64,000 bases of DNA from contig NC_134472.1 in the NCBI RefSeq assembly GCF_964194025.1, positions 67,456,001-67,520,000 of the forward strand, read 5' to 3'. The DNA is from Convolutriloba macropyga. Taxonomy: Eukaryota. A model generated the notes under the pieces. The model ran no database searches and was not told the origin of the DNA. It saw only the letters and a list, made by a program, of their open reading frames with translations. The position numbers and the translations under genes were made by a program. Positions 1-64,000 of this stretch are shown here, piece by piece. Within the stretch, counting starts at the first letter, position 1, and every line of letters starts with the position of its first letter.

Positions 1-882
1 GATTTGTCTAATAAATTACAACGTAAAGAATTATTTATTGAACAAGTGTAAACGGGACTCAAAACAAAAATAGATGCTCATCCCTGCCTTGGAGGAGAAC
101 AAGACAACAAGTCTGAGAAACAGTCAGCATCATCCCACAATGGTTCCGGTTTGTTCCAGGAACAGGTCAGAGATTTCAAAAAAATGATTTCACGATTTTG
201 CTGGAGAATTGTGTTTTGGGTAATAGCATAATAGCAAAACTGTATGACGATGCAAGTATTCCACTGGACGTTGCAATTCATGTCTACCGGGGTTCCTTGA
301 CGCTTGAAAAACTAAAAGTTGTTGACAAGTATGAATAAAAAAAACCTGAAAACCCTACATTTGCAGGATGGGACTAATAGCGTTTCAAAATCTTCCTAAA
401 ATGGTAAATATTTGTTTGCTGACTATCAAAATCTGGTTGATAAATGCATGGAAAAATTTGATCCCGATTCAATGGTGCTGTGTTAAATTCCTCCCTTTAG
501 GGAGATACCTATAAACAGTGATAAAATTGAAAAAAATTGCAATTTTCAATGATTTGCTAAATAGTACTTATGGGAATGTTGATAATGCAATTGTAGTGCT
601 TAAGCTATTATTCGAAGTGTTCCAACCTACACTCCACGCATCACACATTTCAACCAACTGTACCATGACAATGTGCATTTAAATTATAAGTTGGGAATAC
701 CATTCTTGAAAAACATACTGCTAGGATACCTATTAAAAACCTCAAATGGGGTTTTTGAACTCAGTAAAGTAACATCTAACGCTTCTTATAAAATGCAGAA
801 TAAGTTCTCTAATTATCAGCAACACTACTTTTCACAGCCTCCAAGCAACAACCAATCATTTAATCGTTATCATCCATATTAA
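1..882 (+). pseudogene. LINE ORF1 remnant, possibly SGNH/esterase-like
   Basis: Fragments read ...LVDKCMEKF...VLC*IPP... and YHDNVHLN (D-x-x-H), followed by a Q/N-rich tail. It sits directly before ORF2. Some CR1/L2 ORF1 proteins carry an SGNH domain. Confidence 0.5.
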
Positions 883-1088
883 TTGTTGTCAAACCTTGAC
901 ATTTAGATGAAATAAATGGAAACATTTTGATAGTTTGTTTGATTCATTGGGCACGAGCAATTTGACATCAATAACTGAGTACAATGTTGAAAGCTGTAAT
1001 TCTGATAAATTTATGTTATTATTTTTTGACGAGGCAAACAGTGGTTTTAACCTTTCGCACGCCACTGAGCCTCGCTTACAATTCTAAA

Positions 1089-4000
1089 ATGAAAAAACTT
1101 AATTTGTGTTCGATAAAAATTGACCTCCTGAAAATTTTCGGCTTCGTATGTTTTTTCTCATCTGGGCTCTTTTTCCTTCTATATGTTCATTTACTTATGT
1201 TTATGTTAATTCACGGGGATATTGAAAAAACCCGGAGCCTTTGGAAACCTTAAGCAGAATAAACACAAAATGTAAGAAAATGGCCCATGCAAATTCTGCA
1301 AGCTAACTGTCAAAGTATCCAGAAAAAACATCTACAGGTAAAAAGTTTACTCAATGACATTGGTCCAGTTTGTATTTATGGTTTAACATAAACCTGGTTG
1401 ACCAGTACTGATAGTAATAGTTTTTATAACCCTAATCCCTATCAGTTTGATATCCACAGATGTGATCGACAGAATAAAAAAGGAGGAGGATTGTTATTAT
1501 TAGTACCAAAATTTTGCAATTCGAAATTCAGGAATGACCTTAACAACATGTCCAAAACTTTTTAAAGTCTATGGGTTGAATGCAAATTATCCTCTCACAA
1601 AAGTATCTTGATTATAGTTTTTGTTCATAGTTTTTGGATGAATTGGCTTTATGCATTGAAAAGTCTCCCACTGAAAATAAATCAATATGCCTAATAGGAG
1701 ATTACAACATTAATTACTTGAACAACAAAGAAAAACAAAAACTAGATACAATCATTCTACCTTACGACTTGCACTTGATGAATTCAGGAACTGCAACCAG
1801 GCACCAGAACGGTAGCTGCAGTTTATTAGATTATATCATAACTGATAATGGGTTGAGAGGGAAATACTATTAGATATTCGACTCTCCTACCAAAAGCGAT
1901 CATCTAGCGCAAATTCTGTTCACTGATTTCACGCTGGCTTATTCAAAAACAAAAACCACTCAGGGAATGTATATTTGATAAGCGTAATTACGATTCCCGT
2001 AAATTCAGATTTTTTCTAAATTACATTAACTGGAGCCTCATCTATGAATCTGATGATATCGAAGAAATGTTCTCACGTTTTGAAAGTCTGATTGCAAATG
2101 TAATCAAATTACATGCACCCATCAGAAAATTTTTCATACGAAACCACAAACCTAATTTTTAGCTTGCAGATAAGCTTGTCTCAAACACAACAAAATGCCT
2201 CAATAAGAAGAGGAACGAATTTCTACTATCAGAAAATATTTATAATTTGCTAAAACTAAAAGATCTGACGAGTAAAGGGTATCTGAAAGATTATGAACGC
2301 TTCCAAACACAATTGATTGAGTCTGCTAACAGCTCCAGGAAACAATGGAATCTGATTAACAAAGTCAGAAATAAATCTAGAACTGGAACTAAAATTCTCT
2401 CTTTAAAAAACTGCTTCGAGTTTGTAATAGCTGACAGCAAAAAGATAGCGAATTTGCTGAACTACAAATTTAGTAAACTTGATAAATATCTTTTGAATAA
2501 ACCAACCATTAAACAAGACTTTCAGCAGGTCAACCCTAATATGTTCTTGTTTCGTTTCTTTACCACATTTGAGTGTCGTAAAGCTCTCAACAACCTCAAT
2601 AAAAACAAACCATTGGGCCCTTAGACTATTACGGCTTGGGCATTATAAGATGTTGCTCATATTTTAGCCGAGCCGATATGTTCTCTTTTTAACGGATTTC
2701 TTAAACAAAACAAATTTCCTTCTCTACTGATGTTGGCAGATATTACACCTATCCACAAAAAAAGGAGACACTGAAAATCCGCTGAAATATAGGCCTATTT
2801 CTATAACGCCTGCTTTGTCACAAGTTCTTGATATATTAATCAAAGATCAAATAGAGGAACACCTATCAAAATACAACCTCCTATCGAAAACACAGTTTGG
2901 ACTCAGAAATTTTTTTTCAACAATTGATGCTCTTGTTTATCTGCAGAAACTGTAAGACAGAAACTTGATGAAAAAAAGTAGTCACTGCAGCGTTTTTAGA
3001 TTTGTCAAAGCTTTTGATTCAATTGACCACTCGCTTTTACTAGAAAAACTTAAACACCTTGGTTTCTCCTCTTCGGCTATCCTTTTCATTAAGAGATACC
3101 TCAGTAACCGACATCAACGAGTAGTGATACTAGAAGTTGAATCTGACTGGCTGGAGGTCAGGCAAGGAGTTCCACAGGGCACAGTTTTAGGACCACTCTT
3201 TTTCAATCTATATGTAAATGATCTACCAAATTTCATCAACTGCACTTTAATCCATTACGCTGACGATGCAGTTGTCTATACTTTTGGCAAAAAATTACTG
3301 ATTGCAACCCTTATTTAGAGAAATCAATTTCTTCTATTGTTGACTACTTTTCATACCATTCTTTAAAACTGAATTCAGAGAAAACTGTGTCCATTGTCTC
3401 TGGCACTTCATCCGCAGCAGAGTCTATTAAAGTTGACAACCATATAATAAAAGAAGTTGAAAATGTGAAATATCTCGGAGTAATTTTGGACAAAAAATTT
3501 TTGTACCAACAACAAGTTAAACAAATACTCAGCAAGATGGCGCAAGGAATAAAAACACTGTATGTCCTGAGAAACGTAGTACCATACCATTTGCGCGAAA
3601 TCCTAATTAGTCATCTTGCAATTAGCCATCTCCAGTACTCAGCTGTTTTGCTTTCGTCTATTTGAAAAAATCTTCTGATAACCTTAGAAAAGCAACTCAA
3701 TTGGGCAGTTAAAGCTTGTTATTTTCAACGATTTAACAATTCATCACTTAGTATCAAACTAGATAATTATATACTGCCATTTAAACAATTGCTTGAATAC
3801 TGAACAGCACTGTATGTCAATCAACTCTTGACATTTAAGAAGCCTGCCTTCCGGAGAATAACAGGACTTAGCTTACCAACTTATAGGAGTTACAGACATT
3901 CAAGAACGAAAACTATTTTGCTTGAAGAGAGGTCAAAAACATCATGGCTGGACAAACGTATCATCCGAAGAGGCTTATCATTTAATAATTGTCTTGAAAA

Positions 4001-4125
4001 AAAAGTTAAAAGGTAATGAGTCAAACAGGCGGCTAAAAAAAATTTTTCAAAAACTACTTTTTCCAACAATTTCAGAAGTACCCAATGGGAAACATTGTCG
4101 GCAATGTTTCTTGGAAAGCTTTTGA
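1089..4125 (+). pseudogene. LINE ORF2 (degenerate 2A-like peptide, APE, reverse transcriptase), disrupted
   Basis: ORF fragments 984-1253, 1634-1873, 2247-2624, 2965-3318, 3387-3665 and 3828-4125 give ORF2 motifs in the expected order. Confidence 0.9.
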
Positions 4126-7100
4126 ATTTAACTAACGCTTTATTTTTGAGTTTGTATTCTCACATGGGAGCTTAGAATTTGTTTCTTCTGCCATTTGTGT
4201 TATTTTTAGGCTCCTTGACCTATTCATACTCATTTGGAAATTCAGTGTTTTTTTAAGTATTCGGAAAAACAACTTTTCAAAAAATCACCGTTATCATTTT
4301 CTGAATTAATGCAAAGTTGGCTCAATTTTACCGGGAAAATTTCATCCACTTTTAAAACGAACCGCAAAGGAAAGTTCCACTACAAACAAGTTGTTTCGAA
4401 ATCGCATGGAAGTTACAAATATTTTTTGCGCATCGGCACTAAAAATCTCCATATAACAGTCCAGTATTTAGCTGAAAAAATTACTTTTAAAAATGAATTT
4501 TCAGTCTATCGTGTTCACCAATGTTTTCCTTTTTCAGATGAATCAACTGTTGTCCAATAATGGTGAAAATAGGTCTGATAGGTAGTAGACTGAATTTGAA
4601 ATTAATATATTGAATCCCGTAAAAGTAAATTTTATCAAAATCTCTACTACATTATAAATAATGATTTCGTTATGATACCTAAAACATGCCCCATATAATT
4701 ACCTCCAAGTTCTTATTTATCTTGAGTTTTCAATAAGTAGAGAAGCTTCATATAAAAAAGAAGCTAAAAAGAAACGACAATGAAAGCGGGACAAACTGTT
4801 TGTGTTTATCCACAATAATATCGTCAGAAATTGAAGACTTAGCAAATTTAAAAAATACCACTGGCTTTTGGTTGTCATAATTCAAATAACACATCAATGA
4901 AAAATGAGGAGAAACATCAATCTGCTGGACATAAAAAATTCCGAGTTTGGAATGGTACGAGCAAACTATCAAAGCTTTTAGGGCTCATTCAAATTTTGAA
5001 CAAAATGGTTTTGATTGCGAGATTGATGTTGCCTAAACCAAAAAAAATTAGTTAGTCTTCACCAAATACACGCATATGATAACATAGCATTCAGTCTCTC
5101 ATATTGTCACAGGAAATTTGACATCAATTGCCAAAAAGCTGATCGAATTGCGTCAAATTAACTTTAGAAGTATGAAAGGGTTGTTTGATTTACTCTAGGT
5201 TGCCTGTCGACAAAAAAGTTTAAAATTCGAAAAAAAATACTACATTATAATGGAGCCTAGAGAAAGCATATTGTGTTAAATTCATTTGGGTTAAAATAAA
5301 AAGATTGAAGAACAATTTGCCCGCATAACAAAGAAGATCTTTCTTCTCAAAAAAAGTCACTCAACAAAAAAACTTTAGTTGTTGCGTTTAGTGCAGCATT
5401 TCTGCCAAAATATTTTGGTTTGAATTGGGGTACGAGCGCTTCACATATATTCTGATAACATTATTGGCCAAAAAGGTGAAACAAATTTCTCCAAGAGACG
5501 CAAAACGAAAATCTCGCCAAACTAGCCGACAGTCTATCTCGAAAAAAATGACAAATTATTTTTATCATAGCAAAATGATCGCACAAATAATAAGGTACTC
5601 AAAAAGACAATCCTAGACCTCCGGGAAACGGAAAGAGAATTTATTTTGACGTCTTTTCGACGCAAACTCTGAATAACAGCTGTCGCTAATAGTCCTAAGT
5701 TTTGAGCACATACTTATTTATTTTGTCTTGCTCCAAATGAGTATGAAGTAACCAGCCGAAACAAGGTACTGGACTAATAAGAACCTCCAAAAGAGAAAAT
5801 CGATATTTATTTAACTGTTTTGTAGTAAAATTTTTTCAGTTTTAGAACTTATACCAATTTGATTAAGCAAATGTTTTCATCAATATACGAAAGACATGTT
5901 AACTGAAATCAACTTTAAAAGTTAGAAAAAAACAAAGAAGGTTAAAAAAATTAAGGAAGCAGAGTACTTTCCATACACTTATTATTTTGCTTAATTTTGA
6001 AAAAGTTCAACAGATTCAAAAAAATAACATCCTTGGTTACTGATGGCTATAATCAAACCAAATAAATGCTCTGCTTTTACTTCGATAAAAACGCTTAACT
6101 GAGAAAAATAAAAAAAAGTAACAAAAATGGTCAAATTCGGACAATTTTATAATCCTGAAGTTTTAATTGTTAACAATTGCGTTTGATTCTTTCGAAAGAA
6201 AGACTGCAGCATTACATATCCAATTTTTACTTTGTCCGATGCAATTTTTAATTTGTCTAACTGCAAATTGAAAAACTCTCAATCCAATTTTTATTTTCTC
6301 AGTTTAAAAATGAAATGAGAGCCTAGGAAAAAACTTCAATGGCTTTGGAAATTGTTGACGTCAAAATTGCTAAAGCTATGAAAAGTTTAAAAAAAAACTA
6401 CAGAAAAGCTACCCTCTAAAAATTATTACTTTTTACTGCGTTTCGTTTTTCACAAAGTTCGTTTTTTTAGTACGTCCCAACTCACCAAAAAAGGTTAGAA
6501 TAGCAACAAAACGACAGAGTTTGACCAGATAGTTGATATCAACCTTTTCTCTTCGCAGCGTTATTGAGGCTTCATTTTTGAGAAAACCAGAACCAATAAG
6601 AACGTTTTGGGAAATGTTTGACTTGATCATACCTGTTTCTACTCTAACACTTGTAGCTTTCATGTTTCCAAAATAGTAGAAAAACATTAGCTTCTCTTTT
6701 TTCTCGCTTCAAGCTTTTATGTGATAGGAAGATTTTTTCCTTTATCCAAGCGTAGACTTGTCTTTTTCTGGAAATTTGAAAATTCCAATCGAAAAAGATC
6801 ACTTTTTGAGAATACTTGAGATATTTTTGTGCATTTTTTCGGATAATTCTTGGAATCTTTCGTTTTCGAGCAAATAAAAAATCAATGTGGTCTATTGAAT
6901 TCTCATTTTAAAGCATTGTTGTCTGCGCTAGCTGAAGGAATTTTTGTATTATAAAAGCACATAAAAAATCAGGAGACAATCACTTGGCTAATTTTTTTCT
7001 CGTCGCCTTTTTTTTGTATTTTGTAGTTTTGAGAATCAACTGAAGCTCCGTTGCTTATTCAAAAGTTTGACAGCATTTCTGTCCGAAAACAGGTTTTTCA

Positions 7101-7910
7101 ATTAAAAATATCGAAATTTACAAATATTTTCAAACAGTTTCATTGTAAAACTTATGTTTACATGTTTTTTTTAAATTCTGAAAGGATTTAAAATATTAAA
7201 TTTTTAATGGTGAGCTGCAAACACTAATTTTGGCCCCATTGTATTAATAGTGCGTCCTAACATTGCAGATTATTATGGTAAACTTTAGTTCCGTTTTTTC
7301 CCTCCTATCAGAACATCTTTTCTTTTTTAAATCAACTTCTCTTCCAGCAAGCAGTCTTTTGTTGAAAACAGCTGCATCCGGCAAAAAGGTTCTGTTTCAC
7401 TGATTTTTTGGGTTGATACACAACGTTGAATGATTTTTTGGTCTCACAGAATAAAAAAAATCTTTTTTTTTGGAATAGTAAATAGTGGGCTTTTAAACGA
7501 TTTTTTATTTGTAGTAAGAAAACAATCCAAAAAATTTTTAAAATATTTTAAATTTTGCGCGTGAGTGATTTTGAGTATTGTATTGTTTTGTTGCAAGCAT
7601 ATTTAACAGCATGGTTTTAATTTTATTTTATTCGTCGCCAAAAAAATTGAATATTTGAACGGGATGAGAAGAAATCTCTCTTTTATCAGTTAAACATTGT
7701 CTCTTTTGTATAGCGCGTTTACTCGTATTCAGTTTTTCAAATTTGCGCAATACCATCAATGTTCATTTTGCCATTTTCAATCAACTTCTGTCACTAATTT
7801 TACTCAGTGCTATGTTTTAAATGCTTTCTGAATTGTCAAATGTTGGTTACATTTGCTTTAATTTAGCTGAATCAGCAACTGTCGGCATCAAACTGGGCTA
7901 AAACTGTCTC

Positions 7911-8512
7911 CCTTAAATTTACCTGAAAATTACCTGAAAAATTATGGTGGTACCAACTGAACTTTTACCTGAACATACCTTAAATTTACCTAAAAAACAC
8001 ACCTGAACAGTTAAGGTTACCTTAAAAAATTGCAGAAATAACCTTAAAATTTAAGGTAAAAATACCTTAAAAATACTTGAACATCACCCTAAAAATACCT
8101 TAACTTTAACCTGAACTTTTCAGGTAAATAATTTTATTCAAGGTAAATTTAACTTAAAAATTAAGGTAAAAAATTAAGGTCCTCGACCATAAAATTAAAG
8201 GCTTTTTACCCCTTTCATCAATCTCAATTTTACCCCTAGTACTTTCATCAATCTCAATAAAGAATTTTCAATCGGTCACAGTAGAGAGACGCTCCAAAGT
8301 TAATTTCAAAATAACCGAAAAAGGGAAGCCACAATTATTTTGCTTAAAGAGTTCAAATAAAACGGTCCTGTGATCTTTGTGCTACTGATCAACATAAATA
8401 CCTTTTGGCAACGATAGCTTAAGGTAAGTTCAGGTAAAGCAAAACTAACTGAACGCTTCAGGTAATTTAAGGTGTTTTTTCATGTAAATTTACCTGAATT
8501 TTTTTTACTGTG
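7911..8512. repeat. Foldback/MITE-like remnant built from ACCT(G/T)AA subrepeats
   Basis: Many ACCTGAA/ACCTTAA units on the left and their complements (TTCAGGT/TTAAGGT) towards the right. Ends in TTTTTTTTACTGTG. The matching left terminus was not seen. Confidence 0.6.
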
Positions 8513-8706
8513 CTGTAAAAGTCCAGCAAAATTATTTTCATATACAACAAGGATTCAAACTAAAAAGTCCCGGGTTCGATTAAACCCCCGAGTTCAATCT
8601 TGTGACCTTCTTCAACTGTACTCAATGGTTAACCAATTGCACCGCATGTCCTTAAATTTAAAGAAATTTAAAAACAAGACATTGCTACGGTTGCGAGTGT
8701 AATTTC

Positions 8707-8855
8707 AGGATATGTTTTCTTGTCCAGTTAAACTTCAGGACACGTTTCATGATCCAGCCAAATTCTAGAACTCATTTTATTGTCTAGGCAAACTCGAGGG
8801 CGGTTGTTTTGGTTCCAGCCAAAGTTGAGGGCATCCCTTTACGTCCAGATAAATT
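8707..8855. repeat. Degenerate ~30-bp minisatellite (about 5 units)
   Basis: Recurring agga/aggg...tccagccaaa-like units about every 30 bp. Confidence 0.55.
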
Positions 8856-10329
8856 ATTAATTCCAAAAATCTATCCAGGACGATCTTTTAATGGCCTTTA
8901 ACGGTCAATGACGGTCTTTTAATAATTCCAGGTCTAGACTAGGGTATCCTCTGAAAACCACATAAATTAGGAGTTACAATAAACTTAGAAGAAAACTAAT
9001 TTGGGATCTTTTTTCCTCATATTTTGATGTGCTATTGTCTTGGACCACATTTTTCGGTCGTTGTCTCTCAGAAACACAGACATCACTGTCTTAACAAAAT
9101 TGTCTGGAATTATGACAGAGTCACTCCCAAGTAGCCATTAAGACTATATGAATAAGTAGAAACAATCTTTTTAAATGAGAAACAATCTTAAACAAGATAT
9201 TTTTCCTCTATGTGTTGGGAAATGTTGCACAATTGTACCGGAAAAAAAGAATAATATTAGCAAAGGCTATAAACCAAATAATCGTTATTATGTTTGAAAA
9301 TGACAAAATATAAAAGTTTTTTTCAGAGAAAAAAAAGAAACGTACTTCTGTAAGCACACCATTTTTTTCCAAACTATTTTTGTCAAAGAATATTCTGCCG
9401 TTGAAAATAGGTGTAGCTTAGCATAAAAGTTTCTGTATTTGCTGAACAGGGTTTTTTATTAATTTTTTAGGAAATGACAAGTGATAATTTGTCTTCTCGC
9501 AGGTGCCCCGTTTTCTGGAGTAATTTTTTTCTACCTTTGATATGCATAAAACTCTTGGTTTAATTATTTCTATTAAGCTGAAATTACTGAATCCGGCCAA
9601 TAATTGTTTTAAAAATATCGCCTTTAATCAATTTTCATCTCAATCTGTAGATGCTGATTCTTAAAATTGTTTGTTTTCAAAACCAAAAAATTTCTATAGA
9701 AACCTACGTTTCAAACAATTATTGTAGTCTTATGGAAAAAATGTTCATTTCTAATAAAAATTTTCAGCCACTTTTTCAACCTGATCAAATTATCGGAAGA
9801 TCTGACCATTGTCTGTACCTATTCATTTCTGGGTCAATGTTTTGCAGGACTGCCGAATTTGGGTTCAATTTGATGATCGTTGTTCACCTGTCATGTTCAA
9901 TGCAATTTTTATCAAGCTTTGAGCTGAGTGAATAAAATGAACTCAGTCAAAAACCATTACGGTACAAAACATTCGGCAGAAATGGACTGCAAACGAGCAC
10001 TAAAAATGTAAGCAATCAATATTTCATAATTATGGTAAGAAAGAAGTTTTGAACTCCTTGCGGTTTACCGGTGAGAATTTTTCACGGAGTTTTTTAAATG
10101 GGCAGATAAATGAACTGTAATTTGCTGGGATCTATATACCATATGAATTCTCTAGTCTGCATTAGTTAATTGGGAAAATAAAGGAGAACGTATCTCAAGG
10201 TTCATTTTTGGTATATTTGAATTTTTGCTTCAGTTCAAAAAATAGAAGAATGAGTTAAGTGTAGCCTGTTTGAAAATTGAATTTCAAGGCTAAAATAACA
10301 TAAACAGATAGCAACAGAATATTGTTTCT

Positions 10330-10495
10330 GTCATCAACAGCGTCCTAACACACACTCCTACCAAAACTCTTTGACTCTGCCATCGCTGGCAACAGTAGGT
10401 GGCAGGAGTAGGTGTCTCCTCCACAGTTTACTGAAGCATAGACATGTGTTAGCTTCATCACATGTGCACCGACGGACTCATTCTCATTAGCTGCC
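10330..10495. repeat. Left remnant of the degenerate ~102-bp array interrupted by the Polinton
   Basis: gacatgtgttagcttcatca...ctcattagctgcc matches the units at 32895-33066 and 36430-37100, and continues at 32684 once the Polinton is removed. Confidence 0.6.
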
Positions 10496-10621
10496 AGTAG
10501 TATATAATACCTACGTAAAGAAAGGGGGGGTTATCATTCGACTCTTAACCATAGGATAATAGGTAGTGGCGGTTAAGTGGGAATAGGATAGGCGGGATAA
10601 AATCTTTCCGCCGCTGTTTAT
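10496..10621 (+). repeat. Polinton left terminal inverted repeat
   Basis: Reverse complement of 32552-32677 apart from G7 vs G6, one substitution and one 1-bp indel. Confidence 0.97.
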
Positions 10622-10785
10622 ATCCCTCTGCTATTCAATCTTTCCCTTTTGAGTCTTGCCGCTTTTGTTTCCCTTTAACTTTGCTTTCTGTCTCGCCGCT
10701 TGCTTTTGATTTCAAAACACTCAAACAAATTAAATTAAAACCAAATTTCACACTGCATGCAAAATCAATACTGGTTCAGTTTTGC

Positions 10786-10786
<1 letters not shown>

Positions 10787-10825
<39 letters not shown>
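10787..10825. repeat. (TC)n microsatellite just downstream of the pPolB stop
   Basis: About 19 uninterrupted TC units. Confidence 0.98.
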
Positions 10826-10827
<2 letters not shown>

Positions 10828-10853
10828 GCAATTAAATTTAATTATGCACACTA

Positions 10854-11446
10854 TTATCGCCTTGCAGTTTTGCACACTGGGCCCTCTGACTCGCTTTCAC
10901 TTGCTTCTTCTGCCTCAAAATTAATGAACGGATTATCGGGCGTAGAGTTTTCTTCAAAACTGGCATCGAAATCAACGATATCGCTACTTTCAATATCCGA
11001 ATCATTTATATTCTGAGCAGCGACAAAACCGGGGTCTGGTGGTTGCCATGTGTTGGAGCTTTGGGTGGTATCTGGAGAGGAATGTGGTACAACAAAACTG
11101 TTATCCCACTCTGGGCGAGAGCTCAAAAGTAAGTCGCTAAAATCGTCATAATCCCATTCCACATCGTCGTTATTCCAATTAATTTCATCGATAGCATAAT
11201 CGACAATTTCATAATGGCCAAACGGGAGGGTTTTTATGCCATCGGATAGTATATAGCGCTTGTTGTCAAAAGCTGACAGACAAATTTTGTTTGTAGTAAC
11301 TGTCTGCAGCCTGTGGTGGTCGGAAACAATCCTGGTGTTCTCTGAGCGCAGGTGGTTTCCAGTGCTGAGAGTGTTTAAGAAGTCGAAGTGGCGAAGATGT
11401 TGTTGTGCGGCCCTCGTCACCCCTTTTGCTGAAAGTTTTCGACAAC
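10854..11446 (-). CDS. pPolB C-terminal exon (thumb region plus acidic tail)
   Basis: Reads CRKLSAKGVTRAA...NKICLSAFDNKRYILSDGIKTLPFGH, the typical Polinton pPolB C-terminus. Preceded by a branch point, polypyrimidine tract and AG. Confidence 0.88.
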
Positions 11447-11584
11447 CTAAAAGAAGGAAAGAAATGAGAAAAATTAGGTGCTATTATAATTACTAACACC
11501 CTATGTAAATATAATACGATTGAACACCTTCCAGATGCCTATTAACCCAATACGAATTTTTATACAACAACTAACAATTTTGTT

Positions 11585-14500
11585 TTATGAGATTTGTTTC
11601 GGCTTCAAACAGATAAAGTCAGTAATATAGTCGCCGGCGAATTCGTCCTTGTATTTGAGGACGACTCTTTTGTTAGAGGTATCGTAAAGAAAGTGATTGG
11701 GTGGGTAATTTGAGAAATCAAAATGACTTAATACTGACTGAGGCTTCTGCGATAACTCTGTATAAAAATCTTCGCTTTTTATCGCATAAAGGAGACTATC
11801 TGTATCGCTGTAAAGAAGGCGACAATTAAAGTTGGGGCGCATGACATTGTAATGGAATGAGTACATGTGGAATTTTGCAAGATCTAATATAGTCGCTCCC
11901 ACAATAGTGGGAGTGTTCCAATAAATGGACTTCGGCCGTGTGGTCAAGGCTGCTAAATTCTCCCCAAAGATCATATAGCGATCAAACTCAAATCTGGATA
12001 TTATCTTCAGCGCATGCTCGGCATCTCGTGAGATTGTTATTTTACTTCTGCGTGTTTTCGATTCGCAGTTTTTACTATAAACTGCATTATTCATCAGTTT
12101 ATAAAAGTTCTCTTCAAACTTGTTTGACGCAACTTGCCGCTTTTCACTATTTAGTGTAATGTATGGCGACAGCCAGTTTTCTTGTCGAAATTGAAGCACT
12201 CTGTGAACTTTCCTGATTACCAAGCCGAGTTGGACATAGAGTTTCAGCAGTTTGTAGTGGAGCACGTATCTCTCTTTATCAAAGAACGTTTGCAGGAGTT
12301 TCTTTACTTTGGAAGATGGGAGATTGTGTTGTTCTTTTAATTCGATCTGGTAATCGCTCAACCACTCATCTTCAACCACGTCTTTTGTGGGCGCCAACGG
12401 AAAATCGCGATGCTCATCATGAAGGCTCGGCGGGTAAGAGATATCGACCTCTACAAAGTATCCAATGCTAACGTCATCGGCGGTGTCCAAAATCTCTTGA
12501 AGTTGAATATCTGCGTTGAACGCAAAGTCGGCGAGCGGTAGTTTCTCTAATTGCATTACGCCACCATAAAGGTTATTAGCGTCGACACAGAAACCAAAAC
12601 AGGATTCCTCCGTGCTATCGTGGTTGGGAATATAGGAGTTATTTGCAGTGAAGCGCCGACTTTCAAAGACAGATGTGACTCCACCGCGAATTGCGGGTTC
12701 AATCATGTCCAAGTGTTCGCGCTCAGTCAGTAACTCGACATTGGCTTTGCAGATTCTAAGTGATGCTTCTTTAGCCATATTGGGTAGAGTGAAGAAGTGC
12801 ATACAGGTCAGTTTATACGTATCGAAACTCAACTGTCGATGGAATTCGCAAACACATGCGAGTAGTGCACAGTCGAGCTTCAAGTATGAGTCATGATAAT
12901 CCTGCAGTGTTCCACATTCCAGAATTTCCCACATCCTGCGTGCATGTTGTAAATTAGTCTCCGTTACCTTCACTGCCCCTCCGTCCAGAGTGTTACCCCA
13001 CTTGCTCAGTGGTGGGAGACTGGTGTCACTGAACTTGGACCGACCAGTCACATAAGAGTAAGGGTAGTAGCTTTTCTGTTTAAGTAGCTGAAGGTTAGCA
13101 TCAGATAATGTAGAAAACATTGCCCTCATTATTTCGAAACGGTCATCGGGTAAAATTTCAACAAGTTTCTCTAAAGAACTGTTCATCATCTTGAAGGAGT
13201 CTATGAATCGAAGATATTCATAAACTTTCACTGTTTTTCCCTTTTCCGTTACGAAAGTGTCAATAAGCACACCAAATGTCATTGATATGTATTTTTCGTT
13301 GGTGGCTGGTATGATGCTGATGGTTGTGGTTGGCTCGCAGTTTTTCAGTGCCAAGCAAATGTGATGTAAGTCATAATTTTGAATATTATGACCTACAACA
13401 GGGGTGAAATTGATATTTCGTCTCAAGCGATTGCATTTCTCATGTGCCCATCCCAAGAATTTACCACTGTAGTGGCAATGGTCCAGGTCAATTGTGTTCT
13501 CTGGATCTTCCGTTTCTGAAAACGATTTTTCACAAATCCAACAGTGCGTAGCGTTAGACTTTCCCAAGTTTCGTCTATCGCTTTTGAAGAAAGGGTGCTT
13601 CCTTTTCTGCTGATAAATATCTCTGGCTAGTTTGTGAAGCATTTTGACAAAATTTGTCATGCAAGCAGGAGAACTGTCTACATGATGAAAGATTGGCTTT
13701 GATGAGTGGTGATCTATCACTGTTAGCGCAAAGCCACACGGTTCATGTATCTCCTTGACCTGTGTAAAGGCTTTATCACTTGGTCCCTTGCAAGAAGACA
13801 CGGGTCGTAAGAAAGACTCGAAGTCAAAATAGATAACAAGATGGACAAACCATGTAGCAGCCAAGTTCGTGAATTTGTATGAGTTGTTCTCACTTGAAGG
13901 CATATGAATAACAGCAGGTGCATTTTTGCAACAGTTATTGAGATGTAGGTTGTAACTTTCAAGTCCTTCTCGACAAATCCAAAAACAGTTTCGACAAATT
14001 TTGTAGGAGAATCTGTAATCAAGTCCTGGCACGTAGCAAACAACCTTCACCAGGTTTGTAATGAGGACGTAGTGATGACGGCCACAGTCGTACAGCAAAA
14101 GTGAATCCATTACAAAATCTGAGCTGTATGACGAAATTTTTAGAGGGAAAAACTGGCCTTTGTCGCATCCAAACACGTTTAACTGAACGTTGTTGAGTGT
14201 TACAAATTGAGGAATGTCTGCAAAGCCCATGGGCATAGTAAGATTGCCCAGAGGTTGATGCAGTCCTGGTTGATTATATGTAGTTGGTGAAGTTTTGTCG
14301 GTTTGATAGTTTCGATCAATTCTATCTAAACTTATCTGATGATACATTTGATAAGCGGCCACAAAACAATACCTGAAGCAATCTCGATCTTCGTGGTTCC
14401 TAACGTTGAGCAATCCTCTGCAGTTGGCAATTTTTGACGGCAACGCGATGTATGATGAACCAAGAATTGGTCTGAAACGTGCGAATTTGACGTCAACTTT

Positions 14501-14785
14501 GAGAACTTTTTCGAGTGTCCAACCACTCCCCAATGAGTTGAATGTTGTCAATACGCTCATCATCTTCTCCACCATTTGCCAATACGCTTCATCCGACAGT
14601 CCGTTTGCATAGACAGGAGTCATCAGAGAGTTTGCGTATATTTCAAAACGGTCATCTTCTGGCATATCTGGCTCATCATGCACAACTTTGACAAGCCGCA
14701 ATTTTGCACACAGTTGAACTTTTTGAGGACCCTGGGTCAACTGCTCACTTATTAGAGTGTCTATTTTGGGTTTTTGTATCCGCAT
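11585..14785 (-). CDS. Protein-primed family B DNA polymerase (pPolB), main body, 1066 aa
   Basis: GSGW and GSSYI.LP N-terminal motifs; exonuclease motifs YFDFES and HNIQNYD; endonuclease VII-like insert CWIC...DHCHYSGKFLGWAHEKCN; RFIDSFKMM; polymerase motifs DANNLYG, KLMNNAVYSK and YSDTDS. Confidence 0.97.
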   Translation of the reverse strand: MRIQKPKIDTLISEQLTQGPQKVQLCAKLRLVKVVHDEPDMPEDDRFEIYANSLMTPVYANGLSDEAYWQMVEKMMSVLTTFNSLGSGWTLEKVLKVDVKFARFRPILGSSYIALPSKIANCRGLLNVRNHEDRDCFRYCFVAAYQMYHQISLDRIDRNYQTDKTSPTTYNQPGLHQPLGNLTMPMGFADIPQFVTLNNVQLNVFGCDKGQFFPLKISSYSSDFVMDSLLLYDCGRHHYVLITNLVKVVCYVPGLDYRFSYKICRNCFWICREGLESYNLHLNNCCKNAPAVIHMPSSENNSYKFTNLAATWFVHLVIYFDFESFLRPVSSCKGPSDKAFTQVKEIHEPCGFALTVIDHHSSKPIFHHVDSSPACMTNFVKMLHKLARDIYQQKRKHPFFKSDRRNLGKSNATHCWICEKSFSETEDPENTIDLDHCHYSGKFLGWAHEKCNRLRRNINFTPVVGHNIQNYDLHHICLALKNCEPTTTISIIPATNEKYISMTFGVLIDTFVTEKGKTVKVYEYLRFIDSFKMMNSSLEKLVEILPDDRFEIMRAMFSTLSDANLQLLKQKSYYPYSYVTGRSKFSDTSLPPLSKWGNTLDGGAVKVTETNLQHARRMWEILECGTLQDYHDSYLKLDCALLACVCEFHRQLSFDTYKLTCMHFFTLPNMAKEASLRICKANVELLTEREHLDMIEPAIRGGVTSVFESRRFTANNSYIPNHDSTEESCFGFCVDANNLYGGVMQLEKLPLADFAFNADIQLQEILDTADDVSIGYFVEVDISYPPSLHDEHRDFPLAPTKDVVEDEWLSDYQIELKEQHNLPSSKVKKLLQTFFDKERYVLHYKLLKLYVQLGLVIRKVHRVLQFRQENWLSPYITLNSEKRQVASNKFEENFYKLMNNAVYSKNCESKTRRSKITISRDAEHALKIISRFEFDRYMIFGENLAALTTRPKSIYWNTPTIVGATILDLAKFHMYSFHYNVMRPNFNCRLLYSDTDSLLYAIKSEDFYTELSQKPQSVLSHFDFSNYPPNHFLYDTSNKRVVLKYKDEFAGDYITDFICLKPKQIS

Positions 14786-15165
14786 AAATTTTCGAGATCA
14801 TTGGACTCTTCGGCCGCTGTTGACTCGAACGATCTCAGTACTCCATGGAATGCACTTTCCAACGGAGTGTCTCGAGGCTGAATTTGTTCACCTAGGACGG
14901 GTAAGTGATAAACGGAAGTCATATGATGTACGTAAAGATGGCAATCGTTGAATCCGAGTAGGCAGTTTTGACAGCAATTGGTGAATCGTTGGTGTGCAGT
15001 TTTCATGTGTTCTTCGAGCAAAGAAATCTTCCGACAAGTAAATTCGCATAATGAGCATTGATATACGGGTAAACCAATCTCATCAGGATGGAATTTATGC
15101 TCATGCCTGGAGCGATTTCCTTTTGTACTCAGAATAGAATCACAATAACGACACTTGAAACCCAT
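14761..15165 (-). CDS. C2H2 zinc-finger ORF; likely N-terminus of pPolB in a shifted frame
   Basis: CRYC..HEHKFH, CSLC..HMKTAH and CQNC..HMTSVYH, then ESAFHGVLRSF. Overlaps the pPolB ORF, which is in the -1 frame. Confidence 0.8.
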   Translation of the reverse strand: MGFKCRYCDSILSTKGNRSRHEHKFHPDEIGLPVYQCSLCEFTCRKISLLEEHMKTAHQRFTNCCQNCLLGFNDCHLYVHHMTSVYHLPVLGEQIQPRDTPLESAFHGVLRSFESTAAEESNDLENLCGYKNPK

Positions 15166-15558
15166 TTTTGAATTGTCTAACTTTAGTAAGAACGAATTGT
15201 TAAACTCGAGTACGAACAGTTGAGCTAGAGAAACGAATGAACAAGAAATGGCTTCTCGGGTTTACAGTATTAGAGACTACAGTACTGCATAGACGCCAAA
15301 TTCGAAGTTTTGAAATGCTGTTTTCTGATTGGTCGGTTTTGGCGCATACCTTTATTTCGAAATTTTGTTAATTTTGAGAGAAAAAAGATTTGTTTTCAAC
15401 TCTCCATTGCTTTTGTATGCCAAAATATACCACCACAGGGAACCCTACCGAGTATTGCTGATCATCGTTTGTGTCAAAAAACTTTTTTTGAAAACCTGGA
15501 AAAACATGCTAATATTCAAAATTGTAATAAAAAGCGCTATTTTAAACATTTTCAATTA

Positions 15559-18500
15559 CTATTTTATTTCTGCGTCTTTTCGATTCGCAGTTTTTACCAT
15601 AAACTGCATTTTTCATCAGTTTATAAAAGTTCTCTTCAAACTTGTTTGACGCAACTTGCCGCTTTTCACTATTTAGTGTAATGTATGGCGACAGCCAGTT
15701 TTCTTGTCGAAATTGAAGCACTCTGTGAACTTTCCTGATTACCAAGCCGAGTTGGACATAGAGTTTCAGCAGTTTGTAGTGGAGCACGTATCTCTCTTTA
15801 TCAAAGAACGTTTGCAGGAGTTTCTTTACTTTGGAAGACGGGAGATTGTGTTGTTCTTTTAATTCGATCTGGTAATCGCTCAACCACTCATCTTCAACCA
15901 CGTCTTTTGTGGGCGCCAACGGAAAATCGCGATGCTCATCATGAAGGCTCGGCGGGTAAGAGATATCGACCTCTACAAAGTATCCAATGCTAGCGTCATC
16001 GGCGGTGTCCAAAATCTCTTGAAGTTGAATATCTGCGTTGAACGCAAAGTCGGCGAGCGGTAGTTTCTCTAATTGCATTACGCCACCATAAAGGTTATTA
16101 GCGTCGACACAGAAACCAAAACAGGATTCCTCCGTGCTATCGTGGTTGGGAATATAGGAGTTATTTGCAGTGAAGCGCCGACTTTCAAAGACAGATGTGA
16201 CTCCACCGCGAATTGCGGGTTCAATCATGTCCAAGTGTTCGCGCTCAGTCAGTAACTCGACATTGGCTTTGCAGATTCTAAGTGATGCTTCTTTAGCCAT
16301 ATTGGGTAGAGTGAAGAAGTGCATACAGTCCAGTTTATACGTATCGAAACTCAACTGTCAATGGAATTCGCAAACACATGCGAGTAGTGCACAGTCGAGC
16401 TTCAAGTATGAGTCATGATAATCCTGCAGTGTTCCACATTCCAGAATTTCCCACATCCTGCGTGCATGTTGTAAATTAGTCTCCGTTACCTTCACTGCCC
16501 CTCCGTCCAGAGTGTTACCCCACTTGCTCAGTGGTGGGAGACTGGTGTCACTGTACTTGGACCGACCAGTCACATAAGAGTAAGGGTAGTAGCCTTTCTG
16601 TTTAAGTAGCTGAAGGTTAGCATCAGATAATGTAGAAAACATTGCCCTCATTATTGCCCCCATTAGAAAACATTGCCCCCAAGAATTTACCACTGTAGTG
16701 GCAATGGTCCAGGTCAATTGTGTTCTCTGGATCTTCCGTTTCTGAAAACGATTTTTCACAAATCCAACAGTGCGTAGCGTTAGACTTTCCCAAGTTTCGT
16801 CTATCGCCTTTGAAGAAAGGGTGCTTGCTTTTCTGCTGATAAATATCTCTGGCTAGTTTGTGAAGCATTTTGACAAAATTTGTCATGCAAGCAGGAGAAC
16901 TGTCTACATGATGAAAGATTGGCTTTGATGAGTGGTGATCTATCATTGTTAGCGCAAAGCCACACGGTTCATGTATCTCCTTGACCTGTGTAAAGGCTTT
17001 ATCACTTGGTCCCTTGCAAGAAGACACGGGTCGTAAGAAAGACTCGAAGTCAAAATAGATAACAAGAGGGACAAACCATGTAGCAGCCAAGTTCGTGAAT
17101 TTGTATGAGTTGTTCTCACTTGAAGGCATATGAATAACAGCAGGTGCATTTTTGCAACAATTATTGAGATGTAGGTTGTAACTTTCAAGTCCTTCTCCAC
17201 AAATCTAAAAACAGTTTCGACAAATTTTGTAGGAGAATCTGTAATCAAGTCCTGGCACGTAGCAAACAACCTTCACCAGGTTTGTAATGAGGACGTAGTG
17301 ATGACGGCCACAGTCGTACAGCAAAAGTAAATCCATTACAAAATCTGAGCTGTATGACAAAAATTTTAGAGGGAAAAACTGGCCGTTGTCGTATCCAAAC
17401 ACGTTTAACTGAACGTTGTTTAGTGTTACAAATTGAGGAATGTCTGCAAAGCCCATGGGCATAGTAAAATTGCCCAGAGGTTGATGCAGTCCTGGTTGAT
17501 TGTCTGTAGTTGGTGAAGTTTTGTCGGTTTGATAGTTTCGATCAATTCTATCTAAACTTACGATGATACATGTGATAAGCGGCCACAAAACAATAGCTGA
17601 AGCAATCTCGATCTTCGTGGTTCCTAACGTTGAGCAATCCTCTGCAGTTGGCAATTTTTGACGGCAACGCGATGTATGATGAACCAAGAATTGGTCTGAA
17701 ACGTGCGAATTTGACGTCAACTTTGAGAAATTTTTCGAGTGTCCAACCACTCCCCAAAGAGTTGAATGTTGTCAATACGCTCATCATCTTCTCCACCATT
17801 TGCCAATACGCTTCATCCGACAGTCCGTTTGCATAGACAGGAGTCATCAGAGAGTTTGCGTATATTTCAAAACGGTCATCTTCTGGCATATCTGGCTCAT
17901 CATGCACAACTTTGACAAGCCGCAATTTTGCACACAGTTGAACTTTTTGAGGACCCTGGGTCAACTGCTCACTTATTAGAGTGTCTATTTTGGGTTTTTG
18001 TATCCGCATAAATTTTCGAGATCATTGGACTCTTCGGCCGCTGTTGACTCGAACGATCTCAGTACTCCATGGAATGCACTTTCCAACGGAGTGTCTCGAG
18101 GCTGAATTTGTTCACCTAGGACGGGTAAGTGATAAACGGAAGTCATATGATGTACGTAAAGATGGCAATCGTTGAATCCGAGTAGGCAGTTTTGACAGCA
18201 ATTGGTGAATCGTTGGTGTGCAGTTTTCATGTGTTCTTCGAGCAAAGAAATCTTCCGACAAGTAAATTCGCATAATGAGCATTGATATACGGGTAAACCA
18301 ATCTCATCAGGATGGAATTTATGCTCATGCCTGGAGCGATTTCCTTTTGTACTCAGAATAGAATCACAATAACGATACTGGAAACCCATTTTTGAATTGT
18401 CTAACTTTAGTAAGAACGAATTGTTAAACTCGAGTACGAACAGTTGAGCTAGAGAAACGAATGAACAAGAAATGGCTTCTCGGGTTTACAGTATTAGAGA

Positions 18501-18783
18501 TTACAGTACTGCATAGATGCCAAATTCGAAGTTTTGAAATGCTGTTTTCTGATTGGTCGGTTTTGGCGCATACCTTTATTTCGAAATTTTGTTAATTTTA
18601 AGAGAAAAAAGATGTGTTTTCAACTCTCCATTGCTTTCGTATGCCAAAATATACCACCACAGGGAACCCTACCGAGTATTGCTGATCATCGTTTGTGTCA
18701 AAAAACTTTTTTTGAGAACCTGAAAAAACATGCTTATATTCAAAATTGTAATAAAAAGCGCTATTTTATGCATTTTCAATTAC
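15559..18783 (-). pseudogene. Second, tandemly duplicated and 3'-truncated copy of ZnF-pPolB with its upstream region
   Basis: Near-identical to 12038-15558. Fragments at 17985-18389, 17548-18009, 17205-17750, 16623-17129, 16358-16759 and 15542-16354. Has a ~320-bp internal deletion near 16655 and ends just after NAVYGKNCES. Confidence 0.95.
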
Positions 18784-20097
18784 GGATGGTTAGAGTTGTC
18801 CTACGTTCTTAAGTGTGATGAGCAAAAATGCTCCCCGTGCCGAAAAACATAGGACCCATATAAAAAAATTGCTCAAAAATAAACAGAAAAAAAGTTTGTT
18901 TTTCTGTCAATCAAGTCTTTAATTAACAATTACATGACAATTACATGACATAAACATGTGTCTTTTTTCTGAGGCCTTTTTTGATGACAGCTGTTATGAG
19001 ATAAATTTACACTGAGGGCCCAATAAGTCCAAAAATTTAAAGAAAACCGATCTAACATCTTTCCTTAGGGTACTTCATATGCTAATTAATGCCAGATGTT
19101 AATGTGACATTAATTGCCAGATGTTTCGAAAATCGATGAAGGAGCCGTTTTTTGATGATGATGCTTATGACCAATAATGTCGGGCATCAAGCAGTGAGTA
19201 CAAAACCGTTGCAAAAATTTGAATTTTTTTTCAGTAATTAGTAATTAGGTTAATTAGCCCTTAATTAGTCGCTAATTAGAGGCTAATTATCTCCATAACG
19301 GATGAGTAAAATTTGACGAGTGTGATGAGATGTTTTGTACTTTTGAGTATGCTGAGTCTTACTGAACAATCAGTTTCATCCCAAGTATTTTTGGAACCTT
19401 CTTTTTTGGGGTCAAAAATAAGAGGTCATGTGTTAAAAAAATTTTTTTTTTTGATTTTTTTTCGTTTTTTTTAAACTAACATGCTCTTTTTTTTCAATTG
19501 ATCCCCAAGTAACAAATGAGAGTTGATTCTAGTGTAAGCTGAAGAGGGCATCTACTGAATTAAGTGTCAAAATTTGACGTTTGAAATGCATTTTTGCGAA
19601 ATATTTTCTTTGATTATTTTTTATTTTTTGAACAGTTCTTCGACTTATGAATTGAATTTGGAATTCAATCCATGCTACAGCTGTGGCATTGAGTTAACAT
19701 GTCATTAGCGTCAATACCGCATACTCTCACATATGGCTATTTCTCTAAACTTTATGTTTAATATATATAATAATAACAAAAATTTTGCAGATTGGGAAAA
19801 GTATTTCTGGATATAATATTGAAAAATCTCACCACGTCATAGTAGTTGTAATAATTGATTGTTTGTTAGGAAACAAATGTTTACGTCATAATGAAAATCT
19901 TTTCTGATCATGTTCGAACTTGATCAGTAGCAATGTTTTAATTTCTTTGACTCAGCAGATTTAAAGCTATAAAACAGATTTAAAAAGTTAAATTCAGCTT
20001 TTAAAAAGTTGAAATCACACATTCTTGAAACAAAATCATTTTAGCATCTCACTTTATAAAAGAGTTTTGTGGTGATCCAATAAGTTTAGTTTTCAAG

Positions 20098-20793
20098 TTA
20101 ATCAAATAACTCCATTAGAGTATTCTCAGGTAGCCGTTTCTTTGTTGCATTGCAAATCTTTGGCGTGTCTGTGACACCAAAAACACATGCTGGTTCTGGT
20201 GTTTGAAATTGTGTAGCTGACAGTAACGTTGTATCAAACTGGTTGTCACTGAACAGAGCCGTAGAATTGTTCTTGTGAATTCCCGCAAAGAGAGATGGAC
20301 TAGATGTCGGTGTCAAACTGGGACTCGGATCAACTGCTGGTGTTACTGGCAAGCTGGCTGAATCCAATTGCGATTGATTTTCTGGGGAGCAAGGTGATGA
20401 CTTTATGCCCCACATGTCAGCTAAGTTTTCGCAAGCCTGATAAGCCCCTAGCTGGTTTTCAAACAGAGGCACACATTCGCAATCGTAACGAAACAAAATT
20501 CGTTTAACGTCGTCAGGTAATGACTCCATGCCAAGACGTTGAAATGCTGGCGAAGTTTTTGGAGGTAAATGTCCTCCTGATGTAATAAGACTGCAATCTG
20601 CTGGTTCTGTCTTCTCTGGTAAAGAAGCAATTGCGTTAATGAAAAACTTGGGTATCAAGCAGTGCTGGTAAGTTTGCCAAACATCGCCTTGTCTTTTCTG
20701 TTGAATAAGCACAACAAAGTTTTCGAACACTGTCTGATAAACCAATGTTCGCTCCAAGGAAATTACAGATTCAGCAAGTATTTGAACGGACAT
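20098..20793 (-). CDS. Polinton accessory protein of unknown function with S/P/T-rich C-terminus
   Basis: Uninterrupted ORF (to 20889 from a non-ATG start; first ATG gives MSVQIL...) in AT-rich DNA. No motif recognised. Confidence 0.6.
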   Translation of the reverse strand: MSVQILAESVISLERTLVYQTVFENFVVLIQQKRQGDVWQTYQHCLIPKFFINAIASLPEKTEPADCSLITSGGHLPPKTSPAFQRLGMESLPDDVKRILFRYDCECVPLFENQLGAYQACENLADMWGIKSSPCSPENQSQLDSASLPVTPAVDPSPSLTPTSSPSLFAGIHKNNSTALFSDNQFDTTLLSATQFQTPEPACVFGVTDTPKICNATKKRLPENTLMELFD

Positions 20794-21191
20794 ATTTTTT
20801 GTACAAATTTTGAGAAAGAAATTAAAACCAATTTGATAGAAGACTGTTGGTAGGTGTTTGTCTGGTAACGAACTGTTGAAAGAAAGCAAAGTGCACTGAA
20901 CGCAAGGTTTAAAGAAAATGAATAACTATTTTTAAAGTAATATTGCACAACGTGTAATTCAACAAATTATATCTGGGGTCAAATATGGTTTTAATTTTGG
21001 TAGTGTATGTGCTCTGATATATGCTCTAAATTTTGTTATTATACATGGGTCGATACACTTTATAATGTGTACTAACTCAGTTCTTATCCAGAGCGTATTT
21101 TATTATTAGCATTTCATTGTACGCTGGTGCATGTTTATTCTTATCAGAATATCATTACTGCTGTAGGTTCACTTGTGCTTCTAATTATATC

Positions 21192-21492
21192 ACACACCCA
21201 GGGTCACATCTGTTCCAAGTTATAAACATATGGTCCGCATATAATTCCAATAAACAGTGTACACTGCACTGCTGGTCCAAATACACACCTAGGGTCACAT
21301 CTGTTTTCTCTATAGAACCAAAACATGTGGTCCGCATATAATATCAATAAACAGTGTACACTGCACTGCTTGTTCAAATACCCACCCAGGGTGGGTCACA
21401 TTTGTGTTCTCAAAACATATGGTACGCATATAATTCCAATAAAAAGTGTACAGTGCACTGCTCGGTCCAAGTACACACCTAGGTTCACATAT
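21192..21492. repeat. About 3.3 tandem copies of a ~93-bp unit in the divergent intergenic region
   Basis: Unit acacacc(c/t)agggtcacat...catatggtccgcatataattccaataaacagtgtacactgcactgct..tccaaat starts near 21192, 21283, 21380 and 21473. Confidence 0.9.
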
Positions 21493-21551
21493 GTTTTTTT
21501 GTCTTATCTAAGGTCACAGCTGAAATTAATTATGCAATATGTGAACAACAG

Positions 21552-21588
21552 ACAGACTCAAGTACGCCATAGGCGTACTTGAGCCTGT
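21552..21588. other. Stem-loop/palindrome (17-bp arms with one mismatch, 3-nt loop)
   Basis: acagactcaagtacgcc-ata-ggcgtacttgagcctgt. Confidence 0.9.
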
Positions 21589-21713
21589 ATTCACAAATCA
21601 TTTGGATTTAATTAGGCAATTTGACGACACTTGTTTAAACCCAACTTGCCGCCCCATTGAGTTGGAGTTTTACACATTATAACACTTGAAAGTAATAAAA
21701 CAAGTTGCACACT

Positions 21714-22031
21714 ATGCCTTTCACGTCCACTAAAGACACAGAGTTTGGAGATTGTTATTTCGATATTTCCAAAACTGATAAGCGCTTAATCAGAGCAACG
21801 CTGAAAACCTATGAAAGGACAGGGACATATGTATTTCTGAAATTGTTCAAAAAAGCAACAGACGATTACGAGTTTGAACAGAGAATTTCTCTAACTCTTG
21901 GAGAGTTTGAAAATTTGGTCAGCTCAGCTAGCTAAATACAGAACTCAGTGGCTGACCAGCTGTCAACAACAAAACCACCACTAGCGAAGAAACCAAAAAT
22001 TCAAAAAGAAGTTGCCAACAACGATGGTTGA
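21714..22031 (+). pseudogene. PC4/p15-like single-stranded DNA-binding protein with an in-frame stop at 21933-21935
   Basis: The pattern YFDIS....RLIRATLKTY..TGTYVFLKLFKK....QRISLTLGEFENL resembles the PC4 fold. The same frame continues past the TAA to an NLS-like PPLAKKPK. Confidence 0.55.
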
Positions 22032-22716
22032 GGCGATGTTTGAGCGTTCTCCAAATTACTTTAAACAATTTCAGAAACAGTTTGAATTTCTCATTCTTGA
22101 AGAAAAACTTAGCTTTTCTATTGGAAATTTTTGTGCAGTGTGTGCACATTTTGATTCCGAATTTTGCAATTTAGTAAACAGTCATTATCACGTTCTGATT
22201 GATACAACTACTTTTGAAAACGAAACAGTGAAACGATATCAGAGCTTTCCTGTGCCTTGTGTTTATACAGCTTTCAAATTCTTGTTTTGGACTGCACCAA
22301 ACTTGGAGACTAATGGAGACGTTTTTACAAAGCTCAAATTGGCAATCGAATTCAACGGTTCGGGAGAAAAAACCGATTCACAGTCAGTGCGCAAACGACT
22401 GCCAGCTTTTGCTAACCACAACAATTTATCGAAAAGCAGCTCTGCAAAACAAACAAATGTCAATCTCAAACCGAGTGCCAAGATGTCAGTAGTTGCTCAA
22501 AAAACTATCTACAATGCCCGGCCTCCATCGAAACAAGTTCAAACTGATTTTGTTAATAGTGAAACTTTACGAAGAGTTGAAACAATTTTGTATGGTCCTC
22601 ATTCTGGCGCTTTTTGTCAAATTATGGATATTTTTTTGAGTGGATATGGAAAATTGAATATTGATTCTGATTTATTGAGTGTTCGCTTTGTGTATGAAGA
22701 AAAAGTAAAGTTTTGA
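22024..22716 (+). CDS. Accessory protein with Cys cluster and HUH-like HYHVL motif
   Basis: Intact ORF (track 22012-22716, ATG at 22024). Contains CAVC...C...SHYHVLID and a downstream VYTAFK. Confidence 0.65.
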   Translation: MVEAMFERSPNYFKQFQKQFEFLILEEKLSFSIGNFCAVCAHFDSEFCNLVNSHYHVLIDTTTFENETVKRYQSFPVPCVYTAFKFLFWTAPNLETNGDVFTKLKLAIEFNGSGEKTDSQSVRKRLPAFANHNNLSKSSSAKQTNVNLKPSAKMSVVAQKTIYNARPPSKQVQTDFVNSETLRRVETILYGPHSGAFCQIMDIFLSGYGKLNIDSDLLSVRFVYEEKVKF

Positions 22717-22747
22717 AAAAAAAAATAAATTTCTCAAGTTAGTAAGG

Positions 22748-23182
22748 TTAGAACATCATATGAAAAGCAAAACGAATCAATTCATTATCGCTAATATTTA
22801 CAAGTTTTTGAGCATTAAAAACAAAATGAGCAATATAAATAAAAAAAAGTCCACAAAGTTTAGAGTTTGCTCTTTGAATTGGTTGATTCTCCAAGAGTTG
22901 ATAGATGTTGTGATTGCTGCCAACGGAAACGATTCTTTGATATAGGTGTTTGTACGATGAAATGGGCTGACCAAGGGGATCGGCAAACAAAAGTTGATTG
23001 TTTTTTCTGCATAATAGTAACCAGTGGCTGCCAATATTTTCAGCAGTTGCTGCATTAACAATAAGGAAGCTGTTTCTGTTCATTTTTTCCGGAAAGTTGT
23101 TGGCCGCAAACACACCACGGAATTTATATTTAAGAGTTTTGCAACTTTGGATTAAACCATTAATATCATCTTCATCCATCAT
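22748..23182 (-). CDS. Adenain-like cysteine maturation protease (PRO)
   Basis: FRGVFAAN, GSHWLLL (His), FADPLG (Asp), QPIQ..NSKLCGLF (Gln/Cys). The ORF is intact. Confidence 0.93.
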   Translation of the reverse strand: MMDEDDINGLIQSCKTLKYKFRGVFAANNFPEKMNRNSFLIVNAATAENIGSHWLLLCRKNNQLLFADPLGQPISSYKHLYQRIVSVGSNHNIYQLLENQPIQRANSKLCGLFFIYIAHFVFNAQKLVNISDNELIRFAFHMMF

Positions 23183-24488
23183 TAATTTGTCAGAATGTGA
23201 TTCTTTGATACTCTTCTTGCACTATCAACAAATATTGTGCTAGCTTTTTCGCCAATAATGAATATTTCTATATTGTTCGGTAAGGCCGCAGAAAATTTCA
23301 ACTCAATAGAAATTGACGAATTTGTAAGCTCAGGATGAATAAAATCGTGGGAGGCTTGTTGGGTGCTGGTCAAATCAAAAACCATTATGAAATGGTTTGG
23401 GTAATCTGTCAAACTTATTCCATGACCATTGTCGATGTAAGCTAAATCGGATATTGTGTTAAAGTAAAGACGTTTGTCATCACTTGTTGATATCGGACTG
23501 TCTGCCACAGGTAAACCGTTTCGATAAATTTAAATCTGCTCAAGGTCGAATTTGCGGAAATTAAATGGATTTTGTCTGTTGTTACCAAGAAACGCTTCGT
23601 TAGTGTTCAGACAAATTGCTAGTCTACGAATCGGTTCTCTGGCAAAAATATCTTCTTGTTTCCAACTGTGGAGACCCGTTGACGCCAGAAACGTTTTTGT
23701 TAGAGTCTCCAGGTAAGGATACGAAGCTGGACTTGTTAATAAAGTTTTTTCAATAGCCGATACAACATCATCGTTCAATGTCATCTTGCACACATACAAA
23801 TTAGCTTCGACAATTTTTACTTTGTAGTGCTTGGCAGCATCGTCAAACATTATAACAAAATCATCTATTGATCGTCTAAATGCAATGCGAAGTGTCACAC
23901 CACTTAGCAAATGTCTGTCACAGGTGAAAAAGTCGACTGCAACTTTACCGGAGAATGTGCACTCAGCTGATTGCTTCACTAAGGCTTTCCTTCTGTTCAC
24001 TTCCGCAGTTGACAGTGCTCCTGGAGTTTCTTCGTAGTAGTAACCCTGACATTCCAGCCAGGTGTTTTTTGCATCTTTGTTATGTGAAAATTCTGTTTCA
24101 ATAAAACTTTTATGAGCATAGTTTCCGTTAGCGTTTGAAATTTTTAGTCCATTAGCAGACACTGTACAGTCAGAGAAGAGTGAATGTAACACATTATTGC
24201 AAAAATAGGGAGCATCTGTCTTCGTAACATCTGTTGCTGCTCCTGCTTCATATCTCAAATCAGCTTTTGATGACTGGACAACTTTACATTTTACTTCCAA
24301 GAAAATTTTCTGTAAGTCAATAAAATTATTTCGGTCACCGGCGACTTCAAATTCTAACATGGGTCCATTTGGACTGTAGACTGGGCCCAACTTTTGACAA
24401 AAACTACCATCGAAATTTACTAAAAGAGAAGGTTTTTCGAATAAATCCAAAGAACTGTGAGAACTGATGGTAACAAATTAGCGATCAT
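23182..24488 (-). pseudogene. Major capsid protein (double jelly-roll, PY/hexon-like), disrupted
   Basis: SSLDLFE, GPMLEFEV..D.NNFIDL, NNVLHSLF, NPFNF, FIMVFDLT, ISIELKF. In-frame TAA at 23530-23532. The likely ATG at 24488 is out of frame by one base near 24463. Confidence 0.9.
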
Positions 24489-24900
24489 CGTTCACTCTGG
24501 CAAAAAAATCTGACCGACTTCTTTTTGGAGCTCTGTGCGTTGAAATGGTTTTTTTGCGTTTGTTGATCGCTTTCTGTGGCTTGACTCGACTTGACTTCCT
24601 CCGACGTGAAGTATTTCGTCGAGATCCCCCAGTCTGTTTTTTAACAGTTTTTGCGATTGTATTTTTAAACGCCTGTTTAGGAGATTTTTTGCTTCCGACT
24701 ACATCGAAAATCTCTGGAACACTTTGTTTCAAAAGCTCTTTCCCGATACACTTCGCTGTAGACAAAATAAAACGACGTGCTAAAGGCAGCGCAACACGTC
24801 CAATGCCTGCAGCTAAGGCTCCAAAACCACTTCCTCTTTGACGATAATGTCCAGAGAAGTGAGGCAAAGACGTTGCTTGATTCGCATAACAAGAATCCAT
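24478..24900 (-). CDS. Basic virion core / membrane-penetration-like protein
   Basis: RQRGSGFGALAAGIGRVALPLARRFIL amphipathic segment, QTGG, and an R/K-rich tail. Lies between the mCP and MCP genes, as in other Polintons. Confidence 0.75.
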   Translation of the reverse strand: MDSCYANQATSLPHFSGHYRQRGSGFGALAAGIGRVALPLARRFILSTAKCIGKELLKQSVPEIFDVVGSKKSPKQAFKNTIAKTVKKQTGGSRRNTSRRRKSSRVKPQKAINKRKKTISTHRAPKRSRSDFFARVNDDR

Positions 24901-24901
24901 T

Positions 24902-25775
24902 TTAGGAGGAAAAATTTTTGAATTGTAGTGTTAGAATAACTTTTCCAGTTCCCGAAAAGTGAACTAATTGGCCTGTTTCCGTTCTCAGTTCAATTGAAAT
25001 CGATTGAATTGTGTTAGTTAGGAGCTTCTTATAGTCTAAATTTGTAAAAACTATCCGATGAGTTGGCTCAAGCTCACAAACACTACCGTTTTTCAGACGT
25101 TGTTTTGAATCAATGACTCGCAAAAGAGGAGCCATAGTGTCACCAACGTATTGATATTCAATTTTGTTAGTGTAGATGAAAATTAGATGCTTTCCAGCAC
25201 AAAGATCAGCTGGGAACTCCCCATAATAAGCTTTCGTATCATCACTTTTCATAAACCTGTTCGCATTGGGAATCATTTTGTACCCAAGATGTATTCCATT
25301 ACCGTCAGGAATACCCTTAAATCGGAATTTCCTCGCTGGGAAATGTAATTCCCTCATACTTGCCAAATAAAATTTCATATTTTCCAGAGCTCTTCAACTC
25401 TCTGAAAGAAAAATTGGGCAGTCCAATTGTTCGCTTAATCGTAGCAAGAAGTTGTGCCACTGTATCAAAGGTTCCTGGCATAAAACTAAATTGTTGTCCA
25501 CTATAAGGTCTAGAAATAACATTAGCTCCCGAAGACATCTTTTGGGAATCTTCATAGTCTTTTAAGTTGTACACAATTAGATTTCCGTTTACTATGTTTT
25601 CTATTTTTGTTGGGAATATGATTTCACTTAACGCCACTCTCCAATCACCTGCAAGTTGAATTTCGTCATTAAAAAAATTTCGAAATGCTGCAAGTGTGTT
25701 TGAATCAAATATTTCCATTGAAGCGGATGAAACAACGTGAACTGTAAACTCGTCTTCAAACCGGTTGTTGGACAT
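24902..25775 (-). pseudogene. Minor capsid protein (penton/PX), frameshifted near 25330
   Basis: N-terminal FTVHVVSSAS...NTLAAF...LAGDWRVALSEIIFP; C-terminal IFIYTN.IEYQYVGDT.APLLRVI and ISIELRTETGQLV.F...KVILTLQF. Confidence 0.9.
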
Positions 25776-26672
25776 TTTCAACGAGAGGGAGCCTGACAAG
25801 TTGTAATTCTGGTTGATAAAATTTTCCTTGATTTGGTACTTTGTCTGTGTCGACTAAGGAGTATGTTGGTGGGCTTAATGTCGGTATTCCCGTTATTTCA
25901 AAGACTTCGTCTGTGAACGATTGCTTGTAACTTTTCCTGAATGCTTTATCTTTTTTAACTATTCTCACAAAGTCTCCAATGTAAAACTTGGGCTTCTGAT
26001 TTGAGCTTGTTTGGACTGTCAATGAAACTGGTCGTGGCACATCTTTTTTTGTAACTTTGTTGGGAGCAATTTTAGTTACTTGATTGACTCTTGAATTGAT
26101 TATTTTCACAAATTGGTCTAATTGGTCAATGTAGCTATAGGTCCACTTTTCTTCGAGATACCGATGAATTATCTTTTTGAGAGATCTAATGTTCCTCTCT
26201 GCAAAAGCTGACTTTTTTTCACTGAAGGTACTATATAACTGAATTCCGCGTTTGTTGCACAATTGTTTGAATTCTCCCAGAAATTCTGTGCCATCGTCAG
26301 CCCATACTTTTTCGGGCTGTTTGTTTTTGATCATCTTTTTGAATGCTTCAGCTGCTTCTGTTGCGTACTTTGTTTTTAATGGTTCCACTCGTAAATATCT
26401 TGACAAACAATCAACCGCTACTAGGAGATACTTGATGTTGCGGTTATATTTTGCTAATTTATCAACGTTGCCAAATCTAGAGACCAAATTTCGTTAATGT
26501 CTTTTACAAAAACTTTAAGCCTTGGAAATTTTAATCGAATTGACCGGTACTTTGTGAAAGACGGCTTTGTCTCCAAATAGGACAGGACTTTGCCTATAGG
26601 GAGCTTGCTTTGAGTCTGTAGTCGTTTTATGCTTCCATACGAAGCTGGTCCTTTTAAATACAACTGATCCAA
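25756..26672 (-). pseudogene. Retroviral-like DDE integrase, frameshifted near 26470
   Basis: GPASYGS, WSLDLA (D), LLVAVDCLSRY, WADDGTEF (D), AERNIRSLK (E), GDFVRI, GKFYQPELQLV. Confidence 0.93.
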
Positions 26673-26682
26673 TTTTTTTACT

Positions 26683-27431
26683 TCAGGAAAAGAAAGACCA
26701 CATCTTCTGACTGGTCTCTTCTTTGTCTGGCGTTTGGTCCGTTTCTTCTTTATATTTTTTTCGGGTTGGTTTTAAGCCACTGAGTCGTTCTCCAGTAGAG
26801 GAGAACTCTTGTTGACTGGGTTGTTCTCTACTTGGGAAAAATTCTTGTTCACTTTCAGACGAGGCTTCCAAGATTTGCTTGGCATGTGTATTTGCAACAA
26901 GATGAGGTGAGATATTAAGAGCAAATAAAATTTTTGAGTAGTTTTCAATGTCATTTTTTTAGTTGGTTGCTGTAGATTGTACAGAAATGTTGAAGCTTTG
27001 ATGCCCAGTGTTTCTTTATTAACGTGAAGAACGTCATTCGACTCTATGGTGACTGTTTCAGATTGGTTAATCAAGTCAAGTATGATTTTTGATCTTTTGA
27101 TTTGGTTTTTATTCATAACTTCTAGCTCTATCATTATAGAGGTGAAATCGTCGCTTTTTCTTTGTTTTTTCACTACCGGTTCAATCTCGCTGTCTTCGCT
27201 CATGGGTTCTGTTTTCTCCTCTTCTACTGTTTCAATCATCAGTTTTTTTGCAGTCTCAACTGGTTCAAATGCTTTCTCTGGTTTTTCCATTGAGTTGCAC
27301 TGGTTTCTTTGCAAAAGAGACAGCTGTGCAGCTTTTTGTTTATAAAGGGGATTGTCCAAAACTTCTTTTTTTACCGGTTGATGTGAAGCAAACATTCGTT
27401 TTGGAATTAAGATGAATTCTTCGGTGAGCAT
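26683..27431 (-). pseudogene. Conserved Polinton ORF of unknown function between the small ORF and integrase, frameshifted near 26950
   Basis: ORFs 26772-27458 and 26683-26871 join across an A-run. The ATG overlaps the upstream stop (TAATG). Confidence 0.65.
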
Positions 27432-30008
27432 TATGATTTTGTCAAATATCGATAACAAGCGAAACCAACAATTTTGAACAAATCTGTTTCTCTAGCAAAA
27501 AGTTGCCTCTTTTCTTTCAAACTTGTTTGTCTAGACAATAGCTTTCTGAATGATTTTTCATAACCTTCTACAACACTTTTTCTTATTGGAACATTACCAT
27601 TGACAATGTTGAGCAAACATTCGCAAAGGAATTTAATGAATTTATTTTGAGCTCTCTCGATCTTCTCTTTTAGTTTTGTATCCGATATGTCTAGCAGCCG
27701 CCCCAGCATACAAACTTCTTTCTCTCTCATCGCTCAAATTTGTTGAAGCTTTGATGCTCAGTGTTTCTTTATTAACGTGAAGAACGTCGTTCGAGTCTAT
27801 GGTGACTGTTTCAGATTGGTTAATCAAGTCAAGTATGATTTTTGATCTTTTGATTTGGTTTTTATTCAAAACTTCTAGCTCTATCATTATAGAGGTGAAA
27901 TCGTCGCTTTTTCTTTGTTTTTTTTTTACTACCGGTTCAATCTCGCTGTCTTCGCTCATGGGTTCTGTTTTCTCCTCTTCTACTGTTTCAATCATCAGTT
28001 TTTTTGCAGCCTCAACTGGTTCGAATAATTTCTCTGGTTTTTCCATTGAGTTGCACTGGTTTCTTTGCAAAAGAGACAGCTGTGCAGCTTTTTGTTTATA
28101 AAGGGGATTGTCCAAAACTTCTTTTTTTACCGGTTGATGTGAAGCAAACATTCGTTTTGGAATTAAGATGATTTCTTCGGTGAGCATTATGATTTTGTCA
28201 AATATCGATAACAAGCGAAACCAACAATTTTGACCAAATCTGTTTCTCTAGCAAAAAGTTGCCTCTGTTCTTTCAAACTTGTTTGTCTAGACAATAGCTT
28301 TCTGAATGATTTTTCATAACCTTCTACAACACTTTTTCTTATTGGAACATTACCATTGACAATGTTGAGCAAACTTTCGCAAAGGAATTTAATGAATTTA
28401 TTTGGAGCTCTCTCGATCTTCTCTTTTAGTTTTGTATCCGATATGTCTAGCAGCCGCCCCAGCATACAAACTTCTTTCTCTCTCATCGCTCAAATTTGTT
28501 GAAGCTTTGATGCCCAGTGTTTCTTTATTAACGTGAAGAACGTCGTTCGAGTCTATGGTGACTGTTTCAGATTGGTTAATCAAGTCAAGTATGATTTTTG
28601 ATCTTTTGATTTGGTTTTTATTCAAAACTTCTAGCTCTATCATTATAGAGGTGAAATCGTCGCTTTTTCTTTGTTTTTTTTTACTACCGGTTCAATCTCG
28701 CTGTCTTCGCTCATGGGTTCTGTTTTCTCCTCTTCTACTGTTTCAATCATCAGTTTTTTTGCAGCCTCAACTGGTTCGAATAATTTCTCTGGTTTTTCCA
28801 TTGAGTTGCACTGGTTTCTTTGCAAAAGAGACAGCTGTGCAGCTTTTTGTTTATAAAGGGGATTGTCCAAAACTTCTTTTTTTACCGGTTGATGTGAAGC
28901 AAACATTCGTTTTGGAATTAAGATGATTTCTTCGGTGAGCATTATGATTTTGTCAAATATCGATAACAAGCGAAACCAACAATTTTGACCAAATCTGTTT
29001 CTCTAGCAAAAAGTTGCCTCTGTTCTTTCAAACTTGTTTGTCTAGACAATAGCTTTCTGAATGATTTTTCATAACCTTCTACAACACTTTTTCTTATTGG
29101 AACATTACCATTGACAATGTTGAGCAAACATTCGCAAAGGAATTTAATGAATTTATTTTGAGCTCTCTCGATCTTCTCTTTTAGTTTTGTATCCGATATG
29201 TCTAGCAGCCGCCCCAGCATACAAACTTCTTTCTCTCTCATCGCTCAAATTTGTTGAAGCTTTGATGCCCAGTGTTTCTTTATTAACGTGAAGAACGTCG
29301 TTCGAGTCTATGGTGACTGTTTCAGATTGGTTAATCAAGTCAAGTATGATTTTTGATCTTTTGATTTGGTTTTTATTCAAAACTTCTAGCTCTATCATTA
29401 TAGAGGTGAAATCGTCGCTTTTTCTTTGTTTTTTTTTACTACCGGTTCAATCTCGCTGTCTTCGCTCATGGGTTCTGTTTTCTCCTCTTCTACTGTTTCA
29501 ATCATCAGTTTTTTTGCAGCCTCAACTGGTTCGAATAATTTCTCTGGTTTTTCCATTGAGTTGCACTGGTTTCTTTGCAAAAGAGACAGCTGTGCAGCTT
29601 TTTGTTTATAAAGGGGATTGTCCAAAACTTCTTTTTTTACCGGTTGATGTGAAGCAAACATTCGTTTTGGAATTAAGATGATTTCTTCGGTGAGCATTAT
29701 GATTTTGTCAAATATCGATAACAAGCGAAACCAACAATTTTGACCAAATCTGTTTCTCTAGCAAAAAGTTGCCTCTGTTCTTTCAAACTTGTTTGTCTAG
29801 ACAATAGCTTTCTGAATGATTTTTCATAACCTTCTACAACACTTTTTCTTATTGGAACATTACCATTGACAATGTTGAGCAAACTTTCGCAAAGGAATTT
29901 AATGAATTTATTTGGAGCTCTCTCGATCTTCTCTTTTAGTTTTGTATCCGATATGTCTAGCAGCCGCCCCAGCATACAAACTTCTTTCTCTCTCATCGCT
30001 CAAATTTG
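26987..30008. repeat. Four tandem copies of a 755-756-bp unit
   Basis: The 99-aa ORF recurs at 27431, 28187, 28942 and 29697. Junctions read caaatttgttgaagctttg. Confidence 0.97.
27431..27730 (-). CDS. Small conserved Polinton protein (LCECLLNIVNGNVP), copy 1 of 4
   Basis: The motif F...CEC.LN..NGNVP is typical of the small gene after the ATPase in Polintons. Intact copies also at 28187-28486, 28942-29241 and 29697-29996. Confidence 0.8.
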   Translation of the reverse strand: MREKEVCMLGRLLDISDTKLKEKIERAQNKFIKFLCECLLNIVNGNVPIRKSVVEGYEKSFRKLLSRQTSLKEKRQLFARETDLFKIVGFACYRYLTKS

Positions 30009-30639
30009 TGATAACGGCTTTAGCTGATGGCAGATAAAAAATTGATGGTCCTGAAGGAACAATATTTGAACAGTAGCGCAAGACGTCTGATGTTTTTGGA
30101 TCCAAATCAATTAATAAATGACCAAACGGTTCTTTGGTTGCGAGCTCATAGCTTTCTTTTAAAAATTGTGCATTATTCAACTGTCGACCAATAAAACTAA
30201 TCTGTTGTGTGTCACGGGGTGATTTGAACAATATGATATGTGTTGTGTTTAGATCAATTGTTCTGGACCATCTGCTTTGCTGGAACAAATTGTGTTTAAC
30301 ATAAATTACACTGATGTTTCTATATCGCCCTGCGGTTGCTAATTTGGAAAATTCTTTGTCATTAAAGATTTCTTCACATGAATCATCGAACACAAGAAGG
30401 CAGTTCTCTAACTCTGAAATGAGCTCAAAATTGGAGATTTTTTAAAAATGTATGTTCAGTTTCTTCTCTAACGATTGGAATTTTGGCTGATCATGCTGAT
30501 AAAAATAATAAATTGTTTGAAACTCTGGGAAAAATGTGCCAATTAATAACATTTTGAAAATGAGCTCAGTTTTCCCGCAGCAAGACGGCCCGCAAACAGC
30601 CATGAACAACCGGTCATTGGTAGAAATAACTTTATTCAT
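29908..30639 (-). pseudogene. A32/FtsK-like genome-packaging ATPase with an in-frame stop at 30442-30444
   Basis: Walker A GPSCCGKT, Walker B LLVFDD, ATAGRYRNISVIYVKHNLF, RTIDLNTTHIILFKSPRD, PFGHLLIDL. Confidence 0.93.
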
Positions 30640-30910
30640 AACTTTGGATTTGTAGGAGCGTATCCAACTGTACAAGAAAGAAGTGAAAACCAAATGTGGA
30701 TTCTTCACAGTCAAGACTGAAAAAAACCAACTTGGTGAGAGATTCAGTTATAAGAAAAATTATTATAATGATTTGTGTACAGTATACAACCTCTGATCGA
30801 GGCAATCTCGAATTGCAAAACCTCCAAGATTGTCTTTCTTGGTGCTCGGCGTCAAAAACCAAGTCAGTTATGCCTCCACCCGAATCTAATTGATCTTCGG
30901 TTTGACTCAT
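30632..30910 (-). CDS. Small transmembrane protein, C-terminus probably frameshifted
   Basis: W.FC....PRSEVVY.TQIIIIIFLI hydrophobic helix. Lies immediately upstream of the ATPase. Confidence 0.65.
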   Translation of the reverse strand: MSQTEDQLDSGGGITDLVFDAEHQERQSWRFCNSRLPRSEVVYCTQIIIIIFLITESLTKLVFFSLDCEESTFGFHFFLVQLDTLLQIQSYE

Positions 30911-30963
30911 TGTGAAATAAAATTGTTCAAAAAATGAATTGCTTTCCAGGAATTTTTACATAA

Positions 30964-31218
30964 TTATTTAACTATAAAAAATTCATAAGAAATATATCCA
31001 GAGTCTTCGTCTCCTTGTTTGTAAGTGATTGCATAGTTTGCATTCATCGAATCTTGTTTATCTCTAAAAACAATTGACTCTACATTGTTCTCTTTAATTA
31101 GCTGCTTGATGTCATCGGGAAGAGTCTCATCGTCCAGAGACATCAGAACTGGTACTGCACGCTTGGGCGTAGGTAAAGGGGTTAGTTTCAACCTTTTCAT
31201 TTTCTCTTGTAAAGACAT
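30964..31218 (-). CDS. Hypothetical Polinton protein
   Basis: ATG-initiated 84-aa ORF in the tightly packed minus-strand gene block. Confidence 0.5.
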   Translation of the reverse strand: MSLQEKMKRLKLTPLPTPKRAVPVLMSLDDETLPDDIKQLIKENNVESIVFRDKQDSMNANYAITYKQGDEDSGYISYEFFIVK

Positions 31219-31456
31219 GGTACAATTGAAAGTACTCCAGTAGAGAAATATACGTTTTGAAAGCTTCTATTTCAGCACCAGCACACACAATCTGCTGTTT
31301 TCTCAAAACTGTTTGGCCTCTTGTGTCAATTTTTTCTTCCTTGATAAGATTAACCGTTAACTGATTTTCAGGCGTTATGCAACTGTAAACTGTCAAATTT
31401 GGAGACAAATTCACTTGTAGTAGAGACGGAGCTGGTTTCTCTAACCGACGATTCAT
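31127..31456 (-). CDS. Hypothetical Polinton protein
   Basis: ATG-initiated 109-aa ORF overlapping both neighbours. Confidence 0.5.
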   Translation of the reverse strand: MNRRLEKPAPSLLQVNLSPNLTVYSCITPENQLTVNLIKEEKIDTRGQTVLRKQQIVCAGAEIEAFKTYISLLEYFQLYHVFTRENEKVETNPFTYAQACSTSSDVSGR

Positions 31457-31952
31457 TCGTCAGCCACTGGTAAAAGAGTTTTGCCCTCTTATTGGCACAA
31501 TGCTTGGTTCTCTGTCGTTTTGGGCAACTCAATGCATGTAATTTACAAACTGGTGTCTCCCGATACAACTTCAAGTGTTCAATTTTTGGGCAGAACAAAG
31601 TTTCCAAGTTGATAACGTTCCTCTGTGACAGCTGTCGTAAAGTTTCCGTTTTTTCTAATCCTTTTGCGTAAAAATCAGAAAAGGGAAATCGAAGAACTAT
31701 ACTTTGAAAAATCTGTTGCAAATAATGATAAGGGTACTCTCCTGTCTCCCACGAGAGACCATGAAGCAAATTAGATACCCACAGGAAAGATCTTTGCTCA
31801 CTCGAACAAAGTATGTTAAATGATTTTGGAGGTAAAAACGAAATTATATCGTTGTAATTTTCGGTAGATACCGCAAGTTCTTTTATTATAAATCCAGATT
31901 TTTTACTTCGAAAGCCTTCAAAATCAAGAACAACCGCTCCGGATTTCAACAT
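31368..31952 (-). CDS. DnaQ/DEDD-like 3'-5' exonuclease-fold protein
   Basis: VVLDFEGF...FIIKELAV, HGLSWETG, YAKGLEK, INLE..CPK and C..H...HCA. The ORF is intact. Confidence 0.75.
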   Translation of the reverse strand: MLKSGAVVLDFEGFRSKKSGFIIKELAVSTENYNDIISFLPPKSFNILCSSEQRSFLWVSNLLHGLSWETGEYPYHYLQQIFQSIVLRFPFSDFYAKGLEKTETLRQLSQRNVINLETLFCPKIEHLKLYRETPVCKLHALSCPKRQRTKHCANKRAKLFYQWLTNESSVRETSSVSTTSEFVSKFDSLQLHNA

Positions 31953-32399
31953 TCCAGCAAATTGAATAAACTATTTTTGAAAGATTTTACGTATAAACAA
32001 AAAGCAATTCCAGTCACATGACCAAGGTACTCATTTGTCACTGAACAAGGTAATACGTAAGAATAGCCTGGACCCTTTTCACTATATTCAACCGGAAGCG
32101 TCGTGGAGTATGGCATGTAATCTCAAAATTTTTAAATTTTTGAAATATTTGACTAACGAAGAATTATCAATACCAATCAAACCTCCGTACGGCCGCAACT
32201 TCAACGCAATATCCAAATCAAGATCCGGATCCAAATGCAAACAAGTGGCTAAAAAGTATAAAAATCGTTTACCGTATTGTGAATATTCTTTTTCGATTTC
32301 CTTGTAAGTTTCGTGAATACTTTTCAAATCAAGCGTTGCTATAGTTGCCATTTGATCTATGCACACATTCTCCCAATAATGATCAATTTTTGCTAACAA
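31946..32399 (-). pseudogene. HD-motif protein, possibly phospholipase A2-like, frameshifted near 32090
   Basis: PYGGLIG...LHAILHDASG, then in a shifted frame EYSEKGPGYSYVLPC...GHVTGIAFCLYVK...LLEC*, overlapping the next ATG. Confidence 0.5.
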
Positions 32400-32551
32400 C
32401 TAACCAAAACCACTTAATCACACGTCTAAATATCACATAATAAGCCCCTCCCCTCTATTAGGGTAATGAGACTACTTTTTACATGTAGCGTTAAATTCAA
32501 ACGACCAGAAAGAACTAGCAAGAACGGCGGAATAGAACAATCCAAACGGCA

Positions 32552-32677
32552 ATAAACAGCAGGCGGAAAGATTTTATCCCGCCTAGCCTATTCCCACTTA
32601 ACCGCCACTACCTATTATCCTATGGTTAAGAGTCGAATGATAACCCCCCTTTCTTTACGTAGGTATTATATACTACT
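32552..32677 (-). repeat. Polinton right terminal inverted repeat
   Basis: Ends ...GGTATTATATACTACT, followed by the TSD GCTGCC. Confidence 0.97.
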
Positions 32678-33070
32678 GCTGCCACCGCAAGCCTTATAAA
32701 GTTGCTCGTAAATATCAACTTCAAACAAAGAGGTGACATGGCTAATCCTGTCCTGCGACAAAGCGCTCCCTCACATTACCTGTCCAATCACAGGCACCGG
32801 AAGTTGCCACTTACATTGGTCCGTCACAGCGGCCTCAATTACCTTTGCTGCCATTTCCAGCCACAATGGCTGCATCCTACTTTTGTTTAAATTAGACATG
32901 GGTGTTACATGGCCCCTCCAGCCGTGTGCGAACGCACTCTCTCACCATGGCTGTCACTGCCAGCTCTAGCGAGTGTCTTCTACAATTTTCATCGACATTA
33001 GATGTGTAATAGTGCCATCAGCCGTGTGCCAAAGCGTTTGTTCACCTTAGCTGCCGTCGCTATCCAATAA
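32678..33070. repeat. Degenerate ~102-bp tandem array, middle block
   Basis: The core (gc)tgcca-like motif recurs near 32681, 32782, 32850, 32953 and 33053, each preceded by cacctt/cacatt and often by atgtgt..tagc. Confidence 0.65.
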
Positions 33071-36000
33071 GGCTGCTCACAAAAAGTCACTGCGTCTTTT
33101 TTAGATCAACTAAGCAGCCAATAGGCGCCTAGTGCTTGTTCCGATCCCACTTGTGAGGGGAAGAACTATATACTCAAATGGGTTTTTTTTTGTTCAGACA
33201 ATTTTGGCCAATCGATATATTCATCGTAGAGAAATATGAGTAGTATCACTAACAAGCTCGTCCAGCGCAGAGTTCGGAATTAAAAAGATTTTTTGAAATT
33301 TGTTTTTTTGAGGAGTTATCGAGGAGTTTTTGAGGAGTTTTTTTTTAAGTTTTGTGCGAACACGTGATGTTTGGCATGTTTTGTTCACGTTTAGAATAAT
33401 TTTTGTTCAAATTAATTCTATGAAAATATTAATTCAAAACTATATTTTATAGAACAAATAAAACATTTTTGAGTTTTTAACAGATGAGAGGCCATAAAAA
33501 TGCTAGTTTTTGTCTCATAATGGAGTTTCCTATCCAAAAAATCGATTTCTAATTGAGAGCTGTTATCTTAAAAACAATTTTATATTTTTTTCAAGTCACC
33601 TAGAGACTGGTCACTTTTCAAATCAAACTGGTCACTGTTCTGTTGACGTCAAACTTCATCTACAGTCAAATGATGCCCAATGAAAAAATAATTCGTTTTC
33701 AAGGAGTTGATTGTAATTTTGTGGCTGCGACTTTGAGTTTTTGTAATTTTTATTAAAATTTTGATGTTCATTTTGAGATTCTAGTAAAGTTTTGAAATCC
33801 TATGGCGAAAACCCGTTCACTAAAATAGCTATACGTTTCCTGAAGAGCAGTAAGTGAACCTATGTAGAAATTTGAGTGGACGGCTAATGGCTGTTAAGGC
33901 TTTAAAAATAATTTTCTGTAAAATTTTTTTTTGAACATTTACAGATGTTAAATTGTTTCTGTGAACTGTTAGTCAGTCTGACTATTGACAGGGCCCACTT
34001 ATTTTCTCTTGCAACCAAAATTAAACCCAAAATTAAACTGTTAAGCTGTTTTATCGTCGAACTGTTGTCTTTATGACTTCGATATTACAACTTTTCAAAT
34101 TTTGTTTTAATTCTGGTTATTGTTTCAAAAATTTGATTCCCAATGAAGTCATATCACATTATTTTTTTATTGAAAGTTTTCATTGGCTTAGAAAAGACGA
34201 ACAATTGATCATAGATAACTTTTTCAGAGAAAAAACTTATGGCTTTAATTGCCTTGGCACTGTCTTTATGCACTTTTCCACTATTTTTTTTTGTTTCTGA
34301 CTGTATTTTTTGCCCTCCCCATAGTTATACGACTTATTGTGATGACTTTTTGATGAGTTAAGATTTTAAAAAATTTCGCCTTCCCATCGAGGCCTAACTT
34401 ATTACAACTTATTATTTATTGACTTCCGTTGAAAGCTTTTGAATTTCATTTAATGGCTTTGATATTGTTATTATTCTCTCAAAAATTTTGTGGTTAAAAA
34501 TTATTTGTTCATATTTGTTGGTTGTTTTGAAGTTCAAATGTTACATTTAATAATTGCATTGTTTTTAAAAAATGATTTATAAATGAAAAAGTTTTTTTCT
34601 GAATAGTTCATTTTTTATCGGCTTCGACACATTTCTCTCTAAGTTTATTTGCATGTTTTTTTCTCTATGTAGTCGTAAAATGCCGAGAAGTCTCATAGAT
34701 TTCTATCAGAGTGTAGACAAGACGAAGTTACTCATTGCAGTAACTTATAACATATAGCCTTAAAGTTTATGATATTATAATTTTTTCAAACTTTTTTAAA
34801 ACTATATAGTTTTTGTTGTTGTATTTGTCAACTTGTATCTATTTCTCATCATCAAAAAGCCACATCCACTTGTTTGTAATACAAATATTAGGTTGTTTTT
34901 TGATGTTACGTCGGAACTGATGTTTTGTTTGTTGAAATGCTTTTAATAAAGTTTGTTGATTGGTCAATATTTGTGTTCCTTTTCTCTTCTTTAAGCACAT
35001 TTGCTAATACCATATCTCAATGGTTTTCGAAAGTAGCCCATATGAAAATATTAATCTTTTTCGTATGATATTATTTGAATTAGAGATAACATTTGAAAAA
35101 AAAACATAAAATTCAGATTTCAACGGCTTCAATAATTTGTATACTTAGCAAATTGTTAGTAACCCTTTCAGTTTTTCTTCACCTTTAGCGTGCGTTTTTT
35201 AGGCTTTTTCTAACCAAAGACAATTTTTTGGTTTGTCTTTTGACTTTTTAGTAATTGTATTATATATTTTTTTTGTTAAAAGCGAACGGTTTTCAAGACT
35301 TTTGAAAAAATTTGGTTTAACAAAAATTAGTTGATTTTTGAATTTCATCACATTCTTTGTTCTTTTTGTCGACATTCTGCCTAGTCTCATTAATATAAAG
35401 TCCCATCTCCCTTGTATTAAGAAAAAAGTTAATTTATGTAGTTAAGGTTTTATCTGATTGTTTTTCGTTATAAGGTGCTTTTAAGTTTAGATGTTGGATT
35501 TTTGCCGTTGATTTTTTTTTGTTTTTTCGCATTTTATTTTTTGTTTCTTTCTCCAATATTATTATTAATGGCCGATCTCACAAAAACCAATCATAGCGCT
35601 GTAAAGAGGCCCGGCATTATTTAATTTATTTACTACTTAGTTTAACGATTTTTTAAATTCGAAGATCTTTTTTTGATTTTCTCTTCATTTGGTTGACAGT
35701 TAAGGGAAAATATAGATGAGCGCGGGTTGGAACAACATGTGCGAACGCACATTAACGAGCTTATTTGTTTTAATTTAGAATCGCATAGGTGTCCTACCTG
35801 AAAAAGTTCCGGACCAAAGAAACTTCCTCATCTTTCTTTCCGCCAACAATGTCAACTTAAAAAAAAAAGAACCCTGAACTCAATCCATTATTGCTGTGCA
35901 AAAACAAATGAGTAGATTGCGCTAAACAAAATGACTGTGCAAATCATCAATAATAATAGCAATGTCATTACTGAAAAAGTTATTTTTTCAAATTGGAAGC

Positions 36001-36429
36001 CAAGAAAAGTTAGTTTTTAAACCTTACGTTTCCAAGATAAACAATCCGATAACTTCATGCAAGGGTCTCTTTTAAATTCCTCAAAAATATGATTAAAGAT
36101 TTGTTTTTTGAATTTTTTCTTTTTTTTTGTTTTTTCTTAAAAGACAAGGTAAAAAATTCCAGTCCTGTAAAGCTTTTCTAACGAATGAATTGTCTAGTTT
36201 TGAGCTTTTGAATTTATAGCCCCAGTACTCGAGTCCAGTTCTTTCATTTTTGTTGATTTTCCAGGTTTTAAGTTAACGTTCCCTGCTTTCATCAAATTGC
36301 TGGCAGTTGGTTGGTTTAAATCATCCAGATGTAATTTATTCGCTTTAATTTCAAAAAATAATTCTTAGGTAGGATTTAATGCTGTAGTTTCAGATCTCTA
36401 GGTTGTCTGTCCAGTGTTAGAATAAGATT

Positions 36430-37105
36430 TTAGTTGAGCCTTCTCGTGATTCAGTGACACATGCACTAACAGCAGACATGCATTAACACCTTGTTGCCAT
36501 CGTCAGCCCAAATAGTCTTTATAAGTCAATTACACACATATATTTCAATTCTGCGCTAACCCTGCACCAATGAATATCTTCTTCGCCTTGTCACAGCTGC
36601 TATCGCCAGTTAGTCAGACCAAGTGAATACAAAATGTTTTTTGTTGAAATAAAGACGGCATATAGCCCCACCAGACTCGCGCAGCCACTTCTCTTTGCCT
36701 TAACTACCATCTGCATCCCCAACAGTGGAAATTCTTTTTTGGAAATTGTTGAGATGTAGATGTGTCATAGCTCCCTCGGTCGTTCTACAACACACTCCCT
36801 TTACATAACTGCCGCTGCCATATTCAAAACGCGATTCTCAAAATCTTAATTGACACGTAAATGTGTCATAACTTCATCAAACTTTGAGCAAAAAACTACC
36901 TCGCCTTTTTGGTCATGGTCAGCCCCAGAATCTGAGATCTATATAAATTTTGGACACATTGACGAAAACACACATCCTCACATTGGTTTCCTTCGCAAAC
37001 ACCAGTAAGCTTCTCCTGGAATGTTTTCTGGACAATGTGCATTTAGTAGCTCCCATAGCCGAGAAAAAAGCACCACCTCACAATAGTGGTCATTGCAAGT
37101 CCCCT
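36430..37105. repeat. Degenerate ~102-bp tandem array, right block (about 7 units)
   Basis: The core recurs near 36496, 36599, 36706, 36811, 36912, 36989 and 37089 (spacings 103, 107, 105, 101, 77, 100). Confidence 0.65.
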
Positions 37106-38996
37106 TAAAGTATTTATGCTTATTTTACTGACACTAATTCATCAATGCTGAATCAGCTCTACACTGAGTCAGCTTTACACCAGCGATAAACCTTCAACGA
37201 AAACAGTGGCAGGTGAAAAACAATTTATTGCTGAACTTGAAACATAATTAAAATAGCAAACGAAAAATTCACGCTGATTATGGGAGAGATTTGAATCACA
37301 TTAGAACAAATGACAAAATCGGAACGGCAGGCGACTAGAGAGTCTCTCGATCTCATTAAAGAACAGAGAAGACAAGTAAAGAAAATTTTGCCGATAAGAG
37401 CATTTCAAACAAAGAGTTCAGTTTTAAATAAAAAATAATCGAACTATGACTTCAACGACCGCTGAAAAGACAGCAGGGATTGCATGGCCTTAATTTGGCT
37501 AACAATTATTGGGGTAATGGAGTGTGTCATTCTCTAACGAAGAACCTTGACATACAGAATCTAGCGGTTAAAAAGTAATACGTCTACTGATCAATCTCTA
37601 ATGTAGATCTTTGATTGACCAAAAAACGCTTAAACAGTGATCCCAGTCAACTTAATTCATAACATGGACAGGAAGACTTCATCAGACAACCACGACAATC
37701 AGGTCATTGTCTTTGAACGAAGTGAACGATCAGTATATCAGTATGGCCGAACCCCAGTTAGAAGGTCTATGAACAACAACTTCGTCATCTTCTGCTGCCT
37801 GCTTTTATGTTCTTCTGACACAGGTACAGCTTAGCTGCTACAGTCTCAGTCAAACTCAACGCCTAATTATTCTTTAAGTTTCCAGCGTAAATCGCAGCCC
37901 ACGGTTAGCGACATTAAACGGCCAACTTCCTGCTTCAGGTGAAGATTCTAAAATTAAACATAAATATATTTCAGCAGAAGCAAACTTTGGCCCTAGAGGA
38001 GCAATATTCTAGCTACTCAATTCTAAAATTTTGGTTCCAAATATTTTAATCACAATTTTTGACGAGAGTCATTTTTATAGCCGTTTTGATAAAATGCATT
38101 GCTCTGTCGAACTGTCTGGTAATGGCATACAGAAAAATGACGGCGATTTTGTCGAAAAGAATGAAATCAAACACAGTTATATGACATCAACAGTATAGTT
38201 GGACATTATGGCAAACGAAACAACCAGAAACCACGTTCTAATCAAAAACGTCAGATTATGGTCAGCATCCAAAACTGACAAAAACGCTATTGTTCTCTCA
38301 TTCGACTTACGCCAAAAATTGAAAAATGTCATTAAAATGTCAACGCAGATTTTCCGCTCCAAAAGCAAGATCACTATATGCATGGGGTCGATATCGGTTA
38401 TTTGAAATAGAAAGCTGTAGTCAAGCGTAGATCTGAAATCGGAAATCTACTCTAGACGCAGTCCCACACGCACGCAACTAAGCTAAAGAGTGCCTCAATC
38501 GCTGTGTGTTGACATTATAGTAAAAATATCATAGCTTGCAGCACAACGTCAATAAAAATAATTCATTGTTTATCAGATTTCTTCTTACAGTCAAAGCTTA
38601 GCAATCAATTCAATTTTGTGAAAATGTTTCGATAGAACAGTCAACAAATAGATTTTTACGCAAGTTTTGAAATGGATTAAACATTTTTTTAAAAAAATTC
38701 AGTACAACGTCTATTGGCAAAAACGATCTCAAAGCGGCAAAATCTCATATCAATTTTTTAAGCACGTCTTCAGCGCACCTGAAGTAAACGCTTTTTGGTT
38801 TGAATTACGTGCATTCAATAAACAGCTGGAGATTTAATGTTGAATCAGACAAATGAAACATGATCACAATATTTTTTTATGTGTGATAACAACGACCGTT
38901 TTTAGTAGGAGTTCGATACAAAACAGTTCATACAGGAAAAGTAGATTCTATGACAAGGCTAACACAAAGTTCTTGTCTTAACAATCTTAGTCTCCA

Positions 38997-39370
38997 CCCT
39001 AGTTTAAGCTTAATGTCAAATTTGCAATTATTTGGTCTGAATATATTTGTCCCTAATTGATAGCAGTTGGCCTTGTAGGGTTATTTGATCACACATATCG
39101 CTTACAAGGTGTACTTTGAACATTTTTTCAATTGAATTATGCATTCTCTGAGAAATGCTCAGGAAAATAACCCACATTGTTAAATTAAGAAGAGCTCGAC
39201 CGGAACGAACTCGGTCAATCGTTTGCAAATTTTTGCAAACTTAACATTATTTTGCAAAATTTTGCAAATTTGACGTTGCGAAGAGATAATTTGCAAATTT
39301 TTACAAATTTGGCATTATTGAGCAAAAATTTGCAAATGTTTGCAAGTTTGGTATTAGTTTTGAACTAGGG
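38997..39370. mobile_element. MITE-like element with CCCTAGTT(T/C)AA termini and an internal TTTGCAAA array
   Basis: ccctagtttaa...ttgaactaggg, with CA on both sides. TTTGCAAA palindromes repeat across 39222-39350. Confidence 0.5.
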
Positions 39371-42300
39371 CAGGCAGTCCACTTCTCCCGTCTTTATCAG
39401 AATTCTAAACACGTCGGTCAATTGGCATATATAGAGGCACTGTTGATGCAGATGAGCTCAGATCCAGTTTAATGATTCGCAATGTCGTAGTTTGCAACTT
39501 TCTATATGAGTAACTAAGTTCAGTTCTTCGGAAACACTATGGTTGCTAATTTATCGAATCAGATCCGAAAACGATTTTTCAGAATTGAGTATTCAAACTG
39601 ACAAAATTTGTGGCCAATAATCCTGACGGCCGGCAGTTGCTCAAAAACAACCAATTTGAAAAGTAAACTTTTTAGTTACCAGTTTTTGGCAAAAATTGAC
39701 CACAACAATTGATGACATTGATGAAATTGATAACCCTTGTAGTTTAAGAAGCTCAGGAGGACTCACGAAAAAACCAAGACTTTTTAAATGCCCCCCCTCT
39801 GTGGTTATGGAGAAGTAGTAACCATAGAACTTCCATATTATCGAAAAACTGCAGTCATAAAACTTCCATTTAAGGAAATGTTTTAGTCATAGAACTTTCA
39901 TTGATGGCAAAGTTATAATTTTACCAATCTTTTAAAACTTTTTTGATTTATGAAGTCAATTGTTTATAATATAAAAGTTCTATGATTAAAACTTTTGGTC
40001 AACCCGGGATTTCACGAAAGATCATGTGCTGTTTACCATGATCACTCTATGAACATTTAACACAATTATTTGCTCTCACGGATAGCTTGGCTTCTTAGCA
40101 ACGCTGTGATCTTTGCATCACAAAAAGACTATTGATTCTGACTCACGACAAATTGAAAAAAATGTCTGGCATGGGATGACCTGCTTTCTGGTCATAAATG
40201 TAATTTCCTCCAACGCAAAAGACCCTCTCGAAATCAAGAAACTTACCTATGAAAATCATTCTTTGTTGATCTCGGCTTCAAGGAAGACTGCTTCTTCAAT
40301 CAGACAATTGATTGGATCACTCTTCTATCAGTTAAGTTGACAACTTTTTAATGTCTTCAAAACCATTCTCATTGAAGCAGAATGTTTTGTGAGTCCATAC
40401 CAGTGGCCCACATCAGAAACGTCAAAATGACAGCCTCAGCACACCGGATCAGCGAATCTTGGGTCCGCCTTTCTAATTAAAACCAAAATAGTGAACCTAA
40501 GCTGGTCGATGAAAACCTTTCGTCCAGAAAGTCCATTTTCTTGTTTTACATCGAATGAATTTTTTTTGAAAAAAAAAAGGTTTTTGCGCCTTTAGAATGC
40601 GCCTCTACTTTTTTCATAAGTCGAGCAGTACTTCTTTCGAAACAGCTCAGCATTTCAAAAACAAAACTAGTGCCGGTATTGTAGGATACTGCCTGTGGTA
40701 GTTCGTTTCTGAATATCTTTACAACAATAAGACATTGTTTTTTCGAGGGAAATTTCTGACCTCGTTGGCGGGAGAAGATGATAGGCAAACATGAAGAACT
40801 ACGTTGGATACCGTGTTCAGGGAATCAGATACAAACAAACACTGATCAACTAAGACCCCTGTGGAAAAATTATTCCCGCTGACGACATTTTGAGATCAAT
40901 TTGACTAAAAGATGTCATCGCTTTATTTCTTGAAATACCCAACTTTCAATAGATGCCACAGTGGAAATAGATGCTTATTAAAAAGCAACATAGTTTATGC
41001 ATCAAATTGTTTAATTAGAAGCCGACTAAAAGCTTGAAAATTTTTCAAAGTGAAAAAACTTCCGAGAGCCAAAAATTGTGTCTTCTGTATTCAAGTTTGT
41101 TGGAAAAGTCTAATAAAGAAAACTGAGATCCTTGTCTTAAAAAACCAATTGACACACAATAATTGACGGCATAGCAATTAAACACCAACTAGACAAGAAA
41201 AATTGTCTTTTCACATAACAACAATTCAAAATAACTGTTTTTGCTAAGCGTCAGAAGAACTGTAATCAGTTCATTCTTGTCGTCTGAGGCCAAATATCCG
41301 TTGACGCAAAATACTCGGCGCCAAAGAAGGAATCAAAAAACCCTAAGATGCAAATTGTCACAAAATCTGCGCAGTTTACAAACATGTCCATAATCGGAGA
41401 AGATAAAACAGGTCTTGTGTTCATGTATATTGAAAAATTGTTTACGTGCAACAAATGACAAAAATTGAGAGCCTACAAACTCGAGCTTACTGCAAGAAAA
41501 AATTTTAGAGCATAAGACCACCAATAGTGGATATTCCAGATGCGCGATTTGCAAACGAGATTTTTTACAAATGTTGGGCTCTTTTACTTATTTCTTTTTG
41601 TTGTCGTCCACAGCGAGATAGATGTCGGATGTTTGCCTGTTCTAATGTTTTTATAATCAACTGGGATTTAGAACAACATTTATTTAATAACAGACAATTA
41701 ATTAATGGCAAAAAACTTCGTATTAACACTTCACAATTCATAGATATAATTTCATGCAACACAATAGACCTCCTTCGAATCGGGAAAAAAAACTAAAGGA
41801 AACCACTCATTGTTGAAATTCGGTCGTGATAAGTTGTCTGGTTGTAGTAGTTTCATATCAAATCCCACGGTCCGCTGAGGCATGAACAAGGCCCGCAAGG
41901 CATGGACAAACGCTCTAAATCCGCAGTTATTTAATAGTAAATCGGGGGTTAAATTCCGTGGGGGTTTATTTCCTATCGAAAATGAAGTGGTTTTTTTCCG
42001 TGGGGTTTTCTTCCGCAGCCGGTTGATCACAGCTTCTTGGAGGACAACATCCTCAACCAGTCAATTGTTTGGCAATTTTTTACTCCTTCTGAACTGAATC
42101 TCTGTGGCGACCCCGCCAGACTCATCCATATTGTCAAACAAAATATTCTTTTCTGTGTTCTTTCAACTCCGTCGATAACCTGCAACCTGATGTCTTAAGA
42201 ACCATTTTCACTGAAGTGAACAGTTTTATGATTACAGGCCAGTGAATCACTTCAGAAAGGACAAACCAACAGTCCCATCACAACGGATCTTTTCATCTTG

Positions 42301-44239
42301 GGCAGACTTTTGTAGTTGAAACCAAAATGAGGAACCTAAGTCAAGCGACGACTGGAAAAAAGTTTGCAAACCACTGCTGCGATAAATTTGCTCCAAGCTT
42401 GAACGGAGAAGAAAATGATTATCGACATAAGCTGGTCTGTAGCTAGCCGACTGCGTTTTGGAATGAGCAATAGTAGACAGTCTAACATATCTGGCAGTTA
42501 GGACGTGCCACCATGTTTTCCAGAATGTAAACATGTTTTCCCAAACCCCTTGCAAGATAGGTTAAGTTTAAGGTTATCAAGGATGTTAGTGGTTGCCTTC
42601 TCAATGTTTTTCTTCATTTTGATTTTGATATGGGTACGCTCTTCTGCTAGACTAATTGTTGCGATGAACTTCTTAAATAGCTAGATAACTTCTTCAGATC
42701 TTGTTTTGTCATTCACTTTTCAAATAACTGGAGAAACTAAATAAACACAATCAATGACGAATTTCAATTTTGTTTCATCTTCGTCCCAAAATCTATTGAA
42801 TCCTCAAATGATCTGTTCTATGACTATTCAAATTGATAATCTGAATTATGCTCTCCATAATTAATTAGTGTCTTTATTCATCCAAACCTTCAAAAAGTGT
42901 CCCATACTTAAATCTTCCATTTACTCACATCTGTAGAGATGGTATACAATTCCTTTTCTATGGAAACTAAATATGTCCTTGTTATTTTACCAGCGTGTTT
43001 GAACTCTAATAAAATTTTTTGACTCGTTGAACAAACATGCTCCTGCTTTCGTTGACTATCTTACCAAGTGCTATGTTTTTACCAAAAGGCATCTTCTTGA
43101 CGGAGCTCAGCAGGTTTCTGCTAATAACGAAGTGGATAAATTTGGCAGATGCAGAGCATTAGGTGGTGTCACAGGTTCTGATAAGTGCAGAAGGAATTTG
43201 TAGTGAGATCACTAAGACAGCAGAACTTTTTGTCAAAAATGCTAGTCCTCAATGACAATATTTCACTTCAGACAATTATTTGCGTCAGTGGTTCAGCACA
43301 AAATTGACCTTCATAGCTCGTGCAACCACTTATACTGAAGAACTGTTTAGCAAAAGCGAGAACCCAATCACTAGCGAGCTATTACAGAAACTAAAAAAAT
43401 ATCCAGGCTGCGATCAAAAATAGCGACATATCTTTTCTTGCAAGGTGAAGGTGGTGTAGACATCCGTAAAATTGAAGGCCAGTTTAACGAAATACGAACG
43501 ATCATTTCATTTATCACACCTTTTATTCCTCTCCTTGCCCGAAGTTGAACTACAGCAACAAAAAATAGTAAAAAGAACAAATAAAAGCAGAATAGAGGTA
43601 TAAGAAAAAAATATTAATCATGATATCAAACTGAGAGAAACAACAATTTAGAGTGAGGTGATTAAGAGATAGATGCTCACTTGAAATTGCTAGTTAAAAA
43701 GTGGCATCAAGCTGCTTGAGTGTTATGTCATTGAAGCAAAATCAATTTCACCTAAAGAAAATTTAGTGTCATGCTGGCATTGCCCTCCTTTATGCTTGGA
43801 TATAGTAATGACGCCTTCATTATTAGTAGGTAACGAAAATTCCAACGTGGCTTCTTCTTTATGGTACAAAAGGATGATGCGAACTCATGAGACATAATGA
43901 ACATGGCAGTTCCTTGGCCAATCTGTTAACTGATGGCTATGTCTTGATATTGATATCAAACCTCATCTTCAGCCATTGCAAGGGGAAACATTTGCTCCTA
44001 AATCAGAGACAACAGATGACGATGATGCAAGATTGGACTTCAAGATGCACATTTGTCGATTGCCAGGATTTTTAGATCATCCGCAAAAAAGAAGAGCAGA
44101 GAGAATTTTGATAAATATGCAAAACATGAGAGAACCCGAGAGCAATCCGTGAGGTACACTGCTTGTGAATTCTAATTCCACTCATCTGACATTATCGTCC
44201 ATCACAAATTGCCTCCAATTTGACAAACAGTCAATTAGC

Positions 44240-45180
44240 ACCACGAGAAGGCTTCTGCTTCAACCAATTTTATTCGATTTTTTGAGTGTTTCCAAGTCAG
44301 AAACCCAATCGCATGCTTTAGAGAAAACTGAATGAAAGGCCACAATCTCGTCTCTACAGATTTTGACCAACGCCTCATTTAACTTCTTTAGAAATGTCAG
44401 CATGTTTCTGCTTATTGAGTGTTTCCCTACAAAACCGTGCCGATTTGCAACAATGTGACGGGAAAAATGATATTTATTATACAATGGCTAGTATATAAAC
44501 GTCTCCAAAACCTTGCTGTCTGTAATCAGCAAGGGAAAATGCCTACAGGTTTTTTGTCCATTTTCTATCTCTTTTCCTGTAGTTACCGCGGCTAATTTTT
44601 AGCTCCATGGTAATTTCTTCAGTCTTTTAGCGATCATGAACATTTTATGTAGAGCTTTATAAGGTTTGCCACGCTTTTTTAGGTACAAAATATCGGAAAG
44701 ACACCATTTGGCTCCTCGATTTCGTAAGAGCGAACGATAGCATGGTCCCATGAAAATTGTTTTTTGAGGAACTGAAGTTCGTTTTTGTTGGGTTTTTACT
44801 TTTGAATATTTCGATACTTAAATGATTTGTGGGGCGACGGCTTATTAAGAGAACTCATTCAGCATGTTTGCTTTTTCCTTGTCCAATCTACTGATCCTAC
44901 TGCTAAATGTTATAACTTTCGACAACCCTTTCTTCCCAGTTAAGCTCGTCACGTTTTGAATATAGGATCAGCGTTTCTTGATGACATGAGCACTTATTGA
45001 TATTCTTAACATGCTTCGTCTCTAATATTTTTCATCCTGTGAATCTTCTCTGTTCTATAACTGGCTGGTTTCTCTTTGAGTAGTTTTTTCAGCGAATCAA
45101 TTTTCTGCAGTTAATTTGACGAGATTTGTTTGACCAGTCTGGGAGACTTTTCCGATGACTCGTGCGATTCGTACAGGCAA
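44240..45180 (-). mobile_element. Heavily decayed LINE reverse-transcriptase fragment
   Basis: The minus strand gives LLITDSKVLETFIY, RHGFVGKHSISRNMLTFL and HSVFSKACDWVS (cf. YTDFSKAFDRV). Boundaries approximate. Confidence 0.75.
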
Positions 45181-45994
45181 CCTACTTTGCGTTGTCCAGC
45201 GGAAGTTGCTAACCTATTTCATCTTTCTTTCTTTACTAGGCTTCTTGTGTTTACTTGAAAAATAACGGGAGACCCTAGTCATGGTTGACTTGTTTGTGAG
45301 CTTGTATTTTCGGCTACTTCTATTTTTCTTCCTTTAATGAAAAAATCAACATTCCGGCTTTTTTTCTTTTCCTTTGGCACTCCTTCGTACAACAACTCTT
45401 TTTCAATGTTTGATTTTCAAGGATTGCTTCAGCTTTCGTTAGTGCTAAAAAACGTAGACTTTTTTGCTATAAGATCACCTCTCTTCTCTTGGGTTTTGTC
45501 AGGAGCAACCTGTCATCGTGGTCAAAGAAAAGTGTGACTAGCAGCGTCGTCGGTTTCGTCCTATTTCTCTATTTCGCTCAACATGGACTAACCTCCAACA
45601 ATGCGTAATCTTTGGTTTAACACTTATGACTTCAGTGATTGAATTGAATATGTCATTCGTTAGATCTTAATTCTCACTCTTTGTCGGTGATGAGAATGCA
45701 ACGTATTGTCTGCTTGTCTTTGCGTGCACTGGTGCAGAGCGCCAATCAGCTTCAAACAGCTGAAATAATTGGCATCGCAGCTCTCTGCTTGAAAGAGAAC
45801 AGCAGTAATTAAGGAAAGAATTCAGCTTCGCTCTACTAAGAAGTTCCGTTTTCTGTTTTGAGGCTCCAGGACAGTTAAACGACAATGTTCACCAAGAATT
45901 TTGTGGGAATCAGCCAATATTCACATTTGCTAAATTAGTTTTCTCTTTTATAATCTCATTGACAATATATTGTTTCTATCAAGTATCGTATATT

Positions 45995-46139
45995 TTCCTT
46001 TTGTGTCTTCAAGTACTTTATGCGCCCCAGTTACAGAGAATGTGCTATTACACAGTAAATCAATATGTAAAAATATTGCACGTGCATCTGGGGGCGCAAA
46101 TAAAATGCATCCACTAAGCGGGAGAGACACAAACGGAAG
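45995..46139 (-). mobile_element. ~140-bp MITE-like element, copy A
   Basis: Diverged inverted homologue of 46961-47098. Confidence 0.7.
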
Positions 46140-46960
46140 TGAACAAGAGACAGCATTATTTCAGAAACAACTAACTGAAAAAGGTTAAAATTCGATATAA
46201 AATTGTTAATTTACTCTAACGTTTTCATACTAACTTGCATCGTCAGGAGTTTAAAATTTGTTAACTAAATATTTACAAATATGCATATATACAGCAACGT
46301 GTCTTGATTATCTTTTTACATTTTCGATTTTTTCTGAAATTTCAACAGTTTTCTACCTAAAAGTTTGTTGAATTGTAAAAAACATTACAAATTTTGATAG
46401 GAGACCTTTTTTTCTGTGAGTTTTGAATATGAGCTTTTCCTTTCATTCCAGATAGAACGTAGCTCACGAAGAACATGCTAGTGCCAAAGGCAGGTGAGTC
46501 AAACTAACATCTTCTGCCTTCTAATATCAGACCATAAACAATAACGAGAGCTTTGCTCTTCTTTTTTTAAGAATTTTTGAAAGACCCAAAAGCTGAGATG
46601 CAAGATGGCATTGAAATTACTATTTTCATTTGTTATTTGACTTTACATCTGTACGTTGTACATAAAAATTTAGGCGTAAAATTTGAAGCTCTCTTACAAA
46701 TGTCAGTTCAAGTTTCTTAGATAGTTAATTTAATACCTTCTTTTTTTCAGAGTAATTTGTTTTTAACTGGACATTACTTCTATACAATATTCATTTTTTT
46801 CTTGTGTATTAGAGGAAATTAACATTCTTTTAACACATCAAAAATTAACACTGATTTACTGTAATCAGAGGTTTAGTAACGCAAAGATGATGAAGGAAGA
46901 TTCGAAATGCATTGAGCTGCCGGAAACTGTGCAAGAAAAAGGAAGGAAAAATGGGATCTT

Positions 46961-47098
46961 TTCCGTTTGTGCCCCCAGCTTAGTGGGCACATATTATTTG
47001 CACCCTTAGACGCACGTGCCATATTTTTACGTAATAATTTACTATGTAATAGCACGTGCTCTGTAATTGGGGGGAGCTTAATGTACTGGGGCACGGAA
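46961..47098 (+). mobile_element. ~140-bp MITE-like element, copy B
   Basis: Has its own imperfect termini ttccgtttgtgcccccag...ctggggcacggaa. Inverted homologue of copy A. Confidence 0.7.
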
Positions 47099-48599
47099 AA
47101 GATCCGAAAAATGACATCTTTAAGTTCGATAAAAACAAACGTACAAAAACGGCCCAAGGCCTTTTTCTTCGGCCTTGAGAAGAATGGACATATACGTTGA
47201 ATTTGAAAACGAAGCCGGGCTCAAAAGTGATGTAATAGCGATCATGTGGCTTTTCGTTAGCGAAAGTTACTCTGTAAAGAACGTCTGCAGATGGCAACTG
47301 TTCTGTGATTGCCTTCTCTGTAGAAATAAGTTGGCAATATTTTAATAGTTGATAACTGGGACTAATAATAACCCTGCGACGGAAATCGCAAAAACCACAT
47401 TAATAAAATTGGTAATTTTTTTTTCTTCGCCCATGCGCCAGGTAAAAAATTAGTAACTGAGCTATTTATAACTGACCTCGGTTTGTTTTAAGGACTTGAT
47501 AAAAAATTGCTTTCGTTTAAGAGTATATAAAAGACAATTGTTCGAAAGACAATTGTTCCAATTTAGCACGCTGCGATAGTCAAAATTCCCGTTTCCTGTC
47601 AAAGGTGACTTGGGTTTTGGTAGAGTCTCGTAAGCGGAAGGCCAAAATGTAAAACTATTCTGACTAAATATCAATACTCACTCTTAATGTTTCCAAAATA
47701 AAAATCACTTATCATAAATGTTGTGTGAACTTATTTAATAGAATCTTGAAGGTTAAATTTGGCTTTCTGGGACAGCAGTTGTGGTCCCTATATGCACTTC
47801 GTGATAGCTGCCAGTTCACTGTGCAGAGCTCTTGACAAATGCCCTGCCACTTGAGAGCCATTTGGAAGAAGTGTGATCCTCAAGACGGCATCAGATTTTA
47901 GAAGGACCCTCCCAATACGCATTGAGTCATTCCCAGGTCTGAGTGTTCATCCAGAAGCCCAGCCCGGTAAAAGTGTCCTTGAGATCAACACCCCCCAAGG
48001 TCACCGGTGATCATGTGGTACGACGTCATCAACAACAGCGTGACGTCCAATCCTTAGCATCCCAGAACTCCAATTACGGCTGCTCATCTTCTAAAGGAAC
48101 TAGAACGAATCGCAAACCTGGTGGCAATCGTATACGTCCAAAGAAAGACGCCAACATCCACAGCTTCCGACTTTTTCAAAAACCTACTCAAATTCAGAAT
48201 CCAAGTACTTCACCTAACAAAGGATCTTTTGTCAAAGCGGAAACAGAACAATTCCGACTACACTAAAACCTACCAAAAGCTATACGTCAGACCGTTCCTG
48301 GAAGTCAAACTTATGACAACTTTAAGAAGCTACGACTACGATATCAAGAAAATTGTAAACAAGAACGAGCGATTTTCTCAGAGTAATAGAAAGAAAGCCG
48401 CTGCAGACGTAACTTCAAAGCACTAGGTACAGTTTTTTAGTAATTTTTGCTTCCTACGTCGCCATTTAATTACTGCGCTAAGGGGAGCGGGAAAACTTAG
48501 GGAACCAACTGGCCTACCTATTAAGTTGTCTCATAAGTTTATCCTTCTTTGTCCTTTCTGTTCACCAAAGGCACTTTTTAACTACTGGGCCAAAAGTGA

Positions 48600-51500
48600 C
48601 TGAATCCCCCTTTTACACCCACTCCAGGAACTTTCCAAGCAACTAGCTCTAGTCAAAATGACTCGTTCGTGTAGATCTTGCAAGAAAAACACTCCAAACC
48701 GCAATCAGACCTTCAATTGTGGCATGCAATTGTCGTCTACATCTTGAAGCAGTCTGCACGGGGCTATCGTAGCTCTTAACGGAATCAAGGAGTTGAGACA
48801 AAATGCAATGCTGCTTTGTACTGTGTGAGTCAACAACAACGAAAGAGATGCCTTCATCCGCAACAGAACTCTGATGCAAGTTAATGATAAGATCGACTAA
48901 CTCAATGTGACAGCAGAAATCGAAAGCATCGAAGAATAAGTAACTGATTTAGTGGAAAATAAGATCAACGAAGCGATGATGAAAGCACACGAAATAGTGA
49001 AAGAAAGTTACGCCATTGTAGTCAATAAAGTAGAGGTTAACAAAAAAGTGACTATGTCACAACCCCCAAAAGAGCAAAACAAAAGTTTTTCCCACAACAT
49101 TGAAATGAGATTTAGAGTACAAGGGATCCCAGAAGATCCAAAAAAAAGCTTGTAACGAGAATTTTGTCCAACACATGAACATGTAACCCACATTTTGGAA
49201 ACTATAGGAGTGAAAGCTGAAATTGTCAACCTCAGGCGGCTGGGAAAATTCCAGAAGGAATGACCCAAACCGCGCGCTGTTCTTGTCACTTTGTCTAGTG
49301 CCACTGCCGTCAACCTTCTCATGGCTAAAAGTGTGGAACGACAACCAGAAGTGAAGGACATGAAATTGTTCGTCCCGCGAGCCCTCTCAATTGAGGATTC
49401 CCGCAAAGAAAATATCTGTCTTAGAAGGCGTAAGGAATTCATTGAACATAGCTGTAAAGGGATAAACTGAAGATAAGGAACTTTACATTATACAACGACG
49501 GAATATAGGTGCCATTAAACGACACCCCTAACAATCAAACCAAAACCTGACTATCTCACCTTCAGATCCTGCAGCTTAACGCCCGCAGTCTCGTGGATTG
49601 CCAAAGAAGTTTCAAAATGACAAACGTTATTAATTTTGGTTCTTAGAACGTTATATGCAGCTGCGAGACTTGGCTAAACTCAGGCATCCCAGTCTCCGAA
49701 CTACTACTAAACGACTACACTATCTACCGGTCAGACAGAGAACACCGTTACATTAACCTGCACGGCGGATCCTTGATTGCAGTGAAAAACTCTTTATGCT
49801 CCGAGAACATCAAGGTGGATGTGGAGTGTTGTACAATATGCAAAATCAGGTTGACCAGCGAAGAGATATATATCTGCTCTTTTTACAATCCACCGCAGAA
49901 CAGCAAGTACAGGTATGACGTTGACTGTTACCAACGTATACTCGAGGCCATTCCAAAAAATCGGAAAGCAGTAATATTTGGCAATCTACATTTTAGCTCA
50001 ACAAACTGGGGAGCATATTGGAGCACCGACAAAGAGGAACAGGACGTCCTCCACATCCTCGAAGAGCGTCTCCTCAGACGAGCTATTGACTTCCCAACTT
50101 GCTTTAAAAATATTTTTGCTGTAGTGCTCTACCGAAACTGCGAGGTATTCTCCCAAATTAGATTTGAGGCCCTAAACGACTGTAGTGACCAACTTCCTGT
50201 TGTTTAGTCCGTAGAAATTTAATACCAACAAAAACAACGAACGAAAGAACTTTACTACAGTTTCATCGAAGCAGACTTTAACTCTATGCTGTGCCACATG
50301 TCATCAAACCTTTTCCAACCTCTATGCTTCTCAAATGCAGTTAACATGTACAACGAATTCCAGGACTACGCCATGATAATAATCGAAAACTATGTTCCAA
50401 GAAGAACCACACAAAACCTTCCCACCTGTAAGCCGCTGCCACTTCAAATCAAATGAAAAGTCTGGATACGGATCAATCCAGCTACTCGCCGAACTACCTA
50501 CAGGAAGACGAAAGTGCTTGCTCTTGAAGCGGAAGTGCTCGAAAATTGCGAAGCCGATCAAACGTTAACAGGAAAAAAAGTTCGGCACTAGAAACATCAA
50601 TGAAATCTTTCGACATTTGAAATACATAAACAAAGCACCTCGAATACCAAAATTTGTAAAATATGAAGAAGAGTCAGAAAGTACAACCCAGAGCAAACCG
50701 GAACTGTTCAATTCATTTTTCCACTCTGTGTTCGCCCCCAAAAGACCTTTTTGCTGTCAACAGATACCAGAACCAGAAAAGCAAACTCCAAAACTTCAAA
50801 GTCTCCTTTGGAATAATTAAAAATTTTTTTGGACAAATTTGACATCAAGAAGTCACGGGGCCCCAACAATCTACTGCCAATCTTCTTCAAAGCAACAAAG
50901 AAACAATTATGTAGAACGTTAAACACCATTTTCAAAAATTTTAAACGTATCCGGAAACCACCCTTGTTTTGGAAGACAGCGGCCGTAGTACCAGTGTCCA
51001 AAAAGACAATCAGAAACTCGTCGAAAACTACTAACCCATATCTCTCCTTTGCATTGAAAGCAAGATCTTTGAAAAGTGCATGTACATGCCGCTATACAAC
51101 CACATCAAAAACTTTCAGTCGAAGAGTTAACAAGGTTTCGTCAAGGAAAGATCAGTGATTACCAATCTCCTGCAATTTTCGAATGAAGTGTATGTCGCCA
51201 TAAACAATGATCCAACTGCTCAAGACATTGCACTTTACAGTGACCTTTCCAAAACGTTTTACACCGTGCCCCAAGAACTGCTCATCTCCCAACTATGTGA
51301 CATCGGCGTAGGCGGATCTTTCCTAGACCTCCTATACGACTACCTAAATCAGCGAAAACTTAATCTTCGAATTGAAGATCACACATCAAAAGAATTGCAA
51401 GTGACCAGAGGAGTAGCACTAGGCTCCCTACTGGGACCTTTACTCTTTTGCATCTTCTTAAACAATCTTCGCGATGTTCTAACTTTCAGCCAACCTTTCA

Positions 51501-52408
51501 TTTCAGCGGACGACCTAAAAATCCTAGCCATCGGTAAATAAAACGAAGAAGTCCAAATTGATATAAAGAGAATTGGGAAATGAGTGAAATCAACTAAAAT
51601 GAAACTAGAAGTCAACAAATGCCATTTACTCAGATTTCGAGGGACACGCGCATGTCTATCATTAAACGGACAACCGCTAGGGGAGCCTGGGAAAGTGAAA
51701 AACCTGAGAGTTTACATTGCTAACACGCTAAACTGGAGTACGCACATCGAGCATCGAATCGAGAAAGCAAACAATGTATTCTACTGCTTGGGGAGAAACG
51801 TTGCCAAATTCTCTTTGAAACTAGGACTGTACAAATCAGGCCTGCTACCTGTTTTGCTCTACGGGCTGAATTGCGCGTACCAATCTGGAACAGATCAACG
51901 GAAGCTCGAAAATTTTCAAAGGCGTGTACTGAAATGGTTGTGTGGACCCCACCGTGGTGACTACAAAGCTCAGTTGAGACTACTGAATGTCGTACCTCTA
52001 CCCCTCTTCATTCAATTGAATGAGCTGCTCTTTTCGAAACTTTACAAGGACATTGAGGAGCAAAAAATCAACCTAACCATTCAATCATGGAACAGCAGGG
52101 CAAGTAACGCTGAAGGTAAATATAACATAAACTGAGTGAAGAAGGACTGAATTTGTCTCCAGAACTGCTACAGTAGTGAACAGAATACATGAGAATGTTG
52201 ACTTTAGTTGCGAAATTGGACTAAAGAACAGAATCATCAATCTTATATGGTGGCACGTGGAAAATCGGTTTTCCGAAAACAAGTCTGCACGTGGCAGCTA
52301 TGCTGCGACTGTGGGAGTTGCAGAAACAACTGGACAAATTTCTGAACAGACAGCGGGGGCACAGGCCCCTGCAGGCCAACTGGGAATCCAAAACAACAAC
52401 AACAAAAG
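48600..52408 (+). mobile_element. Near full-length decayed LINE (CR1/L2/Jockey group) with (CAA)n tail
   Basis: ORF1 remnant with PHD-like Cys/His, coiled coil, FRVQGIPED and RRLGKF. ORF2 has APE motifs (LQLNARS, CETWL, YRSDR, HGGSLIAVK, FYNPP) and RT motifs (KSRGPNNL, YSDLSKTF, GSLLGPLLFCIF, SADDLK). Tail aacaacaacaacaaaa at ~52392-52408. The 5' boundary is approximate. Confidence 0.92.
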
Positions 52409-52858
52409 CACTTCCTCAGCTGTTGAACTCTGCTTTGGAAGCACGCATTCCACATTTTGATTGGTTTTTCAATATTGACATGAATTCGGGAAGGAACAAC
52501 AAGAAATTGTGCAATTTTCAAAACTTCTTTACGACATGTAATGACACGTGCTCTGCAACTGAGGTGAATAACAGACTTGGAATGACACAAACGGAAAAGA
52601 TTCGACCATTTGAAAGGCTTAAGTTTTTATGAGCTTTTGTTTGAGATTCATAACAAATAAACTTTTATAAAATTCAATTCTCCGGACGCTGCTCTAAAAG
52701 AGTTATAGTGCCTTGTCTTTAAAATTATATACGATGCAATGATGTCTCATAGTAGGTGATCACTACTTATCCATTGGATTGTCCTACGCGGCTTAAGAGC
52801 AAACCCCCTTTATTGTACTTTTCGTGTTTAAGATCTGATTTGCCTTTTAGTCACAATA

Positions 52859-53170
52859 ATGGCTTTCAGCAGTGAAGGACAACAATTCACAAAGGTGATC
52901 GGGCAGTTGAACACATGTGTAATGAAAGTTGATCATTTTAAAGGCATTGGCATTTTACCACCAAAGTTTGAAGGTGCCCCCAATTGGAGACAGATGGGAG
53001 ATCTGCTTGTTTTCGGCTCTGCGCAACCTACTCTTGAAGGAATTCAAAATGTGCTTGCACATTACAAAGGGAACAGTGTGTCAAAGCTTTTGTGGATCAA
53101 CATGCGCACTGAGCCAGTGGTTTATGTTCAAAATAAAAGCTTTGCTCCGAGATTGAAAGAAAATCCAAAA
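52859..53170 (+). CDS. Paladin-like / PTP-like phytase-family phosphatase, exon 1
   Basis: GAPNWRQ, GSAQPTLEGIQNVL, WINMRTEPVVYV, FAPR. Phase-0 donor AAA|GTAAGG after 53170. Confidence 0.9.
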
Positions 53171-53790
53171 GTAAGGGCTAAATTTCTAACACTGACAGAA
53201 GACAGAAGGAATGTTCAGGCATTTTTATTTCACATTTTCATTGCATGTTACGGTGCTTTTTATGATCACTATTGTAAATTATGTAATACGGTATTTTTTG
53301 AGTTTTTTTTTGGGGGGGGGGGGGGGGGGGAGGGCTTTGATTTCCACTCGATGGCACTTCTAGACACCTTGAGCAGCAGAAATTCAGATGGTTTTTAAAA
53401 CAATTATAGAATCAAAACAGTAGAATTTTAACAAATTAACAACCTTGTAAAACCTGCAACAATGATTTTGCGTTCTCAGACATTCAATCTGAAAACAAAA
53501 TAAAACAGTTGAAAGGGTTGTATCATCCTTCTTCTAATGGACGGAACAGTGTCTCTGGGTGAAGCTCCCTTTTGGACAGTTAGTGTGAACTTTTCATCAC
53601 AATGGACGTTGTTAGGTGTATTTTCCGCTTCAAGGCTTTACCAAATACACAAATCTCACAGAATTCCTATTTCGTCAACGTGAAACCTTAGCGAACTCTA
53701 GGAGGGTACTTCTATAATCATTAAGACCTTCAGAACAACAAGCTTTCGAAAGGTGTATTGGGAGAGTACGTTTGCACGTATTCACCGAGA

Positions 53791-53992
53791 ACCACTATTG
53801 TGAAATTTTGTCGATTGAGTTGAACCTGATTGATGACTCAACTTCGTATACAAGGATTCTAGTTTTGATTTCAGACCACTCTTTCGGTACAACCACTATT
53901 GTGAAATTTTGTCGATTGAGTTGAACCTGATTGATGACTCAACTTCGTATACAAGGATTCTAGTTTTGATTTCAGACCACTCTTTCGGTACA
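53791..53992. repeat. Perfect 101-bp tandem duplication in the phosphatase intron
   Basis: accactattgtgaaa...ctttcggtaca occurs twice, head to tail. Confidence 0.95.
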
Positions 53993-54529
53993 TCTTCCTG
54001 TTCTCAATTGGTTGCATACTTTTGTAGATCTATGGTAGTAATGTGTTTGAGTACTGTAATATAATTTTGGCAATTGAAGATAAATTAAGATTGAAATTTT
54101 AATCGTTAAATTATTAGTAGCCGGGAAGCGATAGCGGCTATTATTGGAGACATCGTGGTTTTTACAATTCAGACTTTGAATTGTATTGGTGCGCTGTCTT
54201 TTCTTAAAGATCTGTTCACGCTTTTTTCAGCTTTTTCACGTCAGTGAGATGTCAAATTAGATGATGATTTTGGTCACTCTGAAATAGTAAAGGGAGCGAA
54301 AAATCGAGTAGGTTTGAGGCGTGCGGTTTTTCAAAATACCTTTAAAGTGGAGTGAGAAATTGGTATTTGAACAATTTGGCGGTTTTGGAGATGGATATTT
54401 TTCGGGTGCGTCAATTTAACTTGTTTTAAGAGTTTCATCTCCTTCAGTTCTTTTAATACGGTACATATGTGTTCAAATTGTGCCTATTTGCCTTTGCTTG
54501 AATTCATTAAGGGGCAGCTAAAACTTTTT

Positions 54530-55450
54530 ATGACTTTGCCACCATTTTTTATCATAATATATTAGTGATTTTGCCCTCATTTTTAAAATTATCTATTGTC
54601 TTATCACTTAGTACCATCAATGACAGGTTTGATTGGTTGCTAATGAGGCGTAAAAAACCTAAATAATGGCTCGAGTTAATAGCTAGTGGTTTTTATTACT
54701 TTGACTCTACTTTTTCTCAAAATTTTTGAGTGAAATTTTCAGTTCTGCAAGTATTTGTGCTTTTTGATGTCTTATCATTTAATCTCATTGGGGACAGGTC
54801 TGATGCTGCTAATAGCGGTTAAGTTTATGATTTGATAGTTTTTGTTCAAAGTTAATATCTTCTATGACTTTGACACTAATTGTTTTCAATAATAATTATC
54901 AAAGTTTTTGAGTTTTTCTTTTCATTTTTGTCTTCTTGACTTAGTCTCATCATCGACCAATCTCATTGATTGCTAAAAAAGGTTCATTTAAAGCAAGTCA
55001 TTTCAGTTCATAGCTATTGTTTTTTGTAACTTTTAAGCTTGTTCGTTTTTTTGAAAAAAAATCTTAGTGTTTTTTCAGTTTTGCTAGTATTTGTTGTACT
55101 TATCGCTGTCTCATCACTTAATCTCATTGATGGCAGGTCTCAACGGTCGTCATCGAGGACTCAACATTTGATGTAATTGTTTCCTTCAGTAGCTGTTGCG
55201 TTCTGTGATTTTTCTACTAAGTTATTTCAAAAAGTTTCAGCTAGTTTTAGTGCTTTTTTGGTTATTTCTGTCTGATTATTTAATATTATTAGTGAGAGCA
55301 CTCATCCGCATTTAATGACAGTTTGATATTGATCCTGAATTTTTAAAAAATGAAAGCTGAATTTTTAGTCTTGCTTGTTTTTGTTGTTCTGTTGTTGTTT
55401 TTTTTGCTTAGTCTTATTACTAAGAGCTCTCATTTTCGAGCAGAGTTATT
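54530..55450. repeat. Degenerate ~170-bp satellite in the intron (about 6 units)
   Basis: An atcacttaatctcattgatgacaggtct-like core near 54601, 54772, 54938, 55112, 55274 and 55406. Confidence 0.6.
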
Positions 55451-56077
55451 GATTGTCACGTCATAATTCAATACAATTGTATTTCAGGACTTGTCATGCT
55501 ATGTTTATATAATTCGTCGTCTCCATCGATGATTCTTGCGAGCTGGCATCTTGGAATTGAGTTTTTCAATTTCAGTGATTTCTACTGCTTTGCAGATAAA
55601 ATTTGTGTGCGTGACGTCATTTGTTCTGCCTTTAGGTCAATTGGATGACTTACCTCACTCAAAAATTACTTCTGAACTCGCTTGATGAACTTTAAATTTT
55701 ATGAACATTTACTAGTCAATAGTGTGACGCTAAGTAGTGACAAACGTATATGCCCTAATTCTTGAGTATTTGAGTCTTGATTTTTTGATTTTGAATATTA
55801 ATTTTTAAAAAGCTCCATTAGGGGTTTTTTCCTTATAGAGCGTATGTGTCTCATAAGAATGACAGTCGGAATCTAACCAAAAAGTCTAGTGGTCTATTAA
55901 AAGACTGGTTGTCAATCTGGCGATCTTATTTTTTTATCTATGGAAGGACACAAGCGTCTATCGCTGCTATTTTCCGGCAACCTGCCGGCTATGTTTTTTC
56001 CATTTGACTTCATCCTCAAAAGGCTATGTTTTGATTGAGAAATATCTCTGTCATTGATACTCTAATTGTTTCTACAG

Positions 56078-56986
56078 GAAAATCTGGAGATCGAAGGCTT
56101 GTCGGCCGACAAAACTTTTGAATTGGAAAACTACTTAGCTGATGAGGTATTGAGACCTTCGATCACTGCAAACAAGGATACGATGCACTATTTTCGAGAC
56201 ACCTACTCGCTTGTGCCAGCTGATAGAATTGACACGGAACATGATTTATCAGGAATCAAAGATGGAGATATACTTACAGTTAGCGGCATGTATGAGTCTG
56301 TAAATAAAACAGCCCCAGTTCCTATTGACTTTGTTCGGGTACCAATCAACGATGTGCCAAATGAACGCGTGCCCGAGTTACAGGAGTTTGACTACCTCAT
56401 TGAAATAGTTTGTAGTAAAGTTGACAAAAGCACGGCTATTCACTGCAACTGTCAAATGGGACGCGGAAGGACAACTACTGGAATGTTCATTTGTGCGCTG
56501 ATTATGTCGAAAAGCCAGAACAAGCAGATCCGAACTGATGTTGTCAAAAGCAAAGACAAAACACCCGAAAATGGCTACTATTCTTATGTCACCGCATTGA
56601 TTAGCGCAGTACCTGAAGCCGAAAATGCGAAGCATGAAATTGATGCTCTTATGGACATGTGTGACCACTTGATTAATATGCGTCAGTTTATTTGGAAGTG
56701 CAAAGGTGATTACGCTAAAGAGATGGAAAAAGGAAACCAATCGAGAGCTGACTTCTGGAAGAACTTGGCTATCAACTATGTGGAACGTTATGTATATTTC
56801 ATATTCTTCTGTCTGTATCTTTCCAGCAAATTTCAGGGAAAGGAAACTGGAGGAATAAAGTCATCCTTCAAATCGTGGTGTGAAAACCAGGAAGATTTAT
56901 TTGTGAAGATTATTGGGCGTAAACCTGGACAGCGTCAAGATGTCGACGTGAAGAACCCATTATTACCCAAATTTAACTGGGAGTGA
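56078..56986 (+). CDS. Paladin-like phosphatase, exon 2 (spliced product about 406 aa)
   Basis: Acceptor ctaattgtttctacag|GAA is in phase 0. RVPIND...PE...FD, catalytic CX5R in NCQMGRGRTTTGM, IDALMD.C.HL.NMR, YVERYVYFIFF..YL, SFKSW. ATTAAA follows the stop. Confidence 0.93.
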   Translation, partial: ENLEIEGLSADKTFELENYLADEVLRPSITANKDTMHYFRDTYSLVPADRIDTEHDLSGIKDGDILTVSGMYESVNKTAPVPIDFVRVPINDVPNERVPELQEFDYLIEIVCSKVDKSTAIHCNCQMGRGRTTTGMFICALIMSKSQNKQIRTDVVKSKDKTPENGYYSYVTALISAVPEAENAKHEIDALMDMCDHLINMRQFIWKCKGDYAKEMEKGNQSRADFWKNLAINYVERYVYFIFFCLYLSSKFQGKETGGIKSSFKSWCENQEDLFVKIIGRKPGQRQDVDVKNPLLPKFNWE

Positions 56987-57376
56987 AATAATTAAATCAA
57001 GTTCTCTGATGCTCTTATTGCATACTAACTGTTCAAACTAACAAAATTGTGACAACAGAATGAATGCGCGAGGTCGAAAGAACTTGGCCGCGATCAATTT
57101 GTTGAGAGTGAGCGGATGACTTGACATTGTCAATTCTGCGTGATGTCTGTTCGCAGATTCAAAAGAAGTATCTGAACCCCAATCAATCAACCTTGTCTTC
57201 TGTGCTAATAACAATCACCTACTTAACCTGGCTAACGATCAGCTTCATAACATCTGTGCAATATTAACACAAATCAATCTATAATTTTGCAATTGTAAAT
57301 AGTATCTTCATCTAATGTTAGATATTTAGGAATTAAAATTAGTTTACTTAAATTTTCTCCGAGACCCCTTGTTAAT

Positions 57377-58797
57377 TAATTGCTCTCAAACGAAGTTTGT
57401 AGCAATTATATTAGGCCTGTCGGTCTTTTTTTATGCGATTTTTCGCTTGACCGATTTTTTGGTCTGACGCTTTTGACTTTTCGTCCTCAAAAACGGGATA
57501 AACAGGTAGCGCCCAGCGGGCATTACGTGATCTTAGAGCCTTTCAGCTCAAACTGTTTTGGAGACTTATACTTATCGTCTGAAGGGAGGTTCTTAGAGGT
57601 TGAAGGCACACCCCCACTACTATTGCCCCACCCCCCACCATCACGCTGTTGCTCCCCACCCCAAGGTTGTTGCCCCGCATTAGCCCCCATGCACATCCCC
57701 TCCGTGGCTACTGACGAACAACCGATCGCTAAAAACAAGCAATTTTATACTAATTTTCACAATTTTTTTCAAGCTTTTTGAAAATTTTTGTCATTTTTTG
57801 AGTTTTTCAGCCCTAAGTGTCAAGGAACCTCCTCTAGGGCTTTATAATAGGCTACTGCATAAATTCTATTATAAGTGGAGTGGTTTCAACATTTTAACAT
57901 CAGGAATTTTAGCATCTTTTTGACAAAATGTGCAAATTTTTTCAATTTTTTTGACATTTATGTTTCATTATTCACGTCTTTCCAGACGCAGGGGCCAGAA
58001 AACGTCCTTAAGGGTTTAAAAAAAAGTTACTGGAAAATCTTTTCTGGCCATGGATTTGTTTTCAACTTTTATCACAAATTTTAGCAGTTTTTATGCAACT
58101 TGCAATTTTTTTCAAGTTTTTTGAAATTTTTTGTCATTTTTTAGGTCTCTCCAGACTCATGAGCCACATAAGCTCCTCTAGGGTTTGATTATAGGTTACT
58201 GCATAGCTTTTAAATGTAATAGAATGTTTTTAAAGATTTTAATATCAGCAATTTTTAAAAAAATATTTGCAATTTCAAGTTTTTTGAATCTTTTTGACTT
58301 TTTTTAAATCATTTTTTACGGCACCAGGGTCGTAGGACCTCCTCCATGGCATGATGATAAGCTGTTGCATAGTTTCTACAGTTAATGGATTGGTTATCAA
58401 TATTTTAATGACTCCAGCTTCAGCAATTTTTCGATAAAATTTATTTTTCATTTTTTCGGAGGAGTATCATTTTCAAGTTTATGGATCTTTGAGCCAGTGA
58501 AACTATTTAAAGCTTGAAATAGGGATACTGGATGGTCTCTTGAGACAATGAAATGGTTTTGGAGATTTTAATATCTTGAATTTTCACAATTTTAGTTTTG
58601 AACATTTTCATTTTGCAATATTTTGCTAATTTTTAAACTATCAGTTTTTTATTTGATTTGTTTACTAACAAGGCTAGAAAATTAAAAGTTGCCGAGTCAA
58701 AGCAAGCTAAGCTAGCCTCACTAAACCGTGGCTAGCTACTGACGAAGCCAACCGCTCGCCGGTCGTTTGAGAGCAGTTCGCCCGACGTTAATCGGTT
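57377..58797 (+). mobile_element. Helentron-associated/DINE-1-like non-autonomous element with internal ~172-bp tandem repeats
   Basis: 5' subTIR TAATTGCTCTC with nearby IR AGCAATTA. 3' subTIR GAGAGCAGTT at 58769, then hairpin CCGAcgttaaTCGG and TT. Confidence 0.7.
57745..58630. repeat. Degenerate ~172-bp tandem repeat (about 5 units)
   Basis: aatttttttcaag.tttttg...cctctaggg.tt.a.ataggctactgcata recurs near 57761, 57935, 58104, 58270 and 58440. Confidence 0.75.
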
Positions 58798-59140
58798 ATG
58801 TTTATTATTTTAGCCCAAGAATAGCAATGAGGAATCATTCAGATTTTTTGTTTTTTTTTCTAGTTAAGTGAATTCAAAAAGTCGTCTCTTTTGTTTATTT
58901 TTGCAGGGGACTGAGATCTGGTGTTAAATTTTGTTTATGTCTCAATTTGCATAACGCTGCAAGCCCAAGCGTTTCTTGTCTTTTGGCCGTTTTTTAATGT
59001 ATGACTTGAGAATAGAAAATTAATTCATGGACCTAGAAGAGAATTTGATTGACGTCCAAATGTGTTGTCGTTCTAGTCTTGTGACAACTCATTTCTGTAC
59101 CAATTATCATGTAGCATACCTTACACATTCAAGAAATTTT

Positions 59141-59890
59141 TAATTGCTCTCGAACGAAGTTGAGGTAATTAATTTGAATTAACCTGCGTGTCTTTTTAAT
59201 GCAAAGTTTTTCACCATTTCTGCACTTGTTTATTTCATGCCTGACTTCTTTATTAATTGCTTTCAACGAAGTTCGTAGCAATTATTGTAAATGTGTTTTT
59301 TTATCACATTCTTCGCTTTTCTTCTAGAACATTCTTTGACTTTTCAAGTGACTTTTTCACGCTTTCGTTCATTTTTGAGTTACATCTACTGTTCTCACCC
59401 TGAAGTAAAGCTTGTTGCTAATATAAACTTGATTGCAACATAGCAATAAGATGGGCCTGATAACCGAGTGAGCAGTGCTTCTGTTGAGGAATGGAGAGGT
59501 CCATGGTTCGAATCCCGCGTGGTCAAAAATTTTTGCACACATAAAGAAAAATTTATCTAGGCTACAGCCCCTGAATAAAATTGCCTCGCTTTTCTTTCGA
59601 GAGCAATTCTTCCGACGTTAGTCGGTTTATGTTTTTGTGTGATCTCAATTGTCGTTCCAAAATAAAATTTGTTGCTAAAATAAACCGATTATGAGCGATT
59701 GAGAATCAAAGCAGTTGAAGCTAAATTGTTAAGATGTCACGCTGTAGTCCGGGAGGTCCTGGGGTTCGAACTCCTAAGAGGTTGTAGTGTTTTGCACCCA
59801 TAAAAACAGTTCAAACTACACCCTGTAAGTTATATTGCCCCCCCCCCCCGCGCCTGTCATTTGAGAGCAATTCAGCCGAAGTTAGTCTGT
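59141..59890 (+). mobile_element. Nested or tandem Helentron/DINE-1-like elements carrying tRNA-like segments
   Basis: 5' subTIRs at 59141 and ~59254. 3' GAGAGCAATT at 59599, followed by hairpin CCGAC-gtta-GTCGG, and again at 59863. Confidence 0.65.
59461..59524 (+). pseudogene. tRNA-derived segment (A-box and B-box remnants), not a functional tRNA
   Basis: TAACCGAGTG ... GGTTCGAATCC. No intact cloverleaf. A similar remnant lies at ~59720-59775. Confidence 0.55.
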
Positions 59891-60015
59891 TTGTTTGATT
59901 GTTTTGTCAACGGTGTCGCTGTCATCGTGTTAACTTAGACAATATTAACAGTCAATAGTTGGTTTCTATCTTGAGGTCTTGTTCATGGTACTATGATTTT
60001 CAGAATAAGTATTTT

Positions 60016-60870
60016 TAATTGCTCTCACGAAGTTTGTAGCAATTATATTAGTCCGGCTGGTCTTTTTGTATGCGATTTTCCATACTTCCGATTTTCGTCT
60101 GATCGTTTTTTTTTCATTTGATTTTTCGTCCTCAAAACGGCATAAAGAGGTGAAGCCCGGAGCGCATTAAAATGTCAGAGTGTTACGGCCAACTAGTCTT
60201 CAAGTATGCGATTCACCGAAATTGTTTAAGAGACGTAAGTTCATGATAGAAAAGGGGTTCTTAAAATTTGACTCCCCCATTAACCCCAAACGTACCTCCC
60301 CCCACGTAACGCAAACGTACTCCCCCCTCCCCCACCACCACTTAACCTTAACCCCCACCATCACTTCAACCGCCCCAGCCCCTCCACCTCATTCTACACG
60401 CTCTCAACACCCTCCGTCATGCTCTACCTCCTTTAGCAGCAGCTTGCTTTTGGCAAAGCCAACAGCTCGAAAGTAGTTTGAGCTTTTAGCCCGATGTTAT
60501 GGTTTATCTATCCCATAACGTTGAATAATTCGATAAGTTGCTAGCAAATGAATTTTGGAGCAATTTTATTAGTCCGGGTGCATTTTAATGCAGTTAATTT
60601 TGCCTTTTTTGGTCTGACCATGGGGTACTTTTGCCAAAAGGGAAAAACCGGTAAGGCCGGGGGCATTAAGTTGCTGAGCAGGTCTCTAAGTTTGCGTGGT
60701 CCAACGAAATTCATTGTGTGAAGGGCAGTTTAGACCCCCACTCCCTCATCCTCCTCACGCGTTAAACTTCACGCGCGCACACCGAATTCTGCTTTCTAGG
60801 CCTAAATTTACGATGTAATAGACAATTCCAGGTGGTTTGACCCTCTAACAATCTCCTAGCCCGAATTTCT
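60016..60870 (+). mobile_element. Further degenerate copies of the same Helentron/DINE-1-like family
   Basis: 60016-60180 is homologous to 57377-57535. Another 5' end lies near 60540. C-rich low-complexity interiors. Confidence 0.6.
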
Positions 60871-63800
60871 TGTCTCGTAATAATCACCATATTACGACGG
60901 AGCTTCCCTTCAATTGGTTACCCAGCAAAAGGGGGCGAACTATAAGTTCAAAAAAACTCATTTTCATCTCATCCAATGAGCGAAGAGATAGAGAGCGGCG
61001 CGATCTTTAAAATAAATTGTTGAGAGTTATGAAAGAGCCGGTAGGTCGTTCGCATGTAGAAGTTGAAAAATTACCTCAAGCAAAATTGACATAAGTAATG
61101 TTTCATGCTCATTGATTTCATTATCCTAATTTTCGATGTAATTGGCCGGATTGTCTATTACAATAAGGTTGAATTTTGAAGAAAAAAACGGTGAAAATTG
61201 GTTCATCGCCTTATTTTTTTTTACTGCTGACCTACAAAGCTCTTGTGACTATTCTCAAGCCTAATTTTTTGATTAAATTTTTCTTGCAACTTCTATTTTT
61301 TCTTATTGCCTTTCCTTTCCGTTACAGCTCAGTATAAGTAAATTATTTCAAATGTTTCGATCAATATTTGGCAATATTTTTTTTCTGCATCCATCTAGTC
61401 TGATTCTCTTCGTCTTGTAGTAGCAAAAATTGGATGCGGTTGGTGGCTCACTCTGGACTGTTTTTGAACCGTTTTCTCTTGCGTCTGTATCTTGCGTTAT
61501 CAGTTATGGGTGTTTTGTGGTGTTTAATTGTGATTCAGTTTTAATTGTCTTCTATTTACTTGAATTGTGTCCAAAGGAAACTGCTAAATTTAATTAGAAT
61601 CAGTCGCTATGAAAGACGTGCAGAACATGAATCTTGGGAATAGTTTTTCCTGAGCAATATACTGTTCGCCAAGTTTCTACTTACTGTATCTTTGAATTAC
61701 TTTTCAGTAGTCAGGAAAACTCCTGAAAAAAAATTTAAATTTACACCATAACTATTAATGAAATAAACTCAATTCTGATCGCATGAAATGGATTGAAATC
61801 GAAAGTAGAAATGTAAAAAAAAAGCTCTGCAGGAATTGCTATTCGTTGTAAAATTGATCCTCGTGAAACTATCCAATTGTCATGTTTAAGATTTGTGAAA
61901 TTTTCTTACCTTATTAGGATACTAGATGCTTTCGGACCTATAAACTTACTATAAAAATGTCAAAGAAAACTTTTCGACGAATACATGTTTTCACAAGTGC
62001 TTCTAAGAAACATTGTTGGTTGTCTGAGCTGCTAGTATGAAATTTTAGCTATTTTCATTTATTGTCTCAATCATACGAAGTATAACATTCTTGACTAATT
62101 GTTGCTACAGTTAATATACATTTTTCGAGGTGAGCATTTACTAAAGTCTCAAGTTGTCATTAAGTTGAACATCTATAATTACAAAATTGAAACAAGGTAA
62201 AATGAACTTTATTTTTTTGATGCCCTGATGTTATTGTTTGCGTCATCCTTATTTTCTTGACTGGTCAATGTGGATCGAATGTGTACAAGAAGTCAGCGAA
62301 AATGTGTATCTTTAATCACATTGGCTTTAATCACGAGAATGTTACGCATTTAAAATTTTCGGGGTATGTTTGGCTTTTGTCTTTTATACGTTTGCTTTTT
62401 CTTACAATCGTAAACTGAATTTTGACTAAGCTATTGACAAAAATGTACATTGTATTTAGTAAAACGCAATGAAAAAGCACACAAGCCTGTACAAAAATAA
62501 GCGTATATTTTCTTGCTGTCGTTGAGGCGTATCACATTCTTTATCCGTTGATTATAAAATGGCCATTTATTCCTCTTGAATTCTTAGTAATTTTTGTTCA
62601 AAAATTTTCCCGAATTTACGTGCGAGATCTAAATTTCGTAAAATTTTTGCTAGAAATTTAGTACGTTTGAGATTTAATAATTTTGATTGGAAAAGGACAG
62701 CTTTTCAAATTGGATCTTTTATACTTCATTACATACATAAGTGAGTGAGCTAAAATGGAATCGGACACTCGTCCTCTACAGGTAATGCTAATTTGCCAGG
62801 TTAATACTTTGCTTTCATACTTCGGGTAGATTTCTTTAGATAACTTAAAATTGACTTAAGATTATTAATTGATTTTTACAAAGTTCTCTAGTTATAGTTC
62901 TCTAGTTACGCTCAGTGTGTGAAAGTAATGGGGGTTTGAATCTACTATTTTCTGTACCGCTTCGCAAAAATAGGCGTTTTTACGCGAAAAAGAAATGTGA
63001 CTACGTAGAAATGGTTGAGATTTGTTTTTTTTGCGTTAATTGCTCGAGCTTTTGCGTGCGGAGTATCATAAGTTGAAGATGATCAGTAGCACGACCCGAC
63101 AATTCCAAGCTGAAAATTAGCTAACCAATTTCAGGTTATAGGGACATCAAAATTTTGATGAAACATCGTTCACAAAAAATTATATTTTTCAAGCACTGTA
63201 TCTCGCGATTTAATTTACAACCTGACAATTCAATGTCTTTAAGTTAACCAATTGTATTTCACTCAAGGCACTGAGCATATTGTTCAATTGCATCTCGAGA
63301 ACAAAAATTGCGTTAGGACTCATACACTATGGTGCTAAAATCTACTACAAATAACTTTCTCATTCACAAAATTTTCAATTTTTTTGTTAACAAGGAGGCT
63401 CGTTAATGTGCGTTTGCACATAAAGTTCCAATCCCGCTCATCCACATCGTTGGCATAAATGTCTACCAAATGAGGAACAGATAGAAAACTCCCCAAAGTT
63501 CAAGTATTTTTTTAAAAAAAATGTATGAACAAAAAGATCGCCTCCAACGCAAATAACTCAGTGGAGTAAAAATGGCGGACTAGATTGATGAGATCAGCCA
63601 TTATTAAGAAAGCAAGTCAAGACGAAGAACAAAATCAAACAACAATAACAACAAACACTAATTACATCCAAAACTTTATGTCCATTTTTGTAAAAGAAAA
63701 AAACTTATTAACAAGGTCAAAATAGCGCGGACAAAACTGAAACTAAACAAAATAACTTGTATTTCACTCGAAAATATATGGGATTACTCCCTAAAAAGGT

Positions 63801-64000
63801 TCGGTAACATTTAGACTAAAAAGAACAAAAAAGCTGCAAAGTTAAAAAAAATTGGCTTCTGTTTTTAAAAATAATTTCAAATTAGTGAAAACCATTAGAT
63901 AGCAATTGAAAACATACAACATGTTTATGATCACATACGACTCTATTGGAGGGCATTAGGGCCTGTCATTATTCAATTTCTCATGAGGTTACGAAAAGAA

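What the first reader, a model, noticed from the sequence alone, without database searches (positions are those of the whole stretch)
10330..37105. Hidden ~102-bp array with a conserved ~65-nt core, split by the Polinton and by a second ~3.3-kb insert
Seen: about 13 highly diverged, GC-enriched units in three blocks (10330-10495, 32678-33070, 36430-37105). The approximate minus-strand consensus is ggctggcgATGGCagctaaggTGAg-(variable)-cTGAtggaGCTATgACAcat, and the spacers between cores are unrelated AT-rich sequence. The Polinton TSD GCTGCC is part of the most conserved motif, and removing the element restores one unit. In some units the ATGGC/GCTAT segments can pair, once with an apparent compensatory change (ATGAC/GTTAT near 36870-36916), and are followed by ACA. 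Inference: either an ancient satellite, or a cluster of small structured RNAs or regulatory cassettes (core plus variable spacer). Periods are mostly not multiples of 3, which argues against a live protein repeat.
Basis: partly seen in the sequence, partly recalled or inferred. Interest (0 to 1): 0.7.

Follow-up and report, generated by a model that had tools for sequence, protein, structure and literature searches.

The report
Decayed retrotransposon leader repeat array
The hidden repeats are the worn-out remains of a tandem repeat that a family of jumping genes carries in front of its coding region, so this copy is an ordinary fossil; in the family's other copies the repeat is longer the older the insertion, which likely shows satellite DNA growing in place.

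Summary
The array is real: about 13 units of a 101-bp repeat in three blocks, split in phase by a Polinton (10496-32677, TSD GCTGCC) and by a 3.3-kb patch of dispersed repeats. The small-RNA reading is not supported. The same monomer forms homogeneous arrays (0.4 to 56 kb) on at least 14 chromosome-scale contigs, always inside one BEL/Pao LTR retrotransposon family, between the 5' LTR/leader and gag-pol (30 of 30 leader loci). Right behind the window's array lie collinear, same-strand, stop-ridden remains of that family's gag-pol (37257-42522) and a 3'-LTR start (42584). The 'spacers' are homologous to the monomer, the core/spacer contrast fits uniform decay once the post-hoc choice of core is allowed for, and the proposed helix does not covary. 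The Polinton shows no preference for the motif (1 of 30 ends, its own). Tandem repeats in retrotransposon UTRs are known. Side result: across 16 TSD-matched full copies, array length rises with LTR divergence (Spearman 0.85). No RNA data were available. The scan noted a hairpin array in another retroelement leader before (e1-7243490, other genome).

The parts
10317..10495 (+). Block 1: first two decayed 101-bp units (second one cut by the Polinton at monomer position 64)
10490..10495 (+). Left 6-bp target-site duplication of the Polinton (GCTGCC)
10496..32677 (.). Polinton/Maverick, young (ends 99% identical over 116 nt); Pfam hits to pPolB (E 3e-6), adenoviral-type protease (9e-5), rve integrase (7e-7), weak A32 ATPase (0.08)
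32678..32683 (+). Right target-site duplication (GCTGCC)
32684..33130 (+). Block 2: rest of unit 2, four further units and a partial one
33136..35771 (.). Dispersed 2.6-kb repeat (copies 75-79% identical elsewhere), class not determined
35862..36437 (.). Second dispersed repeat (about 540 bp at about 90% identity in many places, plus a 36-bp end piece), class not determined
36437..37149 (+). Block 3: about seven decayed units
37257..42522 (+). Decayed BEL/Pao gag-pol remains, collinear with the live family (six segments, E 4e-31 to 0.18); 95-115 stops per frame, longest open stretch 95 codons
42530..42646 (+). 3' end of the element: purine-rich tract and start of the 3' LTR at 42584; another dispersed repeat follows from about 42715

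Best explanation
The array is the decayed 5'-leader tandem repeat of an old BEL/Pao LTR retrotransposon copy whose broken gag-pol follows it in the window, and it was likely carried here by retrotransposition, left to mutate, and then hit by chance by a Polinton and by other dispersed repeats. Shown: the same 101-bp monomer lies between LTR/leader and gag-pol in the live family; collinear gag-pol remains and a 3'-LTR start lie downstream on the same strand; cores and spacers are both homologous to the monomer. Inferred: the order of events, neutral decay after insertion, and that this copy has no function. In the live family the array most likely works as a repeated cis-element of the element's leader (protein-binding sites on DNA, as in ZAM or gypsy 5'UTRs, or a string of small hairpins in the RNA); that role is untested. 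Long arrays likely grew in place after insertion by unequal exchange or replication slippage.
Against: No 5' LTR, primer-binding site or element TSD was found for the window's copy; leader similarity at 10128-10324 is borderline (42 against shuffle max 39; 40 against 40). No close sister of this old copy turned up (1 match, itself). With the core fixed in advance, it is better kept than the spacer by 6-7 points and 0 of 150 and 0 of 200 simulations reach that, so a slight unevenness is not excluded. Identities over aligned columns (array 63-64%, pol 58-69%) are inflated by the gap scheme: shuffles reach 52-59%, so 'equal decay of array and pol' is only roughly shown.
Confidence: 0.93

Rival explanations
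1. Cluster of small structured RNAs or regulatory cassettes (conserved core, variable spacer), possibly co-opted from the dead element by the host.
For: Core kept slightly better than spacer (unit-vs-unit agreement 0.516 against 0.456; fixed-window simulations 0 of 200). One unit folds at z -2.0 on +.
Confidence: 0.04
2. A free-standing old satellite array that happens to lie next to an unrelated retrotransposon fossil, or the ancestral source from which the family captured its repeat.
For: No 5' LTR found; the window's units are the most diverged seen.
Against: The remains start about 110 nt after the last unit, on the same strand and in the same order as in the live family, and match only this family among those tested. 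All 8 arrays whose upstream edge and all 8 whose downstream edge were compared share element flanks except one truncated downstream edge.
Confidence: 0.025
3. The GCTGCC motif is a preferred Polinton target.
For: The TSD falls in the best-kept motif of the unit.
Against: 1 of 30 Polinton ends has GCTGCC or its complement next to it and 1 of 28 flanks holds the repeat; both are the window's own (30 of 40 listed hits, from 234 candidates).
Confidence: 0.005

Closest known systems
BEL/Pao LTR retrotransposons (de la Chaux and Wagner, PMC3118150, passages seen; Achilles, PMC4580426, passages seen)
   Same: LTRs of 0.2-1.2 kb, one gag-pol ORF with Peptidase_A17, RT and integrase in gypsy-like order; Achilles passage says repeats between LTR and ORF are common in BEL/Pao and Gypsy.
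   Different: Arrays here reach 30-56 kb, far beyond the 4.2-10 kb element size given in PMC3118150; the window's copy is a fossil without a recognisable 5' LTR.
Tandem repeats in 5'UTRs of insect LTR retrotransposons: ZAM, Tirant, accord, gypsy (PMC8872304, passages seen); Culex Mag-lineage cqgypsy_24/25/66 (PMC3286476, passages seen)
   Same: Complex tandem array in the same place; 19 of 49 Drosophila 5'UTRs are so built per PMC8872304.
   Different: Different superfamily and sequence; enhancer, insulator or protein binding is shown for some of those and untested here.
Ogre/Tat 3'UTR arrays that expand into satellites in Lathyrus sativus (PMC7004042, passages and Discussion seen; review PMC12628747, passages seen)
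   Same: Short element-borne arrays that expand into long, homogenised arrays at some loci.
   Different: Plant Ty3/gypsy, 3'UTR; here an animal BEL/Pao 5' leader, and single insertions can be dated by their LTR pairs, which that paper's read-based method could not do.
H/ACA or C/D snoRNA, miRNA and SECIS clusters (recalled, not from a call)
   Same: About 65-nt GC-richer motifs at about 100-nt spacing.
   Different: No Rfam match, no conserved fold or covariation.

Membership tests
BEL/Pao LTR retrotransposon (live family) | Paired LTRs TG...CA with 5-bp TSD | tested here: met
   237-bp LTRs; TSD matches in 16 of 24 full copies; TG...CA and 5-bp TSD as family traits are recalled
BEL/Pao LTR retrotransposon (live family) | gag-pol with Peptidase_A17 (Pao-specific Pfam family), DUF1759, RT, integrase after RT | tested here: met
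   A17 E 2e-46, DUF1759 5e-18, RVT_1 1e-10, rve 4e-5 (below cut-off)
BEL/Pao LTR retrotransposon (live family) | Placement in the BEL/Pao clade by RT tree, and superfamily within it | not tested
   no tree built
BEL/Pao LTR retrotransposon (window copy) | Collinear gag-pol homology downstream of the array | tested here: met
BEL/Pao LTR retrotransposon (window copy) | Two LTRs, PBS and TSD | tested here: inconclusive
   3' LTR start at 42584; 5' LTR, PBS and TSD not detected
Retrotransposon-borne UTR tandem array | Array in a fixed position and orientation relative to the coding domains | tested here: met
   30 of 30 leader loci; element maps
Structured small-RNA cluster | Shared fold with covarying pairs | tested here: not met
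Structured small-RNA cluster | Discrete transcripts | not testable with these tools
   no RNA holder listed
Polinton/Maverick | TIRs starting AG, 6-bp TSD, pPolB, rve integrase, protease, ATPase | tested here: met
   (ATPase weak, E 0.08)
Polinton/Maverick | Major capsid protein | tested here: inconclusive
   no Pfam hit among the ORFs scanned; no fold search made

The most novel reading that the evidence does not exclude
The 101-bp unit is a selected cis-signal of the live element (five small hairpins on the sense strand, a multimerised packaging or Gag-binding signal) and, once inserted, each array grows roughly with time into a satellite, so that this BEL/Pao family is a dated, multi-locus time series of satellite birth in an animal, with the window's copy as the non-expanded, dead end state; other BEL/Pao families of this genome do the same with unrelated monomers.
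Probability: 0.3. Interest if true: 0.55.

Novelty: new member of a known kind. Interest (0 to 1): 0.28.

Why it matters
The window's array itself is a fossil and matters little; it is a good warning that a decayed retrotransposon leader mimics a 'core plus spacer' RNA cluster. The family behind it is more useful. Whether and how fast element-borne repeats grow into satellites is usually argued from size distributions; here each insertion carries its own clock (LTR pair) and its own array, and length tracks age. That makes growth rate and the effect of chromosomal position directly measurable.

Tried and rejected
TRF misses the array; the repeat finder sees only 4 copies of 35 nt. Rfam and ARAGORN: nothing relevant. 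Protein-repeat, snoRNA, SECIS, miRNA and micro-exon readings were considered by eye from recalled motifs and dropped once the 101-bp family was found. No RNA holder listed for 36400-37150; laying four contig sets on 32684-37400 showed single-copy depth over the blocks, very high depth over the insert and no joint skipping the insert among those shown; it says nothing on expression. Searches for sister copies of the old element were swamped by other repeats or found only itself. 5' LTR searches by alignment and by a leader profile failed. The exact 23-nt motif has 767 matches in the genome and none in metagenome contigs. PDB search with the long Polinton ORF: 0. One search counted the TSD twice by a slip and read the hexamers one base off; searches corrected these. 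Literature: six searches showed no paper on BEL/Pao leader arrays growing with insertion age; the library lacks most subscription papers and no supplements were opened, so this is no proof of absence. The centromere atlas preprint (10.64898/2026.09.17.752431, passages seen) gave nothing on this point.
Full report
Observation. The three blocks hold a real repeat. Searching the genome with block 2 gave 99 matches, one being the query, in clusters spaced 101 bp apart; the loci are homogeneous tandem arrays of a 101-bp, 57-58% GC monomer. A monomer profile run over the window gives 15 hits at E<=10, 14 of them on the + strand inside the three blocks. The blocks align to monomer multimers with score 726 against 135+-18 for 50 shuffles. 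Aligned separately to one real copy they give about 13 whole or near-whole units plus fragments at 10317-10495, 32684-33130 and 36437-37149, 46-74% identical over aligned columns (such identities are inflated by gaps, shuffles reach 52-59%). Units are about 49-50% alike pairwise, as expected if each decayed on its own. The Polinton runs 10496-32677 with TSD GCTGCC and splits one unit in phase. It has pPolB, protease and integrase hits and near-identical ends. The second insert is two dispersed repeats; the phase across it is unresolved.

Core and spacer. The spacers are not unrelated: 11 of 13 beat 500 shuffles at <=14 of 500, summed score 141 against -108+-18. The core is better kept by 6-7 points. 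Twelve folds of six relict units have z from -2.0 to +1.1. Rfam and ARAGORN find nothing here. No RNA run was listed, so expression is untested.

What carries the repeat. The young arrays share about 800 bp upstream and 6.45 kb downstream. The downstream part is one ORF of 2037 codons with DUF1759, zinc knuckle, RT, Peptidase_A17 and integrase, bounded by 237-bp LTRs with 5-bp TSDs: a BEL/Pao LTR retrotransposon. All 30 leader loci fetched (of 40 listed, 133 candidates; one is the query) are followed within 26 nt by the monomer. Searches place arrays or leaders on C1-C13 and C15 and on unplaced contigs.

The window's copy. DNA of the live element matches the window in six ordered, same-strand segments from 37266 to 42522 (E 4e-31 to 0.18) plus one out-of-order piece at 40314-40471, which fits the direct repeat seen. 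The 3' end aligns at 42530-42646 and the LTR starts at 42584. All three frames are closed by about 100 stops. The remains score 98 and 82 bits with two family members and nothing with 20 other BEL/Pao copies. The 5' LTR, primer site and TSD were not found. The geometry LTR/leader - array - gag-pol - LTR is thus shown for the family and, but for the 5' end, for this copy. Order of events (inferred): old insertion of the element, decay, then the dispersed repeats (75-90% to their relatives) and the young Polinton.

Polinton targeting. Of 30 Polinton ends fetched (40 listed, 234 candidates), only the window's own has GCTGCC beside it, and of 28 flanks read only its own holds the repeat. The insertion is chance.

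How the array works in the live family. Two young copies fold on the sense strand into five small hairpins (z -3.2 and -2.9). Random 101-nt pieces give mean sense z of -2.6 to -3.2 in three young arrays but only -0.7 to -1.2 in four older-type arrays; antisense means run from -2.1 to +0.5; ORF and leader controls are near 0 (six pieces each). Among 1353 distinct monomers from 14 arrays, positions whose commonest letter differs between arrays fall in 5 of 54 stem and 19 of 47 other positions (Fisher p 3e-4). The structure came from one of these sequences, the arrays are related, and two-sided changes are few and mostly near expectation, so this is a hint, not covariation. In the relict, stems are not better kept (65% against 61%, p 0.23). 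A DNA-level role is as likely: passages of PMC8872304 and PMC3286476 report enhancer, silencer and insulator activity for 5'UTR tandem arrays of Drosophila elements, and PMC4580426 calls repeats between LTR and ORF common in BEL/Pao. My estimate: repeated cis-element of some kind 0.6, of which RNA structure about half; neutral by-product of template switching 0.4.

Growth after insertion. For 24 copies with two LTRs in hand, array span rises with LTR divergence (Spearman 0.84, p 4e-7; medians 2.2, 4.4 and 21 kb for <=1%, 1-3.5% and >3.5%). For the 16 with matching TSDs rho is 0.85 (p 4e-5). Arrays in copies whose LTRs differ by 4.6-8.5% hold 505-bp pieces with another copy >=99% identical (5 of 52, 2 of 19, 6 of 18; none of 15 in one copy at 4.2%), which points to duplication after insertion. 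Caveats: spans include unfetched gaps in some arrays; 11 or so loci without a second LTR in hand were left out, among them several short arrays of older type (about 0.15-1.1 kb) and long ones (15.6 and >=28 kb); age and subfamily are confounded; LTRs are only 237 bp; tandem arrays may be misassembled; and the window's copy, the oldest, has only about 13 units. The process is described for plant Ogre 3'UTR arrays (PMC7004042, Discussion read).

Verdict. Real feature, ordinary nature: a fossil leader array of a BEL/Pao retrotransposon, a new member of a known kind. Interest 0.28, most of it owed to the family-wide length-age trend rather than to this locus.

Noticed in passing
G000, 24 full copies of the family (e.g. 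L165, L170, L057/L058, L142-L062, L136-L135): Leader array length (0.56-56 kb) rises with LTR-LTR divergence; Spearman 0.84 (n=24), 0.85 (n=16 TSD-matched); near-identical internal duplications in older copies.
   Followed up: partly
L150-L158, L161, L162: 11 of 20 other BEL/Pao copies sampled carry unrelated tandem arrays upstream of their long ORF (periods 30/91 with 54/107, 90 with 128, 175, 43/128); three of six array types fold at mean z below -2.5. Their LTRs were not located, and some periods are multiples of 3, so a few may be coding.
   Followed up: partly
window 11585-18485 and 26988-29912: The Polinton has internal near-identical duplications of the pPolB region (offsets about 3.2 and 3.5 kb) and a 4 x 755-bp repeat; several of its genes are in pieces.
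   Followed up: no
window 52832-53398 and 56066-56986 (+): ORFs with PTP-like phytase / dual-specificity phosphatase hits (E 0.008 and 2e-18).
   Followed up: no
window 49647-51541 (+): Endonuclease and RT fragments of a LINE.
   Followed up: no
window 53790-53992: Two identical 101-bp copies in tandem, with no hit to the repeat studied here.
   Followed up: no
G000:C2:42208428-42246910 (L196, L144, L067, L068): A family copy whose 5' LTR is followed almost directly by a 33-kb array, the 550-nt leader being absent.
   Followed up: no
G000:C7:12558400-12578263, C5:69567107-69576999, C7:29713458-29787077, C6:56594774-56616322: Copies with duplicated array-plus-ORF-start or LTR-leader-array blocks, as expected from recombination between arrays.
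   Followed up: no
window 35724-35769 and 63389-63434: Two ends of the same dispersed repeat in opposite orientation.
   Followed up: no

Follow-up and report, generated by a model that had tools for sequence, protein, structure and literature searches.

A probable Rep/HUH-type gene with a variable tyrosine and a conserved His/Cys set in a Polinton group of Convolutriloba macropyga

For the way in which Polintons exit the chromosome and begin replication there is so far only a model, and no role has been assigned to most of their accessory genes. Polyomavirus large T and papillomavirus E1 have origin-binding domains that are joined to an SF3 helicase and no longer possess the His metal site. 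Among the known systems closest to the gene reported here (ORF2) are the nuclease domains of CRESS-virus and parvovirus Rep/NS1 proteins (6h8o, 7kii, 8h56, 9pqf, 1m55), from which it differs in that neither a conserved motif-III Tyr/Lys nor an SF3 helicase nor a fixed nick sequence is present. In RepB of pMV158 (PF01719; PDB 3dkx, 8amu), Asp42 is the fourth metal ligand and Tyr99 the nucleophile; the protein has no helicase, and the sequence that it nicks is constant and lies in the loop of a hairpin (PMC5030251, PMC9943647).

HUH genes have also been described in small DNA viruses with double-jelly-roll capsids. The mriyavirus HUH protein keeps all catalytic motifs, including Yx2-3K, in viruses that have no polymerase (PMC11253617); HUH endonucleases occur in PLV clusters VC102 and VC218 (10.64898/2026.06.19.733378), and Rep-like nickases in one further polisuvirus group (10.64898/2026.10.13.758929). 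The present case resembles these in its probable HUH-type gene within a double-jelly-roll element and differs from mriyaviruses in that the host is an animal Polinton of the integrase and pPolB type whose HUH-like gene does not conserve the Tyr. A term search of the written text of PMC8502044 (with one supplement file), PMC11071296 and PMC11131425 found no Rep/HUH-fold or PC4 accessory gene in animal Polintons, and a term search of PMC11296320 found no HUH gene in them. A literature search of openly readable main texts returned no account of such Polintons with an HUH gene that lacks the Tyr. What appears to be new here is a family of HUH-like genes that lack the Tyr, have a His3-Cys2 set and are fixed in a group of animal Polintons, HUH genes as such being already known in small double-jelly-roll DNA viruses.

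The window, a 64,000-nt stretch of the 1.18-Gb Convolutriloba macropyga genome, contains an element with terminal inverted repeats of ~117 bp, ends that read AGTAGT...ACTACT and a 6-bp target-site duplication, GCTGCC (Table 1). Termini, target-site duplication and core gene set are the same as those given for animal Polintons, Mavericks and adintoviruses in PMC8502044, PMC11071296 and PMC11131425, and the ends and duplication support the Polinton context that the earlier note had assigned to the module. Within the core set, the adenain-type protease was identified by Pfam (Peptidase_C5, E 6.9e-5), and pPolB, integrase, capsid and ATPase genes appear to be present on our reading of motifs in the translations, these four labels being motif readings and not library matches. 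Several core genes are broken or duplicated in the window copy; intact-length counterparts are present in other copies. The divergent neighbour of the module, O231, has a conserved N-terminal region of ~130 aa and a Ser/Pro-rich tail, and a Pfam search with it returned no family.

Table 1. Features of the module and its host element, in window coordinates
Feature	Position	Strand	Remark
Polinton/Maverick host element	10496..32677	.	terminal repeats, ends, target-site duplication
O231, divergent neighbour gene (231 aa)	20098..20793	-	left bound of putative control region
Intergenic region between divergent genes	20794..21713	.	layout observed
Tandem repeat, ~93-97-bp unit, 3.3 copies	21192..21497	.	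TRF
Palindrome/hairpin	21552..21588	.	single copy in element
Conserved block beside hairpin, GACGACAC...CTTGCCGC	21623..21652	+	common to hairpin clade
ORF1, PC4-like candidate	21714..22031	+	strands then helix, basic tail
ORF2 (230 aa)	22024..22716	+	contains SHYHVLID and YTAFK
ORF2 residues 1-134, predicted HUH/Rep-type domain	22024..22425	+	
ORF2 residues 179-230, small conserved domain	22558..22716	+	helix-helix-strand-strand
Protease gene (adenain-type)	22748..23182	-	fixed neighbour, tail to tail with ORF2
Gene	31368-31952		

ORF1 and ORF2 had been singled out as the only convincing plus-strand genes of the element, which fits the ORF list, where the other plus-strand ORFs of at least 90 aa overlap minus-strand genes. 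At least 150 scored matches to ORF2 (71-100% identity) were found in this genome, together with further subfamilies and distant families. Among 22 distant loci, ORF2 lay tail to tail with the protease gene in 21 and ORF1 lay upstream of it in 21, and dN was lower than dS in all 24 comparisons, indicating purifying selection. A large Polinton group thus carries ORF1 and ORF2 as a fixed pair, and its constant slot and the selection on it show that this module is no recent capture. Among the distant homologues are some from Logan, NCBI and JGI records. No related loci were found in IMG/VR and JGI metagenomes, and the gene context given here is that of this genome only.

The window copy of ORF1 carries an in-frame TAA at 21933-21935 and is therefore only 73 aa long, so that the gene proposed for the whole interval is cut here and stands in the other copies: it was uninterrupted over its entire length in the 19 closest ones fetched, and it is conserved and under selection. 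Its assignment to the PC4 type is a lead only. No PC4 match was obtained with Pfam; in the Atlas its match of rank 13, at 0.86, was a PC4 cluster in which 44% of the members are PF02229, and it aligned weakly to a host PC4 exon (hhalign 3.2%, E 0.014), with the last strand and helix in register. A PF02229 search of the genome itself brought only one host PC4 exon over the cut-off, and profile comparison of ORF1 with O231 gave zero similarity.

In ORF2, both sequence motifs named in the earlier note are present, and the three histidines are nearly invariant in the family (H42 in 95/97, H54 in 93/97 and H56 in 92/96). C48 and C79 are conserved to the same degree, and these five are the only residues conserved at 90% or more (C40: 52/96); the set is under strong constraint. 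H42, H54 and H56 align to RepB H39, H55 and H57 (E 6e-4) and a strand is predicted at residues 55-60, giving a His-hydrophobic-His motif on a strand with a third metal ligand upstream. In the structure model, the N-terminal domain has a likely HUH/Rep-type fold, with H42, H54 and H56 as the predicted metal triad. This domain is joined through a ~40-aa disordered linker to the C-terminal one (~50 aa), for which no clear structural match was seen within the full model; most full-length homologues measure 185-250 aa. As had been noted, there is no SF3 helicase in the 230-aa domain layout. Foldseek gave no match for ORF2 at E <= 0.001, neither Pfam, searched with ORF2 and with its alignment, nor the PDB, searched by sequence, gave a family, the ESM Atlas gave no usable match for the homologue P0001, and a PF01719 search of the genome gave no match. 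We regard it as quite unlikely that ORF2 is a small alpha/beta zinc-binding domain of other descent, in which the HxH strand would resemble that of Rep proteins by convergence.

No alignment column of the ORF2 family contains an invariant Tyr. In an extended, low-confidence part of the RepB alignment, F84-K85-F86-L87 stands opposite Y-L-Y-L, which puts F86 at the catalytic Tyr kept in 47/47 Reps fetched; position 86 is His in 23, Phe in 17, Leu in 17 and Tyr in 13 of 97 sequences. The Tyr of YTAFK (Y81), which had been put forward as catalytic, lies five residues before this position and is Tyr in only 39 of 98 sequences (Phe in 46), and position 110 is Tyr in 45 and Phe in 40 of 97. P0244, a distant protein, resembles RepB in having Y86 and H89. 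Whatever the register, the window ORF2 has no conserved nucleophile; of the proposed HUH endonuclease, the fold is likely and the catalytic Tyr did not hold up. Instead of the Asp42 and Tyr99 of RepB, ORF2 has Cys48 in the loop, Cys79 as a further cysteine, and F86. The equal conservation of C48, C79 and the three His favours the Cys/His metal site that had been named as an alternative, and a zinc site would be the simplest reading. In a quick tree (60 rows, SH-aLRT, no bootstrap), the clade with the internal hairpin (11 loci and P0148) received an SH-aLRT value of 93; of the 48 rows outside this clade 40 have Y110, whereas all 12 within it have F110. Because F110 and the hairpin represent one event on one branch, they give no evidence of coupling. 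An equation of Y110 with the catalytic Tyr of SIRV1 ORF119, drawn from a first structure model, was not upheld by a better one, in which the alignment stops at model residue 92 and leaves helix 99-111 without a counterpart.

The region upstream of ORF1 does contain the ~3.3 copies of a 93-bp repeat that had been reported (TRF: 93-nt consensus, 74% matches, score 336); a 72-nt core starts at 21224, 21321 and 21413, with CAGTGTACACTG in 2/3 units. Among the subfamilies compared, however, this unit is confined to that of the window, and others have at the same place duplications of 75, 83-84, 102, 106, 142 or 179-193 bp, or none. No conserved initiator-binding direct repeats were found beside a nick site. 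Since units of different kinds have been duplicated again and again in this region between divergent genes, enhancer turnover is suggested, and we take the 93-bp repeats to be an enhancer-type duplication and not iterons.

The hairpin described in the earlier note is real and exceeds chance. Its 17-nt arms (21552-21568 and 21572-21588) are 94% complementary, with one mismatch and a perfect inner 12 bp around a 3-nt loop; the DNA fold of 21500-21720 has a z of -5.08 (0/200 shuffles equally stable), and 0/300 shuffles of the intergenic region reached a perfect 12-bp arm. Among 104 loci examined, it was present with up to two mismatches in 79 of the 83 in the window's clade, 6 of these having been chosen because it was present, and in 0/21 loci of sister subfamilies, all of which keep ORF2 and most ORF1. 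It was also absent from the 11 distant loci placed on the tree, so that the expected co-conservation of hairpin and gene fails. In 18 aligned copies, 11 of the 17 arm pairs are invariant and one pair has changed on both sides. The loop varies in sequence and length (ATA, GTA, GTT, GCT, GCC, GTGG) and holds no fixed nick sequence co-conserved with the gene, a pattern opposite to that of RepB, in which the loop sequence is fixed. The window's subfamily is the only one that combines Y81 with the hairpin: in four others the hairpin goes with F81, and Y81 is found in subfamilies that have no hairpin. The end of the adjoining conserved block presumably resembles an E2F site. Rfam yielded zero matches within 20800-22800. 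The hairpin and repeats are likely to be promoter features and not a captured replication origin, and the palindrome may, in the window's clade, be a candidate binding site of ORF2; limited to one clade, it cannot be the ancestral target of the family. Upstream of ORF1, hairpin-less subfamilies (L061-L072, L090-L098) carry TCTTATCAGT and AACAGTT motifs, which we take to resemble GATA and Myb sites.

The earlier note had read these parts as a captured rolling-circle module in which ORF2 uses Y81 to nick the hairpin beside it, with the 93-bp repeats directing it as iterons, and so provides an internal Polinton origin. The likely HUH fold with its His motif and the strong conservation of the hairpin (317 exact genome sites of the inner 21-nt pattern, 0 of a control pattern) would agree with such an origin, and a helicase in cis would be unnecessary, because RepB has none; but the pairing of Y81 with the hairpin and the repeat unit are each restricted to the window's subfamily, the loop is the variable part of the hairpin, and the genes are fixed across the whole group, which makes this origin very improbable.

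A different activity comes into consideration with seven elements of three families that, read end to end, have no match to the window's polymerase (in genome G000: L117+L135, L118+L147, L121+L137, L122+L139+L140, L125+L141, L126+L143, L129+L145). Six measure ~12.6-14.1 kb and one, with an internal triplication, ~23 kb; matching target-site duplications were found in 6/7. They retain integrase, capsid, protease, ATPase and ORF1-ORF2, with O231 moved to the right end. In ORF2 of these families position 86 is Leu and position 110 is Tyr, the latter in all 7 of their tree rows. Four of their termini fold into strong hairpins (z -4.0 to -10.4), whereas the window element's own termini fold no better than shuffles (own end z 0.14). 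We assign a small but appreciable probability to the ORF2 family being a non-canonical nuclease or end-processing enzyme of element termini, whose His triad would hold a catalytic metal and whose nucleophile would be water, a cysteine or the semi-conserved Y110, which lies on the helix that follows the last strand and might come from another subunit. Action at the termini would matter most in the polymerase-less, hairpin-ended families, and the window's clade, with F110, may have lost or changed the activity. The near-invariant histidines, the prevalence of Y110 outside the hairpin clade and the retention of both genes in elements with strongly folded ends are in keeping with this; yet 8/48 outside rows, on several separate branches, carry F, S, L, V or C at position 110, every row of the successful hairpin clade has F there, the helix with this residue has no counterpart in SIRV1 ORF119, the polymerase-less families have Leu at 86, and their elements could be copied in trans by Polintons with a polymerase. 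Unlikely, too, is the further-reaching proposal that a Rep-derived enzyme with a rewired His3-Cys2 active site and a nucleophile off motif III processes ends in the whole Polinton group, enabling Mavericks that have hairpin ends, intact integrase and capsid genes and no polymerase to spread with the host polymerase by a parvovirus-like rolling-hairpin route.

We hold it to be the most probable reading, with moderate confidence, that ORF2 is a Rep/HUH-derived protein with a His3-Cys2 metal site that serves as a non-nicking, zinc-bearing DNA-binding helper or regulator, with a single-strand-binding partner and a two-way promoter. Having no conserved catalytic Tyr, it would bind DNA without nicking; C48, placed in the loop that in RepB bears the fourth ligand, and/or C79 would complete a structural zinc site. 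ORF2 would then assist or regulate element replication or transcription in the manner of the polyoma- and papillomavirus origin-binding domains (1tbd, 4gdf, 1ksy, 1r9w), an analogy of working and not of membership, as ORF2 stands alone and keeps its His3-Cys2 set. ORF1 would provide PC4-type single-strand binding, and the interval between the divergent genes would be a two-way promoter/control region, with palindrome and repeats as its cis-sites, serving O231 leftward (and the polymerase side in polymerase-bearing copies) and ORF1-ORF2 rightward. A fixed gene of Rep/HUH descent would tie an animal Polinton group to the replication toolkit of ssDNA viruses and plasmids. If non-nicking, it would add to polyoma- and papillomaviruses a third, independent instance in which this fold has become a DNA-binding module, here probably through conversion of the catalytic metal site to one for zinc. 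Because polymerase-less families retain it, a small, soluble and directly testable protein is at hand together with defined DNA ends.

In the window element, the polymerase region (11585-18389) is duplicated at offsets of 3.2-3.5 kb with 98-99% identity, the second copy being in pieces, and the polymerase has an endonuclease-VII-like insert (Pfam E 3.4e-4, below the cut-off). The segment 26988-30000 consists of four tandem copies of a 755-bp unit (96-99% identical) with two small genes per unit. At one other locus (L058:2474-3484), ORF1 and ORF2 lie in a single frame, probably by a chance frameshift in a decayed copy.
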